Origin: a virus
Lineage: Duplodnaviria; Caudoviricetes
Length of the DNA: 57,861 bases
Reading direction: 5' to 3' (one strand)
IMG/VR virus record: IMGVR_UViG_3300014169_000007
Location: 1 to 57,861 of that record
In this document: in pieces, positions 1 to 57,861 of the stretch
Layout of the letters: the number at the start of each line of letters is the position of its first letter
Numbering within the stretch: the stretch's first letter is position 1
Notes under the pieces: model-generated
What the model was told of the DNA's origin: nothing
The model's input: the letters and a program-made list of their open reading frames with translations, nothing else
Database searches by the model: none
Position numbers and translations under genes: made by a program

Positions 1-495
1 AATGGATTACCGATTCCGACTACCAGCATTGTGGTCGGCGGTGAGAATTCAAGCGGAAATACAGAACCGCTGCAGTTAGATGCATCAGGTAATTTAAAAG
101 TATCCTTAGCCGGTGACGTTGTAATAGGAAATGTAAATTTAACTGAAGTCGGCGGTGCAGCAATTGCATTAGGGCAGACAACGATGTCCTCATCATTGCC
201 TGTAACTATTGCTTCAGATCAAAGCACGTTAGCAGTTAGTGCAGCAAGTCTTCCGCTACCAACAGGAGCTGCAACGTCTGCAAATCAATCTACTGAAATT
301 AATTTATTAACTTCACGACTTACCGGGTCTTTAGTACCGACGGCATTTAACGAAGTTGATTTAACTTATATTGTTTCAGGAAACGGTGCCGGACAAATTG
401 GAACAGCAGTCTATAAATTAGCTTCTTCAACTGTTAAAACTTTAACATTAACTTACGATAGTTCTAATAGACTATCTACAGTAGTAGCGAGTTAA
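1..495 (+). CDS. Virion fibre/decoration protein, 5'-truncated by the window edge
   Basis: Frame is open from base 1 (NGLPIPTTSIVVGGEN...). Ser/Thr/Gly-rich. Shares the VGGAAIxLGQxxxxxSLPVxIASDQS block with 4257..4802 and 5459..6835, and the SAASLPLPTGAAT block with 5459..6835. Confidence 0.6.
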   Translation, partial: NGLPIPTTSIVVGGENSSGNTEPLQLDASGNLKVSLAGDVVIGNVNLTEVGGAAIALGQTTMSSSLPVTIASDQSTLAVSAASLPLPTGAATSANQSTEINLLTSRLTGSLVPTAFNEVDLTYIVSGNGAGQIGTAVYKLASSTVKTLTLTYDSSNRLSTVVAS

Positions 496-498
496 TTT

Positions 499-2823
499 AT
501 GGCTTTATCCTTTAATTTTAATCCATTCACTGGTAATTTTGATCAAATTAGCACAGTAACCATTAGTGGAACCCCTAATGGTTTAAGTATTGATGCAAAT
601 CAAGTATTATCTTTAGCTCTAGCTTCGACTTCTACTACGGGGGCATTAAGTTCTACTGATTGGAATACATTCAATAGCGCTGCTTCCGCAGTTACCTCGG
701 CGACTTCTGCCAATACTCCTAATACTATTGTTAAAAGGGATGCGTCTGGAAATTTTGCAGCAAGTGATTTAACGATCGCTCAAGCAGATACAGTGGCGTC
801 AGGAACATTAGCAATTGGTACAGTTAATGCTAGCATTATTAATATTGGACGAAGCGGTGCAACTGTTAACATCCAAGGTACTACAATATTTGAAAATAGT
901 ACGACGTTAAATGTTTCAAATCCTGTTATTAATGTCAATACTGCCGGGGGCGTGGGCTCAGGATCGAGTTCGGGTATTAACATTGAAGAAAATTCTATAG
1001 CAACTGGGTATGCTTTAACGTCCGGAGATCGTAATAGTTGGCAGTTTAAAGCACCAAATACAGCTGGAATAGCAACCATAACTCCAGGAACAAGCGGCAT
1101 TACTTTAGCTGGTAGTATTACTAACGGCACAAACTCAGGTACTAATACTGGGGACGTCACATTATCTACAGCAAACGGATTAAGTTTATCTGGTCAAGCC
1201 TTAAGTTTAGCTCTATCTTCATCGTCTACGACAGGAGCATTAAGTTCGACAGACTGGTCAACGTTTAATAGTAAACAAGCGGCTGGTAATTATATCACAG
1301 CTTTAACTGGTGATGTGACTGCTTCCGGACCAGGATCTGCGGCAGCAACGTTAGCTACTGTAAATAGTAACGTCGGATCATATACAAACGCATCCATCAC
1401 TGTAAATGCAAAGGGTTTAGTAACTGCCGCATCCAGTGGGACAGCTCCCGTAACCTCGTTAACTGTGAATTCATCAAATGGATTCGCTGGAACTTCAAGT
1501 GGCGGCACAACTCCGGCATTAACCTTATCGACTACAGTCACAGGTATTCTATATGGTAACGGCACATCAATGGCCGCTGCGGTCGCTGGGAACTTTCCTA
1601 CCTTAAATCAAAATACTACTGGTACTGCCGCAAATATTACTGCTACCTCTAACTCAACATTAACCACACTTTCGGCGTTAAGTTTACCTTATTCCCAAGT
1701 GACAGGTGGGCCGAGCGGAACTGTTACATCATTTTCATTTACTAATCAAGATAACGTTACAGGAACAGTAACTAATGCAACTTCTACTCCTACGTTAGCT
1801 TTAGCTCCTACAAGTTCCACTCCTGCAGCTTCGAGTTTTGCTTCATGGGATGCCAACAAGAATTTAAATGCTAATAACTTAATAGAAGGGTACACTACGA
1901 CTGTGACGGCAGCCGGAACCACCACATTAGTAGTTGGTAGTACATATCAGCAGTATTTTACAGGAACCTCAACTCAAACAGTTGTATTACCAGTAACTTC
2001 TACGTTAGTCTTAGGTCAACAGTTTCAGATTATCAATAATAGCACTGGTGTAGTAACTGTTGAGTCCTCCGGTGCTAACGTCATTCAAGCAATGGCTGCT
2101 GGCACACAGTTGACCGTCACAGTAATCTCTACATCCTTGACAACAGCTGCAGCTTGGAATGCGGTTTATGTCTTAGGGATTGCAGCAGTTATTAACCCCA
2201 CACAACAAATATTTTCAGTGGGTACAGGAACCTATACGACTCCATCGGGCGTTCAATACATTCGTGTTAGAATGGTTGGAGCGGGTGGAGGTGGTGCCGG
2301 AGGCGGTAACGCGGGTGGTGGTACCGGCGGCGGCAATGGTAATTCTTCAACATTTGGTTCGTCTCTATTGACCGCAAACGGCGGCAGCGGCGGAGCATTC
2401 GGCGGCGGACAAGGTGGAGCCCCTGGATCAGCTTCCATCAGCGCACCCGCGCATGGTACGGCGGGTAACGGCGGGTATGGATGGCCAAGCACATATACAG
2501 GCACATCTACCTATAATCAAGGCGGTAACGGGGGAGCTTCATTCTTCGGCGGTGGCGGGTACGGGGGGTATGCAAATAGTGCTGGCACCGCGGGTTTAGC
2601 TTATGGATCCGGCGGCGGAGGCGGAGCAACTGGCCTAGCTAACGTGCCATCCGGTGCCGGCGGCGGTGCAGGTGGTTATGTAGAGGCGATTATTCCGTCC
2701 CCGAGTTCCACTTATTCTTATTCAGTTGGTGTTGTTGGTGGTGGCGGAAGTGGCGGTACGAATGGTTTTGCTGGTGGCGCAGGCGGAGGCGGTTACATAG
2801 AAGTAACTGAATATTATCGATAG
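499..2823 (+). CDS. Tail fibre protein with C-terminal glycine-rich domain
   Basis: 774 aa, S/T/G-rich. Internal repeat LSLALxSxSTTGALSSTDWxTFNS occurs twice; fibre-type motif ITVNAKGLVTAAS; C-terminal VRMVGAGGGG...GGGG domain typical of phage fibre tips. Confidence 0.7.
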   Translation: MALSFNFNPFTGNFDQISTVTISGTPNGLSIDANQVLSLALASTSTTGALSSTDWNTFNSAASAVTSATSANTPNTIVKRDASGNFAASDLTIAQADTVASGTLAIGTVNASIINIGRSGATVNIQGTTIFENSTTLNVSNPVINVNTAGGVGSGSSSGINIEENSIATGYALTSGDRNSWQFKAPNTAGIATITPGTSGITLAGSITNGTNSGTNTGDVTLSTANGLSLSGQALSLALSSSSTTGALSSTDWSTFNSKQAAGNYITALTGDVTASGPGSAAATLATVNSNVGSYTNASITVNAKGLVTAASSGTAPVTSLTVNSSNGFAGTSSGGTTPALTLSTTVTGILYGNGTSMAAAVAGNFPTLNQNTTGTAANITATSNSTLTTLSALSLPYSQVTGGPSGTVTSFSFTNQDNVTGTVTNATSTPTLALAPTSSTPAASSFASWDANKNLNANNLIEGYTTTVTAAGTTTLVVGSTYQQYFTGTSTQTVVLPVTSTLVLGQQFQIINNSTGVVTVESSGANVIQAMAAGTQLTVTVISTSLTTAAAWNAVYVLGIAAVINPTQQIFSVGTGTYTTPSGVQYIRVRMVGAGGGGAGGGNAGGGTGGGNGNSSTFGSSLLTANGGSGGAFGGGQGGAPGSASISAPAHGTAGNGGYGWPSTYTGTSTYNQGGNGGASFFGGGGYGGYANSAGTAGLAYGSGGGGGATGLANVPSGAGGGAGGYVEAIIPSPSSTYSYSVGVVGGGGSGGTNGFAGGAGGGGYIEVTEYYR

Positions 2824-2832
2824 AGGTTATTT

Positions 2833-3015
2833 ATGTTAAGTTCATTAATGAGTAAATTAAGTCCAATTATTGCAAAAATACAGCCCATGGTAATGTCTAT
2901 CATAACCTTGGCACCATTACCAGTTGGAATTGCTATAGGATACATCTTTCATGCAGAGATTAAGATTGCTTTAGAAGCTATCCATGCATTAATTAAGTTA
3001 ATCGCTTTAATATAA
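2833..3015 (+). CDS. Small hydrophobic membrane protein (holin candidate)
   Basis: 60 aa, hydrophobic segments, GAGG SD upstream. Confidence 0.4.
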   Translation: MLSSLMSKLSPIIAKIQPMVMSIITLAPLPVGIAIGYIFHAEIKIALEAIHALIKLIALI

Positions 3016-3024
3016 GGAATAGTT

Positions 3025-3384
3025 ATGAAGAATGTAAGTTGCAACGTATTAAGCGCAGTTGATACTGCGAGTCACAACGGGATACAAATTGATTCAAATC
3101 AATTAATCTCTGCTAGTTTTCAAGCAGTTTTTGGAGATAGCACAGCAGCAGGTACTCTTCAGATTCAGATGTCAAACGATATCTTTTTAGAGAGTTATCA
3201 ACCCAGTAACTTTACAGTAACTAACTGGACAAATATACCAAGTGCATCGGCATCTGTAAGTGCTGGAGCTTCGGTGGTTATCTTGATTCCACAAGTTAGC
3301 TTTAGATGGATGCGGGCGATATATACTTCATCTTCAGGCGGATCTTCAACTATCAATGTGCAGATGTTTGCTGTGTCTATATAG
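3025..3384 (+). CDS. Small beta-rich virion protein, paralogue of 57590..end
   Basis: GTLQIQMSND...NWT motif matches GTFAVQVSND...NWT in the ORF at the window end; AAGGA SD. Confidence 0.55.
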   Translation: MKNVSCNVLSAVDTASHNGIQIDSNQLISASFQAVFGDSTAAGTLQIQMSNDIFLESYQPSNFTVTNWTNIPSASASVSAGASVVILIPQVSFRWMRAIYTSSSGGSSTINVQMFAVSI

Positions 3385-3392
3385 TGTGATTT

Positions 3393-3905
3393 ATGAAATG
3401 GTGTTCGAAATGCCAACAGACTAAAGAAACCTGCGAGTTCTATAAAAATAGAACAATGCGCGATGGTCTGTCCCCTTGGTGTATTATTTGTCGCAAAATA
3501 CACGAGAGGGGCTATCGGGATAACGACATCTCCAAGGCTATAGCAGCCGACCGATCTAAACAGTGGCATGAGGATAACAAGGAAAAGCATAATGCTCAAA
3601 ATAAACGGTGGGCAACAAATAATAGAAACCGAATGAATGAGCTACAGAGAGAATGGAATAAATGCAATAAGAATAAGATAGCTTATTATGCAGCACAACG
3701 ACGGGCGACAAAACTACAGCAAACACCTAAATGGTTGACTGATGAACATACAACTCAAATTAAACAGATTTATTTAACATGTCCTAAAGGCTATCATGTT
3801 GATCATATTATTCCATTAAAAGGTAAAGATAAAAGAGGTTTGCACGTTCCATGGAATCTACAACATCTACCGGCTTCTGAGAACATAAAGAAAGGGAATA
3901 AATAA
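3393..3905 (+). CDS. Free-standing HNH homing endonuclease
   Basis: N-terminal CxxC...CxxC; C-terminal HVDHIIPL...GLHVPWNLQ...N...K HNH motif. Confidence 0.85.
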   Translation: MKWCSKCQQTKETCEFYKNRTMRDGLSPWCIICRKIHERGYRDNDISKAIAADRSKQWHEDNKEKHNAQNKRWATNNRNRMNELQREWNKCNKNKIAYYAAQRRATKLQQTPKWLTDEHTTQIKQIYLTCPKGYHVDHIIPLKGKDKRGLHVPWNLQHLPASENIKKGNK

Positions 3906-4255
3906 TGATTGCGGGTACTTTATTCCCAGTGTTCTGGATTGATGCGCCGGAAATACTATATACTAATGTGACTCCGATTCCTGGATCAGCCTCGTTGCCC
4001 CTGCAGGTTGTCGCTAATTCTGGTGTTAGAGTAGCGTACGGGATTTCATGGATTGATACAACAGGGGATTACATAGGTGTATATACAGGATCTATAGGTA
4101 ATGAAGTATTAAGAACTATAATAGGCGGCGGAGTGGTATCCGCAACTCCAGTAGTGATAAGTGCTCATAGTAGAGTTTCGTTACGGTCAATGACGAGTAC
4201 AGCTATCACTAATGGGCAGTTAATTATCACATTTTTGGGACAAGGATTAAGCTAA
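3905..4255 (+). CDS. Putative virion structural protein
   Basis: 116 aa, beta-rich, lies within the structural operon, coupled by TAATG overlap. Confidence 0.5.
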   Translation: MIAGTLFPVFWIDAPEILYTNVTPIPGSASLPLQVVANSGVRVAYGISWIDTTGDYIGVYTGSIGNEVLRTIIGGGVVSATPVVISAHSRVSLRSMTSTAITNGQLIITFLGQGLS

Positions 4256-4256
4256 T

Positions 4257-4802
4257 ATGGCTACAACAACAGTTAAAGATGGCTATAATGGCGGTTCTGA
4301 TAATCAGCTTAAGGTTAACGCCGATGGATCTATTAACGTCAACACTTCTGGTGGAGGTGGTGGATCGAATGTTAATTTAATTAGTGTAGGTGGCGCTAGT
4401 ATAAACTTAGGCCAAACAACTGAAGCAAATTCGTTACCCGTGGTTTTAGCGAGTGATCAATCTCCTATAACAGTTATCTCTTCAGGTAGTTCGACAGTTT
4501 CCGGCACAGTGACATCGAATACGGCGGGATTGAATTCTTTTCAGACAAGTCAGTATATAATAGGCCTAACTGCGGTTCAATTAGCTCCTACTCCGCTAAC
4601 TAATAGAAGTTCTATTAGTTTAGCAGTAGAAGCAGATCCAAATGTTGCTGTTTATATCGGTAATTCAAGTGCGGTAACCGTATCAACTGGCTATCCACTT
4701 TATAACGGAAGTACAATACAATTAGATTTAACGCCTACAGGAAATATTTGGGCTATTACAGCCACTGCCGGTCAAACCATAGCAGTACTGGAGATAGCAT
4801 AA
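4257..4802 (+). CDS. Virion fibre/decoration paralogue
   Basis: VGGASINLGQTTEANSLPVVLASDQS block. C-terminal domain (R..I...VYIG..S.VT..TGYPLY.G) resembles the C-terminus of 6854..8224. Confidence 0.6.
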   Translation: MATTTVKDGYNGGSDNQLKVNADGSINVNTSGGGGGSNVNLISVGGASINLGQTTEANSLPVVLASDQSPITVISSGSSTVSGTVTSNTAGLNSFQTSQYIIGLTAVQLAPTPLTNRSSISLAVEADPNVAVYIGNSSAVTVSTGYPLYNGSTIQLDLTPTGNIWAITATAGQTIAVLEIA

Positions 4803-5273
4803 ATGGCAAGAATTGGTACCAGTTCCACTGGCGGTAATGTTAACATTCAGGATACGAACGGTAACCCACTTAACAGTGTTAATGGTGCCTTAAATGTTAA
4901 TATTGAAGGTGTCAATCCTAATCAGAACTCAGTTCTGATATATAATGCTGAATCCGCAGTTGCAGTAGGAGTCACAACTACAGTAGCAACCTATACAGCA
5001 CCTGCTTCTCCGAAAGTTGCGTGTTTATTGTTAGTATCAGTAGGTGGTACAAATGTCGCACAGTGGACAATTACAAATAGTAGCAGTGGGATTTATGACC
5101 AGAACTACACATCAGCTGCGCAATTAAATGAAGTTTTTACTTTTGAAACAGGATCGTCTATAGTTCCTGGTCAAATAATAGGTGCGGGAAATACTATAAC
5201 CGTGTCGGTAAAGCAAGTCGGGACGGGTCCCGGAAATTTTAACGCTCGAGTACAAATATTGGAGATAGGTTAA
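4803..5273 (+). CDS. Virion fibre/decoration protein
   Basis: 156 aa, T/V/G/N-rich beta composition, operon context. Confidence 0.5.
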   Translation: MARIGTSSTGGNVNIQDTNGNPLNSVNGALNVNIEGVNPNQNSVLIYNAESAVAVGVTTTVATYTAPASPKVACLLLVSVGGTNVAQWTITNSSSGIYDQNYTSAAQLNEVFTFETGSSIVPGQIIGAGNTITVSVKQVGTGPGNFNARVQILEIG

Positions 5274-5274
5274 T

Positions 5275-5454
5275 ATGTTAGAACAAAAGAAATTAAAAGC
5301 GGAGCTTTTAAGAGTCCAAGCTGCTAAGGCAGAAATGGAGTATATCATGGAACAGAGGATGGAAGAAATACGACGGTTAGAAGAAGCCGTTAAAAAACAA
5401 GAACTTGCAGAATCTTCACTGCAGGAAAAACTAAACGCCTTAGTAGGAGGATAA
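5275..5454 (+). CDS. Coiled-coil protein (59 aa, absent from the ORF track), possible fibre chaperone
   Basis: Read directly: MLEQKKLKAELLRVQAAKAEMEY...LNALVGG*. GGAG upstream; fills the gap between neighbours exactly. Confidence 0.7.
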   Translation: MLEQKKLKAELLRVQAAKAEMEYIMEQRMEEIRRLEEAVKKQELAESSLQEKLNALVGG

Positions 5455-5458
5455 ACTA

Positions 5459-6835
5459 ATGAGCGATTTTAATAGTTCCTTACCGGTTAGGACCGAAAAC
5501 CCCGGTGACGTCATCATCAAATTAGCAGATGCAACGACGCCAAGTCAACAACAGGCAGTTAACGCTGCCGGATCAGCCCAAATTGACGGGCAAGGTGTAG
5601 CAGGTACCCCAGCAGGCGGTGTTGTATCTGTACAAGGTGTGAGTGGTGGAACCCCACTACCTATTAGTGGGAGTATATCAATAACAGACCCCGCTGAAGG
5701 ACCTGTTGGATCTCCGCCTCCCGCAGATGCTATCTATATTGGAGCGTTGGTTTCGACCGCGTCTCCTTCATTTAGCACTGGGAATATGGAGTCACTCTCC
5801 TTAACATTAGCTGGAGCAGTACGAGTAGACGGGTCGGCAGTGACTCAACCTATTAGTGCAGCAAGTTTACCGCTACCAACGGGTGCGGCAACTAATTCTG
5901 AGTTAATTACAATTAATTCAACGTTAGGATCTCCATTCCAAGCTGGTGGAAGCATTGGAAATACCGCGTTTGGTATTTCTGGTTCTCTGCCTGCTGGTAG
6001 TAACGTCATCGGCGCCGTAACGCAATCAGGTGGCCCTTGGACTGAAAATTTGACTCAAGTAGGTGGCGCAGCTATCTCTTTAGGTCAGAAAGTAATGGCA
6101 GCTTCCATTCCAGTCGTTATTGCAAGTGATCAATCGATCATATTGACAAGCGATAAAGCTGATGGACCTGCATCTCCAGGAACTGCATCTAGTTTTTCAA
6201 TGTTAGGCGGAGCTATTTATAATAGTTCACCTATCAGTTTAACTACTGGACAACAGGCTTCCTTACAATCTGATTCAGCTGGACGTTTATTGGTAGACGG
6301 GTCACAAGTGACTCAACCAGTAAGTGGAACAGTAACTGCTAATCAAGGTGGAGCACCTTGGAGCCAGAATATTACACAAATTTCTGGAGCTTCCCCAAGT
6401 GCTTCGAATAGTTTACCTGTTGAGATCTCATTAGGATCTTCATTTGTAAGCTCTTCAAATCCTTTACCTGTAATTATTGATCCAGCTGGCGCTGGAACAC
6501 CAATCATGGATTATAAAGACGCTAGTGCTATTGCTGCTGGCTCTTCAGATAATCATGATTATACAGTTACTGCGGGGAAAACATTACATCTACAACAAAT
6601 TGAATCATCAGCAGCTGGAAAAGCTAAAATGGTTCTTCAGATTGAAACAGGTGTAGCAACAAGTATATTTACTCCGTTAGCAGCTCAATTTAACTCTACA
6701 GCAACTCCAGATATGAGTTTGATCATTCAAGCTCCTATATTAGTTGCCGCTGGTGTTAGGGTTCGAGTTACTATGACCAATAGAGATCAGCAAGCAGATG
6801 ATCTTTATAGCTCAATTATTGGATTTGAAATCTAA
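5459..6835 (+). CDS. Virion fibre/decoration paralogue
   Basis: AGGAGG SD. Shares blocks with 1..495, 4257..4802 and 6854..8224 (DGPxxPGTxSSFS...LTTGQQAxLQSD). Confidence 0.6.
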   Translation: MSDFNSSLPVRTENPGDVIIKLADATTPSQQQAVNAAGSAQIDGQGVAGTPAGGVVSVQGVSGGTPLPISGSISITDPAEGPVGSPPPADAIYIGALVSTASPSFSTGNMESLSLTLAGAVRVDGSAVTQPISAASLPLPTGAATNSELITINSTLGSPFQAGGSIGNTAFGISGSLPAGSNVIGAVTQSGGPWTENLTQVGGAAISLGQKVMAASIPVVIASDQSIILTSDKADGPASPGTASSFSMLGGAIYNSSPISLTTGQQASLQSDSAGRLLVDGSQVTQPVSGTVTANQGGAPWSQNITQISGASPSASNSLPVEISLGSSFVSSSNPLPVIIDPAGAGTPIMDYKDASAIAAGSSDNHDYTVTAGKTLHLQQIESSAAGKAKMVLQIETGVATSIFTPLAAQFNSTATPDMSLIIQAPILVAAGVRVRVTMTNRDQQADDLYSSIIGFEI

Positions 6836-6853
6836 TTAAATAACAGGTGATGT

Positions 6854-8224
6854 ATGGCAGATATTAATTCAAGATTACCGACGCAAGATCAATCAGATGG
6901 AGCTACGGGCTCTGCTATACCCACTGAAGCTATATTGGTTGGAGGTTCAGACGGAACTAACCTCCAACCTATTTCTACTACATCAACTGGGGTAGTTAAT
7001 ACTAAAGATCAATCTGACGGGCCTGTAACTCCTGGCACTGTATCAAGTTTTTCACAACTTATAGGTGGTCAATATAATAGCACACAATCTGCTCTTACAA
7101 CTGGTCAACAAGCGGCTCTACAATCAGATGTTCGTGGAAATTTATTAATAGGTTCAGGTTCTGTTGCAATATCTGGTTCTATTGCAGGAAACGGTAATAT
7201 ATTACTAATCCCCGGTGCTGGTCTAACAAATATTAATTCTTATTCCGGGATACTAATAGAAATAAGTGGAACTTGGAGTTCAACTTTAACTCTTACAGGT
7301 TCAAATAGTGGTAGTTCATTTTTTACAATTGATGTAATAAATTTATCTAACCCAAATAATGGACCACAATCAACAATTACATCAAATGGATTATACTATG
7401 CACCGATCGGGGCTACAAATATAGCCTTAACTTCTTCATCATATGTTTCCGGTACAGTACTTTGTTATGCTCAATTACGATCAATTCCTCCAGCAATACT
7501 TAATGCACCATTTCACACAGACGTGTCTACAACTGGAACTTTAGGCGCATTAAATGCCACTCTACAGTTACCTATAAATGACATATCATCCGCATACGCA
7601 TTAATCTCAGGAACATGGGTAGGTACTATTCAGTTTCAAGGTAGTGTTAACGGTAGTACGTATGTTCCATTGGAAGCAGTCCAAGGTGGACCGACAAATG
7701 CTTATACTACTGCTGGGTTTACTACAAATGGTGGTGTAAGAATTGCATTCTCTGCTGGTTTTACAAACATCCAAGCTATAATGACAGCGTATACGTCCGG
7801 TACGGCTACTGTTGTTCTAAATACTTCACCTGGGGTGTCAAATGTTGAAGCGACTCAGTTTAATGCTGCTAATTTAAAAACCACAGCTTATACTGTTGAC
7901 GGTTCCGGAAATGCCATCAATTCAATAAATTCGCAACTAGAAACTGCTGATATTATTAACACGTCTATATCAAGCGGCAGTATCACTGTTGGTACCACAG
8001 CTGTTGCAGCTAGAGTCGGTGCCTCTAACCTAACAAGTAGAAAACAACTTATGATAGCCCCCGTTACCAATACAATTTATCTAGGCGCTACTTCTGGTGT
8101 CACTACAGCTACCGGCATTCCAATATATCCAGGTCAAGTTGTGGCGTTTGCGTATGGCGCTAGTGTTACTCCGTATTTAATAGCTGCAACTTCTGGCACT
8201 GTAAACGTATTCGAAGGAGCTTAA
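6854..8224 (+). CDS. Virion fibre/decoration paralogue
   Basis: N-terminus MADINSRLP resembles MSDFNSSLP of 5459. Two internal beta modules (ISGTWxxTxxxxGSxxG). Confidence 0.6.
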   Translation: MADINSRLPTQDQSDGATGSAIPTEAILVGGSDGTNLQPISTTSTGVVNTKDQSDGPVTPGTVSSFSQLIGGQYNSTQSALTTGQQAALQSDVRGNLLIGSGSVAISGSIAGNGNILLIPGAGLTNINSYSGILIEISGTWSSTLTLTGSNSGSSFFTIDVINLSNPNNGPQSTITSNGLYYAPIGATNIALTSSSYVSGTVLCYAQLRSIPPAILNAPFHTDVSTTGTLGALNATLQLPINDISSAYALISGTWVGTIQFQGSVNGSTYVPLEAVQGGPTNAYTTAGFTTNGGVRIAFSAGFTNIQAIMTAYTSGTATVVLNTSPGVSNVEATQFNAANLKTTAYTVDGSGNAINSINSQLETADIINTSISSGSITVGTTAVAARVGASNLTSRKQLMIAPVTNTIYLGATSGVTTATGIPIYPGQVVAFAYGASVTPYLIAATSGTVNVFEGA

Positions 8225-8225
8225 T

Positions 8226-8648
8226 ATGGCACAAGATGGATACTTTTCTTCATACAGCCCCCCAACAACAGCTACTAACTACACGGTTACTAGTACTTCA
8301 GCTCAGACTTTAACTACTGGTGGAGTTATTATTGCAACGGTCACGCCTGTAGCCGGAACCTATCTAGTTGTAGCAAGCTGTAGTTTAACAGCTTCAAGCG
8401 CGGCGGGTAACGTTGCGACGGTTGGTATATTATATAATGGGACATATCAGACTGGCAGCTTGCACACAGCCACGCCTCAAAGCACAAATACGAGTATTAT
8501 TTATTCTAACAACTTTCAAGCCATGACAATTGCAACAAATTGTATCTTGACTGTTAATGGTTCTGTAGCCGTTACCTTAGCAGGTTATACAAATACTGGA
8601 ACCGTAACAGTTAACCCTTTAGTAATGAATTTAGTGAGGATAGCATAA
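8226..8648 (+). CDS. Putative fibre-tip/structural protein
   Basis: Thr-rich beta protein with AGTYLV motif; GGAG SD. Confidence 0.5.
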   Translation: MAQDGYFSSYSPPTTATNYTVTSTSAQTLTTGGVIIATVTPVAGTYLVVASCSLTASSAAGNVATVGILYNGTYQTGSLHTATPQSTNTSIIYSNNFQAMTIATNCILTVNGSVAVTLAGYTNTGTVTVNPLVMNLVRIA

Positions 8649-8830
8649 TGACTAACGATCAAATCATTGCAGCAATTACAACAGCTTTACAGACTCAAGA
8701 TGTAAACGGCGAATACGCTAATGTTGTTTTGTTGATGCAGGCGTCTATAATAAATAGCTTAAGTAGTATGCCGCCTGATCAACTGGCTAATATTTGCACA
8801 CTTTTAAGCATCAACACGAGTGGGTCTTAA
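8648..8830 (+). CDS. Hypothetical protein
   Basis: TAATG coupling, GAGGA SD. Confidence 0.5.
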   Translation: MTNDQIIAAITTALQTQDVNGEYANVVLLMQASIINSLSSMPPDQLANICTLLSINTSGS

Positions 8831-8831
8831 T

Positions 8832-9011
8832 ATGATTAAATTACTACATAAAATTATAGCTTTTATGAGAGGAACGTTTGTCGCTGATTGTCCAAGATGT
8901 CATAAACATTTCTTTGGAACAGACAAGCATGGAATACAAATAAATATTAACGGTAAACACTATAGGATAGTGTGCCATAGATGCATGGGGGAACACAAGT
9001 TGTTGAAATAA
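8832..9011 (+). CDS. Small zinc-ribbon protein
   Basis: CPRC...CHRC; ATG at 8832 directly follows the upstream stop. Confidence 0.5.
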   Translation: MIKLLHKIIAFMRGTFVADCPRCHKHFFGTDKHGIQININGKHYRIVCHRCMGEHKLLK

Positions 9012-9012
9012 T

Positions 9013-9249
9013 ATGGATAAGTTGGATAACATACAAGAAAAAATAACCAAGATAGAAGTAACCTTAGCTGAGCAGCACCAGACATTAAAAGAACACACAA
9101 GACGAAGTACAGCCAATGAAAAGGCAGTAGAGCTACTTAGAGGACAAACAGACGACGTTAAGAAGATGGTATATACCATGCATGGTGGGGTTAAGGCCTT
9201 ATTTGCAATCTTAACAATCATAGAAATTATTTCGAAGTTTTGGCATTAA
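9013..9249 (+). CDS. Coiled-coil protein with C-terminal TM (XhlA/holin-like)
   Basis: Heptad N-terminus plus hydrophobic C-terminus (ALFAILTIIEII), a common phage lysis-accessory architecture. Confidence 0.45.
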   Translation: MDKLDNIQEKITKIEVTLAEQHQTLKEHTRRSTANEKAVELLRGQTDDVKKMVYTMHGGVKALFAILTIIEIISKFWH

Positions 9250-9250
9250 T

Positions 9251-9616
9251 ATGATACATAGAGTGCTGCGACATATACACGACGTAATAAAAGGAAAGAC
9301 CGACGTAAGTACCTTGCGGTCTGGTCATTGGCATACTGTTAGAAAACATCATCTAGAGAATCATCCCGTATGCGAAGTCTGCGGCGGTAAAGATAAACTA
9401 CAAGTGCACCATAAACGGCCTTTCCATATGCATCCGGAGTTAGAACTAGAGCCAAGCAATCTCATAACTTTATGCGAAGGCATGCATAACGGCCTTAGTT
9501 GTCATTTACTTGTGGGTCATCTAGGAAACTTTAAATCAATTAATGTTAATGTTGAAGAGGATGCAAAGATATGGAACTCAAAATTAAAGAATCGCCCATT
9601 GAACCAAAATTCTTAG
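9251..9616 (+). CDS. HNH endonuclease
   Basis: CEVCG...LQVHH...NLITLC...CH motif. Confidence 0.85.
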   Translation: MIHRVLRHIHDVIKGKTDVSTLRSGHWHTVRKHHLENHPVCEVCGGKDKLQVHHKRPFHMHPELELEPSNLITLCEGMHNGLSCHLLVGHLGNFKSINVNVEEDAKIWNSKLKNRPLNQNS

Positions 9617-9618
9617 AC

Positions 9619-9750
9619 ATGATCTGTCAGGAATGTCATGTAGCGCTAAAGTACCCCCATGGCGAGCTAAATCAATGGTGTAAATGCTGTTTTTGCGGGT
9701 TCACTGAGGTTAATCCTACACAAGAAAAATCCAGTATTATCAAAATTTAA
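9619..9750 (+). CDS. Small zinc-ribbon protein (43 aa, absent from the ORF track)
   Basis: Read directly: MICQECH...KCCFCGF...; starts 2 nt after the upstream stop. Confidence 0.45.
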   Translation: MICQECHVALKYPHGELNQWCKCCFCGFTEVNPTQEKSSIIKI

Positions 9751-11020
9751 AGATAATATCAGCTGATATAGTTGTCTGGTCTACAGCAGTCCCATTATTA
9801 TAAGGAGTTACGCCGGGCGCTAAAGACCTCTCGTAACGAACTTCTGGTCGTAACATTACATTCTTAGTAAGATGATGTGTTAGGCCAAACGTGGCGCTAT
9901 AATACGAGGTGGCGTAGCCAGTTCTCTGCCCTTGTGGGTCATTTAAGTAATCGTTTCTTAATGATAGATAGTTACTTTGATTAAGTTTCATTTGAAAGTA
10001 GTTAACAAAGCCCGTAGACCACGATAATCCGTTTATTATAGGTCCACATCCGCCGCCCCCGCCGAATGAATAAATAGGTCCGTAATTACATGTGCCACCT
10101 AATGCGGCGTTATACTGCCATTGGTAATAACCTTCGGTTTGCATGTGGAAGGTATCATTAAATTTATGCCCCCACACTGCTGTGTATGCTCCTAGGTTAT
10201 CATGTCCTTGTGTAAATTGATTACTGCCTAGTGAATTAATGCCGGCCCATAGGGAGTCATTTTTGCTGTTAGAGTCTAATCGAATTAACAATTGTCCGTT
10301 AACAGGAGAGCTGGGTATAAATACAGACATATCATTCGCTCCGTGAGCGCCGGCTAGAATAGACACGTTATCACTTAATTTAACGGTTCCCGTGACCCCA
10401 GTGTATGTGTAAGCGTCGACGGTAAACATTAAGGAATGGGAATACATATAATTATCGGGCGATGTTTGAGCTTCAATATCGGCTGGAGATATATATCGGC
10501 CGGCTTTAATAACTAATCCTTGCGCTACACCTGGGATATAATAGGTTACATACGCTTCCAGGGGATCAAAGCCATACAGGTTGTTATTCTGTAGTAATTG
10601 ATTGCTAAAGTAACCTTGCGCAGTCGTATACCTATAATCTATGCCGTAGATACCAGTTAACCGAAAGCCCCAGTCAGTATTAGTCCTAGACGCCGTATCC
10701 ATTACTTTATCAATTCTTAATCCTAGCTGATCTAATTGCACAGAGTTAGGGACTATATTATAAGACATTGGAGCATTCGATTGGCTAGAAGTACTTATGT
10801 TAGCTCCTACATCCACCCAACCATAGACTTTAATGTGATATTTATCTAAAGAATCTCCAAATATAGAGTTCTGTAATATCCCCCGTTCATTTGGTATGGA
10901 ACTATCCATTGCCGGCGTAGGGCCAACCCAGTCAGAACTAGGAAAAGGTGGAGAATCCAGAGGATCGGCGGCTAAACCAGCTGACGAATAAAGCAATAGA
11001 CTAAGGAATAATATAAACAT
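9740..11020 (-). CDS. Outer-membrane beta-barrel porin, BBP2/OmpL-like
   Basis: Sec signal peptide (...SSAGLA/AD), alternating amphipathic strands, motifs KVYGWVD, G.DYRYT, AGRYIS...E...PDNYMYSHS and LRPEVRYE, C-terminal beta-signal ISADIIFKF; AGGAG SD. Confidence 0.75.
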   Translation of the reverse strand: MFILFLSLLLYSSAGLAADPLDSPPFPSSDWVGPTPAMDSSIPNERGILQNSIFGDSLDKYHIKVYGWVDVGANISTSSQSNAPMSYNIVPNSVQLDQLGLRIDKVMDTASRTNTDWGFRLTGIYGIDYRYTTAQGYFSNQLLQNNNLYGFDPLEAYVTYYIPGVAQGLVIKAGRYISPADIEAQTSPDNYMYSHSLMFTVDAYTYTGVTGTVKLSDNVSILAGAHGANDMSVFIPSSPVNGQLLIRLDSNSKNDSLWAGINSLGSNQFTQGHDNLGAYTAVWGHKFNDTFHMQTEGYYQWQYNAALGGTCNYGPIYSFGGGGGCGPIINGLSWSTGFVNYFQMKLNQSNYLSLRNDYLNDPQGQRTGYATSYYSATFGLTHHLTKNVMLRPEVRYERSLAPGVTPYNNGTAVDQTTISADIIFKF

Positions 11021-11080
11021 AAATCGGTACTCCTATCCCATATAAGTAAGCCATAACCTACTTATTTAGTCAAGTACCAG

Positions 11081-11725
11081 TTAATCTACCCAATATTTGC
11101 TAAAGGGATGATTGTCTTGATAATAAATCTTAGCGACAGCTTGCATTACTTTGTCAGTATTATACACTTTACGTTGCCGCCACAACCAAAAATTACCGGC
11201 GAAGTTCGCCAACATAGACTTATGCTTAGTCGCCTGCCATTGGTGCCAATTAAGCCTTCTCGAATCTGTGTCACTCGTTGGAGCATTAATACATGACGTC
11301 GCGATAACTAGGGCATTATAGAATGAGTAGAATGGCATTAGGAAGCTAGGAACACCCTTATTTAAGAGAAACGCGTACAGAAGCTGGGGGAACCGCCATA
11401 ATCTCATCGGAAGGCTAAATGGCACCTTTAAATCGAATTCAGCATACCCAGCGAATACACCAACGTGATCGTCGTATTCATCGGGGGTGGTGTCTCCAGG
11501 AGCTCTGTGAAGGTGGTTGTCAGTACCAACGCAGGCTTTAATCAATGCCTGGTAATTCGAAACATCAACGGTATTTAGATCGCCATTTCTGTTAAGCATT
11601 ATAAAATACTCACTAGTGAACATAGGCTGGTTATCGCAGCCTCGAATCGTTCCGGAAGGTACTATAGACGGGCATACATAACCGTCAACTGTTTCGTATG
11701 GAGATATCTCGCTGCGCAAACTCAT
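11081..11725 (-). CDS. Hypothetical protein
   Basis: 214 aa, coupled to the endolysin by ATGA overlap; no motif recognised. Confidence 0.6.
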   Translation of the reverse strand: MSLRSEISPYETVDGYVCPSIVPSGTIRGCDNQPMFTSEYFIMLNRNGDLNTVDVSNYQALIKACVGTDNHLHRAPGDTTPDEYDDHVGVFAGYAEFDLKVPFSLPMRLWRFPQLLYAFLLNKGVPSFLMPFYSFYNALVIATSCINAPTSDTDSRRLNWHQWQATKHKSMLANFAGNFWLWRQRKVYNTDKVMQAVAKIYYQDNHPFSKYWVD

Positions 11726-12159
11726 ACAGGCTCCGTGAATAAGGCAGCTTCCATCGCTCTGCGTTTAGTTAGGCCTTCTGATACTTTTCCTCCGGCCTTG
11801 GACCATAAGGAAAATCGTCTGGCTGCTTCTTCAAAGTTACTTAAATTAACTTGCTTTAATAATCCTGAACTGTTGAAATTACCCTGTCCTATATTATAGG
11901 CGAGGCTTACTAAGGCTGAGAATTGATTTTCATTGACATCGACATCTAACTGGTCAGAAACACCTTCTTCGAACTTAACTAAATCTTGTCGTAATTGATT
12001 ATCCGCTTGCTCCTGTGTCCACACTAGCCCGGGTTTAACTTCTGGTCCGGTATGACCAAAACCTATGGTATTAATTCCGATGATATCTTTGTATGTTTCT
12101 AGTCTACAACCTTCGCAAGTCTTTATAATCTCTAAACCTTTTTCATTAATTTTCATCAT
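11722..12159 (-). CDS. Endolysin, GH24 (phage lysozyme family)
   Basis: Catalytic E-x8-D-x5-T (EGCRLETYKDIIGINT), IGFGH, NQFSALVSLAYNIG, GLxxRRxxExxLF. Confidence 0.92.
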   Translation of the reverse strand: MMKINEKGLEIIKTCEGCRLETYKDIIGINTIGFGHTGPEVKPGLVWTQEQADNQLRQDLVKFEEGVSDQLDVDVNENQFSALVSLAYNIGQGNFNSSGLLKQVNLSNFEEAARRFSLWSKAGGKVSEGLTKRRAMEAALFTEPV

Positions 12160-12195
12160 CCCTCCGCAAAAAGTGCCGTCCGTGGCTCATTGATA

Positions 12196-13071
12196 TTACA
12201 GTTCTTCGACTAAATCATCATAATTTAGTGCAGTATTAAATGCTTTGCATAGTGAGTTATCTTTGTGGGTTTTACATACATCCTCAATTTTTTTGAGGAT
12301 TTGTTCTTTATCTTCAGCAGTGGAAGATGGAGCTGCAGCAACACCATCTTCAGCTTTAGGCGCAATTGGGTTTAGATTATCAAGTTCTTTAAATAGAAAG
12401 TTATAAACGTACTCGTGAGGTACAGCCAGAGCATACCCAAGATCACCACTGCCGGCGAATACGACAGCGCTAATCTGATTTTCTTCGCCATAGATTCCGG
12501 AACCCGATGATCCGGGTTGAATGGTTGTAGATACGACGATTGATTCAAATTCACCTACGACGGGTAACTTTCCGGTCATAGCACATATAAAGCCAGTATT
12601 AGGGTTAGATTTTTCAGCTTCTGTACAGTCTCGTAATCCCATTATGATTTGTACGTGTAGCTTATCTGAGAAGTGTCCCCGGGTAATAATTACAGGAAGA
12701 AGATGAGGGTGTCCTGAAGTTGTAGCGTGGTCGAATCTCAATGGTGCAGTTCTCGATACAGATGCAGACGGTCCAGCATGTGCGGATACGAATATAGCGC
12801 ACAAATCATGCCTATTAGACATCTTAAAAGCCGTGACAGATAGTTTACGACCATCTAGTAAATGAACTAATCCTCCATGTTCTACAACCTTACAAACGTG
12901 TCGGTTTGTAAGAATCATCGATAGAGTTTCGGTGGAGTTGACTACCGTACCACTCCCCCCAGAATTTTCAGCCATATTAGTGATTTTAACAGTAGCCGTT
13001 GGTATAAACTCAGAAGGACGCGTGCATCCAACTGTTCCTAGTAACATTAATCCGATTAATAGTTTTTTCAT
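12196..13071 (-). CDS. Trypsin-like (S1) serine protease, lipoprotein
   Basis: Lipobox-like TVGC after a hydrophobic N-terminus; catalytic TNRHV, HDL and PGSSGSG; AAGGAG SD. Confidence 0.85.
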   Translation of the reverse strand: MKKLLIGLMLLGTVGCTRPSEFIPTATVKITNMAENSGGSGTVVNSTETLSMILTNRHVCKVVEHGGLVHLLDGRKLSVTAFKMSNRHDLCAIFVSAHAGPSASVSRTAPLRFDHATTSGHPHLLPVIITRGHFSDKLHVQIIMGLRDCTEAEKSNPNTGFICAMTGKLPVVGEFESIVVSTTIQPGSSGSGIYGEENQISAVVFAGSGDLGYALAVPHEYVYNFLFKELDNLNPIAPKAEDGVAAAPSSTAEDKEQILKKIEDVCKTHKDNSLCKAFNTALNYDDLVEEL

Positions 13072-13107
13072 ATATCTCCTTTTTCCATTACAACATAAAT
13101 AATACGA

Positions 13108-14415
13108 TTATTCAATCTTTAATTCACCTGGGATAATATTATATTCATCTAGTAGGATCTTACATTGTTCTTTAAAATGTGCCTTAGTGAATTTATGGCT
13201 ACTATCGTCAAAGATTACTATCTTACAAGTGTCTTTACCCTTATACCGACGTAGGCCGCGACCAAAAGCTTGCATAAGTGAGTTCTTAGCTTTACCAAGG
13301 CCTGAGATAATAATAAACTCTGCCGGCTTCGTATCTACACCCTCTCCGACAATACCAGTTGTTCCCACTAATGTCTTTATCTTGCCTTTTGAAAAGGCCT
13401 CAATTAATATCATTGAATCCTCAGATTCGCCATTTGCGAACTGCGAACCACATAATTCACTAAGGATCTTGCCATGCGCTATTTCCTTGACTAATACAAG
13501 AGTAGAGACGCCACTATGGTCCAAAGCACGAACCAGTCTAGCAATAAGATTATTACGCACGTCGTTTTCAACCACGAGAGTTTTGTAGACTTGCCGCCAT
13601 GTATGAGCGTTAGTCTTGGTTTTTGGTATCGCAACATAAAATGCCTCCAAGGGAGTTATGTACCCGTTTTCTACCGCTTTATGGAAATCTACCCGGTATA
13701 TTATTCTCCCGGCTATGCTTTCAAACAAGATATCTTCTTCTGAACGACTGCGAAAGGGCGTAGCGGTAAAAAATAGTCTATAGTATATGCCGCTCCAGTG
13801 CTTACTATTTAATGTCCTATAAGTCTTTGCAGCGACATGATGAGCCTCGTCTATGATTAAACAGTCGTACTTCTTAGTCTTTTTAAGCTCCGGAGAATCA
13901 ATATTCTCAATTGTTATATTTTTAAGAGACCCAAAACAAGCTTTAAAATCTTCAGTAAGTTGATTCTTAAGGGTTAGGTTTGGTACTACTATAAGAGTCT
14001 TAACCTGTAGGGCGTTAACTAAGTACATCATGGTTAAGCTTTTACCGAAACCTGTAACTGCTGAAACCGTCCCACGGTGGTATTTCACAGCAGCCTCAAC
14101 TATCTCTAGCTGTTCAATATAGGGGGAATGCGGAAAAGTGGGGTTAAACATCCCAGGCGTAGACGCAGGTTTAACCCTCGTATCTAACACCGAGAATGGT
14201 GCCTTTAAGGCGGTTTTAACAGTCTCTAATAGTCCAGTAGGGAACATGCCTGACTTTGCCAGTAATGACACCCTTTTACCCGCTTTAACGCCAAACGGTG
14301 TAAATACGGGCGGTAGAGAATAGGATAGGACCTCTTTTAGAGAGTTATGTTCGGCTATAGAGAGCCCCTCCACCTTAGAGGTACTGTTGTGTATGATTAT
14401 ATTAATCAACTTCAT
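13108..14415 (-). CDS. SF2 DExH helicase (UvsW-like)
   Basis: TGFGKS, DEAHH, TATP, GEGVD and QAFGRGLR motifs. Start moved to the ATG at 14415. Confidence 0.9.
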   Translation of the reverse strand: MKLINIIIHNSTSKVEGLSIAEHNSLKEVLSYSLPPVFTPFGVKAGKRVSLLAKSGMFPTGLLETVKTALKAPFSVLDTRVKPASTPGMFNPTFPHSPYIEQLEIVEAAVKYHRGTVSAVTGFGKSLTMMYLVNALQVKTLIVVPNLTLKNQLTEDFKACFGSLKNITIENIDSPELKKTKKYDCLIIDEAHHVAAKTYRTLNSKHWSGIYYRLFFTATPFRSRSEEDILFESIAGRIIYRVDFHKAVENGYITPLEAFYVAIPKTKTNAHTWRQVYKTLVVENDVRNNLIARLVRALDHSGVSTLVLVKEIAHGKILSELCGSQFANGESEDSMILIEAFSKGKIKTLVGTTGIVGEGVDTKPAEFIIISGLGKAKNSLMQAFGRGLRRYKGKDTCKIVIFDDSSHKFTKAHFKEQCKILLDEYNIIPGELKIE

Positions 14416-14617
14416 CCCGTTTCCAAAATAGGTAATGGCCGCAGGTTTGGCACTTATCATGTTTCTTACTTACGTTTTTCTCCACACCGTTACGTGACAT
14501 AGTCTTGGCGTTTCGGGCGGCCTTGTCTAATCGTAGACATATTTCACTATCGCATATAGCTTGAAATGTATAAACCTTAACTTTTTCTTCCTCTTCGAAT
14601 AAGTCAAAATAATTCAT
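14402..14617 (-). CDS. Small Cys-containing (zinc-finger) protein
   Basis: GGGAGG SD before MNYFDLF; CDSEIC and CQTCG. Confidence 0.6.
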   Translation of the reverse strand: MNYFDLFEEEEKVKVYTFQAICDSEICLRLDKAARNAKTMSRNGVEKNVSKKHDKCQTCGHYLFWKRDEVD

Positions 14618-14714
14618 AAATCCCTCCCACAGGATTATTAAGTAATAGTAGTATGAACACAAGCAATGCTATAACACTAACAAATACTACTATTTTTTTG
14701 TTAGACCTGTTCAT
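14604..14714 (-). CDS. Small single-TM protein (36 aa, absent from the ORF track)
   Basis: MNRSNKKIVVFVSVIALLVFILLLLNNPVGGIYELF*; a minus-strand TAGTAT -10 lies 7 nt upstream. Confidence 0.5.
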   Translation of the reverse strand: MNRSNKKIVVFVSVIALLVFILLLLNNPVGGIYELF

Positions 14715-15021
14715 ACAATCAATACTATCGTATTAAAAGAAAAATGCAAATATATAAATATTTATTTTAACCTATTGACTTTTATCTAAAAATATGATAA
14801 TACTGTAAGTATATAAATTGCTTAGTTAAATTTACACTAATAATTCTAAAATAAGTTCGTTAGAACTTATTGGGGGTTCAAAGGGGGTACGAAGTAAACC
14901 CCCTTGGTAGATAACTATTCGAATATTTAATATCTATAGATTAACAATTAAAAGGCTATACGTGTGTCTATTACTAAAGCATTCTTTACTAAAGTTAATT
15001 ATAAGAAAGTATACTTAACTA

Positions 15022-15050
15022 TTTACAAATGAATTAAGGTTTGTTATCCT
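15022..15050 (+). promoter_or_regulatory. Sigma70 promoter for sRNA-1
   Basis: TTTACA-17 bp-TATCCT with extended TG. Confidence 0.55.
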
Positions 15051-15056
15051 ATATTT

Positions 15057-15135
15057 GTTAGTCCAACTATCCCTCCTCTCGGAAGGCCTACAACGTATCA
15101 ATCGATACATCACAAGTTGTAGGCCTTCTCTCTTT
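15057..15135 (+). ncRNA. Putative small RNA 1 with anti-SD motif
   Basis: Lies between a promoter and a 13-bp stem (15082-15094/15116-15128) followed by a U-rich tail; no ORF; single-stranded CCCTCCTCTC. Confidence 0.5.
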
Positions 15136-15139
15136 AGTA

Positions 15140-15168
15140 TTGACTATTATAGGTAAATTATGTAATCT
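15140..15168 (+). promoter_or_regulatory. Sigma70 promoter, leaderless geometry
   Basis: TTGACT-17-TAATCT, then 6 nt to ATG 15175; no SD. Confidence 0.7.
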
Positions 15169-15174
15169 AATACT

Positions 15175-15543
15175 ATGAGTACTGAGAAATTAAATCAATT
15201 AGACGAAATAGCGCAGATAATAGCGATAGAAAACTTTAAGATAATGCAGGCATTACCTACAGATGGAACTATAGATCCGATAATCCCAATGGTTACAAGG
15301 ACTTTCAGGTTTTATTTGCAACTGGTGATCCTACATGTTTTAAATAGCAAATATAAAGAAGGGATGACTCAGGAGGAAGCTTACGAGGCAGTTCACCAGA
15401 ATTTCCTGGTGTTTAAGTCTCTTCTTCAAGACAATATAGCTGAAGGATTCGATGCTGCCTTTAAAACTTATGCAGGTCAAACTCTCGATTATTACTGCAT
15501 AATTAGTCCCTTTCCTAAACCCATAAATAAGGAAATGATATGA
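15175..15543 (+). CDS. Hypothetical protein
   Basis: 122 aa ORF starting at the predicted +1. Confidence 0.65.
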   Translation: MSTEKLNQLDEIAQIIAIENFKIMQALPTDGTIDPIIPMVTRTFRFYLQLVILHVLNSKYKEGMTQEEAYEAVHQNFLVFKSLLQDNIAEGFDAAFKTYAGQTLDYYCIISPFPKPINKEMI

Positions 15544-15635
15544 TATATCTAATCTTGTTGGTTTTTATTGTGTTTCCGTTATTAACCACTACTATTATAG
15601 GGCTTTTAGCTTCAAAAGCAGCAGGGAATGAATAA
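15540..15635 (+). CDS. Small single-TM protein (31 aa)
   Basis: ATGA overlap; MIYLILLVFIVFPLLTTTIIGLLASKAAGNE*. Confidence 0.45.
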   Translation: MIYLILLVFIVFPLLTTTIIGLLASKAAGNE

Positions 15636-15636
15636 T

Positions 15637-16074
15637 ATGAGACTGAATAAAGAGACTCAATACGCGTTGCTGTTAGGCATGTACTTAGCTAGATCAGGCA
15701 GATCAACAATTGAGACAGTAGTAGCTAATCTCAACCTTTCTAAGAGTTTTTTACACAAAGTAGCACATAACCTAAGACGACGTGGTATTCTAGAGAGTAC
15801 CCGGGGACCTGGAGGAGGTTTTGAGCTTGCTAAAGATGTTCGGATTATTGATATTTTCAATAGTATCGACGGTAATGGCTTTTTATCTCAAAGAGAAAGA
15901 CTTAAATTGGCTACCGGTGTTGTTGAAGAAAGAATGTTGGAATTAATAGTATCCAATATGGGTTTAGCGATCTGGCCTGTAATAAATAAGACACTTAAAC
16001 AGTTTGTGTCAGAATTAACACAGACAGAATTGAAACAATTAAATACTTTAACCGCAGAATCATTGGAGCAGTAA
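15637..16074 (+). CDS. Rrf2-family winged-helix transcription regulator (no Cys)
   Basis: MRL...YAL...YLA, LSKSFLHKV..L...GILESTRGPGGGFELAK and I.DI...IDG, the Rrf2 signature. Confidence 0.9.
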   Translation: MRLNKETQYALLLGMYLARSGRSTIETVVANLNLSKSFLHKVAHNLRRRGILESTRGPGGGFELAKDVRIIDIFNSIDGNGFLSQRERLKLATGVVEERMLELIVSNMGLAIWPVINKTLKQFVSELTQTELKQLNTLTAESLEQ

Positions 16075-16075
16075 T

Positions 16076-16324
16076 ATGAATATTTTTATTAAAGATCCAA
16101 CAACTGGCCAACCTTCAGAAATGATAACGTTGACAGTCGTAGTAACAGCCGCCGTGGTGTTCCGATTCCTTGTTGATGGAATGACCTTAGAGGTATTTGG
16201 GCATCATCTAACTTTCACTAAATTAGATGCTAGCGTTTATATAGCTCTATTAGCGCCTATGCTAGGGTCTCATGCTTTTATAAAAGGTAAAGGAGTCGAT
16301 AATGCAGTTAACGACAAGAAATAA
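16076..16324 (+). CDS. Two-TM membrane protein, holin candidate
   Basis: Two hydrophobic segments, charged C-terminal tail, GGAG SD. Confidence 0.5.
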   Translation: MNIFIKDPTTGQPSEMITLTVVVTAAVVFRFLVDGMTLEVFGHHLTFTKLDASVYIALLAPMLGSHAFIKGKGVDNAVNDKK

Positions 16325-16787
16325 GATTATATTAGTAGTTGTTTATACAGCTATAGCTGTTGCAGCCGGTCGATATATGACACCGGAGAAGGTTAAGGTT
16401 GAAACAAAGATTGTGGAAGTTGAAAAGAAGACTGATGATAAAGATGTTGCTAAAGAAGACGTTAAGCATAAACATATTGTAGTAACACAAGATTCTAAAC
16501 CTTCTGGAGAGACTATTGTTACCACAGATACGACCTATGATGATAAAGATTCAGAGGATTCCAAAGAAATTAAAACAGACACTTCTTCTAAGGACGAAGC
16601 AGTAGTAAAAGAGACGGTTTATAACAACGGAAGGGTTACGCTCTCTGCCTTAGGCGGCATCAATCTTTCTACTTTAGCCCCAGTTTACGGCGCTTCAATT
16701 GTTAAACCTATTGTAGGTCCGGTTGCCGTAGGTATTTGGGGTTTATCTGATGGTTCTTGCGGTGTATCCGTAGGGTTACAGTTCTAA
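16302..16787 (+). CDS. N-terminally anchored envelope protein, spanin candidate
   Basis: N-terminal TM, charged T/K/E-rich linker, C-terminal amphipathic strands ending GVSVGLQF. Confidence 0.45.
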   Translation: MQLTTRNKIILVVVYTAIAVAAGRYMTPEKVKVETKIVEVEKKTDDKDVAKEDVKHKHIVVTQDSKPSGETIVTTDTTYDDKDSEDSKEIKTDTSSKDEAVVKETVYNNGRVTLSALGGINLSTLAPVYGASIVKPIVGPVAVGIWGLSDGSCGVSVGLQF

Positions 16788-16816
16788 TTGACTTGGTTAC
16801 GTAACCTTGGTATGCT
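16788..16816 (+). promoter_or_regulatory. Sigma70 promoter, leaderless geometry, with palindromic spacer
   Basis: TTGACT-17-TATGCT (TGn-extended), 6 nt to ATG 16823; spacer holds the perfect palindrome GGTTACGTAACC. Confidence 0.7.
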
Positions 16817-16822
16817 CATTAT

Positions 16823-17518
16823 ATGAACTACCAGGTTATTATTACATCATTACTAATCCATAGCGTATGTTGTGCTCAACAGTTACGAGTTGCTATAATT
16901 GACAGTGGTTTAGATATTAACGACGGGCGGTTTAAGGACAAACTGTGTAAATCAGAGTATACGAATCTAGTAACCCACGAAACCATCAATGATGTAAATG
17001 GTCACGGAACCTGCGTAACAAGCCTCGTACAGGAATATGCAAAAGGAGCTGATTATTGCTTCTTAATATACAAATTTTATAGCCAGACGGACAGTTCCGA
17101 CGAGAACGGTAAACGAGAAGTTACGGCGATCCAACTGGCGATAAATAATAGTGCCAATATTATTAACTTATCGGCCGGTGGCGCTACATACAGCCGTCCG
17201 GAACATACCTTAATACACAATAATCCCAGCGTCACGTTTGTTGTATCTTCTGGCAATGATGGATTAAATTTAGACGAAGGTAACAATAAATTCTATCCAG
17301 CCTCACTTCAGGAACCTAACGTAATAGCGGTAGGAGCCACGGTAGCAACCGGAAAAGTAGCTAAATTCTCTAATTATGGATCGACCGTTAAGAACTATGA
17401 AGTAGGCGATAGAGTAAGCTGCGCCGCAATTGGGAAAGGCAATGTATATTTATCTGGAACGTCGTTGTCTACCGCCATTTTTTCCGGTAAACTAATAAAT
17501 AAGCTAGGAGCTAAATAA
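16823..17518 (+). CDS. Subtilisin-like (S8) serine protease, secreted
   Basis: Signal-like N-terminus; VAIIDSG (Asp), HGT (His), SSGN (oxyanion Asn), SGTS (Ser). Confidence 0.9.
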   Translation: MNYQVIITSLLIHSVCCAQQLRVAIIDSGLDINDGRFKDKLCKSEYTNLVTHETINDVNGHGTCVTSLVQEYAKGADYCFLIYKFYSQTDSSDENGKREVTAIQLAINNSANIINLSAGGATYSRPEHTLIHNNPSVTFVVSSGNDGLNLDEGNNKFYPASLQEPNVIAVGATVATGKVAKFSNYGSTVKNYEVGDRVSCAAIGKGNVYLSGTSLSTAIFSGKLINKLGAK

Positions 17519-17519
17519 C

Positions 17520-17672
17520 ATGAAGTACTTAATTATTATGGGGTTTATGATCTTTTCAGGGTGTTCAACTGATACTCTAAGAGGTAGAAGTTGTACCGAT
17601 ATATGTTTTAGTGGTTCAAAACTTGAACAAAAACATGAATGTGGTTGTGAAAGAGGTGTAAGATGGTTATGA
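17520..17672 (+). CDS. Small Cys-rich lipoprotein (50 aa, absent from the ORF track)
   Basis: AGGAG SD; MKYLIIMGFMIFSGC lipobox. Confidence 0.55.
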   Translation: MKYLIIMGFMIFSGCSTDTLRGRSCTDICFSGSKLEQKHECGCERGVRWL

Positions 17673-17815
17673 GAATAATATGGAACATAGTGCTGATTGT
17701 TGTAATATCAAGTCTAGCGTGGTTAGCTGGTTTTAATTTTGGATGGAATCGTAGTGAATGGGTAACCCTTACGTTTAATCCTTCTTGCACAGGCGTATAT
17801 AAAAGTGTAAGATAA
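17669..17815 (+). CDS. Small single-TM protein (48 aa)
   Basis: ATGA overlap; MRIIWNIVLIVVISSLAWLAGF... Confidence 0.5.
   Translation: MRIIWNIVLIVVISSLAWLAGFNFGWNRSEWVTLTFNPSCTGVYKSVR
17785..17813 (+). promoter_or_regulatory. Sigma70 promoter for the recombination operon
   Basis: TTGCAC-17-TAAGAT, then AGGAG SD and ATG 17831. Confidence 0.5.
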
Positions 17816-17830
17816 AGACAAGGAGTAAAT

Positions 17831-18106
17831 ATGTTGACTGATAAGCAAATGAAGAAGGTTAAAGACATTCTTGGACAGGATATGATTGCTGATCTTGATA
17901 AGATGGACGTAGATACATTAGGTTCACATTTATATATTGCTGAACATTCTATTATGGAAGCTAGACGCGAACTTGATGCAAATCCTAAGTTTCAAGAACT
18001 TAAAGACTCACTCTCAGCATTATCCGCCGGTATGAGAGAGGTTAAGAAAAGACAAACTGCTATTATTCACTATATTGTAAGTCTGCTAGAAGAAAAAGGT
18101 AAATAA
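17831..18106 (+). CDS. Hypothetical coiled-coil protein
   Basis: AGGAG SD; 91 aa, helical composition. Confidence 0.65.
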   Translation: MLTDKQMKKVKDILGQDMIADLDKMDVDTLGSHLYIAEHSIMEARRELDANPKFQELKDSLSALSAGMREVKKRQTAIIHYIVSLLEEKGK

Positions 18107-18108
18107 CA

Positions 18109-18288
18109 ATGACAAAAGATAAGATTATTAGTTTATTGAAATATAAAGACGGTTTGGAAGATAAGCTTAAAGGCGAAGTCCCTTCCAAGCACCAGGCACA
18201 CCCAAAGAGTTACCATGAGTTCCTCAAACAGGAAATTAAGATGGTATCCCTTAAGATCGAAGCAGCAAAGCTCGAAGGAGTTAAATAA
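18109..18288 (+). CDS. Hypothetical protein (59 aa, absent from the ORF track)
   Basis: MTKDKIISLLKYKDG...LEGVK*, tightly packed in the operon. Confidence 0.6.
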   Translation: MTKDKIISLLKYKDGLEDKLKGEVPSKHQAHPKSYHEFLKQEIKMVSLKIEAAKLEGVK

Positions 18289-18400
18289 TGAAGCGCTTAA
18301 ATAAGCATGTTGCACGAAAGATCGTGATACTTGGTAGAAAGAAAATCTTGAAACCTAAAGAAGAGAAACTTTTACAAGAATTCTTGGATAAGGTAAACAA

Positions 18401-18784
18401 ATGAGAGACTTAAAGACATTTATTGAGAAATATGCTGCATTACTTCCCGTAGGCACCTCTATTAGTTTCACAGAAGCCGAACGCAGAGCTGGTGAGTTTT
18501 TAACTGCACAAGCTACGATTACGGATTTCCGTCACTTATTAACTACTGAGAGAATTAAATGTCTTACAGTCCAAACTGCTGTCTTTGCGCAACAAATGGC
18601 TAAAGGAGCGGGAAAGACTGTAACTCAAGATAAGCTAAATGCTGAAGCTTCGGATGAATATATCCACGCGAGAGAAGATTTAGAGAATATAGAGAATGAT
18701 TTGGCCTATTTGAAGGCTTACTACGATATATTCGGAAATGCTACCGTATTTTATAGGCAAATGGCACGAGGTGAAAATGTCTAA
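18401..18784 (+). CDS. Putative recombination mediator (UvsY-like)
   Basis: Helical 127 aa protein directly upstream of the RecA-like gene; call rests on size and context. Confidence 0.45.
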   Translation: MRDLKTFIEKYAALLPVGTSISFTEAERRAGEFLTAQATITDFRHLLTTERIKCLTVQTAVFAQQMAKGAGKTVTQDKLNAEASDEYIHAREDLENIENDLAYLKAYYDIFGNATVFYRQMARGENV

Positions 18785-19637
18785 ATTTAAGATGAATGAA
18801 TTAGCTAATGAAGTTCGTAAAAACTTTAAGGATAATCCTAGGTTAGCTAAGCGCATTGGCGTAGGATCTAATCTCTCAAAGCTAGAGGATAAAGATTATA
18901 TAATTCTCCCTGAGTGGTGGGAAAAATGTACGGGAGTTAAGGGTCTACCATTCGGAAAATTAGTAATGATCGCTGGTGATTCAGACTCAGGTAAGACATC
19001 TATGGCAATTGAAGCCATGAAAGCTGCTCAATCGCAAGATGTAGGGATTATATATGTGGAGACAGAAAACAAAACGACTGAAGCCGACTTACGTAGTTGG
19101 GGCGTTGATCCAGACGGACTCCTACTCGTCCAATCCTCAATCGCTGAAGAAGCTTTTGAACTTATGTTCGCAGCATGGGATGGATTCAAGAAAAGCTATC
19201 CAGCTAATAAGTTATTGGTTGTCTTTGACTCGATCGGAAACGTCGTCTCTCAAAGAGATAGCGAAATCGATCTCATGGAGCAAAACTCCCAACCCGGCGG
19301 AAAGGGTAAAATCAACCGCCTTGCATTGGCTAAGATGGTTTCGAAACGCGATGAAGACCAAGCAGCTATTTTAATTATCAATTATACTTATGATAACCTA
19401 GGTAGCCCCGGTAAAACCAATGCCGGAGGTAAATCAGTAAACTTTTTTAGTTCATTAACCTTTCAAACTTCACGAAAAGGATGGTATGAAAAGCAAATTA
19501 GTGGTAAAAAGGTAAGAGTCGGCGCTGATGTTACGTGGAAGCTATTTAAGAATCACTTGGATAGAGGAAGTAACAAACAGAAGGAATTTACACTTAGAAT
19601 TACCTCAGATGGTATTTCTGTAGTAGGAGAAGAATAA
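18777..19637 (+). CDS. RecA/UvsX-like recombinase
   Basis: GLPFGK..MIAGDSDSGKT Walker A, IYVETE, VVFDSIG Walker B, GG...F.SS. GAGGTG SD before ATG 18777. Confidence 0.9.
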   Translation: MSKFKMNELANEVRKNFKDNPRLAKRIGVGSNLSKLEDKDYIILPEWWEKCTGVKGLPFGKLVMIAGDSDSGKTSMAIEAMKAAQSQDVGIIYVETENKTTEADLRSWGVDPDGLLLVQSSIAEEAFELMFAAWDGFKKSYPANKLLVVFDSIGNVVSQRDSEIDLMEQNSQPGGKGKINRLALAKMVSKRDEDQAAILIINYTYDNLGSPGKTNAGGKSVNFFSSLTFQTSRKGWYEKQISGKKVRVGADVTWKLFKNHLDRGSNKQKEFTLRITSDGISVVGEE

Positions 19638-19638
19638 C

Positions 19639-19842
19639 ATGAAAGCTACGTTAAGTTTTACATTACCCGAAGAGAATGAAGAGTTTCAACTTGCTCAAAA
19701 TGGTATGCATTATAGTAATATTATTGATGAATTAGATAACTTTTTACGTTCTAAGTTAAAGTACGAAACATTATCTGCGATTGAATCAGAAGTCTATCAA
19801 GCTGTAAGAGATAAACTCTGGGAGCTGAAAGGTAATGAGTAA
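19639..19842 (+). CDS. Hypothetical phage protein
   Basis: AGGAG SD; 67 aa. Confidence 0.6.
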   Translation: MKATLSFTLPEENEEFQLAQNGMHYSNIIDELDNFLRSKLKYETLSAIESEVYQAVRDKLWELKGNE

Positions 19843-20830
19843 ACCGTTTGCGGTCCTAATTTCGGACATTCACTTTAATGTTAATGCGTTACTTTGGGCA
19901 TCTTCATCATTACGACAAGCATTAAATCGAGCAACAAATCTCGACATTCCTCTAATTATAGCCGGTGATCTTAACGATACGAAAGCTATAATTAGAGGTG
20001 AAGTAGCAAATGTTATAATAGAAATCCTTAGTCGAGCTAGCGTAAAAGTTTTTATATTAGTAGGTAACCACGACCTACTTAGTGAGAAGACTAAAGAAAG
20101 TGGACTCGATTACCTAAAACCTTATGCTACGATTATCAATAAGGCAACAAAATTTACAGATAATGTTACTTTATTACCATATTATAACGATTCTGCGGAG
20201 ATTAGTAACATATTGTCCGCAGAACCGGCAGGGAATACAGTCATAATGCATCAAGGTTTTAGAGGTGCCATGATGGGTGACTACATACAAGACAAAACCT
20301 CTATAGACCCAAAGTTAGCTTCACATTTACGTGTTTTTTCAGGACATTATCATAGACACCAGACAATAGGAACCATAACTTACATTGGTAGCCCTTACAC
20401 CATAACCTTCGGCGAAGCTAACGATGGCCCCAAGGGTTTCTTGGTATTAAACGAGGATGGTACGTATGAACAGATTCCAACTAACCTTCGAAAGCATGTA
20501 ATTATTGAAGGTGCGGGAGATGATGAAGGATTTTCCGTAGATTGGGATAAAATCCACTCTATTGGAGCCAGTGATCTGATATGGGTTAAATTACGAGGTT
20601 CTCAGTCAAATCTCGCTAAGATCGATAAGATACAATTGGGAAATTTCTTATTTAACCATTCTAACTATAAATTAGACTTAATACCGACGGATTCGACCGT
20701 TAATGACGTTACTCTTATCGATAAGACTAACGAAGAGATATTCGATAGTATTATAGATAGCCTCTCAGACCCCAAAGCACACAAAGACTACTTGAAGACG
20801 TTATACCGGAGTATTATATGCAACTCTTAA
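19835..20830 (+). CDS. Mre11/SbcD-like nuclease
   Basis: SDIH, AGDL, GNHD, MHQ and SGHYH metallophosphoesterase motifs; adjacent to a Rad50-like gene. Confidence 0.88.
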   Translation: MSKPFAVLISDIHFNVNALLWASSSLRQALNRATNLDIPLIIAGDLNDTKAIIRGEVANVIIEILSRASVKVFILVGNHDLLSEKTKESGLDYLKPYATIINKATKFTDNVTLLPYYNDSAEISNILSAEPAGNTVIMHQGFRGAMMGDYIQDKTSIDPKLASHLRVFSGHYHRHQTIGTITYIGSPYTITFGEANDGPKGFLVLNEDGTYEQIPTNLRKHVIIEGAGDDEGFSVDWDKIHSIGASDLIWVKLRGSQSNLAKIDKIQLGNFLFNHSNYKLDLIPTDSTVNDVTLIDKTNEEIFDSIIDSLSDPKAHKDYLKTLYRSIICNS

Positions 20831-22425
20831 GCATTGATTTATCAAATTTTGGTAGTTATGAAAAATTAGAGTTTGATTTCACAGACTTAGGTTTATCATT
20901 GGTATCAGGACCAACAGGAAGCGGTAAAAGCACACTTCAAGACGGTCCATATTGGGTTATGTTTGGAGAAACTGCTAAAGGTGGCAATGTTGATGAAGTT
21001 AGATCTTGGTTTACATCTGAGCCGACTGTTGGTATTTTAGCGCTGGAAGTAGATGGCAAAATCTTAACAATTACCCGCATTAGAGGTACCCAGTCTCAGA
21101 ATGACCTCTATTGGAGTGAATCTGATACCGTTTATAGGGGCAAGGATATGTCAGAAACTCAAAAGCTGATGGAGACTAGGCTTCGAGTGCAAGCCGAGAG
21201 TTTTGCTGCTGCTACCTACTTTAATGAGTTTAGCCCCGCAGGTTCATTTTTCCTAAATAAAGCTAAAGAACGAAGAAGTCTATTTGATAAGCTTGTAGAC
21301 TTAAACTTTCCAGCCACTATTAAAAGGAGAGCGACCGATGAAATCAAAGAAGTTAAAAAGAACCTCGAAAGTGCGCAAGCCCGCGACAATAAACTTCTTG
21401 GAAGAGTGGAACAATTACGAGCAACAATGGCGGAACATATCCGTCGTCGTGACCAATGGGATAACGTACAAAAGCGAACCTTGGCAGAACTCAAAGCTAA
21501 GGCAGCAGGTTACGAAAACTACAAAACGAAAGAGACTGCTGAATTAAAAGTTAAAGAGTTACAGTTTGACGAAAACCGTAAGTACAACATAAAACGTATA
21601 GAAAACCGGATGTTCGATAGAAAAGTAGCATTATTAAACGACAGAACGTGCCCCCACTGCGGTGTTTTTAATGAAAATCATTCCCATTCGCTAACGGAAC
21701 TAAACACTGATCAAGAATTGCTTGTAGAAGCAGAGAATAATAAATCGAATCCCTTTACTATGGTGCTTAAACAGTTGCATAGTGCAACTAATCCTCATGA
21801 AGAAGCATTTATTAAACAAGAAATGGCTACAAATCCATATGTGTACGCCGCTGCAGAAATGCATAATGAATTACAGCACTTAGAGAAGCAATTACGAGAT
21901 ATCGGTACGCAATCTCAATTGTTAAGAGAAACATTATCTTCTTTATGTCAGATTAGTGATTTAACCGCTGATTTACGGTCAATATTATTACATAGATCAG
22001 TTAAAGCTATCGAAAAGCAAACTAATACTTATCTAGAACAATACTTTGAGTCGGCTATTAGGGTACTTTTTGATACCAAAAACGATGACTCTTTAGATGT
22101 TACTGTTACTAAAGATGGTTACGAAGCTACGTACAAACAACTCTCCAAAGGACAACGCGGGCTCTTAAAGTTATGTTTCGCCGTATCAGTTATGAAATCT
22201 GCCGCCAATAAAGTAGGAGTACACTTTAACCTATTAATGCTAGATGAGGCGTTAGATGGTTTAGATAGCGATCTAAAAGTCAAAGCTTTTAATCTTTTGT
22301 CTGAATTAGAGAAAGATCATACTAGCATATTAGTGATCGATCACGCACAAGAACTTAAGTCTTTATTTAACCGACGATTTGAAGTATCCTTAGAGCAAGA
22401 TAGAAGTTTTATCAGAGAGGTTTAA
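20818..22425 (+). CDS. Rad50/SbcC-like ABC ATPase
   Basis: GPTGSGKS, coiled coil with CPHC zinc hook, LSKGQ signature, LMLDE Walker B. Confidence 0.92.
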   Translation: MQLLSIDLSNFGSYEKLEFDFTDLGLSLVSGPTGSGKSTLQDGPYWVMFGETAKGGNVDEVRSWFTSEPTVGILALEVDGKILTITRIRGTQSQNDLYWSESDTVYRGKDMSETQKLMETRLRVQAESFAAATYFNEFSPAGSFFLNKAKERRSLFDKLVDLNFPATIKRRATDEIKEVKKNLESAQARDNKLLGRVEQLRATMAEHIRRRDQWDNVQKRTLAELKAKAAGYENYKTKETAELKVKELQFDENRKYNIKRIENRMFDRKVALLNDRTCPHCGVFNENHSHSLTELNTDQELLVEAENNKSNPFTMVLKQLHSATNPHEEAFIKQEMATNPYVYAAAEMHNELQHLEKQLRDIGTQSQLLRETLSSLCQISDLTADLRSILLHRSVKAIEKQTNTYLEQYFESAIRVLFDTKNDDSLDVTVTKDGYEATYKQLSKGQRGLLKLCFAVSVMKSAANKVGVHFNLLMLDEALDGLDSDLKVKAFNLLSELEKDHTSILVIDHAQELKSLFNRRFEVSLEQDRSFIREV

Positions 22426-22426
22426 A

Positions 22427-22516
22427 ATGCTTAGAGAATTTACACGAATAATAATAGGATATATAATAGCTTATATTGTTACTTTTATGATTTTAATAGG
22501 TTTGGGGTTAAGATGA
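22427..22516 (+). CDS. Small single-TM protein (29 aa)
   Basis: GAGG SD; ATGA overlap with the next gene. Confidence 0.45.
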   Translation: MLREFTRIIIGYIIAYIVTFMILIGLGLR

Positions 22517-22983
22517 ACGAACGTATAACTAGCCGCGAACGCGGTTTGATCAAGGGAGCTCTTAGAAGAGTCTTTTCTCGTTCTGATTTACGCCGTGAGA
22601 TTATCGCGTCTAGCATTATGAAGCATACCGATCCAGGGCGACCTAGAGTAAAGAACTGGTGTTTTTGTAGACTATGCTCTCAACCAACTCCGAAGAGTTA
22701 TATGGTTGTAGACCACGTATCTCCGCTTATCCCCATACATCAGTCTTTCGAAGATATGTCATTAGATATGTTCATTGAACGATTGTGGTGTCATCCATCA
22801 AATTTACAAGCTATTTGTGAAACTTGTCACTTGCAAAAGACAAAACAAGAAGGTAAACTCAGAAGAGAATTTAAGAAATCCCTTAAGGAGACGAAACATG
22901 TCAGAAATCAAATTAATAAGAGGCCAAGTACGCCAAATCGTAAAAGAAGAACTACCAAACATTCTAAAAGAACAGTTATTTGA
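22513..22983 (+). CDS. HNH endonuclease
   Basis: CRLC, VDHVSP, NLQAICETCH..KT. Confidence 0.85.
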   Translation: MNERITSRERGLIKGALRRVFSRSDLRREIIASSIMKHTDPGRPRVKNWCFCRLCSQPTPKSYMVVDHVSPLIPIHQSFEDMSLDMFIERLWCHPSNLQAICETCHLQKTKQEGKLRREFKKSLKETKHVRNQINKRPSTPNRKRRTTKHSKRTVI

Positions 22984-23200
22984 AGAATTGAAGAAACACG
23001 TAGATTCTCGCATGAATGAAGTCCAAAAGTTTGTTAAAGAAACTATGGAGCTTATGAATACCAGGCAGAAAGAGGTATTGAAATACTTAGTTGAGAGTTA
23101 TGTAGGAAATCCTAACGATAAAGCCGAAGATGGTGTAGGTTCTACGCCGGGTATGGAGCAAGTTAAGAACGATTCAATCGTTACCAGCTTCGAAGAATAA
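22898..23200 (+). CDS. Hypothetical coiled-coil protein
   Basis: AAGGAG SD before ATG 22898 (MSEIKLIRGQ). Confidence 0.6.
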   Translation: MSEIKLIRGQVRQIVKEELPNILKEQLFEELKKHVDSRMNEVQKFVKETMELMNTRQKEVLKYLVESYVGNPNDKAEDGVGSTPGMEQVKNDSIVTSFEE

Positions 23201-23209
23201 GAGGAAAGA

Positions 23210-23911
23210 ATGAAGAAAGCCAAAAATCTTCTCGTAATATCTGATCTGCATGCTCCATATTACCATCCGGATACCATTGCATTTTTGACTGCTTTAAAGA
23301 AAAAGCACAAGTTTGATACCGTCATATGCATCGGTGATGAGGTGGATAACCATGCTATTAGTTTTCATGATTCAGATCCTTCTTTACCTAACGCTAGTAA
23401 AGAGTTGGAATTAGCTATTAAGGCATTAAGTCCGCTTTATAAGCTGTTTCCGCAAGTCACCGTCGTGGAATCAAATCACGGCAGCCTTGTTATGCGAAAA
23501 GCTTTAGCTAGCGGTCTACCACCAGAAGTATTTAAGTCATATAATGATATTCTTCAGGCACCTAAAGGTTGGAAATGGGTATTTGATACTAGAGTTCTAA
23601 CTTCATTAGGCCCCGTATATTTCTGTCACGGTAAGACTGGTTCTCCAGGCAAATTAGCTGCATCTTATGGTTGTAGTACCGTTCAGGGTCATTTTCATGA
23701 AAAAGCTCAAATTAACTATATATCTACACCCGAACGGTTGATGTTTGATGCCCACACTGGATGTCTAGCTGACGATTATAGCCTAGCACTAGGTTATAAT
23801 AAGATTAATCCAAGACGCCCTATTGTTAGCGTTTTAATCATTTTAGATGGAATTCCTCAGATTGTTCCTATGCGTTTACGTCCCGGAGGGCGATGGATAG
23901 GGAAATTATAA
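23210..23911 (+). CDS. Calcineurin-like metallophosphoesterase
   Basis: SDLH, GDEVD, SNH, CHG and GHFH motifs. Confidence 0.85.
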   Translation: MKKAKNLLVISDLHAPYYHPDTIAFLTALKKKHKFDTVICIGDEVDNHAISFHDSDPSLPNASKELELAIKALSPLYKLFPQVTVVESNHGSLVMRKALASGLPPEVFKSYNDILQAPKGWKWVFDTRVLTSLGPVYFCHGKTGSPGKLAASYGCSTVQGHFHEKAQINYISTPERLMFDAHTGCLADDYSLALGYNKINPRRPIVSVLIILDGIPQIVPMRLRPGGRWIGKL

Positions 23912-23936
23912 GTGTTATCCAGCACTTATAAAATAG

Positions 23937-23965
23937 TTGACGAATACCTCGAAACAAGGTATTCT
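23937..23965 (+). promoter_or_regulatory. Sigma70 promoter, leaderless geometry
   Basis: TTGACG-17-TATTCT, 6 nt to ATG 23972. Confidence 0.65.
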
Positions 23966-23971
23966 TTAATT

Positions 23972-24529
23972 ATGAGATACGTAATATTAATAGTCCTAAT
24001 AAATGTGTTAGCGTTAGTTAGTAATGTTAAAAATGTAGAAAGTGATACCTCAACCGTACCTTACTACATCTATAACGCTGCTACTAAGTTCAAAATTGAT
24101 GTAGCTCTACTATATGCATTCTGCCGAGTTGAATCGAATTGCCGCGCCAAGGCGATTAATCATGATGATGGCACAGCAGCTCAAAAAGCAGCCGGTATTG
24201 TAGATAAATCATATGGCCTGTTTCAATTAAAGTTATCTACTGTTAAAGGCTTAGGTTTTCAACAAATTGAACATATTAAAATTGTTAAGAAAACTAAAAA
24301 TAAAACCGTAACGATCAGAAAAGCCGTCGATCATACCAAAGACTTACTAAACCCTGAAGTTAGCACCTGGTATGCTGCAAAGCTTATAAGTCAGTTATAT
24401 AAGAGGTATGGCGATACTCCTAAAGTTATCTCAGCTTATAATGCAGGTCGTTATACTACCGCTAATGAAGAATACGTAATGAGGGTATTGAAGGCTTATA
24501 CACGTTATAAGATTGATAAAAGGTTTTAA
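23972..24529 (+). CDS. Lytic transglycosylase (SLT/GH23) with N-terminal signal or anchor
   Basis: VES catalytic Glu, SYGLFQL, SAYNAG; hydrophobic N-terminus MRYVILIVLINVLALV. Confidence 0.85.
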   Translation: MRYVILIVLINVLALVSNVKNVESDTSTVPYYIYNAATKFKIDVALLYAFCRVESNCRAKAINHDDGTAAQKAAGIVDKSYGLFQLKLSTVKGLGFQQIEHIKIVKKTKNKTVTIRKAVDHTKDLLNPEVSTWYAAKLISQLYKRYGDTPKVISAYNAGRYTTANEEYVMRVLKAYTRYKIDKRF

Positions 24530-24530
24530 T

Positions 24531-24929
24531 ATGACACATATAAAGAAACTTCTAAGGCTCTCTAAAGCATTAGGTATTAAAGTTGCTTTTATCCATTACC
24601 CCGGTAATGGCGCTTGGCATCCAGCGGTTAATAAAATATCTGTAGATAGGGATTTAGAGGGTACCGAGCTTGTATCAACGATTTTACATGAATTAGGACA
24701 CGTTGTTGATGATTTAGCAAATCGTTCAGATAGAGAATGGCGTAAATTAGATAAAGCTTATAGTAAAGTGTACAAGAATAAAGCTTCCACGAAACAACTC
24801 CGATTAGTGCTAAAGCACGAGCGTCGAGCTTGGACTTTCGGGCGTGAGATAGCCCGCCTATTAAAGATTAAACTAGGTAAATGGTATGATCGCGATGAGA
24901 AAGATTCTATTGCTGATTATAAGTCTTAA
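24531..24929 (+). CDS. HExxH metallopeptidase (ImmA/IrrE-like fold)
   Basis: TILHELGH followed by E.RAW. Confidence 0.7.
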   Translation: MTHIKKLLRLSKALGIKVAFIHYPGNGAWHPAVNKISVDRDLEGTELVSTILHELGHVVDDLANRSDREWRKLDKAYSKVYKNKASTKQLRLVLKHERRAWTFGREIARLLKIKLGKWYDRDEKDSIADYKS

Positions 24930-24944
24930 TGATATATTGAATTT

Positions 24945-25178
24945 ATGAGTACACCAAACTATGTAACTAATGAGGATTTTCGATTCATGAGCGACTCGTT
25001 GTGGAATGAAAAAGTGTTAGAATCGGGGACATTTGTAAGACCAATCGAGTTAGCGTATGTACCAAAGCACATACGAGATAACCCAATGAATAGATGGTTT
25101 GATGCGGAGAAAGAGATGTATGTATACTGTTCATTCGGTATAATTGCTATACCCAAGAACATAGTGAGGAAGGTCTAA
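24945..25178 (+). CDS. Hypothetical protein
   Basis: 77 aa ORF in the operon. Confidence 0.55.
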   Translation: MSTPNYVTNEDFRFMSDSLWNEKVLESGTFVRPIELAYVPKHIRDNPMNRWFDAEKEMYVYCSFGIIAIPKNIVRKV

Positions 25179-25179
25179 T

Positions 25180-25512
25180 ATGGAACAAGGAACTAAGCAT
25201 GATAGTAATAAGCCAAGATTAGATTTGATTAGTCCCATAGCTTTAGATGAATTGGCAAAAGTATTAGATTACGGTACTCGTAAGTATAATGCTTATAATT
25301 GGTCCAAAGGTCTCAAATATACTAGAGTTATCGCCGCTATTTTACGCCATACTTATCTATATCTTAAAGGAGAGACATTAGATCCAGAAACCGGCATCAG
25401 TCATATGGCAGCAGTTATGTGTAATGCTATGTTCTTACTGCATTTTGAGAAAATGAAACAAGATTTTGATGATAGACCAAAGGACGTCTACGAAACTAAT
25501 AAAAATACTTAA
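25180..25512 (+). CDS. dATP/dGTP diphosphohydrolase-like protein (DUF5664 type)
   Basis: G.KHD..KPRLDLI...G..KY...NW.KG...RH...GE..DPETG..H.A...NAMFL pattern. Confidence 0.8.
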   Translation: MEQGTKHDSNKPRLDLISPIALDELAKVLDYGTRKYNAYNWSKGLKYTRVIAAILRHTYLYLKGETLDPETGISHMAAVMCNAMFLLHFEKMKQDFDDRPKDVYETNKNT

Positions 25513-25515
25513 ATA

Positions 25516-25550
25516 TTGACAAAGATCTTTTAACTGAGTTACAGTTAAAA
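25516..25550 (+). promoter_or_regulatory. Sigma70 promoter of the SSB gene with overlapping inverted repeat
   Basis: TTGACA-18-TACAGT; TTTTAACTG-N5-CAGTTAAAA at 25528-25550. Confidence 0.55.
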
Positions 25551-25586
25551 TAACAGTCGGAAGACTATAAACCAAAGGAGTAAAGT

Positions 25587-26075
25587 ATGGCACTACAAAA
25601 AGCAAGTAAAGGTGGAATTCTTTCCACGCCATTTAAGTTCACCCAAGCTGGTGACACGTTAAAAGGCTATTATCAAGGACAAGTCCAAAAGACCATTAAC
25701 GGCAGCCCCGTAATTGAACATACATATAAAACAGAAGCAGGATTGTTTAGTGTGTTAGGTCAGTCCAACATTCTTCAACAAATCAAGAATAACAATATTA
25801 AACCCGGAGCTTATGTTGAAATCGAATTTTCTGGAGAAATGCAAAAACTTAAGAGTGGAAAAACCATGAAAGTCTATGACATTGCATTTGATTCTGAAAA
25901 CGTTGATTCGGATGCACAAGCACCAGTTGCCGAGCAGGACGACTCAGAAGAAGAGGAAGAACTAGAAGAAGCCGCTCTTCCTCCAGTTCGTAAGCCTGCG
26001 ATTGCCGCCTCAACACCATCATCCGCAACGCAAGCACGTATTCAAGCATTGATGAAGCAAGCTAAAAAAGCCTAA
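25587..26075 (+). CDS. Single-stranded DNA-binding protein (putative)
   Basis: OB-like beta N-terminus with an acidic tract; lies before the primase-helicase; AAGGAG SD. Confidence 0.6.
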   Translation: MALQKASKGGILSTPFKFTQAGDTLKGYYQGQVQKTINGSPVIEHTYKTEAGLFSVLGQSNILQQIKNNNIKPGAYVEIEFSGEMQKLKSGKTMKVYDIAFDSENVDSDAQAPVAEQDDSEEEEELEEAALPPVRKPAIAASTPSSATQARIQALMKQAKKA

Positions 26076-26090
26076 GTCTTCGTACTAGGT

Positions 26091-26125
26091 GGGGGGCGTA
26101 GGAAGCAACTTACGTCCCTCGTTTT
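26091..26125 (+). terminator. Intrinsic terminator after SSB
   Basis: GGGGGGCGTAG-loop-TTACGTCCCTC followed by GTTTT. Confidence 0.6.
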
Positions 26126-26151
26126 AACAGAGAGATAGAGAGGAGGAGTTC

Positions 26152-28029
26152 GTGGTCATCTATAGGCTTATAGCACCGGAATGGTTAACAATTGAATCAC
26201 CTTCGATCCCTAAAGTTTTAGAGGGTGAGTTTACAGACGCAGAAATCAAGAAGTTTAACGAACAAGGATATAACGTATATTACCTCCCTAATTACCCTTC
26301 TTTGTACACCGGCGGTACAGTTGATGGTTCCCAAGTAGACACATTTGAATATGTCTTCGTTGACATGGACCTTAAAGAAGGAAAATATAAGTCTAAAGAT
26401 GAGTTCGTCGAATTCGTATGTACCTTTCCTCTACAACCCACAAAGATCATAGATTCTGGCAATGGTATCCATGTATACTGGAGAGTTTCAGACCTAAATG
26501 CTAAAAGCTATCTATTATTACAAAGAAGACTCACACGTCATTTTAAGTCAGACGAAGCAGTTAGTAAAATTTATCAACTAATGCGTTACCCCGGTACTCT
26601 AAATACTAAGATTAAAGGTAACTTCAAAGCTTGCGCAGTTTGGTTTTTAACAGATGAAGTGTACACATGCGAAACTATTGATAAAGCTTTAGAGCCGATA
26701 ACCCTCTCGGATGAACAGTTTTGTAATCAGCACTTCGAAAAGACCTATAAAAAATACTCAAGAGAAGTTAAAATTGATGAAAAATTACCATCTAAATTTG
26801 GACAACTATTACACGACAGTCAAGAAGTTAAAGATATATGGATTGGCAACACCGACGATCGTAGTAAGAGTGACTTCCGATTAGGGCATATAATGTTTGC
26901 ATCTGGATTTACCAGAAAAGAAGCAACCTCAGTACTAGTAAATTCGGCAAAGGCTCTAGAGCGGACTCCGATCCACCGCCTAGGCTACGCGGAAGGAATT
27001 GTTAATCAAATATGGACTTTTGAGTCGTCATCTATAGATAACAACAAGAAGTCGTTATCTAAAGGTAACAAGATTCCAATTGAATCGCAAAGCGTGTTTG
27101 ATATCCTACAAACAAGCGGCGATACTCTAAAAGGTGAGCGATTCTATTGTTGGCCATATGTCGATAATACGGAACACGGCTTCCGATTAAGCCAGGTAAT
27201 TGGTATGATAGCTGGTTCTGGCGTAGGGAAAACAGCCATTGCTTTAAACATGTTTGAAGGTTTTGTATCTAAGAACCCTAGCTATGACCATCTATTTGTT
27301 ACCTTAGAACAGCCAGCAAAGGAAATAGCCGAACGTTGGAAGAATCTATGTGGTACAAACACAAATTCGCATCATAAGGTTCGTATCCTTAGTAATTACG
27401 ACGATGCAGGTAACTACCGCAACTTATCATTTGATTCAATCCAAGAATATATACTTAACTATCAGAAAGAGAACAACGTAAAGATCGGATGTGTCGTTAT
27501 TGACCATATTGGAGCATTACAAAAGTCCTCTAAAGACGGTCGGCAGAGCGTTGAAGACATCTGCCATAAGATGAAGTCCTTTGCCGTGTCAACTAATACA
27601 CTTCTAGTGATGCAGTCCCAAGCTCCCAGAGAAAAGGCCGGAATCGGTGATTTAGAGCTTAATAAAGACGCAGCTTACGGCACTGTGTTTTTCGAATCTT
27701 ATTGTGATTACCTCCTTACGTTGTGGCAGCCTCTAAAGCGAGTTTATAAAGATGGTGCCCCAACTGTTACCGCTTTTAAATTCTGTAAGATTCGTCATAA
27801 GAATCAAAATAAAGACGTGATTAAAGAAGACATCTGTTATAGACTTAAATTTGATGCTGATTCACAACGATTAAGGGAAATGACGCAGGATGAAGAAGCC
27901 GGTTTTTCATATCACTTAAAGCAAGCTACTGCTAAAAGATCTCAAGATCGTAAAACTGAAATGGTTGAGTATGTAGCGGCTGATTTTGGAGGGTTACATG
28001 GAAAAACTGAAAGTAATAAAGACACTTAG
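26152..28029 (+). CDS. Primase-helicase (RepB-like AEP primase fused to SF4/DnaB-like helicase)
   Basis: VDMD, IDSGNGIHVYW, LMRYPGTLNTK; AGSGVGKT, VTLEQ, VIDH, QSQ. GAGGAGG SD, GTG start. Confidence 0.88.
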   Translation: MVIYRLIAPEWLTIESPSIPKVLEGEFTDAEIKKFNEQGYNVYYLPNYPSLYTGGTVDGSQVDTFEYVFVDMDLKEGKYKSKDEFVEFVCTFPLQPTKIIDSGNGIHVYWRVSDLNAKSYLLLQRRLTRHFKSDEAVSKIYQLMRYPGTLNTKIKGNFKACAVWFLTDEVYTCETIDKALEPITLSDEQFCNQHFEKTYKKYSREVKIDEKLPSKFGQLLHDSQEVKDIWIGNTDDRSKSDFRLGHIMFASGFTRKEATSVLVNSAKALERTPIHRLGYAEGIVNQIWTFESSSIDNNKKSLSKGNKIPIESQSVFDILQTSGDTLKGERFYCWPYVDNTEHGFRLSQVIGMIAGSGVGKTAIALNMFEGFVSKNPSYDHLFVTLEQPAKEIAERWKNLCGTNTNSHHKVRILSNYDDAGNYRNLSFDSIQEYILNYQKENNVKIGCVVIDHIGALQKSSKDGRQSVEDICHKMKSFAVSTNTLLVMQSQAPREKAGIGDLELNKDAAYGTVFFESYCDYLLTLWQPLKRVYKDGAPTVTAFKFCKIRHKNQNKDVIKEDICYRLKFDADSQRLREMTQDEEAGFSYHLKQATAKRSQDRKTEMVEYVAADFGGLHGKTESNKDT

Positions 28030-30094
28030 TGACATACCCGAGTTAATCGATTACATTAAATCGAATGACGTCATAGCATTTGATACAGAGACTACTGGCG
28101 TGAAAAAAGCGGATAAAATCATAGGTTTTTCTGTTAGTGCACATGTCGATACTGGCTATTATGTCATTTTATCAAAGTGGGATGTGCCCACTCAAACGCT
28201 TATAGATTTAGAGACTAAAGCCAAAGCTACCGAAATAATATCATTATTAATCGGAAAACAACTCATCATGCACAACGCGGTATTTGATTGTGCAATGGTC
28301 GAGAATAACTTTAAGATAAAATTAATCGATTCTTTATACGCTGACACAATGATTTTAGGACATTTATTAAATGAAAATCGACAAAATGGTCTTAAAGAGT
28401 TGGGAACTGCCATATTCGGAGAAGATTCTAAGACTGAACAAGCAGCCATGCAGGCTAGCATACTTGCCAACGGCGGCGAGATGACTCGAGCTAACTACGA
28501 ACTCTATAAAGCTGACGCAGAATTAATTGGTAAATATGGAGCTAAAGACACGATCTTAACAATTAAGCTTTTTTATCATTTAATGGAACAGCTCTATGAA
28601 GAGGGATTAGATACCTTCTTTTTTGAAGAATCGATGCCCCTTGTAAAAGGGCCTACCTATGATTTAAATACAACAGGATTGAAAGTTGATACAGATAAGC
28701 TAGTAAAACTTAAAGGTACCTTAGAAGCCGAATGCCTAGAAGCTCAGGCTTTTATCGAAGCTGAAACAACTAAGTATACTAAGGAAAAGTTTAAGAAATT
28801 TAATCCATCAGCCGGTATGCAGTTGGCCTGGTTGCTATTCCATAAACTTGGCAATGAATTTGGGTCTCTTACCGATAGTGGTAAAGAAATATGTAATTAT
28901 TTAGATATAAAGATACCGTATTCGTCTAAAAATAAACGAGAATTTATCGCTGCCTGTCAAGAACACCGAGGGGAGATCTATAAAGAAGCTTCCGTACATC
29001 CGATTACAGGAAAAACCGTAAAGCCTAAAAAGATTGAAGATTATTGGAAATATACTAGAACTGACAAAACTAGTTTAAAGCTTTTTTCAGAGAAATATAA
29101 ATGGGTAGCAAAATTGTTAGAACTATCCAAAAACAAAAAGATTCTAAATACTTATGTAATTGGTATCGGTGAAAGACAACAATATGGAATTATTCATCCC
29201 AGCTTTTTACAACATGGAACTACCTCTGGTCGATACTCTAGTAAAAACCCTAACTTTCAAAACTTACCAAGAAACGATAAAAGAGTTAAGAGCTGTATTA
29301 TAGCTAGAGATGGAAAAGTATTTGTAGGGGCCGATTATGCACAGTTAGAACCGCGCGTATTTGCTTCAATCGCCGAAGATGACAATCTTATTAATTGTTT
29401 TTCGGAAGGTAAAGATTTTTATTCAGTTGTTGGAGCCCCAATTTTTGGTAAACACGGATTTAGTTTAGTTAAAGATGATCCTAACTCATTTGCAAAATCT
29501 TTTCCTCATTTACGAGATAAAGCCAAAGTTATTGCCTTAGCCACACCATACGGCCGTACTGCAAGTTTTACTGCTTCGGAAATGGGTGTTAAAAAAGACG
29601 AAGCACAAGAATTAATGAATAAGTATTTTGAAGCTTATCCTAGAGTTGAGTTAATGATGCTCATAAGTCATGAAATGGCCAAATCCGATGGTGTTGTAAG
29701 GAATCTGTTCGGCCGACCTAGACGAATACCAGAGGCTACTAAAATTGTTGCTAGATACGGGCACAATCTACACAAAGATCTACCGTATGAGGCTAGAACC
29801 TTGCTAAATTTAGCAATGAACCATAGAATCCAGAGTACCGGGGCATCGATTATGAATAGAGCCGCGATTGCTTGCCATAATACATGTAAGGAACTATCGA
29901 AAACTGATAGTAGATGGTCCGAAGTTAAGATTGTTATGCAAATACATGACGAAATGATTTTAGAAGGTCCTGACGCATTGGCAGAAGAAATGACCGCCGT
30001 TCTAAAGGATTCGATGGAGAATACGGTCAAGTTACCTAGGGTGGCACTAATAGCTGAACCTAAAGTCGCTAAGAATTTAGCAGAGCTAAAATAG
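27998..30094 (+). CDS. polA: Family A DNA polymerase with 3'-5' exonuclease
   Basis: FDTETTG, HNAVFD, TTSGRYSS..PNFQNLP, motif A ADYAQLEPR, motif B RDKAKVIALATPYG, motif C QIHDE. GGAGG SD. Confidence 0.95.
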   Translation: MEKLKVIKTLSDIPELIDYIKSNDVIAFDTETTGVKKADKIIGFSVSAHVDTGYYVILSKWDVPTQTLIDLETKAKATEIISLLIGKQLIMHNAVFDCAMVENNFKIKLIDSLYADTMILGHLLNENRQNGLKELGTAIFGEDSKTEQAAMQASILANGGEMTRANYELYKADAELIGKYGAKDTILTIKLFYHLMEQLYEEGLDTFFFEESMPLVKGPTYDLNTTGLKVDTDKLVKLKGTLEAECLEAQAFIEAETTKYTKEKFKKFNPSAGMQLAWLLFHKLGNEFGSLTDSGKEICNYLDIKIPYSSKNKREFIAACQEHRGEIYKEASVHPITGKTVKPKKIEDYWKYTRTDKTSLKLFSEKYKWVAKLLELSKNKKILNTYVIGIGERQQYGIIHPSFLQHGTTSGRYSSKNPNFQNLPRNDKRVKSCIIARDGKVFVGADYAQLEPRVFASIAEDDNLINCFSEGKDFYSVVGAPIFGKHGFSLVKDDPNSFAKSFPHLRDKAKVIALATPYGRTASFTASEMGVKKDEAQELMNKYFEAYPRVELMMLISHEMAKSDGVVRNLFGRPRRIPEATKIVARYGHNLHKDLPYEARTLLNLAMNHRIQSTGASIMNRAAIACHNTCKELSKTDSRWSEVKIVMQIHDEMILEGPDALAEEMTAVLKDSMENTVKLPRVALIAEPKVAKNLAELK

Positions 30095-30123
30095 TTGACA
30101 ATAATACTCCGATTTGATAGTCT
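30095..30123 (+). promoter_or_regulatory. Sigma70 promoter, leaderless geometry
   Basis: TTGACA-17-TAGTCT (TGn-extended), 6 nt to ATG 30130. Confidence 0.7.
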
Positions 30124-30129
30124 TTAAAT

Positions 30130-30240
30130 ATGAATGGATATTATATAAAAGGTAAAACAGTTACGGTTACTACAATGATTTCAGTTTATACGTTAGTCAT
30201 GTTAAAGGATTTAGGCTATCATGTGCGATTTCTGTGTTAA
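30130..30240 (+). CDS. Small protein (36 aa, absent from the ORF track)
   Basis: MNGYYIKGKTVTVTTMISVYTLVMLKDLGYHVRFLC*, starting at the predicted +1. Confidence 0.55.
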   Translation: MNGYYIKGKTVTVTTMISVYTLVMLKDLGYHVRFLC

Positions 30241-30294
30241 ATAATTATTGACAATTAAAGACCTATGTGTCATCTTATAAGCAGGAGATGACAC

Positions 30295-30603
30295 ATGTCT
30301 GAACGAAAATTACCTGTAGGAATGACCGAATTCGATCAATTAATCGTTGATCTTAAAGCTCAATTTGAGCTACCAACCAGTGATGAAGCTTCGCTGAAGT
30401 TTGCGATTGCTTCCATCATTATGCATTTAGGACCAGATGATTCACATAAATCCTTAGAGTTCTTTTATAAACGCCTTGTTGCCGGAGCCTCAAAGCAAGT
30501 AGCTCATACAGTTTTCCAAGAAGTTAAGAAAGCACAAGAAGAGAAGCTAGCCGCAGAAAAAGCAGCAGCAGAAGCCGCCAAAAATGAACCACAACAGCAA
30601 TAA
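30295..30603 (+). CDS. Hypothetical protein
   Basis: AGGAG SD; RBS sits inside an 11-bp hairpin. Confidence 0.65.
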   Translation: MSERKLPVGMTEFDQLIVDLKAQFELPTSDEASLKFAIASIIMHLGPDDSHKSLEFFYKRLVAGASKQVAHTVFQEVKKAQEEKLAAEKAAAEAAKNEPQQQ

Positions 30604-31021
30604 GTTTAAGAAACTGCAAGATAAATGGTACAAGAAGTTAGATAAGTCTGGTTTTGAAGATATTGAAAGACGTGATGGACGCATTAAACGTGAAACCATT
30701 CACGAGTTAAATAAGTTGCTTTATTCTACAAAGCACACTAACAAGAGTTCGAAATCCGATGAATTAAATACTCAAACAACTATAGAAAAGTTTGAGGACA
30801 AAAGAACTTACTTTACTTTAGCTGAGCATTTCTTACACGAGCACACTTTTGCTGATGAACTTGAAAAAACCATATGGAGTTTTCATGTCGAAGGATACAG
30901 CGCTAGGGAAACAGTTAAAGAGCTTAAAGCCAGGGGTATAAAAATCTCTAGGACGCCAACTTTATTAAAGTTACAAAGTGTGCGTCAGAAGATGTTAGAT
31001 AAGTATGTCAAACACTATTAA
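30584..31021 (+). CDS. Sigma70 region-4-like HTH protein, candidate late transcription factor
   Basis: C-terminal ELEKTIWSFHVEGYSARETVKEL...ISRT...L..VRQKM resembles ECF sigma4/LuxR-type HTH; located between replication and packaging genes. Confidence 0.5.
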   Translation: MNHNSNKFKKLQDKWYKKLDKSGFEDIERRDGRIKRETIHELNKLLYSTKHTNKSSKSDELNTQTTIEKFEDKRTYFTLAEHFLHEHTFADELEKTIWSFHVEGYSARETVKELKARGIKISRTPTLLKLQSVRQKMLDKYVKHY

Positions 31022-31421
31022 TAAGTCTGAGTTAATAACAATTCGCGAAATTATGCCAGATGATACTAACTTCATCTATGCTAGTTGGCTGCGCGGGTTA
31101 TATTATGGTGATAGTTGGTTAAGCGACGTGCCGAAATCAGTATTTATGGATCATTATCACAAAGTCATTGCCTTTATTCTTAGCAAACCAACCACCGTGG
31201 TGAAAGTTGCTTGCTTAAAAGATGACCCCAGTGTTATACTTGGTTATGCCGTAATGTCCGATGTAGCAGTACATTGGATATTCGTTAAGAAGAATTGGAG
31301 AGGAATTAGGTTAGCTAAAGATCTAATACCTAGCCATTTAAACACAGCCACACATTCCACTAAGGTCGGTATGGCTATTATAAAACATAAGGGATGGATC
31401 TATAATCCGTTTCTTGTTTAA
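31005..31421 (+). CDS. GNAT-family acetyltransferase
   Basis: ITIRE...D..FI, ILGYA, and HWIFVKKNWRGIRLAKDL acetyl-CoA-binding motif. Confidence 0.7.
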   Translation: MSNTINKSELITIREIMPDDTNFIYASWLRGLYYGDSWLSDVPKSVFMDHYHKVIAFILSKPTTVVKVACLKDDPSVILGYAVMSDVAVHWIFVKKNWRGIRLAKDLIPSHLNTATHSTKVGMAIIKHKGWIYNPFLV

Positions 31422-31431
31422 GGAGAATAAA

Positions 31432-31620
31432 ATGGAAAGAACTATGGACGTTATCACTAAAGAATACAGTGATGTATGTGCTAAAGCCGGACATATCCAA
31501 TACCAGGTTGGAGTTTTGTCGAATGAGTTAGCCACATTAAATGATAAGCTTAAAGAATTAAACTTAGAAGCAGCTGCGCTTTCGAAACCATCAGTGGTGT
31601 CAGATGAGCAGAAAAGTTAA
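31432..31620 (+). CDS. Small coiled-coil protein
   Basis: AAGGAG SD before ATG 31432. Confidence 0.6.
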   Translation: MERTMDVITKEYSDVCAKAGHIQYQVGVLSNELATLNDKLKELNLEAAALSKPSVVSDEQKS

Positions 31621-31858
31621 TTACGCTCGGTTACACACTGCGGCACACATACCATCCGTTGGTGACCTAGGCCTAGTGTTACCCCCAACAGGTAAAACAT
31701 TAGATGGTCTGATTATGATACGAGATGGCGATGAGCTACTTCTTAGTTTTATGCTAAAAGGTATGGAAGTAACTGCGGCTATACCCAAAACAAACGTATC
31801 GATAATGGTATTTGCTCCTGAAACCACAAAACCAGCATTGAAGGTAGCTAAAGGATAA
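31604..31858 (+). CDS. Hypothetical protein
   Basis: 84 aa ORF in the operon. Confidence 0.55.
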   Translation: MSRKVNYARLHTAAHIPSVGDLGLVLPPTGKTLDGLIMIRDGDELLLSFMLKGMEVTAAIPKTNVSIMVFAPETTKPALKVAKG

Positions 31859-31860
31859 AT

Positions 31861-32151
31861 ATGGTCCTCCCTCGTGAAACAGAAGTTAAGAAAAGTTATG
31901 TAAAGATTATACCTGAGAGTCCTCCGATGATTTCCATCGATGACTCCATAAAAGACTGCTTAATCTGTGTTAAGAGGATCGTAGACCAAATTACTTTTGT
32001 TACGACAAAGAATGAAATTCCTGATAGAGAGACAGTCCAAACACTGAAAGATTGTCTCTCTATGCTTTTTGAATCAAAGAAGAAAGAACAAGACTTCTTA
32101 GACTCATTAACCGAGGAACAACTGCTGAAGTTAGCTAGGAAACGTAAATGA
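31861..32151 (+). CDS. Hypothetical protein, terminase small subunit candidate
   Basis: Helical 96 aa, ATGA-coupled to TerL; call is positional only. Confidence 0.4.
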   Translation: MVLPRETEVKKSYVKIIPESPPMISIDDSIKDCLICVKRIVDQITFVTTKNEIPDRETVQTLKDCLSMLFESKKKEQDFLDSLTEEQLLKLARKRK

Positions 32152-33599
32152 GTTTAGCATCTAAGAAAGGGATTGCAAAAGCATTACTTAAAATCAGTAA
32201 GACTAAAGGAAGAAACTTTAATTTAAAAGAATATCTGTTTCCTGAGCAATACGCCTTCATATCGGATCCATCGCCAAATAAACTAGCCGTATGTTCCCGA
32301 CGCTCCGGTAAAACTATAGCTTGTGCCGCCGACCTCGTAAATACAGCTCTACTAACCCCCGGTGTAGTATGCCTCTATATCACCTTAAGTAGAAACAATG
32401 CTAAAAAGATTATATGGAGAGAGATTAAGAAGATTAATAGAGACTACGATTTAAAGGGTAAAGAGAATTCATCTGAATTATCTGTAACATTTCCTAACCA
32501 ATCGATAATTTACCTATCTGGAGCAAAAGATACCAATGAAATTGAGAAGTTCCGAGGTCTAGCTCTTAAACTAGTGTATATCGATGAAGCTCAATCCTTT
32601 CGTGAATACATCAAAGAACTTATAAACGACGTGTTAGCACCAGCCCTCCTCGACCACGCCGGTACCTTAGTCTTGATTGGTACGCCTAGCGCTATTCCAA
32701 CAGGTTATTTCCATGATTGTGCCCAAGAGGGTTCTAATTGGAGTAAACATAGGTGGACTTTTTTTAATAATCCATTCTTATTAGCTAAGTCAAAAATGAC
32801 ACATAAACAGATGTTAGACCGAGAATTAGCAAGACGCGGTGTTCTTCTTACCGACCCGTCAATTCAACGAGAGTATTTTGGTAAGTGGGTCACAGATAGT
32901 GATTCGTTATTAATTAAGTATAACGAGAAACTTAATGATTATGTAGACTTACCGGCCCTTAAACCACCTGCCAAGTGGAACTACATCATGGGTATCGATT
33001 TAGGGTTTGATGATGCCGATGCTATAGCTATTATAGGATGGTCTGAAGCTGATCCGGGAACGTACTTAATTGAAGAAAAGGTCGTCCCACAACAAGGTTT
33101 AACTGAATTAGTTGAGCAAATTCAAGCATATCAAAAGAAATATGATATAGCCAAAATGGTCATCGACCAAGGTGGTTTAGGTAAGAAACTAGCAGAAGAA
33201 ATGCGACGCCGCCACCAGATACCAGTTGAACCAGCAGATAAAGCTAGAAAGATTGAGAATATAGCTTTCTTAAATGACACCCTACGTACTAGCAGATTTA
33301 AAGCTAAGAAAACCTCTAAGTTCGCTCAAGACGCCTATCTAGTTGAAATTGATCAGGATAAATCAACAGCCGATAAGATTAAAGTATCAGATAAATACCA
33401 CTCAGATATCATCGATGCGGTACTGTATGCTTTTCGTGAATCCCCAGCTTTTACGTTCCAAAAAGAACCTGAAAAACCTAAATATGGCAGCAAAGCGTGG
33501 GCTAAGCAACAAGAGGCGGATATGTTTGATAACGCCCTAGAACACTTTCAAGAGCAGTCAGATAATGCCGAATGGTGGAAAAATCTATCAAATACCTAA
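32148..33599 (+). CDS. terL: Terminase large subunit
   Basis: SRRSGKT Walker A, YIDEAQ Walker B, IGTP motif III, GIDLGFDD and HSDIIDAVLY nuclease acidic residues. Confidence 0.93.
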   Translation: MSLASKKGIAKALLKISKTKGRNFNLKEYLFPEQYAFISDPSPNKLAVCSRRSGKTIACAADLVNTALLTPGVVCLYITLSRNNAKKIIWREIKKINRDYDLKGKENSSELSVTFPNQSIIYLSGAKDTNEIEKFRGLALKLVYIDEAQSFREYIKELINDVLAPALLDHAGTLVLIGTPSAIPTGYFHDCAQEGSNWSKHRWTFFNNPFLLAKSKMTHKQMLDRELARRGVLLTDPSIQREYFGKWVTDSDSLLIKYNEKLNDYVDLPALKPPAKWNYIMGIDLGFDDADAIAIIGWSEADPGTYLIEEKVVPQQGLTELVEQIQAYQKKYDIAKMVIDQGGLGKKLAEEMRRRHQIPVEPADKARKIENIAFLNDTLRTSRFKAKKTSKFAQDAYLVEIDQDKSTADKIKVSDKYHSDIIDAVLYAFRESPAFTFQKEPEKPKYGSKAWAKQQEADMFDNALEHFQEQSDNAEWWKNLSNT

Positions 33600-33635
33600 A
33601 AATACATCAAATTCTGTTTAATTTGATTAAATTTA

Positions 33636-33654
33636 GGTCATTCCGCTAAAGTTA
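33636..33654 (+). promoter_or_regulatory. Putative phage late promoter (copy 1)
   Basis: GGTCATTCCGCTAAAGTTA, intergenic, upstream of the head module. Confidence 0.7.
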
Positions 33655-33699
33655 GGAGTCCTACAGGACTTCATGTCATAAAGAAAGTAGGGTAGAATT

Positions 33700-33930
33700 T
33701 TGCTGCCATTTTTGAAACAAAAGCAAGCCAAAGACGCCGGTGTTATAACCCAGTTAAGATCTCCCGATGAAGGACCGGAACAAGACGCGTCGTCCGGCCT
33801 TGAAATGGCTATGCAAGATTTCTCTAGAGCCTCCGATGCTAAAGATTTTAAAGGAATGGCTGCAGCTTTTAAAGCTGCATTTGACATCCTTGAATCAGAA
33901 CCCCATGATGAAATTTCACACGAAGAATAA
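33700..33930 (+). CDS. Hypothetical head-module protein
   Basis: 76 aa, TTG start, first ORF after the late motif. Confidence 0.6.
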   Translation: MLPFLKQKQAKDAGVITQLRSPDEGPEQDASSGLEMAMQDFSRASDAKDFKGMAAAFKAAFDILESEPHDEISHEE

Positions 33931-33943
33931 AGGATAAAATACC

Positions 33944-34870
33944 ATGCCCCTAATCAAACGCACTTCTAAAAAAGCCCTGAGTAAGAACATTGAAACAGAA
34001 ATGCATGCCGGAAAACCACAAAAGCAGGCTCTAGCTATCGCTTTCAATACTCAACGTCAGGCTCGAAAGAAAATGGCCTTTGGCGGTGAATTCATGGGTA
34101 AAAAAGACTCACAACCATCCCAACCATCCCCCCAACCATCCCCCGGACCGTCCGACGACAAGTCTAATACAGAAACTGCAATGGATTCTATTAGGAAAGC
34201 ATTTGGACCTAAAAAAGCCAAAGGCGATATGATGTATGCGGAAGGCGGAGAAATACGAGCTGGCTCAAGACGCCCTAGTGCGGACGATGAAGACGAACGT
34301 GAAATGGCTATGATGGAAGGTGCTTCATCTGAACACGGACCAGAACTAGATGCTCGGGATGAATCCATGTCTGGTATCGACGGCGCTCGAGACGAACGCG
34401 AAATGGATATGATGGCAAGTGGTGGAGAAATCAACTTTAAAGATGAACACATGACCAATATCGATGATGCAGCAGATGAACGAGATGAGCATATGCTCGA
34501 ATCTGCTCCTACTAGCCATGCTCCAGAAAAACGCGCTGGAACTAAAATGGTCACTGAAGATTCTAGAGATGATATGGAACTCTCTATGATGCATCTTGCT
34601 AAAGGCGGTATTGCTGATCGAATCCGAGCAAAACAAAAGATGATGGCCGAAGGCGGGGAAGTTGATCTTCAAGATAATAGCGATGAACATTTAAATGAAG
34701 AAGATCAATTAAGTTATAAAGCTGCACGTAAAAAGACTTATTATGATGATAGTCAAATTTCTCGTCAACCTATGGATTCAAATGAACATGGTGACGAACT
34801 TTCTGATGAGGACTCACACGATATGGTCTCCTCTATCCGAAAGAAGATGAAGTATAAACAACGAAGTTAA
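33944..34870 (+). CDS. Acidic, disordered protein with five AxGG motifs (putative internal head protein)
   Basis: N-terminal MPL.K..SKKA.S.NI.TE..AGKPQKQA.AIA segment; MAFGG, YAEGG, MASGG, LAKGG, MAEGG. Confidence 0.6.
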   Translation: MPLIKRTSKKALSKNIETEMHAGKPQKQALAIAFNTQRQARKKMAFGGEFMGKKDSQPSQPSPQPSPGPSDDKSNTETAMDSIRKAFGPKKAKGDMMYAEGGEIRAGSRRPSADDEDEREMAMMEGASSEHGPELDARDESMSGIDGARDEREMDMMASGGEINFKDEHMTNIDDAADERDEHMLESAPTSHAPEKRAGTKMVTEDSRDDMELSMMHLAKGGIADRIRAKQKMMAEGGEVDLQDNSDEHLNEEDQLSYKAARKKTYYDDSQISRQPMDSNEHGDELSDEDSHDMVSSIRKKMKYKQRS

Positions 34871-34881
34871 TTGAGGGGATT

Positions 34882-35124
34882 ATGAACCCTAAAGAACTCA
34901 AAAAGCTTGCCGATGCCTGCCGAAAAGCTGGTATTAAGCACTTTAAGAACGCCGAGTATGAGTTTACATTAGCTGATGATGCCCCAGTTTCAAACTATAA
35001 GAAACGAAATGCACCGCAGTTAACTGGACCAGTAGTAGATCCTGGTCTCTCCACTCAACAACTGACAGAAGAAGAAATGCTTTTTTGGTCTGTTGGCGGA
35101 GCTGCTGAAAGTACGGAACAATAA
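34882..35124 (+). CDS. Hypothetical protein upstream of the portal
   Basis: GAGGGG SD; 80 aa. Confidence 0.6.
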   Translation: MNPKELKKLADACRKAGIKHFKNAEYEFTLADDAPVSNYKKRNAPQLTGPVVDPGLSTQQLTEEEMLFWSVGGAAESTEQ

Positions 35125-35126
35125 CA

Positions 35127-37019
35127 ATGAAGGTTTCAAAAGTTACTCCTAAGAATACCGTTACGTTTAGTACGAAAGACCCCAATTCACAGCTTAAGGG
35201 CGTTTTTAAATGGTGGACGGCGAAAAATGATAGAGAACTGACTAACCAAGTTCTTTCTACCGCGGCTTATCTTAAAGAGAGTCAACAGTATCTTCAACGA
35301 CAAACAGCTATTTATGCTAGGCTCTATGGAAATATGAGCTTATTCAGTTTTATTGGTTCAAATACCACTAAGATGGATCAACAGACGGGTTTACCAGCTG
35401 ATAGGCCTACTTTTAATTTAGTTCAATCCTGTATTGATACATTAGTTTCCAGACTCAGTCAAAACCGACCGGCTCCTGTATTTTTGACAGATGCCGGTGA
35501 TTATAAAGAACGTAGATTAGCTAAACAATTAAATAATTTTATCTTAGGTGAATTCTATCAAACTAAAGCTTACGATAAAGCTGCCATTGCTTTACGAGAC
35601 GCATGTGTTACCGGAACCGGTATTCTTAAAGTTTATGAAACTGCAGATAATAAAGTAGCCCTCGACAGAGTTTTACGTACCGAATTACTAATAGATTCCA
35701 ATGACGGCATCTATGGTGAACCTAGACAAATCTTTCAAATGAAATTAGTTGATAGAGATGTATTAAAGGACATCACCGGGTCTAAACAGATAGTTGAGGA
35801 TGCCGCAACCGCATATCCTGATAACTCCGCAGAATCATCAAAAACAGTTACCGATCAAGTAATGATTGTTGAATCTTGGCATTTACCTAGCAGCCCAGGC
35901 GCTAAAGATGGACGTCATGTTATAGCTTGTAGTTCTGGCATACTTCTTGATGAAAAGTACACAAAGGATAAATTCCCATTCGTATTTATACAATACTCCC
36001 CACGTTTACTAGGTTTCTGGGGGCAAGGTTTATCTGAGCAATTAATGGGAACACAGATAGAAATCAATTCCTTATTATTCACTATCTCTAGAGCAATTAA
36101 GTTAGTTGGTGTCCCTAGAGTATTCGTCGAAGCAGGCTCTAAAGTTTCTAAAGCAGCTTTTAATAACGACGTCGGCGCTATCATTGAATACCGAGGTATT
36201 AAACCTTCGTATGAAGTAGCACCCGCCGTACCACAGGAGTTATATGCACAATTGCAACGACTCATCGACTACGGATACCAGCAATCTGGCGTGTCTGCAA
36301 TGCAGGCGTCAAGCCAAAAGCCAGCAGGTCTTAACTCCGGGGAAGCCATCCGATCTTACGATGATATCTCGACAGACCGAATGGCTGCGCTCTCAAAACG
36401 ATACGATAACATCTTTGTCGAACTTGCTTACGCGATTACTGACCTTGCTAAAGACATTGCAGAACGAACCGGCAGTTATCAAACAGTTTACCCCAACAAA
36501 GACGGAACCAAAGAAATAGACCTACCAGAGGTTAAGATGTTAGAAGACCCATTTGTTATTCAAGTCTTTAATCAATCTAGTTTACCGAAAGATCCTTCTG
36601 GCAGAATGCAAAAGATAACGGAAATGATCCAAGCTGGTATGATTACTATTAAAGAAGGCCGTAGACTTTTGGATTATCCAGACTTAGATCAAGTAGAAAA
36701 GCTTGCCAATGCATCAGAAGAGCGCATTTATCAGATTTTAGACAAGATCGTTGAAGACGGTGATTATACACCGCCTGATCCTTTCATGGATTTACAACTT
36801 GCAACTGAGTTAGTTGTACAATATTACAACCTATATAGTTCTGCACGCTTAGAAGAAGACAAATGTCAGATGTTAAGAGATTTCTTCTCTCAAGTTCAAA
36901 CGATGACACAAGCTGGCCAACCTGCTCCACAGCCACCCACCGGCGCACCAGCGGCATCACCTCAGACCCTACCTCAGTCACCCCTAGTACCAAATGGTAA
37001 CCCCGGCGGCGCACAATAA
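35127..37019 (+). CDS. Portal protein
   Basis: 630 aa between TerL and scaffold/capsid; FNLVQS.IDTL.SR, FPFV...GQGL.E.L...Q.EIN segments and a P/Q-rich tail typical of podovirus portals. Confidence 0.8.
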   Translation: MKVSKVTPKNTVTFSTKDPNSQLKGVFKWWTAKNDRELTNQVLSTAAYLKESQQYLQRQTAIYARLYGNMSLFSFIGSNTTKMDQQTGLPADRPTFNLVQSCIDTLVSRLSQNRPAPVFLTDAGDYKERRLAKQLNNFILGEFYQTKAYDKAAIALRDACVTGTGILKVYETADNKVALDRVLRTELLIDSNDGIYGEPRQIFQMKLVDRDVLKDITGSKQIVEDAATAYPDNSAESSKTVTDQVMIVESWHLPSSPGAKDGRHVIACSSGILLDEKYTKDKFPFVFIQYSPRLLGFWGQGLSEQLMGTQIEINSLLFTISRAIKLVGVPRVFVEAGSKVSKAAFNNDVGAIIEYRGIKPSYEVAPAVPQELYAQLQRLIDYGYQQSGVSAMQASSQKPAGLNSGEAIRSYDDISTDRMAALSKRYDNIFVELAYAITDLAKDIAERTGSYQTVYPNKDGTKEIDLPEVKMLEDPFVIQVFNQSSLPKDPSGRMQKITEMIQAGMITIKEGRRLLDYPDLDQVEKLANASEERIYQILDKIVEDGDYTPPDPFMDLQLATELVVQYYNLYSSARLEEDKCQMLRDFFSQVQTMTQAGQPAPQPPTGAPAASPQTLPQSPLVPNGNPGGAQ

Positions 37020-37143
37020 GTTTTAGAGCTAGCACAGCTCTTTAATTAAGAAGCAACAACAAAACCGATGTCACAAAAGTAATATGTTTTTGTGACATAT
37101 AAAGCAATGAAATTGTAATCAATTTGATTACTTAGGAGATACC

Positions 37144-38148
37144 ATGAAAGTCGAAACGATCGCAGCCCCTTCTATTACCCAACCAACTGGCGCAAAGTCC
37201 GTAGCTCAGGTAAGTGCTCGAGATAGAGCTATACAGATGCTAACAGCGCAACAGTCACAGCAGGCTCCAGTTCAAAACCCAACAAACGTAGCACCGGAAG
37301 AAATGTCCGCTATTGTGCCTAAACAACAAGATTCCGGTCAATCCGCTAAAGATGAGAGCCAAGTTCCTGTTGCTAACGAAGCACCAAAAGCACCAGAAGA
37401 ACCTATTAGTTCTCAATACGCCGTTTTAGCGCGTAAAGATAAGGCCTTACGTCTTAGGGATCAACAGCTAAAGCAGAGAGAAACTGCTTTGCGTGCCCAA
37501 GAAGAGGCTTTAAAAGCTAAACCTCTCGCCCCCTCTATTGATGAATCCAAATACATATCAAGAGATAATCTTCTAAAGGATCCAATTAGAACTCTTTTAG
37601 ACATGGGCTTAACCTATGATCAATTGACGGAAGCCGCCGTAAACGGTCCAAGTCAAGAAAATATGTCTCTTCAGAATGAATTAAGAGCAATGAGAGAAGA
37701 ACTTAAAGCTCTAAAGGGTGAGACTGAGAATACTAAGAAAAGCTTTGAAGAGAATCAGAACTTACAACGACAACAGGCAGAAAAACAGATTAAGTCTGAT
37801 GTCTCCCGATTAGTTCAATTAGATCCTAGCTTCGAGATGATTAAAGCAACCGGAAGCGTTGGAGATGTAGTTGAATTGATTACGAAAACCTTTGATGAGG
37901 ACGGAATTCTTTTGACCGTTGAAGACGCCGCCGCTCAAGTTGAAGAGTATCTTGCTGAGGAAGCTATTAAACTTGCAAGACTTAACAAAATTCAACAGAA
38001 ATTGCAACCTAAAGTTGCTCCACAGAAGCCAACGAGTCAACCTCAGCAGCAACAAGTTAAAACTTTAACGTCTAATATGACTAATTCGAGACCTTTAAGT
38101 GCTAGGGATCGAGCTATATTAGCCGCTGAAGGAAAATTAAACAAATAA
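37144..38148 (+). CDS. Capsid scaffolding protein
   Basis: Q/E/K/A-rich coiled coil between portal and capsid; AGGAG SD. Confidence 0.7.
   Translation: MKVETIAAPSITQPTGAKSVAQVSARDRAIQMLTAQQSQQAPVQNPTNVAPEEMSAIVPKQQDSGQSAKDESQVPVANEAPKAPEEPISSQYAVLARKDKALRLRDQQLKQRETALRAQEEALKAKPLAPSIDESKYISRDNLLKDPIRTLLDMGLTYDQLTEAAVNGPSQENMSLQNELRAMREELKALKGETENTKKSFEENQNLQRQQAEKQIKSDVSRLVQLDPSFEMIKATGSVGDVVELITKTFDEDGILLTVEDAAAQVEEYLAEEAIKLARLNKIQQKLQPKVAPQKPTSQPQQQQVKTLTSNMTNSRPLSARDRAILAAEGKLNK
37336..37354 (+). promoter_or_regulatory. Putative late promoter (copy 2, inside the scaffold gene)
   Basis: GGTCAATCCGCTAAAGATG, upstream of the capsid gene. Confidence 0.5.
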
Positions 38149-38264
38149 TCGATAGCTTAAACATTACCCTAACATGGTGTTATGGTAGGTTATAGACTAT
38201 CAAATATTGACAAAGGATCATGACGTTCTAACCAACGTTATAACCAAAGTCTAAAGGATGACAC

Positions 38265-39548
38265 ATGAGTGCCGTATACGCAAACAGCGCTAACCAAATC
38301 GCAGCTCTTAAAGAACTGTACACCGATTCTTCAGAATACATGAAGGATCTAGTTTATAAGGAAAACCCTTTCTTGGCTCTTGTGCCCAAGAATGAAAGCC
38401 CAGATGGCTTTGCTGGTAAATATATTCCAGTACCAATCGAATTCGGCGTACCAGCAGGACGATCACACTCGTTCTCTAACGCTCAAAACCAACAGACAGC
38501 AGCTCAATTGGCTTCTTTCTTCGTGTATGTGATTTCAGACTATCAATTAGTCACAATCACAAACCTATTGATGGAACAGACCAAATCAAATGCTGGAGCC
38601 TTCGTCGATGCAGCTAAACTGCAAATGGACGGTGGATTCAGAATGATCACCAACAACATCGCTTTCGAATTGTTCGGTGACGGGTCTGCTACACGTGGTT
38701 TCATTGGATCTACAGTATCGACCTCTGCTCCTACGTACGTTATTACTCTTTCGAATGCTCAACAGATCGTTCAGTTCGAAGTTGGAATGACCTTAGTGAA
38801 CTTTGCAATCAGTGCAGGAATTATCTCCAGCATCAGCAGCAGCACTGCTTCAATCACCGCAGTGGACAGAACAAACGGAATTATCACCGTTCTTGCTTCT
38901 GCTACTGATTCTTCATGGGCTTCTGCAGGAAACGGACTCGGAGTATACGGGGACATCGTTGCAGGACCAGTCAGCACCGGAACGAACCTTGCATTATCAG
39001 GATTGGCCGCATGGCTTCCTACTTCTGCTCCTAGCAGCTCTGATAGCTTCTGGGGTGTGAACCGATCTGCAGACGTAACCCGTCTAGCTGGTATTCGATA
39101 CAATGCTCAATCATTGACCATCGAAGAAGGTATCACCAATGCTCTTGCAGTGTTAAACCGAGAAGGTGGAAAACCCGACCTTTGTATCCTGGACTTCGCT
39201 TCTTTCGCTGCTCTTGTGAACAGCTTAGGGGCTAAAGTTCAATACGTTCAAGTAAAACATGACGAAGTTGAAGTAGCTTTCGAAGGGATCACTTTCCAAT
39301 CTGCTTACGGACGAGTCACGATTCTTGCTGATCGTTCATGTCCTCCTCAGACCGCATACTTACTCACCATGTCTACATTCAAACTCCGCTCTTTAGGCAA
39401 AGTACCACATATTTTGACCTACGGAATGGAAGGGTTGGAAGGACTCAGGGTTGGAAATGCTGACGCTCTCGAGATACGTATTGGATACTACGGAAACCTC
39501 ATCTGCAGTGCTCCGGGCTGGAACGCCGTTGTTCAGTTATCTGCATAA
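38265..39548 (+). CDS. Major capsid protein
   Basis: 427 aa after the scaffold, followed by a terminator; codon usage visibly biased (TTC/ATC/AAC/GCT) as expected for a highly expressed gene. Confidence 0.8.
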   Translation: MSAVYANSANQIAALKELYTDSSEYMKDLVYKENPFLALVPKNESPDGFAGKYIPVPIEFGVPAGRSHSFSNAQNQQTAAQLASFFVYVISDYQLVTITNLLMEQTKSNAGAFVDAAKLQMDGGFRMITNNIAFELFGDGSATRGFIGSTVSTSAPTYVITLSNAQQIVQFEVGMTLVNFAISAGIISSISSSTASITAVDRTNGIITVLASATDSSWASAGNGLGVYGDIVAGPVSTGTNLALSGLAAWLPTSAPSSSDSFWGVNRSADVTRLAGIRYNAQSLTIEEGITNALAVLNREGGKPDLCILDFASFAALVNSLGAKVQYVQVKHDEVEVAFEGITFQSAYGRVTILADRSCPPQTAYLLTMSTFKLRSLGKVPHILTYGMEGLEGLRVGNADALEIRIGYYGNLICSAPGWNAVVQLSA

Positions 39549-39591
39549 TATCCAGACTTTGATTTAACAACATAAAATTATAGTAATTTTA

Positions 39592-39623
39592 GGGGCTAGG
39601 AATGAAAATTTCTAGCCCTTTTT
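39592..39623 (+). terminator. Intrinsic terminator after the capsid gene
   Basis: GGGCTAG-loop-CTAGCCC followed by TTTTT. Confidence 0.75.
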
Positions 39624-39858
39624 ATTGTATTGCATTTCAGGGTAGTTCTGGATAACCACCCTATGTATATCAAAGCTATCGAGTACTTAAAGAAATCAAA
39701 CAAGTAACTAGCAATCAACTAAAAGAATCCACAACTTAACTACAATCTTGTAAAGACTTGTAAACACCACCCAAAACACCACCCAATTATACCCGATTTG
39801 CATCCATTTTACTCAGTTTGTTACCGGTATAGTAACAAAACCCCAAACAAACAGACAA

Positions 39859-39887
39859 TTGACAATAATGGATAATCTTGGTATTTT
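39859..39887 (+). promoter_or_regulatory. Sigma70 promoter opening the accessory island
   Basis: TTGACA-17-TATTTT (TGn-extended); +1 falls on ATG 39894. Confidence 0.65.
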
Positions 39888-39893
39888 ATAACT

Positions 39894-40109
39894 ATGGAGG
39901 ACGGTATGAAATCATACATTATAGCAAGTGGTATAAGCAAAGGCGACGAATCTAGACCAGATTGGGAATGGCAAACTATTGATTTATTAGGTTTTATTGC
40001 TGAAAAACTTAAAGAAGATAGATTAACAGTTAAAAAAGAAGCGCGGTATAGACTTAAGTTTCATCAAATTGCACAAGTAGAATTGAAGCATCAGAAAAAG
40101 GCAGCGTAA
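39894..40109 (+). CDS. Hypothetical protein
   Basis: Start at either 39894 (leaderless) or 39906 (GGAGG SD); both are in frame. Confidence 0.6.
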   Translation: MEDGMKSYIIASGISKGDESRPDWEWQTIDLLGFIAEKLKEDRLTVKKEARYRLKFHQIAQVELKHQKKAA

Positions 40110-40110
40110 T

Positions 40111-40356
40111 ATGATCTTAAATGCCGATGATTATCGAGTTAACGCAAAACCAATAGAAATATTACTACGTGATAAAACTGAACAAGAGCGTTATGAGGCT
40201 ATAGGACCAATTGCCGTAGCATATGGTGTACCAATTATTATTGTATGTTGTTATGTCGGCGAGTTATATGGCTTTAGTCCCCGTCTACTTGACTTTATAG
40301 ATCGTCTAAAGGTATTCTATACGGTGACAGATATAAAAGGAGTTACATATGTATAA
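40111..40356 (+). CDS. Hypothetical protein
   Basis: 81 aa, tightly packed. Confidence 0.55.
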   Translation: MILNADDYRVNAKPIEILLRDKTEQERYEAIGPIAVAYGVPIIIVCCYVGELYGFSPRLLDFIDRLKVFYTVTDIKGVTYV

Positions 40357-40744
40357 ATTACTAATAGTATTATTACTCATTGCAGGTTGCGGTCCTCAAT
40401 ACATAATTGAAAAGGGTCCGCAAGGCGACCCAGGAGCCCCCGGTGCAACAGGAGCCACCGGTGCAACAGGAGCCACCGGAGCGACGGGTGCCCAAGGACC
40501 TCAAGGAATACCCGGTTTAAACGCCGCACCGACCACAGCAGTGCAATTCTGCCCCGGTTATACCCCCACCTATCCAACAACCTTCCCTGAGTCAGGATTG
40601 TGTGTTGGAGGCAATATATACGCTGTTTATTGGGATGGTACTAATGCATGGTTATCACTGATACCTCCGGGACACTATGCGTCAACTTCGACAACAGCTC
40701 CGTGTAACTTTACCGTAGTCGCCGGTTGCGTTATAAATAATTAG
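40349..40744 (+). CDS. Collagen-repeat lipoprotein
   Basis: Lipobox IAGC, a run of Gly-X-Y triplets (GPQGDPGAPGATGAT...), Cys-containing C-terminal domain; AAGGAG SD. Confidence 0.75.
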   Translation: MYKLLIVLLLIAGCGPQYIIEKGPQGDPGAPGATGATGATGATGATGAQGPQGIPGLNAAPTTAVQFCPGYTPTYPTTFPESGLCVGGNIYAVYWDGTNAWLSLIPPGHYASTSTTAPCNFTVVAGCVINN

Positions 40745-40798
40745 CTGACAGTAAATGAGGACTTTGGTGTTCTTTAATCAAGCGGACAAAGAATATGA
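40733..40798 (+). repeat. 66-bp direct repeat, copy A (weakened promoter/RBS cassette)
   Basis: 63 of 66 positions identical to 41490..41555. Confidence 0.95.
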
Positions 40799-41493
40799 AA
40801 AAATATAAGTTGAGACTAGATTTAAAACGGGAATTAGGATTAGTTACATTGTTTAGGATAGAAAGGTTATCTAACGGTGAATTGGGCGGATACATTGAAA
40901 GCGAGAAAAACCTAAGTCAGGTTGGCCACGCATGGGTATCCGGTAACGCATGGGTATCCGGTAACGCATGGGTATCCGGTAACGCATGGGTATCCGGTAA
41001 CGCATGGGTATCCGGTAACGCATTGATATCCGGTAACGTACGGGTATTCGGTAACGCATTGATATCCGGTAACGCATGGGTATTCGGTAACGCATTGATA
41101 TCCGGTAACGCACGGGTATTCGGCGATGCACAAGTATCCGGTAACGCACGGGTATTAGGCGATGCACAAGTATCCGGTAACGCACGGGTATTCGGTAACG
41201 CATTGATATCCGGTAACGCATGGGTATTCGGTAACGCATTGACATCCGGTAACGCACGAATCGAAAACATCAAAGAAATACTCAATATCACAATCGCTTT
41301 TAAATTCTCAATAACCATAACTCCAGACAATATCGTTATAGGTGACCACTTAAAGAAACGTTCGGAATGGTTGAAGGTAACTAAAGAAGAGGCAGAAGAG
41401 CTGGGTTTGACAGGTGAATTATATGAGATTTATAGATCGGCTATCAAATGGGGAATGAAGATGGTGCCAAAGAGAAAGCGGATTCAGAAATAA
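40795..41493 (+). CDS. Hexapeptide-repeat (left-handed beta-helix-like) protein
   Basis: N-terminal LFRI...GELGGYIESEKNLSQ, then 18 AxVxGN-type repeats. Confidence 0.8.
   Translation: MKKYKLRLDLKRELGLVTLFRIERLSNGELGGYIESEKNLSQVGHAWVSGNAWVSGNAWVSGNAWVSGNAWVSGNALISGNVRVFGNALISGNAWVFGNALISGNARVFGDAQVSGNARVLGDAQVSGNARVFGNALISGNAWVFGNALTSGNARIENIKEILNITIAFKFSITITPDNIVIGDHLKKRSEWLKVTKEEAEELGLTGELYEIYRSAIKWGMKMVPKRKRIQK
40930..41253 (+). repeat. 18-bp coding tandem repeat, 18 units
   Basis: Unit GCATGGGTATCCGGTAAC; the first five copies are identical. Confidence 0.95.
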
Positions 41494-41555
41494 ATAATTA
41501 GTTGACAGTAAATGAGGACTTTGGTATTCTTTAATCAAGAGGACAAAGAATATGA
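41490..41555 (+). repeat. 66-bp direct repeat, copy B (consensus sigma70 promoter plus RBS)
   Basis: TTGACA (41502)-17-TATTCT, TGn-extended, AGAGGA SD, ATG 41552. Confidence 0.95.
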
Positions 41556-41758
41556 GCGTACTAACACTAATAATCGTAGCATACATAATATACTTAATGG
41601 TCAAATCAGATCGTAAGAAGGCAGCAGTTGTAAGAGAACAAGCTAATGTTATCGTTGTAGAAGATTTAATTGCTAGTCGCCAAGCCTCAAGAGAACTAAA
41701 AGAGTTTTATGCTAGAGAAGCAGAATATGAAGCTTATAAGGCTTCGAAAGGAAAATAG
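41552..41758 (+). CDS. Small N-terminally anchored membrane protein
   Basis: MSVLTLIIVAYIIYLMV followed by a charged helix. Confidence 0.6.
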   Translation: MSVLTLIIVAYIIYLMVKSDRKKAAVVREQANVIVVEDLIASRQASRELKEFYAREAEYEAYKASKGK

Positions 41759-41759
41759 T

Positions 41760-42320
41760 ATGATTTGCCGTAACTGTAAAAACCCCGGAATCCGGAATGA
41801 AGTATTAGGAAAAGAATTCTATTACTGTCGTACTTGTAAGGAAGAAATAACCTTAGAACTTAAGGAAGAAGAAATGAGTCAAGAAATGCTTGATAAACTC
41901 TTCGATGACTGGCAGAAAAATCCAGCAGCTCAGTTTACAGTAGATAATAGCCAATGCTATACTAGAGATGCTAGCTATGTTGATATAACTTGGGTTGGTA
42001 AAGGACATACTACAAATTGCAATTGTAAAGACTGTGATGATACCGTCCAGGAGTTGCAATGGGCTTTAGGAAACCAGCTGAGTCTAGCGAATGAAATATC
42101 GTTTTGTACTGAGTTATGGCAATTTCTTGAAGTTCATGATAGAGAGAATTTAGCTTATATGTATTTAACTCCAGATGCAGAACAAGAGTCAGTTAGAGCA
42201 CAAGAATATAATTTATTGAATCTGGCTATGGCAAATATAATAACTGAGAATTTTACTGCCAATCTTGAGCTACTGTCTGTAATTTTAGACTTAAGAATGT
42301 CTTATATAAGAGAGGAATAA
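41760..42320 (+). CDS. Hypothetical protein with N-terminal zinc ribbon
   Basis: CRNC...CRTC; AAGGA SD before ATG 41760. Confidence 0.6.
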   Translation: MICRNCKNPGIRNEVLGKEFYYCRTCKEEITLELKEEEMSQEMLDKLFDDWQKNPAAQFTVDNSQCYTRDASYVDITWVGKGHTTNCNCKDCDDTVQELQWALGNQLSLANEISFCTELWQFLEVHDRENLAYMYLTPDAEQESVRAQEYNLLNLAMANIITENFTANLELLSVILDLRMSYIREE

Positions 42321-42322
42321 AT

Positions 42323-42550
42323 ATGATGTATCATTTAGGGAACAGATTTGTACTATCTAATATCGAGTGTGTTGTGTCCTTTATAGACTCACGAGGATAC
42401 GCTCACGTATCACCGGTAGAAGACGGAGATGAATACAGAGGTGATAAACTCTACAAAGGACTTGTATTCGCGGTGCTAGATCGAAAAGGGAAGGATTTGC
42501 ATGGAGAAAAAGCCATAGCACTACCCAATCTAGAATGCGGTGCTGTGTGA
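42323..42550 (+). CDS. Hypothetical protein
   Basis: GAGGA SD; 75 aa. Confidence 0.55.
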   Translation: MMYHLGNRFVLSNIECVVSFIDSRGYAHVSPVEDGDEYRGDKLYKGLVFAVLDRKGKDLHGEKAIALPNLECGAV

Positions 42551-42657
42551 CCTCTTACGTATTGATATTAATAAGTTTGGGTCTTATTATCGTTGCTTTT
42601 ATAATGTGGGATTAAGAGCATATTAAACGATTTAACTTGCTCACAAGGATATAATTT

Positions 42658-42900
42658 ATGTTATTGGTAATCGAGTGTACGTATTGTGGCTTTAAATGGG
42701 AAAAAAACGTGTATATGAGGGGAAGTCTAGATTCAGAGTGCTGTCCTAAATGCAAGGATAGAAACTTAAAGATTAAGGATAAAGAAGATTGCACAATAGA
42801 TACCTATAAAGGCTGCCCACCTTTTAAAAAAGAAGAAGAGGATGATAATATGGGAATTATTCATAATTATATTACTCTTGACAGTTTGGACCACTCTTGA
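42658..42900 (+). CDS. Zinc-ribbon protein
   Basis: CTYCG...CPKC. Confidence 0.55.
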   Translation: MLLVIECTYCGFKWEKNVYMRGSLDSECCPKCKDRNLKIKDKEDCTIDTYKGCPPFKKEEEDDNMGIIHNYITLDSLDHS

Positions 42901-42906
42901 TACGCT
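42878..42906 (+). promoter_or_regulatory. Sigma70 promoter for sRNA-2
   Basis: TTGACA-17-TACGCT with TGn extension. Confidence 0.65.
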
Positions 42907-42912
42907 TTAAGC

Positions 42913-43010
42913 ATAGAGGTTAGGTTCGGCGGGTTCCTTCCTACCAAAAGCGAGAACCCCCAAAGTTTGGCCCGCGTACCCCACAAGTTCCTTTCCTTGT
43001 GGGGTTTTAT
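42913..43010 (+). ncRNA. Putative small RNA 2 (or attenuator leader)
   Basis: GC-rich, no ORF; GGGTTC/GAACCC and GCGGG/CCCGC pairings; 10-bp terminator ACCCCACAAG/CTTGTGGGGT plus U tail; CU-rich loops. Confidence 0.55.
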
Positions 43011-43025
43011 ATTTGAGGAGTTATA

Positions 43026-43097
43026 ATGTCCTTATTTATTTTTATGGTAGTTTATTGGATTATTATAATCCTCAATGAACCTACAGACTTAGAATGA
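43026..43097 (+). CDS. Hydrophobic micro-protein (23 aa)
   Basis: GAGGAG SD; MSLFIFMVVYWIIIILNEPTDLE*. Confidence 0.5.
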   Translation: MSLFIFMVVYWIIIILNEPTDLE

Positions 43098-43109
43098 GTA
43101 AATTAATGG

Positions 43110-43138
43110 TTGACTATATTACGGTTTTATTAGATACT
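43110..43138 (+). promoter_or_regulatory. Sigma70 promoter, leaderless geometry
   Basis: TTGACT-17-GATACT, 6 nt to ATG 43145. Confidence 0.5.
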
Positions 43139-43144
43139 ATAAGT

Positions 43145-43306
43145 ATGAATAACGAAATTACTAAAAATAAAGCATATGTGGTAGGAAGACTTTTAACCGG
43201 CGAATACGTTGTAATCAATAGGTCAACGAAGAAAATTCAAAGTGCCTGGAAGAACCTTCAAGAAGCTAACGAAACTGCAAGTAGACTTAACAAGTTGTTT
43301 TCATAG
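43145..43306 (+). CDS. Hypothetical protein
   Basis: In frame with the track ORF at 43094; internal ATG sits at the predicted +1. Confidence 0.55.
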   Translation: MNNEITKNKAYVVGRLLTGEYVVINRSTKKIQSAWKNLQEANETASRLNKLFS

Positions 43307-43314
43307 GAGAATAT

Positions 43315-43407
43315 ATGAAAAGTAAACTAACAGATATAGCAGTAGCAGCAATAGTTTGGTCAATGGTATTAGCTACTCAGATACTTAATTGGCTAGTAAG
43401 AAGCTAA
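43315..43407 (+). CDS. Single-TM micro-protein (30 aa)
   Basis: AGGAG SD; MKSKLTDIAVAAIVWSMVLATQILNWLVRS*. Confidence 0.5.
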   Translation: MKSKLTDIAVAAIVWSMVLATQILNWLVRS

Positions 43408-43412
43408 TAAAT

Positions 43413-43431
43413 GGTCAATCCGCTAAATATG
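43413..43431 (+). promoter_or_regulatory. Putative late promoter (copy 3)
   Basis: GGTCAATCCGCTAAATATG, where structural genes resume after the accessory island. Confidence 0.7.
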
Positions 43432-43521
43432 TAAGCTGAGATGTCCTCAGACTACTCTAGACCAACCTTGCCGGTAGGAGGAGACTAGATAATGAAAACC
43501 GGAGTTAAATGAGTATCTTTC

Positions 43522-43914
43522 ATGACTAACGCTCGTAAAGCTGAATTACGAAAGCAATGGGGCTTAGCCAATCCTGAAAAGAAGAAACTTTCAGATCGTA
43601 AACAGTCTCTAAAAAAGAGATATAACATCACACTAGAACAATACAATGAACTATTTATTAAACAAAATGGTTTATGTGCTGGTTGTGATCTGCATGCCTC
43701 GCAGTTACGACGAAATTTATGTGTCGATCATGACCACTTTACAGGAAAAATTAGAGGTTTATTGTGTGATGATTGTAATATTATCTTGGGGCATGCGAAA
43801 GATGATATGAAAACGCTTCATCAATTAACATCTTATTTAGAAAACTCACAATCCGATTTGGCGGGTTATAATACCAAAGTAGTGGAAGTAAAATTCCCTA
43901 AGAAAGTTGGATAG
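43522..43914 (+). CDS. Endonuclease VII-type homing endonuclease
   Basis: Y.IT.EQY..L...Q.G.CA.C...LCVDHDH.TGKIRGLLC..CN..LG motif. Confidence 0.88.
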   Translation: MTNARKAELRKQWGLANPEKKKLSDRKQSLKKRYNITLEQYNELFIKQNGLCAGCDLHASQLRRNLCVDHDHFTGKIRGLLCDDCNIILGHAKDDMKTLHQLTSYLENSQSDLAGYNTKVVEVKFPKKVG

Positions 43915-44659
43915 TTATATCGCTAACAGAAACTTTGCAAACTCACGTATTTATACTGGACATGTTCAACCTGTCCTTTTAGATTGTAACTTTATTGTTG
44001 ATTCCACCAATGGAAATGGATTAGGAATTCGTTCTCTTAAAGGTCCGTATATTCAGAACGTATTTATGCATACTAGTGCTACTCCTGGTCTTGGAAATTC
44101 AAATCCGGCAACTCCTGGAATTGCTATCACCAATCCAAATCCAGCTCCTGGAACAATCGTAGTTCAGTTTCAAGATAGTTATAGCAGACTTTATACCGGT
44201 GGACATGCTATTGTATCTCCACTAGGGTCTAGCTTAAAAGTTGATGCTAGCGATGCCGCTTTAACCATTGGTGTGGCATATGTTATCACCGTTCTTGGTG
44301 ATGCGACTGCTGCTGACTGGTTAGCTTTGGGCGTTCCTTCAGGATTAACTCCTGCTGTTGGATTAGCTTTTATTGCTAAAGCTACGGGCCACGGCGTTGC
44401 ATCCATAAGCAGGGTTGCTCCTACAGCTGCTGCTGGTTCGGCAATCTTTGACATTGAAACAGTTGGCGACAGTAACCAGGCTTTAGCTCCTGCGCAACCG
44501 CTTTCGTTCCCACAAGGTTTTGGAGCTCAAATCATTCTTCAATGCCGTAATGCTAGCGGCGGAAGTGCTGCTTCTGCTATTGCTGCACCTGCTGATGGAT
44601 CTGTAATTACTTTGAGTTTCTTACTAAGCAACAGTTCAGTACTTGTTCAAGGTGAATAG
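43907..44659 (+). CDS. Putative capsid decoration/auxiliary virion protein (start codon uncertain)
   Basis: A/G/P/S-rich, late-operon position; no ATG at the N-terminus (TTG 43907 or ATC 43919). Confidence 0.6.
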   Translation: MDSYIANRNFANSRIYTGHVQPVLLDCNFIVDSTNGNGLGIRSLKGPYIQNVFMHTSATPGLGNSNPATPGIAITNPNPAPGTIVVQFQDSYSRLYTGGHAIVSPLGSSLKVDASDAALTIGVAYVITVLGDATAADWLALGVPSGLTPAVGLAFIAKATGHGVASISRVAPTAAAGSAIFDIETVGDSNQALAPAQPLSFPQGFGAQIILQCRNASGGSAASAIAAPADGSVITLSFLLSNSSVLVQGE

Positions 44660-44830
44660 TTCGTATACCCGAACAACAATTGCTTAAAACGTAATGAATT
44701 CGGGACCATATAGCCATGGTATAAGGGCCGGAGGCGTGCGAGTCGCCCATACAGTTTTTAACGATCTGTCCTCCGGCAATTCCTCTCCCTTGCAAAATAG
44801 GTGATGAATCGGGGGTTTTTAGGAGACTAA

Positions 44831-45889
44831 ATGGCTGCTCCAGCAACCCCAAATAACTTTTATGTCCAACAAGGCAATCGACAGGTATATTTGAGTTGGG
44901 ATATATCAACTGGTGCTACCTCATATCTTATTCAACGAAGTACAGATGGCGTTAACTTTACGGCTTTGGCAACTTCTTTACTTAATAACTATTTAGATAT
45001 AACTGTAAGTGTTGGAATTGAATACTTTTATCAAGTAGCTGCATCCAATGGAACCATTAGTCCTTATACTACACCGCAATCTATAATCCCTACACCAACT
45101 GCGGAGATGAGTTTAGGTCAATTACGACTCATGTCACAGCAGCGAGCAGATCGAGTTGGATCTAATTTTGTTACTTTACCTGAGTGGAATAGCTTCATCA
45201 ATCAAGCCATGTTTGAGTTATATGATCTATTAGTAACTGCCGATGAAGAATACTTCATTGCTACACCGGCTCAATGGCCATCACAACCTAATAACAATAA
45301 TCAAACTTATTTATACCCTCTACCAGACGGCGTAACTCCCTTTGTTAATGGTATTAATGGAACGCCAGGCTATATAGCTCCTGCGTATTATAAGATGAAA
45401 GGTGTAGATCTATCTCTTAATACTGCAAATAATGCTTGGGTTACAATCAATAAATTCAATTTCATGGATAGAAATAAGTTCGTTTATCCCAACACAGCTT
45501 CCACCATATACGGTGTGTTTAATCTACAATATAGAGTAATGGGCAATAATATTGAATTAATTCCAACACCATCTGCTGGCCAAAATTTACGGATTTGGTA
45601 TATCCCCCGCTTGACCCAGTTGTTACAAGACACAGACTTAACTTCAACGGGTATATCGGGATGGAATCAATATATCATTATCAGAGCTGCTAAGTATGCT
45701 TTAGATAAAGAAGAATCTGATACAACGAAATTAGACCAAGAACTCGTATTCCTTAAACAACGTATCGAAGAAACCGCAGATAATCGAGATATGGGTCAAC
45801 CTGATCGAGTTACGGACATACGACAAAACGGTCAATGGGGTTCGATGAATGGTGGATACGGCAACGGCGGTCCAATAGGTGGTTATTAG
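44831..45889 (+). CDS. Head-tail adaptor (tail tubular A-like) with N-terminal FN3-like domain
   Basis: APATP..F...V.LSW...GATSY.IQRS...YFYQVAA FN3 pattern, followed by L.QLR...RAD...W..FIN helical adaptor-like segment; position before the nozzle. Confidence 0.6.
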   Translation: MAAPATPNNFYVQQGNRQVYLSWDISTGATSYLIQRSTDGVNFTALATSLLNNYLDITVSVGIEYFYQVAASNGTISPYTTPQSIIPTPTAEMSLGQLRLMSQQRADRVGSNFVTLPEWNSFINQAMFELYDLLVTADEEYFIATPAQWPSQPNNNNQTYLYPLPDGVTPFVNGINGTPGYIAPAYYKMKGVDLSLNTANNAWVTINKFNFMDRNKFVYPNTASTIYGVFNLQYRVMGNNIELIPTPSAGQNLRIWYIPRLTQLLQDTDLTSTGISGWNQYIIIRAAKYALDKEESDTTKLDQELVFLKQRIEETADNRDMGQPDRVTDIRQNGQWGSMNGGYGNGGPIGGY

Positions 45890-45890
45890 T

Positions 45891-46064
45891 ATGAAGAATA
45901 TCTTAGCTATAGTTTTATTAGTATATTTAACAAGTGTAGCAATGGCAACTGGTTATCTTGTCGGACATAATAATGGTTATGAAATCGGTAAACGAGTCGG
46001 ACAGGTAGAAGCATTGATGCAGAGTAGTGGTTCTTGTTTTTTGCATAATGGAAAGAGGGAGTAA
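45891..46064 (+). CDS. Small membrane protein
   Basis: MKNILAIVLLVYLTSVAMATGY... Confidence 0.45.
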   Translation: MKNILAIVLLVYLTSVAMATGYLVGHNNGYEIGKRVGQVEALMQSSGSCFLHNGKRE

Positions 46065-46363
46065 TGGCACTTCCTATATTCCAACAGCAATCTAATCAAC
46101 CTTTTATGTTAATGCAAAGTCAATGGGCATCGCAGTTGAATCCTATTATTAAGAATCCTCTGACTAATCCAACAATTCTTTCGAATATTTCGTTGGTATC
46201 AGGAACTAACGTTATTAATCACAGGTTAGGGACAACTCCTACTGGGTGGCTTCTAATAGACATTAACGCAGCAGCTACAATATATAGGTCTCAACCGTTT
46301 AATTCTACGACTTTAACCCTAACAAGTTCAGCACCATGCGTGGTGTCATTGGCGGTATTCTAA
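46064..46363 (+). CDS. Small tail-associated protein
   Basis: GAGGGAG SD; G...INH.LG..P.GW motif common in fibre modules. Confidence 0.55.
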   Translation: MALPIFQQQSNQPFMLMQSQWASQLNPIIKNPLTNPTILSNISLVSGTNVINHRLGTTPTGWLLIDINAAATIYRSQPFNSTTLTLTSSAPCVVSLAVF

Positions 46364-46364
46364 T

Positions 46365-47492
46365 ATGGCAACTACCACTATTTCTCCTAATATGTTATTA
46401 CCTGTTCCTGTTGTGGGTGTTGACAGCGGTCCGGATTACGCAACGCAAGTCAACAACTCGTTAAATATCATAGATTCTCACAACCATAGTTTAAATAGCG
46501 GGGTTCAAATTACCCCCAGCGGACTGAATATTAATAGTGATTTAAGTATTCAAGGACATAACTTAACAAGCGCCAATTCACTTAATTTTATAAATCTAAC
46601 TTCAACACCAACACTTGCGGTTGGTAGTTTGTATGAGTTAAATAATAACCTCTATTGGTATAGCGGTGGATCGTTAACTGTACAAATGACTAACGGTGGA
46701 TCGTTAAATGTTACTTCTTCCGGAATCTCTAGCGGAACAGCAACGGCTTCATTTGTTGGTGGGGTATTAGTTGTTAATGAGGCATCTAATACGCCGGCAA
46801 ATATTCAAGCTGGTTCCATTTTATTTGGAAATAATATCTCCGGGTCTAACTTCATTACCTTAGAGCCCCCAAGTGCTTTAGCTTCAAGTTACACCTTAAC
46901 TTTACCCGCTTTTAATAGTTCTGGAAATACCCAAGTAATGGTATTAGATACTTCTGGTAATATGGGTAGTGTTAGTTATGATACAGTGGGTCAAGATATG
47001 ACTTCTGTTGGAGCTAATGCTATAGCTAGTACCCGCACTCGAGCTGTTGGATCTACGGTTGCCGCAGGAGGTGTAGCTATTAGCGCAAGTTGTGGTAACT
47101 ATACAGTTCAAAGCAGTTTAACAGCTGTAACCAATTTGAGTGTAACACTTACTACAACTGGTCGCCCAGTTATGCTTCAATTGATTTCTGATAGTTCTGG
47201 CAATATATCCACCGTGACTAATGGGTTGCAGGCGCCAGCTGGAGCAATTTTAGAGATTGTTTTCAACAATAGTTCAACAGGAGCAATAAGTTATCAATCT
47301 TTTAACAATCAATTAAGTAATACAAGTGGCCCAATATCCGCATTAGGATTGCCGGTAAGTTCATTTACCCACATAGATACGAGTATTAGTGGGAGCGCCG
47401 GGACATATACTTACTCTGTTTCAGCTTCGTGGTCTGGGGCTGCGGCTTCTTCTTTAATTAAATATGCCAAATTAATTGCATACGAACTGTAG
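46365..47492 (+). CDS. Tail fibre/needle-like protein
   Basis: TPNM.LP.P-like start and NN.L..ID.HNH...G..I head-binding-like N-terminus; S/T/N-rich. Confidence 0.55.
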   Translation: MATTTISPNMLLPVPVVGVDSGPDYATQVNNSLNIIDSHNHSLNSGVQITPSGLNINSDLSIQGHNLTSANSLNFINLTSTPTLAVGSLYELNNNLYWYSGGSLTVQMTNGGSLNVTSSGISSGTATASFVGGVLVVNEASNTPANIQAGSILFGNNISGSNFITLEPPSALASSYTLTLPAFNSSGNTQVMVLDTSGNMGSVSYDTVGQDMTSVGANAIASTRTRAVGSTVAAGGVAISASCGNYTVQSSLTAVTNLSVTLTTTGRPVMLQLISDSSGNISTVTNGLQAPAGAILEIVFNNSSTGAISYQSFNNQLSNTSGPISALGLPVSSFTHIDTSISGSAGTYTYSVSASWSGAAASSLIKYAKLIAYEL

Positions 47493-47497
47493 GATTC

Positions 47498-50400
47498 ATG
47501 TTGAATAAACAAGCCATAGACATAAGCTTTGCTCAAGGTCTTGATACAAAGACTGATCCGTTTAGGGTTCAACCTGGCAAATTCTTGTCATTGCAAAACT
47601 CTGTATTTGACAAAGGAGGTCAGTTAAAGAAACGTAATGGTTTTGGTGCGTTAACGCCCCTACCTACGCAAACACCTTCTTATTTGACGACATTTAATGG
47701 AGATTTAACCGCTTTAGGTACAACTTTAGAATCGTATTCAACTGGAAGTTCTAGTTGGGTTAATAAAGGATCAATCCTACCATGTGACCTAACCACATTA
47801 CCCGCAGTACGAAGTGGTACTTACCAAGGGCAAGCAGATTCGGTAACAGCTACAAACGGCATAGCTTGTGTAGCATATACAGATTATTTACCATCTGGGG
47901 GTTCCGTCACTCCAGCATATAAATATGTAATTTTAGATGCTACAACGGGCCAAAACATTGTAGCCCCGACTTTATTATCCAATGCCGATCCAACGTATGG
48001 AACCCCCCGAGTATTCTTAATGGGTCCCTATTTTATTATACTCTATACAACCCTTGTCGGCGGTGCGCATCACTTATCATACATTGCTATTAGTACACAA
48101 ACCCCCACTTATGTCAGTGCCGTTACAGATATTTCCAATGGTTATTCTCCTTCTACTACGGTTGCTTTTGATGGCATAGTAGCTAACAGCAATCTTTATA
48201 TAGCGTATAATAACCTTTCTGGTGGTCAATCCGTTAAAGTTACATATTTGTCCCAATCTCTAACATTGGGACCGACAGTTACGTTTTCGGGACAGATTGG
48301 GACAATATTTAGTTTAGCAGTAGATGAAACTAATCCAACTAATCCACTCATTTATGTATCGTATTATAACTTAGGAACAACAACAGGCTATACATTTGCA
48401 GTTTATAGCACATTAGTACAAGCCTTGGCACCAACAGCAACAATCACTAGTGGTACTATACTAAACTTAACATCTATAGCACAAGGCGGCGGTGCGAATA
48501 GTATATGTACACTATTTTATGAAGTAGCCAATAATTATTCATATGATAGCTCAATACCAACCCATTATATTGATACTAATACATTAACTATAACAGGGAC
48601 TTTAGGAACTCCAAAAGTATTAAAACGTTCTGTAGGCTTAGCTTCTAAAGCATTTATATATAACTCTGAACCCTATGTTTTATCTATATACGAATCACCA
48701 TATCAACCAACATACTTTCTATTAAATGCAAGCGGTGTAATTATAAGTAAATTAGCTTATTCTAATGGGGGCAATTATTACACCTTAGGATTACCCAACA
48801 CTAGTGTCGATACTAACACAAATGAAATAACAATTTCATATTTATATAAAGATTCAATAACTGCATTAAATACTCAGGGTAATAGCATTCAAAGTGTAAG
48901 TGGTGGCATCTATGCTCAACTAGGGATTAACTTAGTAACATTTAACTTTGCCCCACCAACAGTGGTAACAGCTGAAATAGGTAATAATCTAAACTATACT
49001 GGTGGATACCTCTCCATGTATGATGGTGTTGCCCCTGTCGAGCAAGGCTTCTTCTTATGGCCAGACAGCGTTGAAGCAGCGTGGAGTGCAACTGGGGGGG
49101 CTATGGGTCCCCAACCAGATAATACCACCAATACGAATGCCTATTATTATCAAGTGACATATGAATGGACTGATAATCAAGGTAACCTATTCCGAAGTGC
49201 CCCCTCAATTCCTGTCGGAGTAACAACTACGGGAACCGGTGAAACCGGAACTGGATCTGTGACATTGCAGATCCCTACATTAAGATTAACTTATAAAACC
49301 AATGTTTCTATAGTAATTTACCGTTGGTCGGCTAAATTTCAGAATTATTATCAAACAACTTCTATTACTGCACCTATCTTAAATAATACATCAGTTGATT
49401 CAATAACTTATATAGACACTTTGAATGATTCGTCAATTCAAGGTAATAACTTGATATATACTACAGGCGGAGTGTTAGAAGATGTTGCACCCCCAGCAAC
49501 CGACTTGATTACATTATTTAACAATCGTGTATGGTTATTAGATGCTGAAGATAGAAACTTATTATGGTTCTCTAAACAGGTCATTGAGGCCACGCCAGTA
49601 GAATTCTCAGACCTATTAACGTTGTATGTAGCTCCAACAACAGCATCGGAAGGTTCAACAGGTCCCATTACAGCAATGGCACCCATGGACGATAAGCTTG
49701 TTGTTTTTAAACAGAATGCATTAGGGTATATTAATGGTATAGGACCAGATAATACCGGATCTAATAGTCAATATTCAGATTTTACATTAATCAATTCAGT
49801 TGTTGGTTGTACAAATCAACAATCTATAGTTTTTATGCCACAAGGCCTTATGTTTCAATCAAACAAAGGTATATGGCTAGTTGGACGGGACCTATCAACA
49901 CAATACATAGGGGCTCCAGTTGAAAGCCTAACGACTGGAGCTACCGTATTGTCCGCTGTAAACGTACCAGCAACGAACCAAGTAAGGTTTACTTTAGATA
50001 GTGGCATAACCCTAATATATGATTATTTTTACTCTCAATGGGGTACATTCACTAATCTATATGCTCAATCAAGCACAATCTATCAAGGATTACACACTTA
50101 CGTAACCAGTTTAGGGCAACTCTACCAAGAAACCGATGGTGTGTATCTGGATGGCTCGACACCAGTTACCATGAGTTTTACAACTGGATGGATTACTTTA
50201 GCTGGTGTTCAAGGCTATGAACGATTCTACCAAATGTATTTATTAGGACAATATATCTCTCCTTTTAACCTAAATGTCCAATTAGCGTATAACTATAATC
50301 CCTCACCAACTCAATCAACGATTGTATCACCAAGCCAACAGCCAGTAACGTGGGGTAGTGATCAATTGTGGGGATCTGGATCTACTTGGGGAAGTCAAGG

Positions 50401-50614
50401 CGGCGGTGGTTGGGAAGGCCAAGCCAACGTATTTGAAGCAAGAGTATTCCCCCAACAACAAAAATGTGAATCATTTCAAGTAACTGTAACTGAAGTTTAC
50501 AATTCACAATATGGTAACTATCCAGGAGCTGGTTTAACATTAACTGGCATGAATCTTATTGTAGGAACTAAACGAGGATTCAGGACATCGAAAGCCAGCC
50601 GTAACTTCGGTTAA
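47498..50614 (+). CDS. Tail nozzle / tubular B-like (beta-propeller) protein
   Basis: 1038 aa; GL.TK.DP...LQN.VF.K.G.L.KRNG N-terminus; FNNRVW, LWFSK and LVVFK propeller blades; precedes the ejection genes. Confidence 0.7.
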   Translation: MLNKQAIDISFAQGLDTKTDPFRVQPGKFLSLQNSVFDKGGQLKKRNGFGALTPLPTQTPSYLTTFNGDLTALGTTLESYSTGSSSWVNKGSILPCDLTTLPAVRSGTYQGQADSVTATNGIACVAYTDYLPSGGSVTPAYKYVILDATTGQNIVAPTLLSNADPTYGTPRVFLMGPYFIILYTTLVGGAHHLSYIAISTQTPTYVSAVTDISNGYSPSTTVAFDGIVANSNLYIAYNNLSGGQSVKVTYLSQSLTLGPTVTFSGQIGTIFSLAVDETNPTNPLIYVSYYNLGTTTGYTFAVYSTLVQALAPTATITSGTILNLTSIAQGGGANSICTLFYEVANNYSYDSSIPTHYIDTNTLTITGTLGTPKVLKRSVGLASKAFIYNSEPYVLSIYESPYQPTYFLLNASGVIISKLAYSNGGNYYTLGLPNTSVDTNTNEITISYLYKDSITALNTQGNSIQSVSGGIYAQLGINLVTFNFAPPTVVTAEIGNNLNYTGGYLSMYDGVAPVEQGFFLWPDSVEAAWSATGGAMGPQPDNTTNTNAYYYQVTYEWTDNQGNLFRSAPSIPVGVTTTGTGETGTGSVTLQIPTLRLTYKTNVSIVIYRWSAKFQNYYQTTSITAPILNNTSVDSITYIDTLNDSSIQGNNLIYTTGGVLEDVAPPATDLITLFNNRVWLLDAEDRNLLWFSKQVIEATPVEFSDLLTLYVAPTTASEGSTGPITAMAPMDDKLVVFKQNALGYINGIGPDNTGSNSQYSDFTLINSVVGCTNQQSIVFMPQGLMFQSNKGIWLVGRDLSTQYIGAPVESLTTGATVLSAVNVPATNQVRFTLDSGITLIYDYFYSQWGTFTNLYAQSSTIYQGLHTYVTSLGQLYQETDGVYLDGSTPVTMSFTTGWITLAGVQGYERFYQMYLLGQYISPFNLNVQLAYNYNPSPTQSTIVSPSQQPVTWGSDQLWGSGSTWGSQGGGGWEGQANVFEARVFPQQQKCESFQVTVTEVYNSQYGNYPGAGLTLTGMNLIVGTKRGFRTSKASRNFG

Positions 50615-50668
50615 TAACATAATATGGTATACACTGTTATTAACCATATACCATAATAACACCCAAAC

Positions 50669-50697
50669 TTGACACAAATTCAAAATTGTGGTAATTT
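50669..50697 (+). promoter_or_regulatory. Sigma70 promoter of a small inserted cassette
   Basis: TTGACA-17-TAATTT (TGn-extended). Confidence 0.55.
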
Positions 50698-50706
50698 TAG
50701 GTTATT

Positions 50707-50844
50707 ATGACGGATGTAAATCTAAAATTTCAATTAGCTTTAACTTACCCTCAATGGATTAGGTATCTTGATGATGATGTTCAGGTCGAACGTTTATTAG
50801 ATTATCTATTGGATGTACGTTCAGAAACATACATGCCATGTTAG
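50707..50844 (+). CDS. Small protein (45 aa, absent from the ORF track)
   Basis: MTDVNLKFQLALTYPQWIRYLDDD...; starts about 3 nt after the predicted +1. Confidence 0.5.
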   Translation: MTDVNLKFQLALTYPQWIRYLDDDVQVERLLDYLLDVRSETYMPC

Positions 50845-50854
50845 AGGAGATTAT

Positions 50855-51163
50855 ATGAAATATATAATAATTATTTTATTATTATTAACCTCCTGCGGTC
50901 AATCTTTAAACCTAACGAATTGTACAACTGCGGTAAATTCCTATACTAATGAATTGGATGGATTGCAAATAGGGGTAGCCACTTTAAACGCGGTACAATC
51001 CATTTTAGGACCTTACGGTTATTCACCTCCGTCTGATGCACCCCATTATACTTTTTCAGTAGCAGATAAAAATAATAATATATGTGGAGAATTTCAAGTG
51101 TATATGAACGCACAAGGAACACTAAACTCATTTAATTTCATTCAAACGACAAAATGGGAATAA
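50855..51163 (+). CDS. Lipoprotein
   Basis: GAGGAG SD; MKYIIIILLLLTSC lipobox; G.T...V..ILGP segment reminiscent of BamE/BLIP-like folds. Confidence 0.65.
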   Translation: MKYIIIILLLLTSCGQSLNLTNCTTAVNSYTNELDGLQIGVATLNAVQSILGPYGYSPPSDAPHYTFSVADKNNNICGEFQVYMNAQGTLNSFNFIQTTKWE

Positions 51164-51573
51164 CTATGACAATGACATTTACTAATACCAAGAATGCCCA
51201 GATACTACTACAAAAACTACTTATCGCGCGTGGAATGGACCCAAATTTAACAAATGACCTACCTGTTGTAGGGAGAGTAGTAGTTGAAGACGATATTGTC
51301 ATTGCTGCAGGCTTTATGCGCGATATGGAAGGTCCCTATGCAATGCTCGACTCATACATCACTAATCCAGAAGCTTCACCAATCCAAAGACACAAAGCAT
51401 TAAACTTGATTACAGAATCCCTAATCAAGGTTTCAAAATCCCTTGGTAAGAATAAATTAATCATGTTTAGTCAAGATCGCAATACCCACCAAAGAGCTTT
51501 AATGCACGGATTCACCAACTTCCCAGATATGTTCACAGCAATACTTGATTTAACAAAAACACCCAGTAAGTAG
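51154..51573 (+). CDS. GNAT-like protein (position of T7 gp13-like genes)
   Basis: VIAAGF...AMLDSYITNP pattern; lies between nozzle and ejection genes. Confidence 0.45.
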   Translation: MGITMTMTFTNTKNAQILLQKLLIARGMDPNLTNDLPVVGRVVVEDDIVIAAGFMRDMEGPYAMLDSYITNPEASPIQRHKALNLITESLIKVSKSLGKNKLIMFSQDRNTHQRALMHGFTNFPDMFTAILDLTKTPSK

Positions 51574-51809
51574 ATTTGGGTGTAAATCTTAAGTAATAGT
51601 TTAGAAATATGTCTAAAAAACAAGTTATGCTTTATATTTAGTAACTTTAATAAACCATACGTATCTCATAATATACAAAAGAAGTAACCTGTACAATATG
51701 AGTTACAAATATAGCCTTATAAAGACATAATATAAGAATCATATCGTAAATCGCGATTTGCGATATTCAATATAAATTCCCATTAGGCAGTATTAGCAAT
51801 CTATAGACT

Positions 51810-51910
51810 TAACAACCTGACACTCCTAACAACCTGACACTCCTAACAACCTGACACTCCTAACAACCTGACACCCCGGCAAAGTTGACACCCCGGCAAA
51901 GTTGACTCCC
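51810..51910 (+). repeat. Non-coding 17-bp tandem array (iteron-like)
   Basis: TAACAACCTGACACTCC x3 plus a partial fourth merging into GACACCCCGGCAAAGTT x2; TGAC recurs at 51818, 51835, 51852, 51869, 51886 and 51903. Confidence 0.92.
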
Positions 51911-52075
51911 TGTAGACAGGTTTTTGAGCACAAATCGGGCCAATCCGCGAATTTTGAGGGGTGAAATAGGCCCCTATTTGCGTTTAGATGGTGTATAAGT
52001 CTACAAATTGACAATAATTACATAGATTTACAAGGTCACAGGTGTCAACTCGGCAGGTTGGCGAGATTGGCAGGG

Positions 52076-52094
52076 GGTCATTCCGCTAAGAATA
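52076..52094 (+). promoter_or_regulatory. Putative late promoter (copy 4)
   Basis: GGTCATTCCGCTAAGAATA, upstream of the ejection genes. Confidence 0.7.
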
Positions 52095-52157
52095 GAGACA
52101 CATAACGTGCCTTTAGTCGTTAGTTGATGGTACAAACTACGCATTCTAGGAGATACT

Positions 52158-53267
52158 ATGCCCTTTTTAGCACCTTTAATACCGGCGATTGCTGGTGGGA
52201 TCGCATCTGCCGCAGCCGGTGCCGGTATAAATGCACTTTCAAAAGGGGCACAATCTAACCCCGCTGCTAATCAAGTCAACTTAGATAGCGCCAACTTGGC
52301 AGCTGCGCAGGGGGGGCAAGGGCAATTGGCATCACAATTGCAGGGAGCCGGGGGGGTTGGTAATGAATCCTCAGTATATAATCAACAACAAGCGCTAGCG
52401 AATCAACTCGGTGCTATGGCACAAGGGCAGGGACCAACACCAGCGCTAAATCAACTTAATCAAGCTACAGGCGCCAATGTCAATCAACAAGCGGCATTGA
52501 TGGCTGGACAGCGTGGAGCTGGTGCAAATGCTGGCTTAATGGCGAGACAAGCAGCTCAACAAGGAGCTAACACTCAGCAGCAGTCAGTTGGACAGGCAGC
52601 AACATTGCAGGCTCAACAACAATTAGGGTCTATTAGCGCATTACAGGCTCAACAAGGCAATATGGCAGCGTTGGCAGGGACGCAGGTAGGCCAACAACAG
52701 AATGCGATTAATAGCCAAGCACAGACAGCATTACAACAACAACAGCAACAATTGGCGCAGCAACAAGGAATTAATCAAATACAAGCTGGCCAAGGAGCTC
52801 AACAAGCTACACAGATTGGACAGATTGGCGGCGGTATTGCAAGTGGATTAGGATCCGCCGTTACTGGAGCATTAAGTGCGCCAGCTGCTGCAACCGTAGC
52901 TCCAGCATCTGCAAACTATATGAGTGGAGTTGGTACATCGTATGCTGAAGGTGGTGAGATACCGTCTCAAACAGGTTATGATGCTATAAAGAAAGAGAAT
53001 TACAAAGGTAAGTCTAAACTTGGTCAGTTGATGTACGCGTCAGGTGGCAAGGTCGATAAGATGCCTATTAACATTAAAGATGGCGGTCATGTCCCTGGTA
53101 AAGCTAAGGTTGGGGGGGCTAAAGATAGCTACTCTAACGATACTGTGCCTGCGATCCTATCCCCTGGTGAGATCGTCCTTCCAAGATCAGTTACACAATC
53201 TGCTAACCCAGCAGAAGCGGCTCATCGATTTGTCAAGGCTGTCAAAGCTAAGAAGAAAGGTAAATAG
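52158..53267 (+). CDS. DNA ejection/pilot protein
   Basis: Q/A/G-rich with hydrophobic Gly-rich segments; C-terminal GG.VPG...D...DTVPA.LSPGE.V.P domain; AGGAG SD. Confidence 0.65.
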   Translation: MPFLAPLIPAIAGGIASAAAGAGINALSKGAQSNPAANQVNLDSANLAAAQGGQGQLASQLQGAGGVGNESSVYNQQQALANQLGAMAQGQGPTPALNQLNQATGANVNQQAALMAGQRGAGANAGLMARQAAQQGANTQQQSVGQAATLQAQQQLGSISALQAQQGNMAALAGTQVGQQQNAINSQAQTALQQQQQQLAQQQGINQIQAGQGAQQATQIGQIGGGIASGLGSAVTGALSAPAAATVAPASANYMSGVGTSYAEGGEIPSQTGYDAIKKENYKGKSKLGQLMYASGGKVDKMPINIKDGGHVPGKAKVGGAKDSYSNDTVPAILSPGEIVLPRSVTQSANPAEAAHRFVKAVKAKKKGK

Positions 53268-53270
53268 TAT

Positions 53271-55058
53271 ATGAAGATGAAGGTAGACCTTTCCAAGTTT
53301 AAGCTTAAGAGTCGAGATGAACATACGGCAACATTGACACATCCAGATGGACATGAAGTCAAGATTGCGATAAAAGCATTGCATCCGATGAATCGTCAGA
53401 ACCTAGATAGTTTACAAATGGCGGATGGCGGACAAGTGACGCAATCTAATCCTAAGTTAGAGGAATCTAAGAAGGTTCCAAGACCAATGCAATCACCAGA
53501 TCCAGCTATGAAACCAGCAGGTGGTGTCAGAGCGGCAAAAGGTGGAGAGTTAGAGATTGAACCGGTCAATCCTCCAGAACCTAAACACCACATCGAGTAT
53601 GAACCTTATCAAGCTCCAGTAGTTGAGAAGCTTGACAAGCCTGAACCTAAACAACATCTACAGTATGAGAAGATGGCAGAGGGTGGAGAAGCTGAGGCAG
53701 ATGAACAACCACAGACTCAACAACCTATTGTTATCAACAACATGCCACCATCTCAATCAGTTAGTCCTGAACAGCAACAACAGCTGGGACTTGACCCACA
53801 ACAGATTCAACAAGCAGCGGCACAATCTGGCACAGTAGATCAAGGCGGTATTGCGGCTCAACAACCCCAACAACCACAGAGTCAACAACCTCAGCAACCA
53901 CAACCTGGATCGTATGGCGCTGGTGTTCAGGAGTCAGAAGCTGGTATTAAAGGTCAGTCAGCGGCAGAGTCGGAAGGTGCAAAAGCGCAGGCACAAATCA
54001 TGAAGGACCAGGCCGGTGCAGTGAATCAGTTGATGATTGACCACAAGGCTAAGGTTAACGAGATTGAGACTGAACGAAAAGCGATGATGCAAGATTACCT
54101 CAATGGTCACATCGAACCCAATAGATTTATGGGTAAGCAGGACACCATGGGTAAACTCATGACTGGTGTCGGTCTTGCATTAGGCGGACTTGGCTCCGGG
54201 TTAACCGGCGGACCAAACCAAGCATTAGAGTTCTTAAATAGACAGATTGATAGGGATATTGAATCGCAGCGGGCGGACCTAGGTAAACGACAGACTCTAC
54301 TCAGCATGAATCGCGATAGGCTAAAAGACGAGAATGCAGCGGTTGAGATGACAAGAATGCAGATGCAGGATCTAATGGCCGCTAAGATTGGTGAATCGAC
54401 AAGTAAGTCGCAGTCGGCACTTGCCCAATCTCGGGGTCAACAGCTTCTAGGACAACTCCATATGCAAACTGCTCCTGTCGTCCAACAGATGGCAGTTCGG
54501 GATATGGTTGCCAACTCAACACCTGAGCAATTGTCTAAAATGGACCCAGCATCTCTAATTCAAAGTATTGTACCACCTGACAAGCAGAAGGAAGTTTCAA
54601 AAGAAATCGGAACGGCGCAGAACGCCAAGAAGAATAGTGATCAAATTCTAAAGCATTTTGATGAAGCGATGAAAGAAAACACAATAGGCGGTAGGATTGG
54701 TAGAGCGGGCTTTAACCCCCCCTCGATTCTGGCAATGAGATCCATGATGTTACCACTAATTCACGACTTAGAAGGCCGGGTTAACGAATTTGAACAGAAA
54801 ACAACATCGGACTTAGAACCTAAACCAGGCGACGAGGCGGCAACAGTTGCAGCTAAACGAAAAGCATTAACAGAATTCTTAGCTCAGAAGTCTGCTGCTC
54901 CATTAGCTAAAACCTATGGTATCGATCTTGAAAAATTTGGATCAACGCAAGCACCTGGGAGTTTAAATCAACAACAGAAAAAATACGTTGAATGGGCAAA
55001 AGCCAACCCCTCCGATCCGAGAGCTAAGTTAGTACTTAAAAAATTGAACGCAGAATAG
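53271..55058 (+). CDS. DNA ejection/internal virion protein
   Basis: Q-rich, GVGLALGGLGSG segment, three AxGG motifs; second of three large genes after the tail. Confidence 0.6.
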   Translation: MKMKVDLSKFKLKSRDEHTATLTHPDGHEVKIAIKALHPMNRQNLDSLQMADGGQVTQSNPKLEESKKVPRPMQSPDPAMKPAGGVRAAKGGELEIEPVNPPEPKHHIEYEPYQAPVVEKLDKPEPKQHLQYEKMAEGGEAEADEQPQTQQPIVINNMPPSQSVSPEQQQQLGLDPQQIQQAAAQSGTVDQGGIAAQQPQQPQSQQPQQPQPGSYGAGVQESEAGIKGQSAAESEGAKAQAQIMKDQAGAVNQLMIDHKAKVNEIETERKAMMQDYLNGHIEPNRFMGKQDTMGKLMTGVGLALGGLGSGLTGGPNQALEFLNRQIDRDIESQRADLGKRQTLLSMNRDRLKDENAAVEMTRMQMQDLMAAKIGESTSKSQSALAQSRGQQLLGQLHMQTAPVVQQMAVRDMVANSTPEQLSKMDPASLIQSIVPPDKQKEVSKEIGTAQNAKKNSDQILKHFDEAMKENTIGGRIGRAGFNPPSILAMRSMMLPLIHDLEGRVNEFEQKTTSDLEPKPGDEAATVAAKRKALTEFLAQKSAAPLAKTYGIDLEKFGSTQAPGSLNQQQKKYVEWAKANPSDPRAKLVLKKLNAE

Positions 55059-55066
55059 GAAATCAA

Positions 55067-57529
55067 ATGGCTACGAATGACGTACCTGAAGGTTTAGACG
55101 AGTTTATCGCCAGTCCTGCAAGTGGACCCGCAGTCGATAAATCAGCACAATCACAAACTGAACCTGAAGGACTTAATGAATTCATTGCTCCAGAGATGCA
55201 AGAAGAGAAATATGGTTCTTTAGGGGAACAGGCCAAGACATTCGCAGAAAGCGCTGGAAAGGGCCTTGCTGGACCTATAGCACCTATGTTAGAAGAATCC
55301 TTCGGCGTAAACCCAGAAGATATTCGTGGTAGAGCTGAAGCTAATCCTGCAACCGCCTTTGCCGGCGAAGCAGCGGGTTTCGTGGCACCAGCATTGGCTA
55401 CGTTAGGGGAGAGTGCTGCAGCTAAAGCGGGGCTTACTGGTTTAGCAGAAGCAATACCACAACTATCTAAGTTTACACAATTAGGAGCTGTTGAAAAGAT
55501 TGCTGCAAAATTAGCACCTGTTGCAGGAGAAACCTTAGCGTCTAAGATTGGCGCCGCGGCTGCTAAAGGTGCTATCGAGAACATGTTAATTACTGGAAGT
55601 GATGAAGTATCCAGGATGGTATTAAAAGATCCTGAACAATCCGCTCAGAGTGCTATTGCTGATTTAGGCATGTCTGCCGTATTAGGCGGTATGGTTGGCG
55701 GTGGTGCTAAGTCTGTAAGTAGTCTTTGGGATGCAACGCTCGGGAATAAAGCTTCCCAATTAGCTGCAGATTTCAAAGGTCGGATTAATGAGCATATGGC
55801 GAACCCTGACCCTATTACCTCTATGACACATGAGTTAGAAGATCTACACGCCGGTATCACTGGTGTTGCGGATGAAGTCTATGGGCCTAAAGGGTTAAAA
55901 GCTAAAGATATTGAATCAGCTGTTCCTTCTATGCATCAGGGGATTAGTAGTCAAGTTAATGAAATTACTGATAAGGTTGATAACGTATTACAGAAGTTAA
56001 GTAAAGATGAACATGCTGGATTGTTGCAAGAACAAGCAGTTAAGTATAAACAAGCTGTCATGTCTGATGATCCTTCTAAGATCTTTAATGCAACGCAAGA
56101 ATTAAAACAACAACTTCAAGAATGGGGTAGATTTAATAAAGATATCGTACCTCTTAAGGAGCGACCCTTCCGCAATGCTGCTAAAGAATTAGCCCATGAT
56201 CTAAGAACTAGTTTAGAGGATACTAAAGTATGGGGTAAAGCTGCGGAACGTCAAGTCGCCATTAATGGCGCCTTTAAAGACTACTTACCTGCTCTTAAAG
56301 ACTTTGAATCTACCTTTATGACTAAAGTAGGTGATGACAAAGTCATTAACCCCGGTAAAGTGAATACCTATCTAAATCAATTAGGAAACCCAAGTGCTGA
56401 GATTAAACAATCTAAACTACAAAACTTTATAGATGCCTCTCAGAAGTATCATAAGGTCATTTCAGACACACATGCAAACTTAGGATTAGAATCTCCTATA
56501 ATGAAAACTCCTCTAAACGTGACAATGTCAACTTTAGATAAACAAACTATGGGATCCCAACTCGCTGATTGGTTTATACACCACGGACTAACGGATGCTG
56601 GTAGTGCAACCCTAGGAGCTACTATCGGTGGTGGTTTGGCACATTCCGTCGGATTACCGCATTCTATCAGTGCGATTATAGGTGCTAAAGCTATTGGACC
56701 AGTCTTTAAGCCATTAATATCAGCATTAGCTAAGCCTTTGTTTGAAAGTGCTGCAACTGCCCACGGTGTTAAAGCTGCTGTAGAACATACTACTTCGGCT
56801 ATTAAAGGAGCAGAATTAGCATCTAAGGCTGTTAAGAACATATTCAAATTAGGTGTAGCAATACTTCCAGAGCATGCTAAACCATCTGATAAAGAGGTTG
56901 AGAAACTTAACAAACAATTAAGAAGCATTCAAGGTAATCCTGGACCTATCTTCGCACATGATGATCCTCTGCAAAACATAATGCCCGATCACAATAGCGC
57001 TAGAGGTATGATGATTGGCGGAGTGGTAAATTACCTAAATAGTTTAAGGCCTGATTTAGATAAGAAAGCACCATTAGACAGTAAACCTGTGCCCTCTACA
57101 ACACAAAAAGCTACCTATAATGCTGCCTTACAGATTGCCCAACAACCTTTATTGGTACTTGAAAAGGTAAAGAATGGCACTATTACGGCTCAAGATATTC
57201 AGCATATTGGTACCATGTTTCCCCAATTATACAACGGCTTAAAGTCACAAATGATGGAAGAAATCTCTAATGCTTCCCATAAAGATCTAGTTATACCCTA
57301 TAAAACTAGGGTTGGTATCTCCATGTTTATGGCATCTCCACTTGATTCTACTATGACCGCGCCTTCTATCATGGCTGCCCAAGCAAAACCGATGCAACAA
57401 CAGCAACAGATGCAAGCTCAACAGGCACAGTCAAAGGGAGTTAAGTCCGCGCCAGCATTACAGAAAATGCCGAAATCCTATCAAACAAGTGCGCAGTCCT
57501 TAGAAGCTAGGCACCAGAGGGACAAATAA
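55067..57529 (+). CDS. Large DNA ejection/internal virion protein
   Basis: 820 aa, Ala-rich helical with Gly/Ala hydrophobic segments. Confidence 0.6.
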   Translation: MATNDVPEGLDEFIASPASGPAVDKSAQSQTEPEGLNEFIAPEMQEEKYGSLGEQAKTFAESAGKGLAGPIAPMLEESFGVNPEDIRGRAEANPATAFAGEAAGFVAPALATLGESAAAKAGLTGLAEAIPQLSKFTQLGAVEKIAAKLAPVAGETLASKIGAAAAKGAIENMLITGSDEVSRMVLKDPEQSAQSAIADLGMSAVLGGMVGGGAKSVSSLWDATLGNKASQLAADFKGRINEHMANPDPITSMTHELEDLHAGITGVADEVYGPKGLKAKDIESAVPSMHQGISSQVNEITDKVDNVLQKLSKDEHAGLLQEQAVKYKQAVMSDDPSKIFNATQELKQQLQEWGRFNKDIVPLKERPFRNAAKELAHDLRTSLEDTKVWGKAAERQVAINGAFKDYLPALKDFESTFMTKVGDDKVINPGKVNTYLNQLGNPSAEIKQSKLQNFIDASQKYHKVISDTHANLGLESPIMKTPLNVTMSTLDKQTMGSQLADWFIHHGLTDAGSATLGATIGGGLAHSVGLPHSISAIIGAKAIGPVFKPLISALAKPLFESAATAHGVKAAVEHTTSAIKGAELASKAVKNIFKLGVAILPEHAKPSDKEVEKLNKQLRSIQGNPGPIFAHDDPLQNIMPDHNSARGMMIGGVVNYLNSLRPDLDKKAPLDSKPVPSTTQKATYNAALQIAQQPLLVLEKVKNGTITAQDIQHIGTMFPQLYNGLKSQMMEEISNASHKDLVIPYKTRVGISMFMASPLDSTMTAPSIMAAQAKPMQQQQQMQAQQAQSKGVKSAPALQKMPKSYQTSAQSLEARHQRDK

Positions 57530-57548
57530 GGTCATTCCGCTAAGTATG
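57530..57548 (+). promoter_or_regulatory. Putative late promoter (copy 5)
   Basis: GGTCATTCCGCTAAGTATG, upstream of the appendage module. Confidence 0.7.
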
Positions 57549-57589
57549 AAGCCTAGACGCGATCACGTCGTACTCATGAGGGGGTTAAA

Positions 57590-57861
57590 ATGTCTCGGAA
57601 AAACACGCTGGTAACTACACTAGCGACTAATCAAAGCTTATCATCTTCGTTTAATACAGCGCCAACTGTCGTGCGCTATATGGATAACTGTAGTTATCAG
57701 ATTAATGTAACTACAACTAATTCAGTTGGAACCTTCGCGGTGCAGGTCAGCAATGATTACTACGTCAATGAGGGAAATGATAGTGTTGTTGTCAATCCTG
57801 GAAATTGGACAAGTTTAACTCTAGCCGGTGGTGTTCCTTTCGTCGCAGCTGCAAATGACAC
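57590..57861 (+). CDS. Virion beta-protein, 3'-truncated, paralogue of 3025..3384
   Basis: GAGGGGG SD; MSRKNTL...GTFAVQVSND...PGNWT, open to the window end. Confidence 0.65.
   Translation, partial: MSRKNTLVTTLATNQSLSSSFNTAPTVVRYMDNCSYQINVTTTNSVGTFAVQVSNDYYVNEGNDSVVVNPGNWTSLTLAGGVPFVAAAND

Follow-up and report, generated by a model that had tools for sequence, protein, structure and literature searches.

A structured, noncoding unit in the divergent region of an uncultured wetland phage as a candidate small RNA with a CU-rich stretch

C-rich small RNAs (sRNAs) carrying UCCC motifs are known from Firmicutes, where RsaE/RoxS and RNAIII are such RNAs in addition to the LhrC family. In phage lambda, a short terminated transcript from P_R' (6S RNA) awaits antitermination by Q; the c4 RNA is processed from the same transcript as its ant target; and in phage T4, the endoribonuclease RegB acts on GGAG in Shine-Dalgarno (SD) sequences, turning down SD-led mRNAs. 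In the account given in PMC8079631, the UCCC motifs of LhrC sRNAs are single-stranded, pair with AG-rich SD regions and bar the ribosome. The c4 antisense RNA of phages P1 and P7, approximately 77 nt in length, is described in PMC12197685 as binding around the ribosome-binding site (RBS) of a phage mRNA via short exposed segments, and the same source presents lambda OOP RNA (77 nt) and P22 sar RNA (68/69 nt) as RNAs of regulatory regions with their own promoter and a hairpin end. As far as two sources cover the matter (PMC12197685; 10.1101/2024.10.31.621285), the regulatory RNAs known so far from lytic phages of the environment are few, most characterised phage sRNAs coming from phages of the lambdoid or P1 type.

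The locus described here belongs to an uncultured, lytic-looking wetland phage. The window, that is, the whole stretch of DNA that was analysed, corresponds to an entire virus record of IMG/VR (57,861 bp; completeness rating 100%) and has a G+C content of approximately 40%. The candidate unit sits in a 460-bp gap that separates a leftward from a rightward gene block (Table 1) and represents the largest divergent intergenic region of the genome. SD sites of the AGGAG/GGAGG type precede most phage genes, and the GC skew merely tracks gene orientation. A gene for an Rrf2-family regulator lies 450 nt downstream of the element (Pfam E 1.4e-15). The phage is distant from those in culture: a blastn search with 14600-15700 gave no match among isolated phages, and the nearest isolated-phage relatives of its polymerase are at most 32% identical. 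Comparison of the endolysin with a protein atlas places it in the phage-lysozyme family, which points to no host. For the 122-aa protein encoded next to the element, the sole relative is a cluster at 98%, and its structural model, comprising four helices with a mean pLDDT of 59.4, is too poor for a structure search. A search of the window for tRNA and tmRNA genes found none, and the Rfam 15 covariance models, including C4, RsaE and LhrC, gave 0 matches over the whole window at gathering scores. The Rfam comparison that the original prediction had put forward likewise yielded nothing, with 0 matches in 14700-15250 even at E <= 10.

In its logic, the candidate RNA would come nearest to C-rich/UCCC sRNAs with SD regions as pairing partners, represented by the LhrC family, of which it is not a member. 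As in the description of LhrC in PMC8079631, it would be a short RNA with UCCC in a CU-rich single-stranded stretch adjoining a terminator hairpin; unlike LhrC, for which that source describes several UCCC motifs, also in loops, it has one CU stretch, and its loop AAUC and bulge AUCACAA are free of the motif. It also differs from LhrC in having no sequence or Rfam similarity to it and in being encoded by a phage. Among phage RNAs, the nearest analogue would be c4 of P1/P7, again without membership: the target of c4 is the ant mRNA of the immunity operon to which c4 itself belongs, whereas the present locus has no antirepressor context, no Rfam C4 match, and a promoter-like site of its own. Similar size, an own promoter-like site and a hairpin end are features in common with OOP and sar. 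A cis-antisense RNA of the OOP/sar type was considered and rejected, as the opposite strand has no conserved frame and the phage contains no complement that reaches 12 nt; a ToxI-like RNA of a type III toxin-antitoxin system was also rejected, given that 14600-15300 contains no tandem repeat and that the 122-aa protein has no family match. The arrangement of a promoter and a terminator within approximately 100-200 nt at the head of a long one-directional operon resembles lambda P_R', although the downstream genes here are early/replication genes, the first of which has its own promoter. The logic of damping SD-led mRNAs, which the original prediction had proposed, is similar to that of RegB, although RegB is a protein nuclease and not an RNA.

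Table 1. Features of the candidate unit, its surroundings, its proposed pairing partners and the matching metatranscriptome contigs (positions in the window)
Feature	Position	Strand	Description
Leftward gene block	9740-14714	-	Helicase, trypsin-like peptidase, endolysin
Candidate target GGAGGGAT	14620..14627	-	RBS of 71-aa gene (ATG 14617); + strand ATCCCTCC; complement of 15069-15076
Leftward promoter-like site	14998..15028	-	-10 TATAAT 15003..14998; -35 TTGTAA 15028..15023
Rightward promoter-like site	15022..15050	+	TTTACA, 17 nt, TATCCT; TG two bases 5' of -10
5' part of candidate RNA	15057..15081	+	Predicted unpaired in the MFE fold and, except for a 3-bp helix, in the centroid fold
CU-rich stretch ("seed") ATCCCTCCTCTC	15069-15080	+	Inside the predicted unpaired 5' part
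Composite hairpin	15082..15128	+	13-bp perfect stem, 15082-15094 with 15116-15128
Tail TCTCTTTAG	15129..15137	+	Weak U tract, putative 3' end of the RNA
Promoter of 122-aa gene	15140..15177	+	TTGACT, 17 nt, TAATCT, 6 nt, ATG; no SD
122-aa gene	15175-15543	+	ATG would be the first transcribed base by promoter placement
Rightward gene block	15175-57529	+	All genes +; ORFan 122 aa, Rrf2-family regulator, S8 peptidase, primase-helicase, family-A polymerase
Leaderless layouts	15140-15177, 16788-16825, ~23937-23974, ~30095-30132, 39859-39896	+	No SD
Candidate target GAGAGGAGG	26138..26146	+	RBS of primase-helicase (GTG 26152); exact complement of 15072-15080
Candidate target GGAGGG	27988..27993	+	Before polymerase ATG 27998; complement of 15071-15076
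Metatranscriptome contigs, run X1	15230-15527, 15592-15842, 16201-16367		100% identity
Metatranscriptome contigs, run X2	15529-15707, 16235-16416		100% identity

Two promoter-like sites overlap at the left end of the unit. For the rightward one, an extended -10 promoter had been claimed, and the hexamers and the TG are indeed present in the window, but the TG is missing in the second allele known from relatives, whose site reads TTTACA-17-TATTCT. Between the two alleles, TTTACA and TAT(C/T)CT are kept 17 nt apart, with nearly the whole spacer sequence swapped. The site matches the consensus at 9/12 positions, but such matches occur in the genome at chance frequency (56, 48 and 62 per genome third, compared with 56.7, 52.8 and 49.9 in shuffles). 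Transcription from it would be expected to start near 15057. The leftward site shares bases with the rightward one (TTTACAA/TTGTAAA), its -35 TTGTAA being the reverse complement of the TTTACA region. Its spacer is 19 nt in the window, owing to a TA insertion, and 17 nt in the second allele (L011 3822-3872), in which TTGTAA-17-TATAAT scores 10/12 in the promoter scan; the 19-nt-spaced version of the window is absent from the listing of that scan. The region is thus a back-to-back pair of promoter-like sites.

Downstream of the putative start, the CU-rich stretch is single-stranded in both the MFE and the centroid fold, as had been predicted, and is alike in the other allele; within it, UCCCUCC at 15070-15076 is unpaired in both folds. 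It is followed by the hairpin, whose 13-bp stem around a GTATC/GATAC mini-hairpin proved to be present and perfect, the inner stem having 5 bp and a loop AATC, with a 7-nt bulge ATCACAA on the 3' side. The hairpin folds at -26.7 kcal/mol (z -6.31; 0/200 shuffles equal) and is the most stable 60-nt window on the + strand when the whole 57.9-kb genome is scanned in 5-nt steps. The same bases on the minus strand also fold, at -25.6 kcal/mol (z -3.4). In a fold of 204 nt, 15059-15069 pairs with 15135-15146, around the hairpin. No complement of the hairpin loop is found elsewhere in the phage.

A U-rich tail, the last element of the proposed anatomy, is present but weak, with T at five of the first eight bases (TCTCTTTA) and a C interrupting the tract, compared with the T tracts TTTTATTG and TTTATATT of the canonical phage terminators at 39591-39620 and 42978-43005. 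In the other allele, a CT insertion changes the tail to CTTCTCTTTAG, which gives TTCTCTTT after a stem that is one pair longer. The 13-bp stem encloses 21 nt with a nested hairpin and is absent from a terminator scan that allows loops of 3-8 nt. The claim that the unit contains no open reading frame is borne out by two 2-nt indels that shift both ends of the only + frame (33 aa in the window and 50 aa in the second allele, the middle alone being common to both); the minus-strand frames, of 32 aa and 30 aa, diverge past the indel as well. A self-contained transcription unit of approximately 78 nt is plausible.

The element is present in four viral contigs, which, counting the window, represent two allele types: one of the four is 99% like the window, and the other three are approximately 90% like it, with an HNH endonuclease gene inserted on the left. 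Word scans of viral contigs with three motifs returned 73, at least 111, and 32 stretches, respectively, and among the matches listed, only the four known contigs resemble the element (79-86, against at most 23 for the others). Protein-guided scans with the helicase, the 122-aa protein, the Rrf2-family regulator and the S8 peptidase recovered the same four contigs and no further copy, adding three fragments (L005, L008 and L009) that all stop short of the element. A scan of metagenomes brought up nothing beyond the same 60-kb contig, neither of two bacterial-genome scans yielded a copy of the element or a relative, and the more distant relatives of the helicase (59% and 49% identity) come from fragments in which the region is missing. 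As only two alleles exist and their stems are identical, covariation has nothing to act on. L008 (positions 1-311) and L009 (positions 1-306), each approximately 27 kb in length and 47% and 58% complete, end approximately 310 nt upstream of the helicase gene; ends in the same divergent region may reflect a repeat, the genome end or an assembly break.

To the left of the element, 14715-14980 is replaced between the alleles, the relatives carrying there a 164-aa HNH gene on the minus strand (L011 3003-3810). The segment specific to the window contains a promoter-like TTGACT-17/18 site at 14775 and hairpins at 14850-14871 and 14881-14905, and two G5 runs in 14715-14980 vie for one C5 run (fold z -2.7). 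In the second allele, the HNH gene and the other genes on the left all run leftward, and between them and the 15022-15050 site the promoter scan lists nothing on the + strand; in the absence of a rightward source upstream, the hairpin can there end only transcripts from that site. The concern that the hairpin might act solely as a terminator for upstream transcription is answered by this allele, which has no such source.

Evidence of constraint comes from a single pairwise comparison between the window and L012, in which 0 substitutions occur over the 112 nt of 15055-15166, the differences there being TA inserted after 15067 and CT after 15128. The adjoining 122-aa gene differs in the same comparison by 30 substitutions in 366 nt, affecting 26 of the 122 third codon positions. 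The probability of 0 changes in 112 nt is approximately 2e-12 at the third-position rate of 26/122 and approximately 7e-5 at the gene-wide rate of 8.2%. The tract of low divergence extends to approximately 15308, with 5 substitutions in 15167-15308, and at the local rate of approximately 3%, 0 changes in 112 nt have p ~0.03; the low divergence is possibly that of a recombination patch. Loop and bulge bases are likewise unchanged between the alleles, and the conservation of loop, bulge and 5' single-stranded bases, none of which a plain terminator needs, counts for the sRNA reading. Conservation also reaches 100% in the spacer of the downstream promoter; an RNA ending at 15137 leaves this unexplained, and it counts against the sRNA reading.

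Base-pairing of the CU-rich stretch with ribosome-binding sites of replication genes was the functional core of the original prediction. The matches themselves are as described: the complement before the primase-helicase gene is exact, GGAGGGAT precedes the ATG at 14617 (-) and is complementary to the RNA, and GGAGGG stands before the polymerase gene. Their frequency is that of chance, however. The primase-helicase match is one of 39 complements of 9 nt to the RNA, with 45.6 expected, and the numbers of exact complements of 9, 10 and 11 nt (39, 9 and 1) compare with 45.6, 11.3 and 2.8 for shuffled RNAs. The exact 9-mer occurs at 2 sites including itself, a number reached in 5 of 100 genome shuffles, and the longest complement elsewhere has 11 nt, the 5' half of which lies upstream of the putative start. 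The RBS of the primase-helicase gene is unchanged in 3/3 aligned relatives, which are 97% identical there and so provide little information.

When the duplex energies of 15057-15081 were computed against 80 start regions from a crude gene caller, the primase-helicase ranked first and the polymerase third of the 80. The energies follow generic SD strength (Spearman 0.55). Composition-matched shuffles of the seed (300 trials) attained the best energy in 10.7% of cases and the mean of the top five in 7%. Target ranking of the kind originally suggested gives a best match of a strength that shuffled seeds also attain. The caveat attached to the proposal, namely that seed matches are partly expected for an anti-SD sequence, proved apt, since any CU-rich stretch matches this strong-SD genome alike. 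The proposed ribosome-site targets are no better than chance, and blocking of the RBSs of replication genes finds no support beyond what CU-rich sequence gives. For the trans-acting RBS-blocking RNA as a whole, a stand-alone noncoding unit is reasonable, and the targeting is at chance level.

The gene that follows is independent of the unit in its expression signals. The -35 TTGACT of the 122-aa gene starts 11 bases past the hairpin stem, and the presence of this promoter 5' of the gene means that the gene does not need the promoter upstream. In the second allele, the promoter reads TTGACT-17-TAATAT and is listed by the promoter scan; the TAATCT of the window fits the -10 consensus at 3/6 positions and was found by a regex scan, not by the promoter scan. 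The layout of a -35, 17 nt, a -10, 6 nt and an ATG, with an open frame of at least 30 aa required, occurs in five cases, all on the + strand (15175, 16823, 23972, 30130 and 39894), compared with 0.65 ± 0.84 in first-order simulations, 0/200 of which reach five. Random sequence is poor in long frames, and the fairer comparison is a looser count of 12 versus 4.7 ± 2.2. At 16788-16823, a relative of 83% identity keeps the hexamers and their spacing, with 5/17 spacer bases changed. The leaderless genes noted in the original prediction hold up in that the layout is recurrent and its hexamers are conserved at 16788; the layout is probably real, and its sequence suggests several leaderless mRNAs. The case at 39894 is ambiguous, as a second ATG, in frame and preceded by a GGAGG site, lies 12 nt further on.

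Around the promoter of the 122-aa gene, further sequence features are apparent. A 7-bp inverted repeat, TAGTATT/AATACTA, flanks this promoter, and words similar to TAATACTA cluster at 14643-15175, which holds 13 of the 132 matches in the genome. The region 15135-15175 may be an operator for the Rrf2-like regulator.

The unit is real, constrained, structured and noncoding, and it is a fair candidate for an sRNA. Its anatomy, the constraint on its loop and single-stranded bases, the fact that the hairpin has only the unit's own transcript to end, and a downstream gene that can do without the unit together favour a stand-alone sRNA of approximately 78-80 nt whose CU stretch acts on purine-rich ribosome-binding regions, a reading that is held tentatively, at somewhat less than an even chance. 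A cis-acting promoter-proximal element, instead of a trans-acting RNA, is an unlikely but substantial alternative, for which two forms can be envisaged. As a terminator or insulator, it would stop rightward transcripts before the leaderless promoter 11 nt on, where a leader would spoil the 5'-terminal AUG; as an attenuator or antitermination leader of the long rightward operon, its CU stretch and hairpin would be read by a protein or an RNA polymerase modifier. The -35 in common with a better leftward promoter is consistent with this reading, as rightward firing could be a by-product, and so are the end of the hairpin 11 nt 5' of a -35 whose transcript begins at the ATG, the five leaderless layouts against 0.65 simulated, the + orientation of every gene in 15175-57529, the possible helix 15059-15069/15135-15146 around the hairpin, the conservation that continues across the downstream promoter into the gene, and target matches at chance level. 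Three points go against it, however: the loop, the bulge and the 5' single-stranded part have kept their bases, whereas a plain terminator could do without this; a U tract this weak would ill suit an efficient insulator; and an mRNA produced by read-through would bring the 122-aa start with no SD at all.

An improbable alternative is a DNA site, in which the nested inverted repeat and its conserved flanks bind a phage regulator, e.g., the Rrf2-family or the 122-aa protein, that controls three clustered promoters, or form an origin-type structure. The 112 nt without substitution include the downstream spacer, whereas the comparable 16788 spacer changed at 5/17 positions, and the nearby gene for an Rrf2-family regulator, the cluster of TAATACTA-like words and the TAGTATT/AATACTA repeat also fit a site of this kind. 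Perfect 13-bp arms 21 nt apart with an asymmetric 7-nt bulge nevertheless point to a single strand that folds more than to an operator for a dimer, and the half-site has 5 matches with at most 3 mismatches, 2 of which are the arms themselves, against 12.4 expected; a repeated operator half-site was rejected on this count. A GC skew that follows gene orientation only also counts against this reading. Still less credible is a function of the minus strand, where the hairpin, a strong SD GAGAGGAGGGAU and a mini-frame TTG GAC TAA would form a leader or the decayed start of a leftward gene. In the leftward block, the remaining CCCTCC occurrences on the + strand (12160 and 14622) are SDs of minus-strand genes, the hairpin folds on that strand too (-25.6 kcal/mol), and 5 nt separate the SD from the TTG in the window, as against 7 nt in the other allele; against this, no minus-strand promoter-like site is listed between the hairpin and the + strand gene, the hairpin has no T run after it on that strand, and the frame consists of two codons only, the 32-aa and 30-aa frames differing past the indel. 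Most improbable of all is a mimic of the anti-SD tail, produced abundantly from an early promoter, that masks strong SD sites of host and phage mRNAs and shifts initiation to leaderless phage mRNAs (15175, 16823, 23972 and others). If this were true, the mimic would be an RNA-based switch between SD-led and leaderless translation.

For the favoured stand-alone sRNA, a small, self-contained unit in the divergent early-promoter region can be pictured, with a putative start, stop, discrete RNA and targets. Host RNA polymerase would start at the sigma-70-type site 15022-15050, transcribe approximately 25 unpaired bases, UCCCUCCUCUC among them, and then transcribe the strongest hairpin of the genome. 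An at least partial stop at the weak U tract around 15133-15137 would release a noncoding RNA of approximately 78-80 nt, the exposed CU-rich stretch of which would most likely base-pair with purine-rich ribosome-binding regions, either at the strongest phage SD sites (primase-helicase, polymerase and the 71-aa gene) or in host mRNAs. Such pairing would reduce translation, an effect known from C-rich sRNAs such as LhrC and RsaE. Were the unit to make an anti-SD RNA next to a set of leaderless genes, it would be a simple, testable example of a phage that adjusts the kind of mRNA on which ribosomes start; for now, the locus is a candidate that is well defined, clear in its anatomy and constrained in sequence, and its RNA and targets are putative.

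Two wetland metatranscriptome runs from two studies contain contigs that are 100% identical to the window and cover the first rightward genes only. The interval 14000-15229 has no contigs; contigs of at least 151 nt could reveal neither an RNA of 80 nt nor the strand and ends of one. RNA libraries of the wetland habitat contain this phage or one nearly identical to it.

Several further features of the rightward block were observed in the course of the analysis. Between the 122-aa and the Rrf2-like genes, at 15540-15635, lies a very hydrophobic frame of 31 aa (MIYLILLVFIVFPLL...), which is kept in relatives and has no special complementarity to the candidate RNA. A strong hairpin (GGGGGGCGTAGG...CTTACGTCCCTC) with GTTTT after it is found at 26091-26125, where the 162-aa gene lies on one side and the RBS of the primase-helicase gene, which is very rich in purines, on the other; relatives retain the hairpin, except that one stem G is changed to A. 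Among the most stable local folds are 40436-40495 and 40956-41210, where tandem 18-nt units (GGTATCCGGTAACGCATG, GGAGCCACCGGTGCAACA) lie in coding frames and probably encode repeat or collagen-like protein segments.

Follow-up and report, generated by a model that had tools for sequence, protein, structure and literature searches.

A dispersed motif as the likely late promoter of an uncultured tailed phage and its candidate phage-encoded reader

Introduction

The motif GGTCAWTCCGCTAA, repeated through the virion genes of a 57,861-nt stretch of phage DNA (the whole stretch analysed, hereafter the window), is most likely a late promoter. This role we infer from the number of its copies, their bias in strand and position, their concerted replacement in relatives and the RNA contigs that start just downstream. 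Probably, the motif is read by the host RNA polymerase without a phage polymerase and with the help of a phage-encoded factor, for which 30584..31021 is the likeliest gene. Under the proposed scheme, the five exact GGTCAWTCCGCTAA-NNN-T-R copies would act as late promoters of an approximately 58-kb uncultured tailed phage of wetland, peat and soil. Each copy would head one unit of virion genes, namely the portal block, the capsid gene (from within the scaffold gene), the adaptor and tail block, the block encoding proteins of 369, 595 and 820 aa, and the fibre block. The features concerned are as follows.

33636..33654, + strand: putative late promoter copy 1 (motif plus NNN-T-R); exact copy; relatives have motifs of their lineage at the syntenic site, and RNA contigs start just downstream
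37336..37354, + strand: putative late promoter copy 2; exact copy, with the lineage's own motif at the same intragenic position in the 8 relatives examined
43413..43431, + strand: putative late promoter copy 3; exact copy, with RNA contig starts and syntenic post-capsid copies
52076..52094, + strand: putative late promoter copy 4; exact copy, kept in the closest relative though the flanks differ
57530..57548, + strand: putative late promoter copy 5; exact copy, kept in the closest relative with a diverged downstream flank
48224..48242, + strand: variant with one mismatch, within the gene of the 1038-aa tail-hub-like protein; none of the listed RNA contigs starts there
51938..51956, + strand: variant with two mismatches; the GC hairpin and T-rich tail behind it resemble a terminator
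39591..39620, + strand: predicted intrinsic terminator after the capsid gene, with a 13-bp stem and a T tract, closing the transcription unit of copy 2

Motif copies and their placement

Scanning of both strands recovered five exact copies of GGTCAWTCCGCTAA, at 33636, 37336, 43413, 52076 and 57530, together with variants at 48224 (one mismatch) and 51938 (two mismatches). With up to two mismatches allowed, the + strand has seven copies and the - strand has none. Dinucleotide shuffles yielded a mean of 0.45 such copies with a maximum of 3, none of the 100 shuffles reached seven, and base composition predicts only 3e-4 exact copies per strand. The copies reported in the first-pass annotation, all on the + strand, are thus confirmed, and so is its NNN-T-purine sequence after each copy, which is present in seven of seven cases (AGTTA, AGATG, ATATG, AGTTA, TTTTG, GAATA and GTATG). 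Additionally, a weak A-NNN-T pattern occurs at the 3' end of the motif in all seven. Repeat scans run de novo at loose settings were dominated by noise.

Four of the five exact copies occupy intergenic gaps, and the non-coding share of 33000-57861 is only 9.5% (binomial P ~4e-4). The distances from these copies, at 33636, 43413, 52076 and 57530, to the next start codon are 50, 95, 68 and 46 nt. Copy 1 lies 36 nt past the TerL stop and, with ORF 33700 next in line, heads the block of g33700, g33944 and the portal gene. Copy 3 follows the island of 39.6-43.4 kb, with a strong terminator (42978-43005) about 400 nt ahead of it, and precedes an endonuclease VII-like gene and the conserved g43907. 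Copy 4 stands before the block of 369-, 595- and 820-aa virion proteins. Copy 5 directly follows the stop codon that closes the 820-aa gene and precedes ORF 57590; the record ends within this ORF, which probably continues at 1-495 and is then followed by tail-fibre genes. The earlier description of the copies as marking the resumption of virion genes after sigma70-driven islands therefore suits 33636, 43413 and 52076 and fails for 57530, which abuts the stop of a virion gene.

Two copies lie inside open reading frames. The copy at 37336 coincides with residue 65 of the scaffold ORF (37144-38148), in its low-complexity N-terminal region, and the major capsid gene follows downstream. The variant at 48224 falls in ORF 47498-50614 and is probably not an active promoter, and the function of the variant at 51938 is doubtful; no support was obtained for either variant as a promoter. 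Inspection by eye for a sigma70 -10 sequence, at the distance that the contig starts would predict, found one at copy 3 alone (TAAGCT), and such an element was therefore rejected as a general feature of the motif copies.

Conservation of the motif sites in relatives

In relatives whose portals are 52-88% identical, the corresponding positions are occupied by different motifs particular to those relatives, and these motifs change in concert at sites 3.7 kb apart. The paired sites lie directly after TerL and inside the N-terminus of the scaffold gene, where L105 carries GGACAARTAGACAA, L106 and L107 carry GATCAGAACAGCAA, L114 carries GGACWATCTAGCYA, L139 carries AACCACTCATTYCACC, L147 carries CCGCCATAACCGATAC and L149 carries AGTGCCATTCCAGATAC; L150, L155 and L188 each have a motif pair of their own. 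A further syntenic copy follows the capsid gene in L147, L171, L167, L139 and G001. The exact GGTCAWTCCGCTAA is confined to the closest clade (L102, L103, L104 and L108, with portal identity of at least 91%), and the closest relative keeps all five motif positions. Twelve lineages besides that of the window have two to four motif copies each. When up to one mismatch to the core of each lineage is allowed, the 13 lineages together have 39 copies, every one of them on the gene strand, and the opposite strand has none. Most of these copies consist of a contiguous lineage-specific block of 14-24 nt, 3-8 A/T-rich nt and then G-A-R. Positional conservation in relatives, which had been proposed as a check, is thus observed, in the form of lineage-specific motifs at syntenic sites.

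The two-site comparison covered 47 testable relatives and gave no clear motif pair in 34 of them; the random-segment control itself held further true copies, so that only 7 of the 47 loci exceeded all 40 controls. Neither L186 nor the alphaproteobacterial prophage L189 yielded a pair.

Strict one-strandedness would also be expected of another kind of DNA signal, such as a site for specific nicks, a recombination boundary between modules or a packaging-related site, with the position near genes being secondary. Strand-specific nick motifs exist in some phages, and the closest relative ceases to be homologous about 30 nt past copy 3 and again after copy 5. However, such a signal would leave unexplained the RNA contigs of several studies that start just downstream, the constant spacing of 46-95 nt to the next start codon and the conservation of an intragenic site just ahead of the capsid gene, and we regard it as very improbable.

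RNA contigs at the motif copies

Metatranscriptome contigs were compared with the four copies at 33636, 37336, 43413 and 52076, that is, with all except 57530. At copy 3 (motif end 43426), three studies have contigs that start 19-20 nt past the motif, at 43445 (X12), 43446 (X14) and 43446 (X15), and an X10 contig starts at 43467. At copy 1, with the motif end at 33649, the starts are 33666 (X14), 33671 (X10) and 33694 (X15), so that two studies place them 17-22 nt past the motif. At copy 2, an X14 contig starts at 37368 (motif end 37349), and the contigs of X10 (37288-39443) and X15 (36858-37598), two of the three RNA contigs there, cross the site. The RNA contigs listed at copy 4 start only at 52275 and 52333. 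No loose contig ends are listed at the starts 43445/43446, 33666/33671 and 37368. Contig starts downstream of the motifs are a weak hint of a promoter. RNA contigs show neither true transcript starts nor strand; DNA runs contain 95-98% of the sampled words of the stretch. The transcript start predicted earlier, 5 nt past the motif, is not established by these contigs, which begin 17-22 nt past it.

Near the terminator 39591..39620, RNA contigs end at 39443, 39528, 39556 and 39583. A 350-nt skip from 38789 to 39140 in X10 and X12 contigs was considered as splicing and rejected, with 21 nt on one side and loose ends adjacent; it is read as a variant capsid segment from a related strain. RNA cover is almost absent from the bins 33001-33667 (the end of TerL) and 39671-43005 (the island), an observation given no weight as evidence.

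The distance between motif and contig starts would also suit a role at the RNA level: long transcripts might be cut at the motif, which would then be a site of processing or stabilisation, and abundant RNAs would begin there without a promoter. Hairpins behind two copies agree with such a site: those after 33636 (7 bp) and 43413 (5 bp) are 5'-proximal and clear, with a best z of -2.07. The first-pass annotation had placed a short hairpin after every intergenic copy, and this holds for these two of the four and not for 52076 (z +0.27) or 57530 (z -0.12), where none was found. The hairpins are, however, inconstant, and the one behind 33636 is deleted in the closest relative. The strong terminator ahead of copy 3 also speaks against the cutting of a long transcript there, and a search of Rfam matched no family. 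Moreover, complete and concerted change of the motif between close lineages suits a phage-encoded reader of DNA better than a host RNase. Processing of RNA is accordingly judged improbable as the role of the motif.

Searches for a phage polymerase or sigma factor

The 66 proteins of the window gave no match to PF00940 or any other RNA polymerase family, and none to a sigma family, in PHROGs and Pfam. No RNA polymerase appeared in a six-frame scan of the window (control genomes silent) or in five whole relatives, and no DxDGD motif is present. A six-frame search with Sigma70_r2 (PF04542) returned no match at E up to 1; its control was positive in 11 of 14 genomes, and a very divergent region 2 could escape it. 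The initial statement that no phage RNA polymerase is recognisable withstood these polymerase searches, in the window and in the five relatives.

A cryptic phage polymerase beyond the reach of sequence profiles, for example the 595-, 820- or 1038-aa protein, would account for several traits of the motif. The layout, with a contiguous specificity block, a short A/T-rich stretch and a purine start, is like that of the promoters of single-subunit polymerases; the motifs have no evident -35/-10 pair; and the three large conserved proteins are without an assigned fold. PDB sequence searches with these proteins gave nothing usable. Besides the missing PF00940, DxDGD and PHROG matches, it counts against this reading that the large proteins belong to the virion module and are themselves encoded downstream of the motifs. 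They would be made late, and a late-made enzyme could not start late transcription. Furthermore, the nearest named ESM-Atlas clusters to the conserved 1038-aa protein are tail-hub and muzzle proteins, and by this comparison it resembles a tail hub. Conservation of the 595- and 820-aa proteins is only 28-33%, versus 54-59% for the portal. The same system is also found in temperate relatives of about 37 kb; in G001, which has an integrase, 37.4 kb of sequence and four motif copies, all non-structural proteins are of 230 aa or less. A cryptic polymerase is therefore considered rather unlikely.

Among 50,697 GenBank phage records, no similar DNA, no similar capsid or 1038-aa protein and no relative was found. 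The capsid protein has a weak match to the SU10 capsid family (phiEco32-like).

The candidate reader and its cassette

The preferred reading, in which host polymerase is directed to the late promoters by a phage-encoded factor, points to a small conserved cassette upstream of TerL.

30095..30123, + strand: sigma70-like promoter (TTGACA, 17 nt, TAGTCT), preceding the factor cassette
30295..30603, + strand: co-conserved 102-aa protein with no PDB relative, always just upstream of the candidate factor
30584..31021, + strand: candidate specificity factor of 145 aa, with a conserved N-terminal FKxLQxxWYxKLxxSGFxDIE and a C-terminal HTH of the sigma-region-4/LuxR type
31005..31421, + strand: co-conserved 138-aa GNAT-like protein (weak acetyltransferase match, E 0.023)

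The candidate factor lies downstream of sigma70-like promoters at 30095 and 30248, and the 11-mer TTGACAATAAT of the former is found again at 39859 and 52008. Its profile matches DesR (E 3e-4) and sigma-H (0.03). In the fold comparison (VIA), it matches sigma-H with Z 7.4, rated middling, alongside many rows of sigma region 4, and the HTH of a small terminase with Z 6.7; with fold matches of this kind, 30584..31021 could also bind DNA in some other role, such as that of a terminase small subunit. Sigma70_r4 is present in 23-73% of the members of the nearest ESM clusters. Foldseek with the model of the candidate gave nothing at E 1e-3 or better, and the protein has no Pfam or NCBIfam match even at E 10, with the curated cut-offs of Sigma70_r4, Sigma70_r4_2 and GerE not reached. 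Among 147 members of its family, Pfam gives weak matches to GerE in two and to HTH_38 in seven and finds a sigma family in none, and no Mor/C match was obtained for the family. A PDB search with the family of 30295..30603 gave nothing usable, and profile comparison of the two small proteins revealed no relation between them.

The gene is present in 32 of the 34 loci that extend at least 3 kb upstream of TerL, being missing from L144 and L146, and in all five whole relatives. Prophages carry it as well, on an alphaproteobacterial contig of 1.03 Mb and on a contig of 360 kb from Acidobacteriaceae. Hosts appear to be Gram-negative or of other phyla; the MAG labels 'Saccharibacteria' and 'Cellvibrionaceae', attached to phage-only contigs of 33-55 kb, were left out of this assignment. 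At 50% identity, the family divides into at least 3,747 clusters, all without annotation. Between the window and L105, which carries a different motif, the candidate is 43% identical, compared with 87% for the portal, 95% for the capsid and 82% for TerL; between the window and L103, which shares the motif, it is 93% identical. In L149 and G001, a motif copy is found directly behind the conserved part of the factor and just ahead of the 31005..31421 homologue.

The first-pass annotation had named 30584..31021, and by profile and fold the gene does encode a conserved, putative HTH DNA-binding protein. It sits where late activators usually lie and is the best candidate for the reader of the motif. 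That host polymerase works with a phage-encoded factor agrees with the lack of a detectable phage polymerase and with the conservation of the HTH gene; that 30584..31021 in particular does the reading is a link we infer from sequence. The asymmetric site of 14-24 nt is long for one small HTH protein.

In the mechanism envisaged, the phage would have no RNA polymerase of its own, and the host enzyme would be guided to the motifs by a specificity factor expressed beforehand from an operon of the sigma70 type (promoters 30095 and 30248). The likeliest reader would be the 145-aa HTH protein, which may act jointly with 30295..30603, its constant neighbour. The factor may dock at the 5' part of the motif, which is lineage-specific, and the constant 3' part (A-NNN-T, then G/A-rich) may serve as a weak -10 and discriminator for the host holoenzyme, or as the start site itself. 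More tentatively, and with a good deal of doubt, the 30584..31021 family might represent specificity factors of a new, minimal class, distinct both from classical sigmas and from classical upstream activators. Under the direction of such a factor, host core or holoenzyme would serve promoters of the T7 style, each a single contiguous element of 14-24 bp. Factor and promoters would evolve together at such a pace that orthogonality is already reached between phages whose portals are 87% identical.

Significance

The motif offers a testable transcription map for a very abundant group of uncultured phages, whose tail-hub protein has at least 2,517 relatives. It would also show how such phages time capsid production without a polymerase of their own, with a conserved promoter buried in the scaffold gene boosting the capsid gene alone. 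Moreover, it suggests a likely function for the large unannotated family of 30584..31021. If the pairs of factor and promoter are as specific as the turnover of their sequences suggests, they may become useful orthogonal expression parts, and they may help in annotating the late regions of metagenomic phages. Should the minimal-factor reading prove true, nature would hold a library of thousands of orthogonal pairs for the bacterial polymerases of several phyla.

Comparison with known systems

Among the closest parallels are phiEco32 and phage 7-11, described in passages of PMC8948821 as podoviruses without their own polymerase, in which 6-8 promoters before middle and late genes are served by a phage specificity protein and the host core. 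According to the same passages, the phiEco32 gp36 promoter is a single element (tAATGTAtA) with no -35 and a start 6-8 bp downstream, and phage 7-11 (gp47) uses a different consensus at similar genome positions. Both gp36 and gp47 are given there as recognisable sigma70-family proteins, gp36 with region 2 and without region 4 (PMC8948821). The window is alike in its dispersed, putative single-element promoters before virion genes and in that no own polymerase was found. It differs in that no region 2 was found here and the candidate combines a region-4-like HTH with a novel N-terminal domain. The element is also longer than that of phiEco32 (14-24 nt), and no homology to phiEco32 genes was detected.

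Mu C, as covered in part of PMC4461284, is an activator of about 140 aa, made earlier, which turns on Plys, PI, PP and Pmom through a common site with the host holoenzyme; it acts as a dimer, and its site lies upstream of or over the -35. A small, earlier-made candidate protein and several late promoters with one site are shared with the window, whereas the window site is asymmetric and abuts the start region, and no Mor/C Pfam match exists.

The Ltr late activators of Gram-positive phages (RinA, ArpU, LtrA with Sigma70_r4, LtrB and LtrC) are, in the sections of PMC3753634 drawn on here, small proteins encoded just upstream of packaging and morphogenesis genes, needed for the late operon and acting on one promoter upstream of terS. 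The sigma-region-4-like LtrA resembles the window candidate in fold. In contrast, the window has at least five dispersed putative promoters with none before the terminase, its candidate has no Pfam membership, and its hosts are apparently Gram-negative or of other phyla.

Late promoters of P1 combine a -10 with a conserved element close upstream that replaces the -35; this element is short and symmetric, unlike the asymmetric 14-24 nt of the window. P1 depends for many dispersed late promoters on one phage-encoded, RNA-polymerase-associated activator, Lpa, as part of PMC8198154 reports.

No T4-type late genes were recognised in the window. The T4 late promoter is a single 8-bp element without a -35, served by host core and a small phage factor, gp55, a region-2-like sigma that needs the sliding clamp; the window motif differs from it in sequence and is longer. 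The T4 element is given in a portion of PMC2988020 as TATAAATA, with gp55, gp33 and gp45.

A contiguous lineage-specific block repeated before gene blocks is a likeness to T7-type promoters, and a T7-like RNA polymerase was not found here. In T7-like promoters, the block lies directly upstream of a purine start, recurs before gene blocks and co-evolves with its reader.

As in the activator systems of Mu C, P1 Lpa and Ltr, the window has a small, earlier-made DNA-binding candidate near the start of the late region and several promoters with one site. Single-element late promoters set by a phage-encoded factor are already known from phiEco32 gp36, phage 7-11, Mu C, P1 Lpa and Ltr, and the first-pass proposal of a new late-promoter class was therefore overstated (PMC8948821, PMC4461284, PMC8198154, PMC3753634). 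The motif system of the window is best seen as a switch of a familiar type whose form is new and widespread.

The probable late-promoter motif

The 14-bp motif very probably forms the core of five late promoters. A scan of the window gave five exact copies, at 33636, 37336, 43413, 52076 and 57530 (copies 1 to 5), and two variants, at 48224 (1 mismatch) and 51938 (2 mismatches), every one of them on the + strand. The repetition claimed in the first-pass annotation holds up: 3e-4 exact copies are expected per strand, shuffled sequence contains 0.45 copies on average, and none of 100 shuffles reaches the observed seven. The annotation was equally right that NNN-T-purine directly follows the motif, as it does in all seven copies. 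Four of the five exact copies are intergenic, against a non-coding share of 9.5% in 33000-57861 (P about 4e-4), with 46-95 nt separating each of the four from the start codon that follows.

A short hairpin had also been claimed after each intergenic copy. Clear 5'-proximal stems follow 33636 and 43413, and no such stem follows 52076 or 57530; a 35-nt deletion in the closest relative removes the stem after 33636. After variant 51938 come a GC hairpin and a T-rich tail, a terminator-like arrangement. Variant 48224 lies inside the gene of the 1038-aa protein, and none of the listed RNA contigs starts there.

Gene map of the window (PHROGs and Pfam searches of the 66 window proteins)
+ strand, replication block: UvsX-like recombinase, SbcCD, primase-helicase, family A DNA polymerase
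26152-28029, + strand: primase-helicase
27986-30094, + strand: family A DNA polymerase
32148-33599: terminase large subunit (TerL)
35127-37019: portal
37144-38148: scaffold-like ORF
38265-39548: major capsid protein (weak SU10_MCP match)
beyond the capsid gene: further conserved virion genes
minus-strand block: helicase, trypsin-like protease, endolysin, BBP2 porin

The remaining exact copy, 37336, falls within the scaffold ORF, as does the corresponding copy in each of the 8 relatives examined; there it occupies the poorly conserved N-terminal portion, some 50 nt ahead of a conserved LSPQFAALA-type segment. Because the motif is intragenic and no in-frame start follows it closely in the window scaffold ORF, this copy most likely serves the capsid gene. 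Such a conserved promoter inside the scaffold gene is a notable feature of the system.

Sigma70-like promoters are also present. The 11-mer TTGACAATAAT occurs three times, each time as the -35 part of such a promoter: at 30095 before the factor cassette, at 39859 before the post-capsid island, and at 52008, 68 nt before copy 4. At 41502, 42878 and 50669 there are more TTGACA-17-TAnnnT promoters, these carrying TG extensions.

Motif turnover among relatives

A portal search of IMG/VR yielded 73 loci (52-99% identity), and the gene order TerL, g33944 (the gene starting at 33944), portal, scaffold, capsid is constant throughout. The exact window motif is confined to the closest clade (portal identity at least 91%), with two copies in L102, three in L103, one in L104 and three in L108; the remaining 69 loci have at most one 2-mismatch match each. 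The T form of the motif occurs in 95 stretches of the whole viral collection, nearly all of them single chance matches in unrelated contigs. A 60,169-bp relative carries three T-form and two A-form copies at the same five positions as the window.

The 300-450 nt after TerL were set against the stretch that runs from the end of portal into the scaffold gene. Several lineages have, instead of the window motif, their own near-identical word at both sites.

Two-site motifs of relative loci
L105: GGACAA(A/G)TAGACAAG
L106 = L107: AAGATCAGAACAGCAA
L114: AGGGAC(T/A)ATCTAGC
L139: AACCACTCATT(C/T)CACC
L147: CCGCCATAACCGATACTAGT
L149: AGTGCCATTCCAGATACTATTGTA
L150: AAAGTG(T/G)CATTTC(G/C)GAC
L155: AAACTGCAT(T/C)T(C/T)CTGACG
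L188: AAAAACTACTCATT

L105 is close to the window phage (portal 87%, capsid 95% identical), yet its two copies depart from the window motif in identical fashion, in position and in base, which amounts to concerted change at two sites 3.7 kb apart. By eye, a motif pair is visible in 13 of 47 testable sources (the window and 46 relatives), with no pair above noise in the other 34. With random segments as control, 7 of 47 sources exceed all 40 controls, partly because the control segments hold further true copies. A rescan of the 13 lineages with their own core (at most 1 mismatch) found 39 copies, every one of them on the gene strand. Third and fourth copies follow the capsid gene in L139, L147, L167, L171 and the relative genome G001, and in L149 and G001 a copy precedes the GNAT-like gene. 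Downstream of every core stand 3-8 mostly A/T bases, then a T and a purine, in most cases with G-A-R after them.

At copy 3 (43413-43460) and copy 5 (57530-57570), L108 and L081 match the window perfectly across the motif and roughly the next 25-30 nt; past this point, homology with the closest relative is lost completely (copy 3) or strongly (copy 5). The promoters lie at module junctions and may act as recombination linkers.

Candidate reader of the motif

The first-pass annotation had recognised no phage RNA polymerase in the window, and the searches agree. None of the 66 proteins has an RNA polymerase match in PHROGs or Pfam, the DxDGD signature was not found, and PF00940 has no match in five whole relatives or in a six-frame search of the window, the control genomes being equally without match. 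Sigma70_r2 was also without match in a six-frame search whose control was positive in 11 of 14 genomes. G001 (37.4 kb, temperate, with an integrase) carries four copies of TTGTCTCAATTACACA and has no non-structural protein above 230 aa. What the window has in common with the 37-39 kb relatives is the virion module and three small genes before TerL, at 30295 (102 aa), 30584 (145 aa) and 31005 (138 aa).

Among the larger proteins, that of 1038 aa is conserved at about 52%, equal to portal, and its relatives number at least 2,517; the named ESM-Atlas clusters nearest to it ('phage stabilisation protein', crAss muzzle) point to a tail hub, as a lead only. The 595-aa and 820-aa proteins are weakly conserved (28-33%), with no fold assigned.

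The 145-aa protein (30584..31021) had been named as the candidate factor, and its C-terminal HTH, its wide occurrence and its position are consistent with the choice. The HTH follows an invariant-rich N-terminal motif, FKxLQxxWYxKLxxSGFxDIE. The gene is found in 5 of 5 whole relatives and in 32 of 34 loci reaching at least 3 kb upstream of TerL. The exceptions are the near-identical L144 and L146, where the 30295 and 31005 homologues are kept and 268 nt with stops in all frames (5179-5447) replace the HTH gene; in L146 the two-site comparison gave no clear motif pair, and the L144 locus does not include the scaffold region that this comparison uses. In the window the gene stands behind sigma70-like promoters (TTGACA-17-TAGTCT at 30095, another at 30248), where a pre-late regulator would be encoded. 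The protein is 93% identical to its counterpart in L103, which has the same motif, and 43% identical to that of L105, which has a different one; the neighbouring proteins of L105 are 69-95% identical.

Run against the PDB, a profile of 33 homologues matched response regulators of LuxR type (DesR, E 3e-4) as well as sigma-H (0.03). Residues 61-145 of an AlphaFold model (pLDDT 82.5) align with region 4 of many sigma factors at a middling best Z of 7.4, and Sigma70_r4(_2) occurs in 23-73% of members of the nearest ESM clusters. The model aligns likewise with KorA and a small-terminase HTH, so that the protein could instead be a terminase small subunit or another DNA binder. Foldseek gave nothing significant for the model, and Pfam and NCBIfam gave no match for the protein; Pfam similarity to HTH_38 or GerE is confined to a few of 147 family members. 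The family has at least 3,747 representatives at E <=1e-3 in the 50% library, of which 0 are named. The case for this protein as motif reader is circumstantial.

Two MAG contigs, one alphaproteobacterial (1.03 Mb) and one of Acidobacteriaceae (360 kb), carry prophages in which the gene also occurs, together with the same small-gene cassette and virion module. Given these prophages in bacteria of two phyla and the integrase of G001, the group includes temperate members with a wide host range; the window phage has a full replication module.

RNA contigs and the start site

Four metatranscriptome runs from four studies (X10, X12, X14, X15), placed on 33001-53000, contain 36-56% of the sampled words of 33501-43500. 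After copy 3 (motif end 43426), contigs start at 43445 (X12), 43446 (X14), 43446 (X15) and 43467 (X10), and after copy 1 (motif end 33649) at 33666 (X14), 33671 (X10) and 33694 (X15); no loose contig ends are listed at these points. At copy 2, an X14 contig starts at 37368, and contigs of X10 (37288-39443) and X15 (36858-37598) span the motif, which is expected if there is read-through from the portal unit and lends no support to a promoter there. Contigs also end at 39443-39583, just before a terminator with a 13-bp stem (39591-39620), and at 44725-44878. The coincidence of contig ends across several studies is a weak hint; metatranscriptome contigs reveal neither true transcript ends nor strand.

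Two geometries fit. The start may be the purine 5 nt after the motif, as the first-pass annotation had it; the motif would then span about -18 to -5, a layout like that of single-subunit polymerase promoters. Alternatively, the last motif A with NNN-T may form a weak -10 whose A stands at -11 and whose T stands at -7, with the start about 11 nt after the motif and the following G/A-rich bases as discriminator; the lineage-specific part would then cover about -24 to -13, a position in which a factor could take over the -35 contact. The late promoters of P1 have this second geometry. Contig starts 17-22 nt after the motif fall 12-17 nt past the first predicted start and 6-11 nt past the second, and no sigma70 -10 is conserved at a spacing that would make them true starts.

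The best-supported mechanism is that host polymerase with a phage factor, putatively the product of 30584..31021, would read the motif at the late promoters. The first-pass annotation had proposed this mechanism; we infer the link to this factor and the position of the start.

In the RNA data, X10 and X12 contigs skip 350 nt within the capsid gene (38789-39140); the sequence on one side of the skip is only 21 nt long, and there are loose ends at 38769 and 39168. Capsid matches span about 2 kb in L103, L106 and L108, so insertions do occur in this gene; the skip most likely reflects a co-occurring strain with a different middle segment.

Other features of the genome

The window is an entire IMG/VR virus record (57,861 bp), 100% complete by CheckV. 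Circular permutation is probable, since the last ORF runs off the end and the first is open at the start. No tRNAs or Rfam families were found in the window, and GenBank phages hold no relative by DNA, capsid or 1038-aa protein. The sequence is present in DNA runs of wetland, soil, peat and pond metagenomes.

The minus-strand porin (9740-11020, 426 aa; Pfam BBP2, E 5e-35) is an OmpL-like beta-barrel; it shares its block with the trypsin-like protease and endolysin and is possibly a moron or a lysis/entry accessory. An Rrf2-family regulator (15628-16074, E 1e-15) comes first in the + strand early region and adjoins the divergent intergenic region 14662-15175. Adjacent proteins at 5459-6835 (458 aa) and 6854-8224 (456 aa) match one stretch of relative G005 and are probably paralogous fibre or receptor-binding proteins. 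The 580-nt non-coding stretch 51574-52157 has an AT-rich part and then two abutting 17-nt tandem arrays, which are iteron-like and may be a replication origin or regulator array.

Tandem arrays
51810-51874: TAACAACCTGACACTCC x3.8, 100% matches
51869-51910: TGACACCCCGGCAAAGT x2.5

Comparison with known systems

A literature search on the phage group or motif type found no description beyond the systems compared here, and the phage collection searched holds no cultured member of the family. Of the systems described, phiEco32 and 7-11 are closest: six to eight middle/late promoters depend on a specificity subunit that the phage encodes. In phiEco32 each is a single element, tAATGTAtA, and transcription starts 6-8 bp downstream of it; 7-11 has a different consensus at similar positions (PMC8948821). 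Sigma region 2, which defines that system, was not found in the window phage. Functionally similar are Mu C, a small activator of four late promoters (PMC4461284), P1 Lpa (PMC8198154) and, in Gram-positive phages, the Ltr activators, which include a family similar to sigma region 4 (PMC3753634). The motif is not the new late-promoter class that had been suggested but belongs to a switch of known kind, notable here for how long the element is, how rapidly it turns over between close lineages and how large the unannotated candidate-factor family is.
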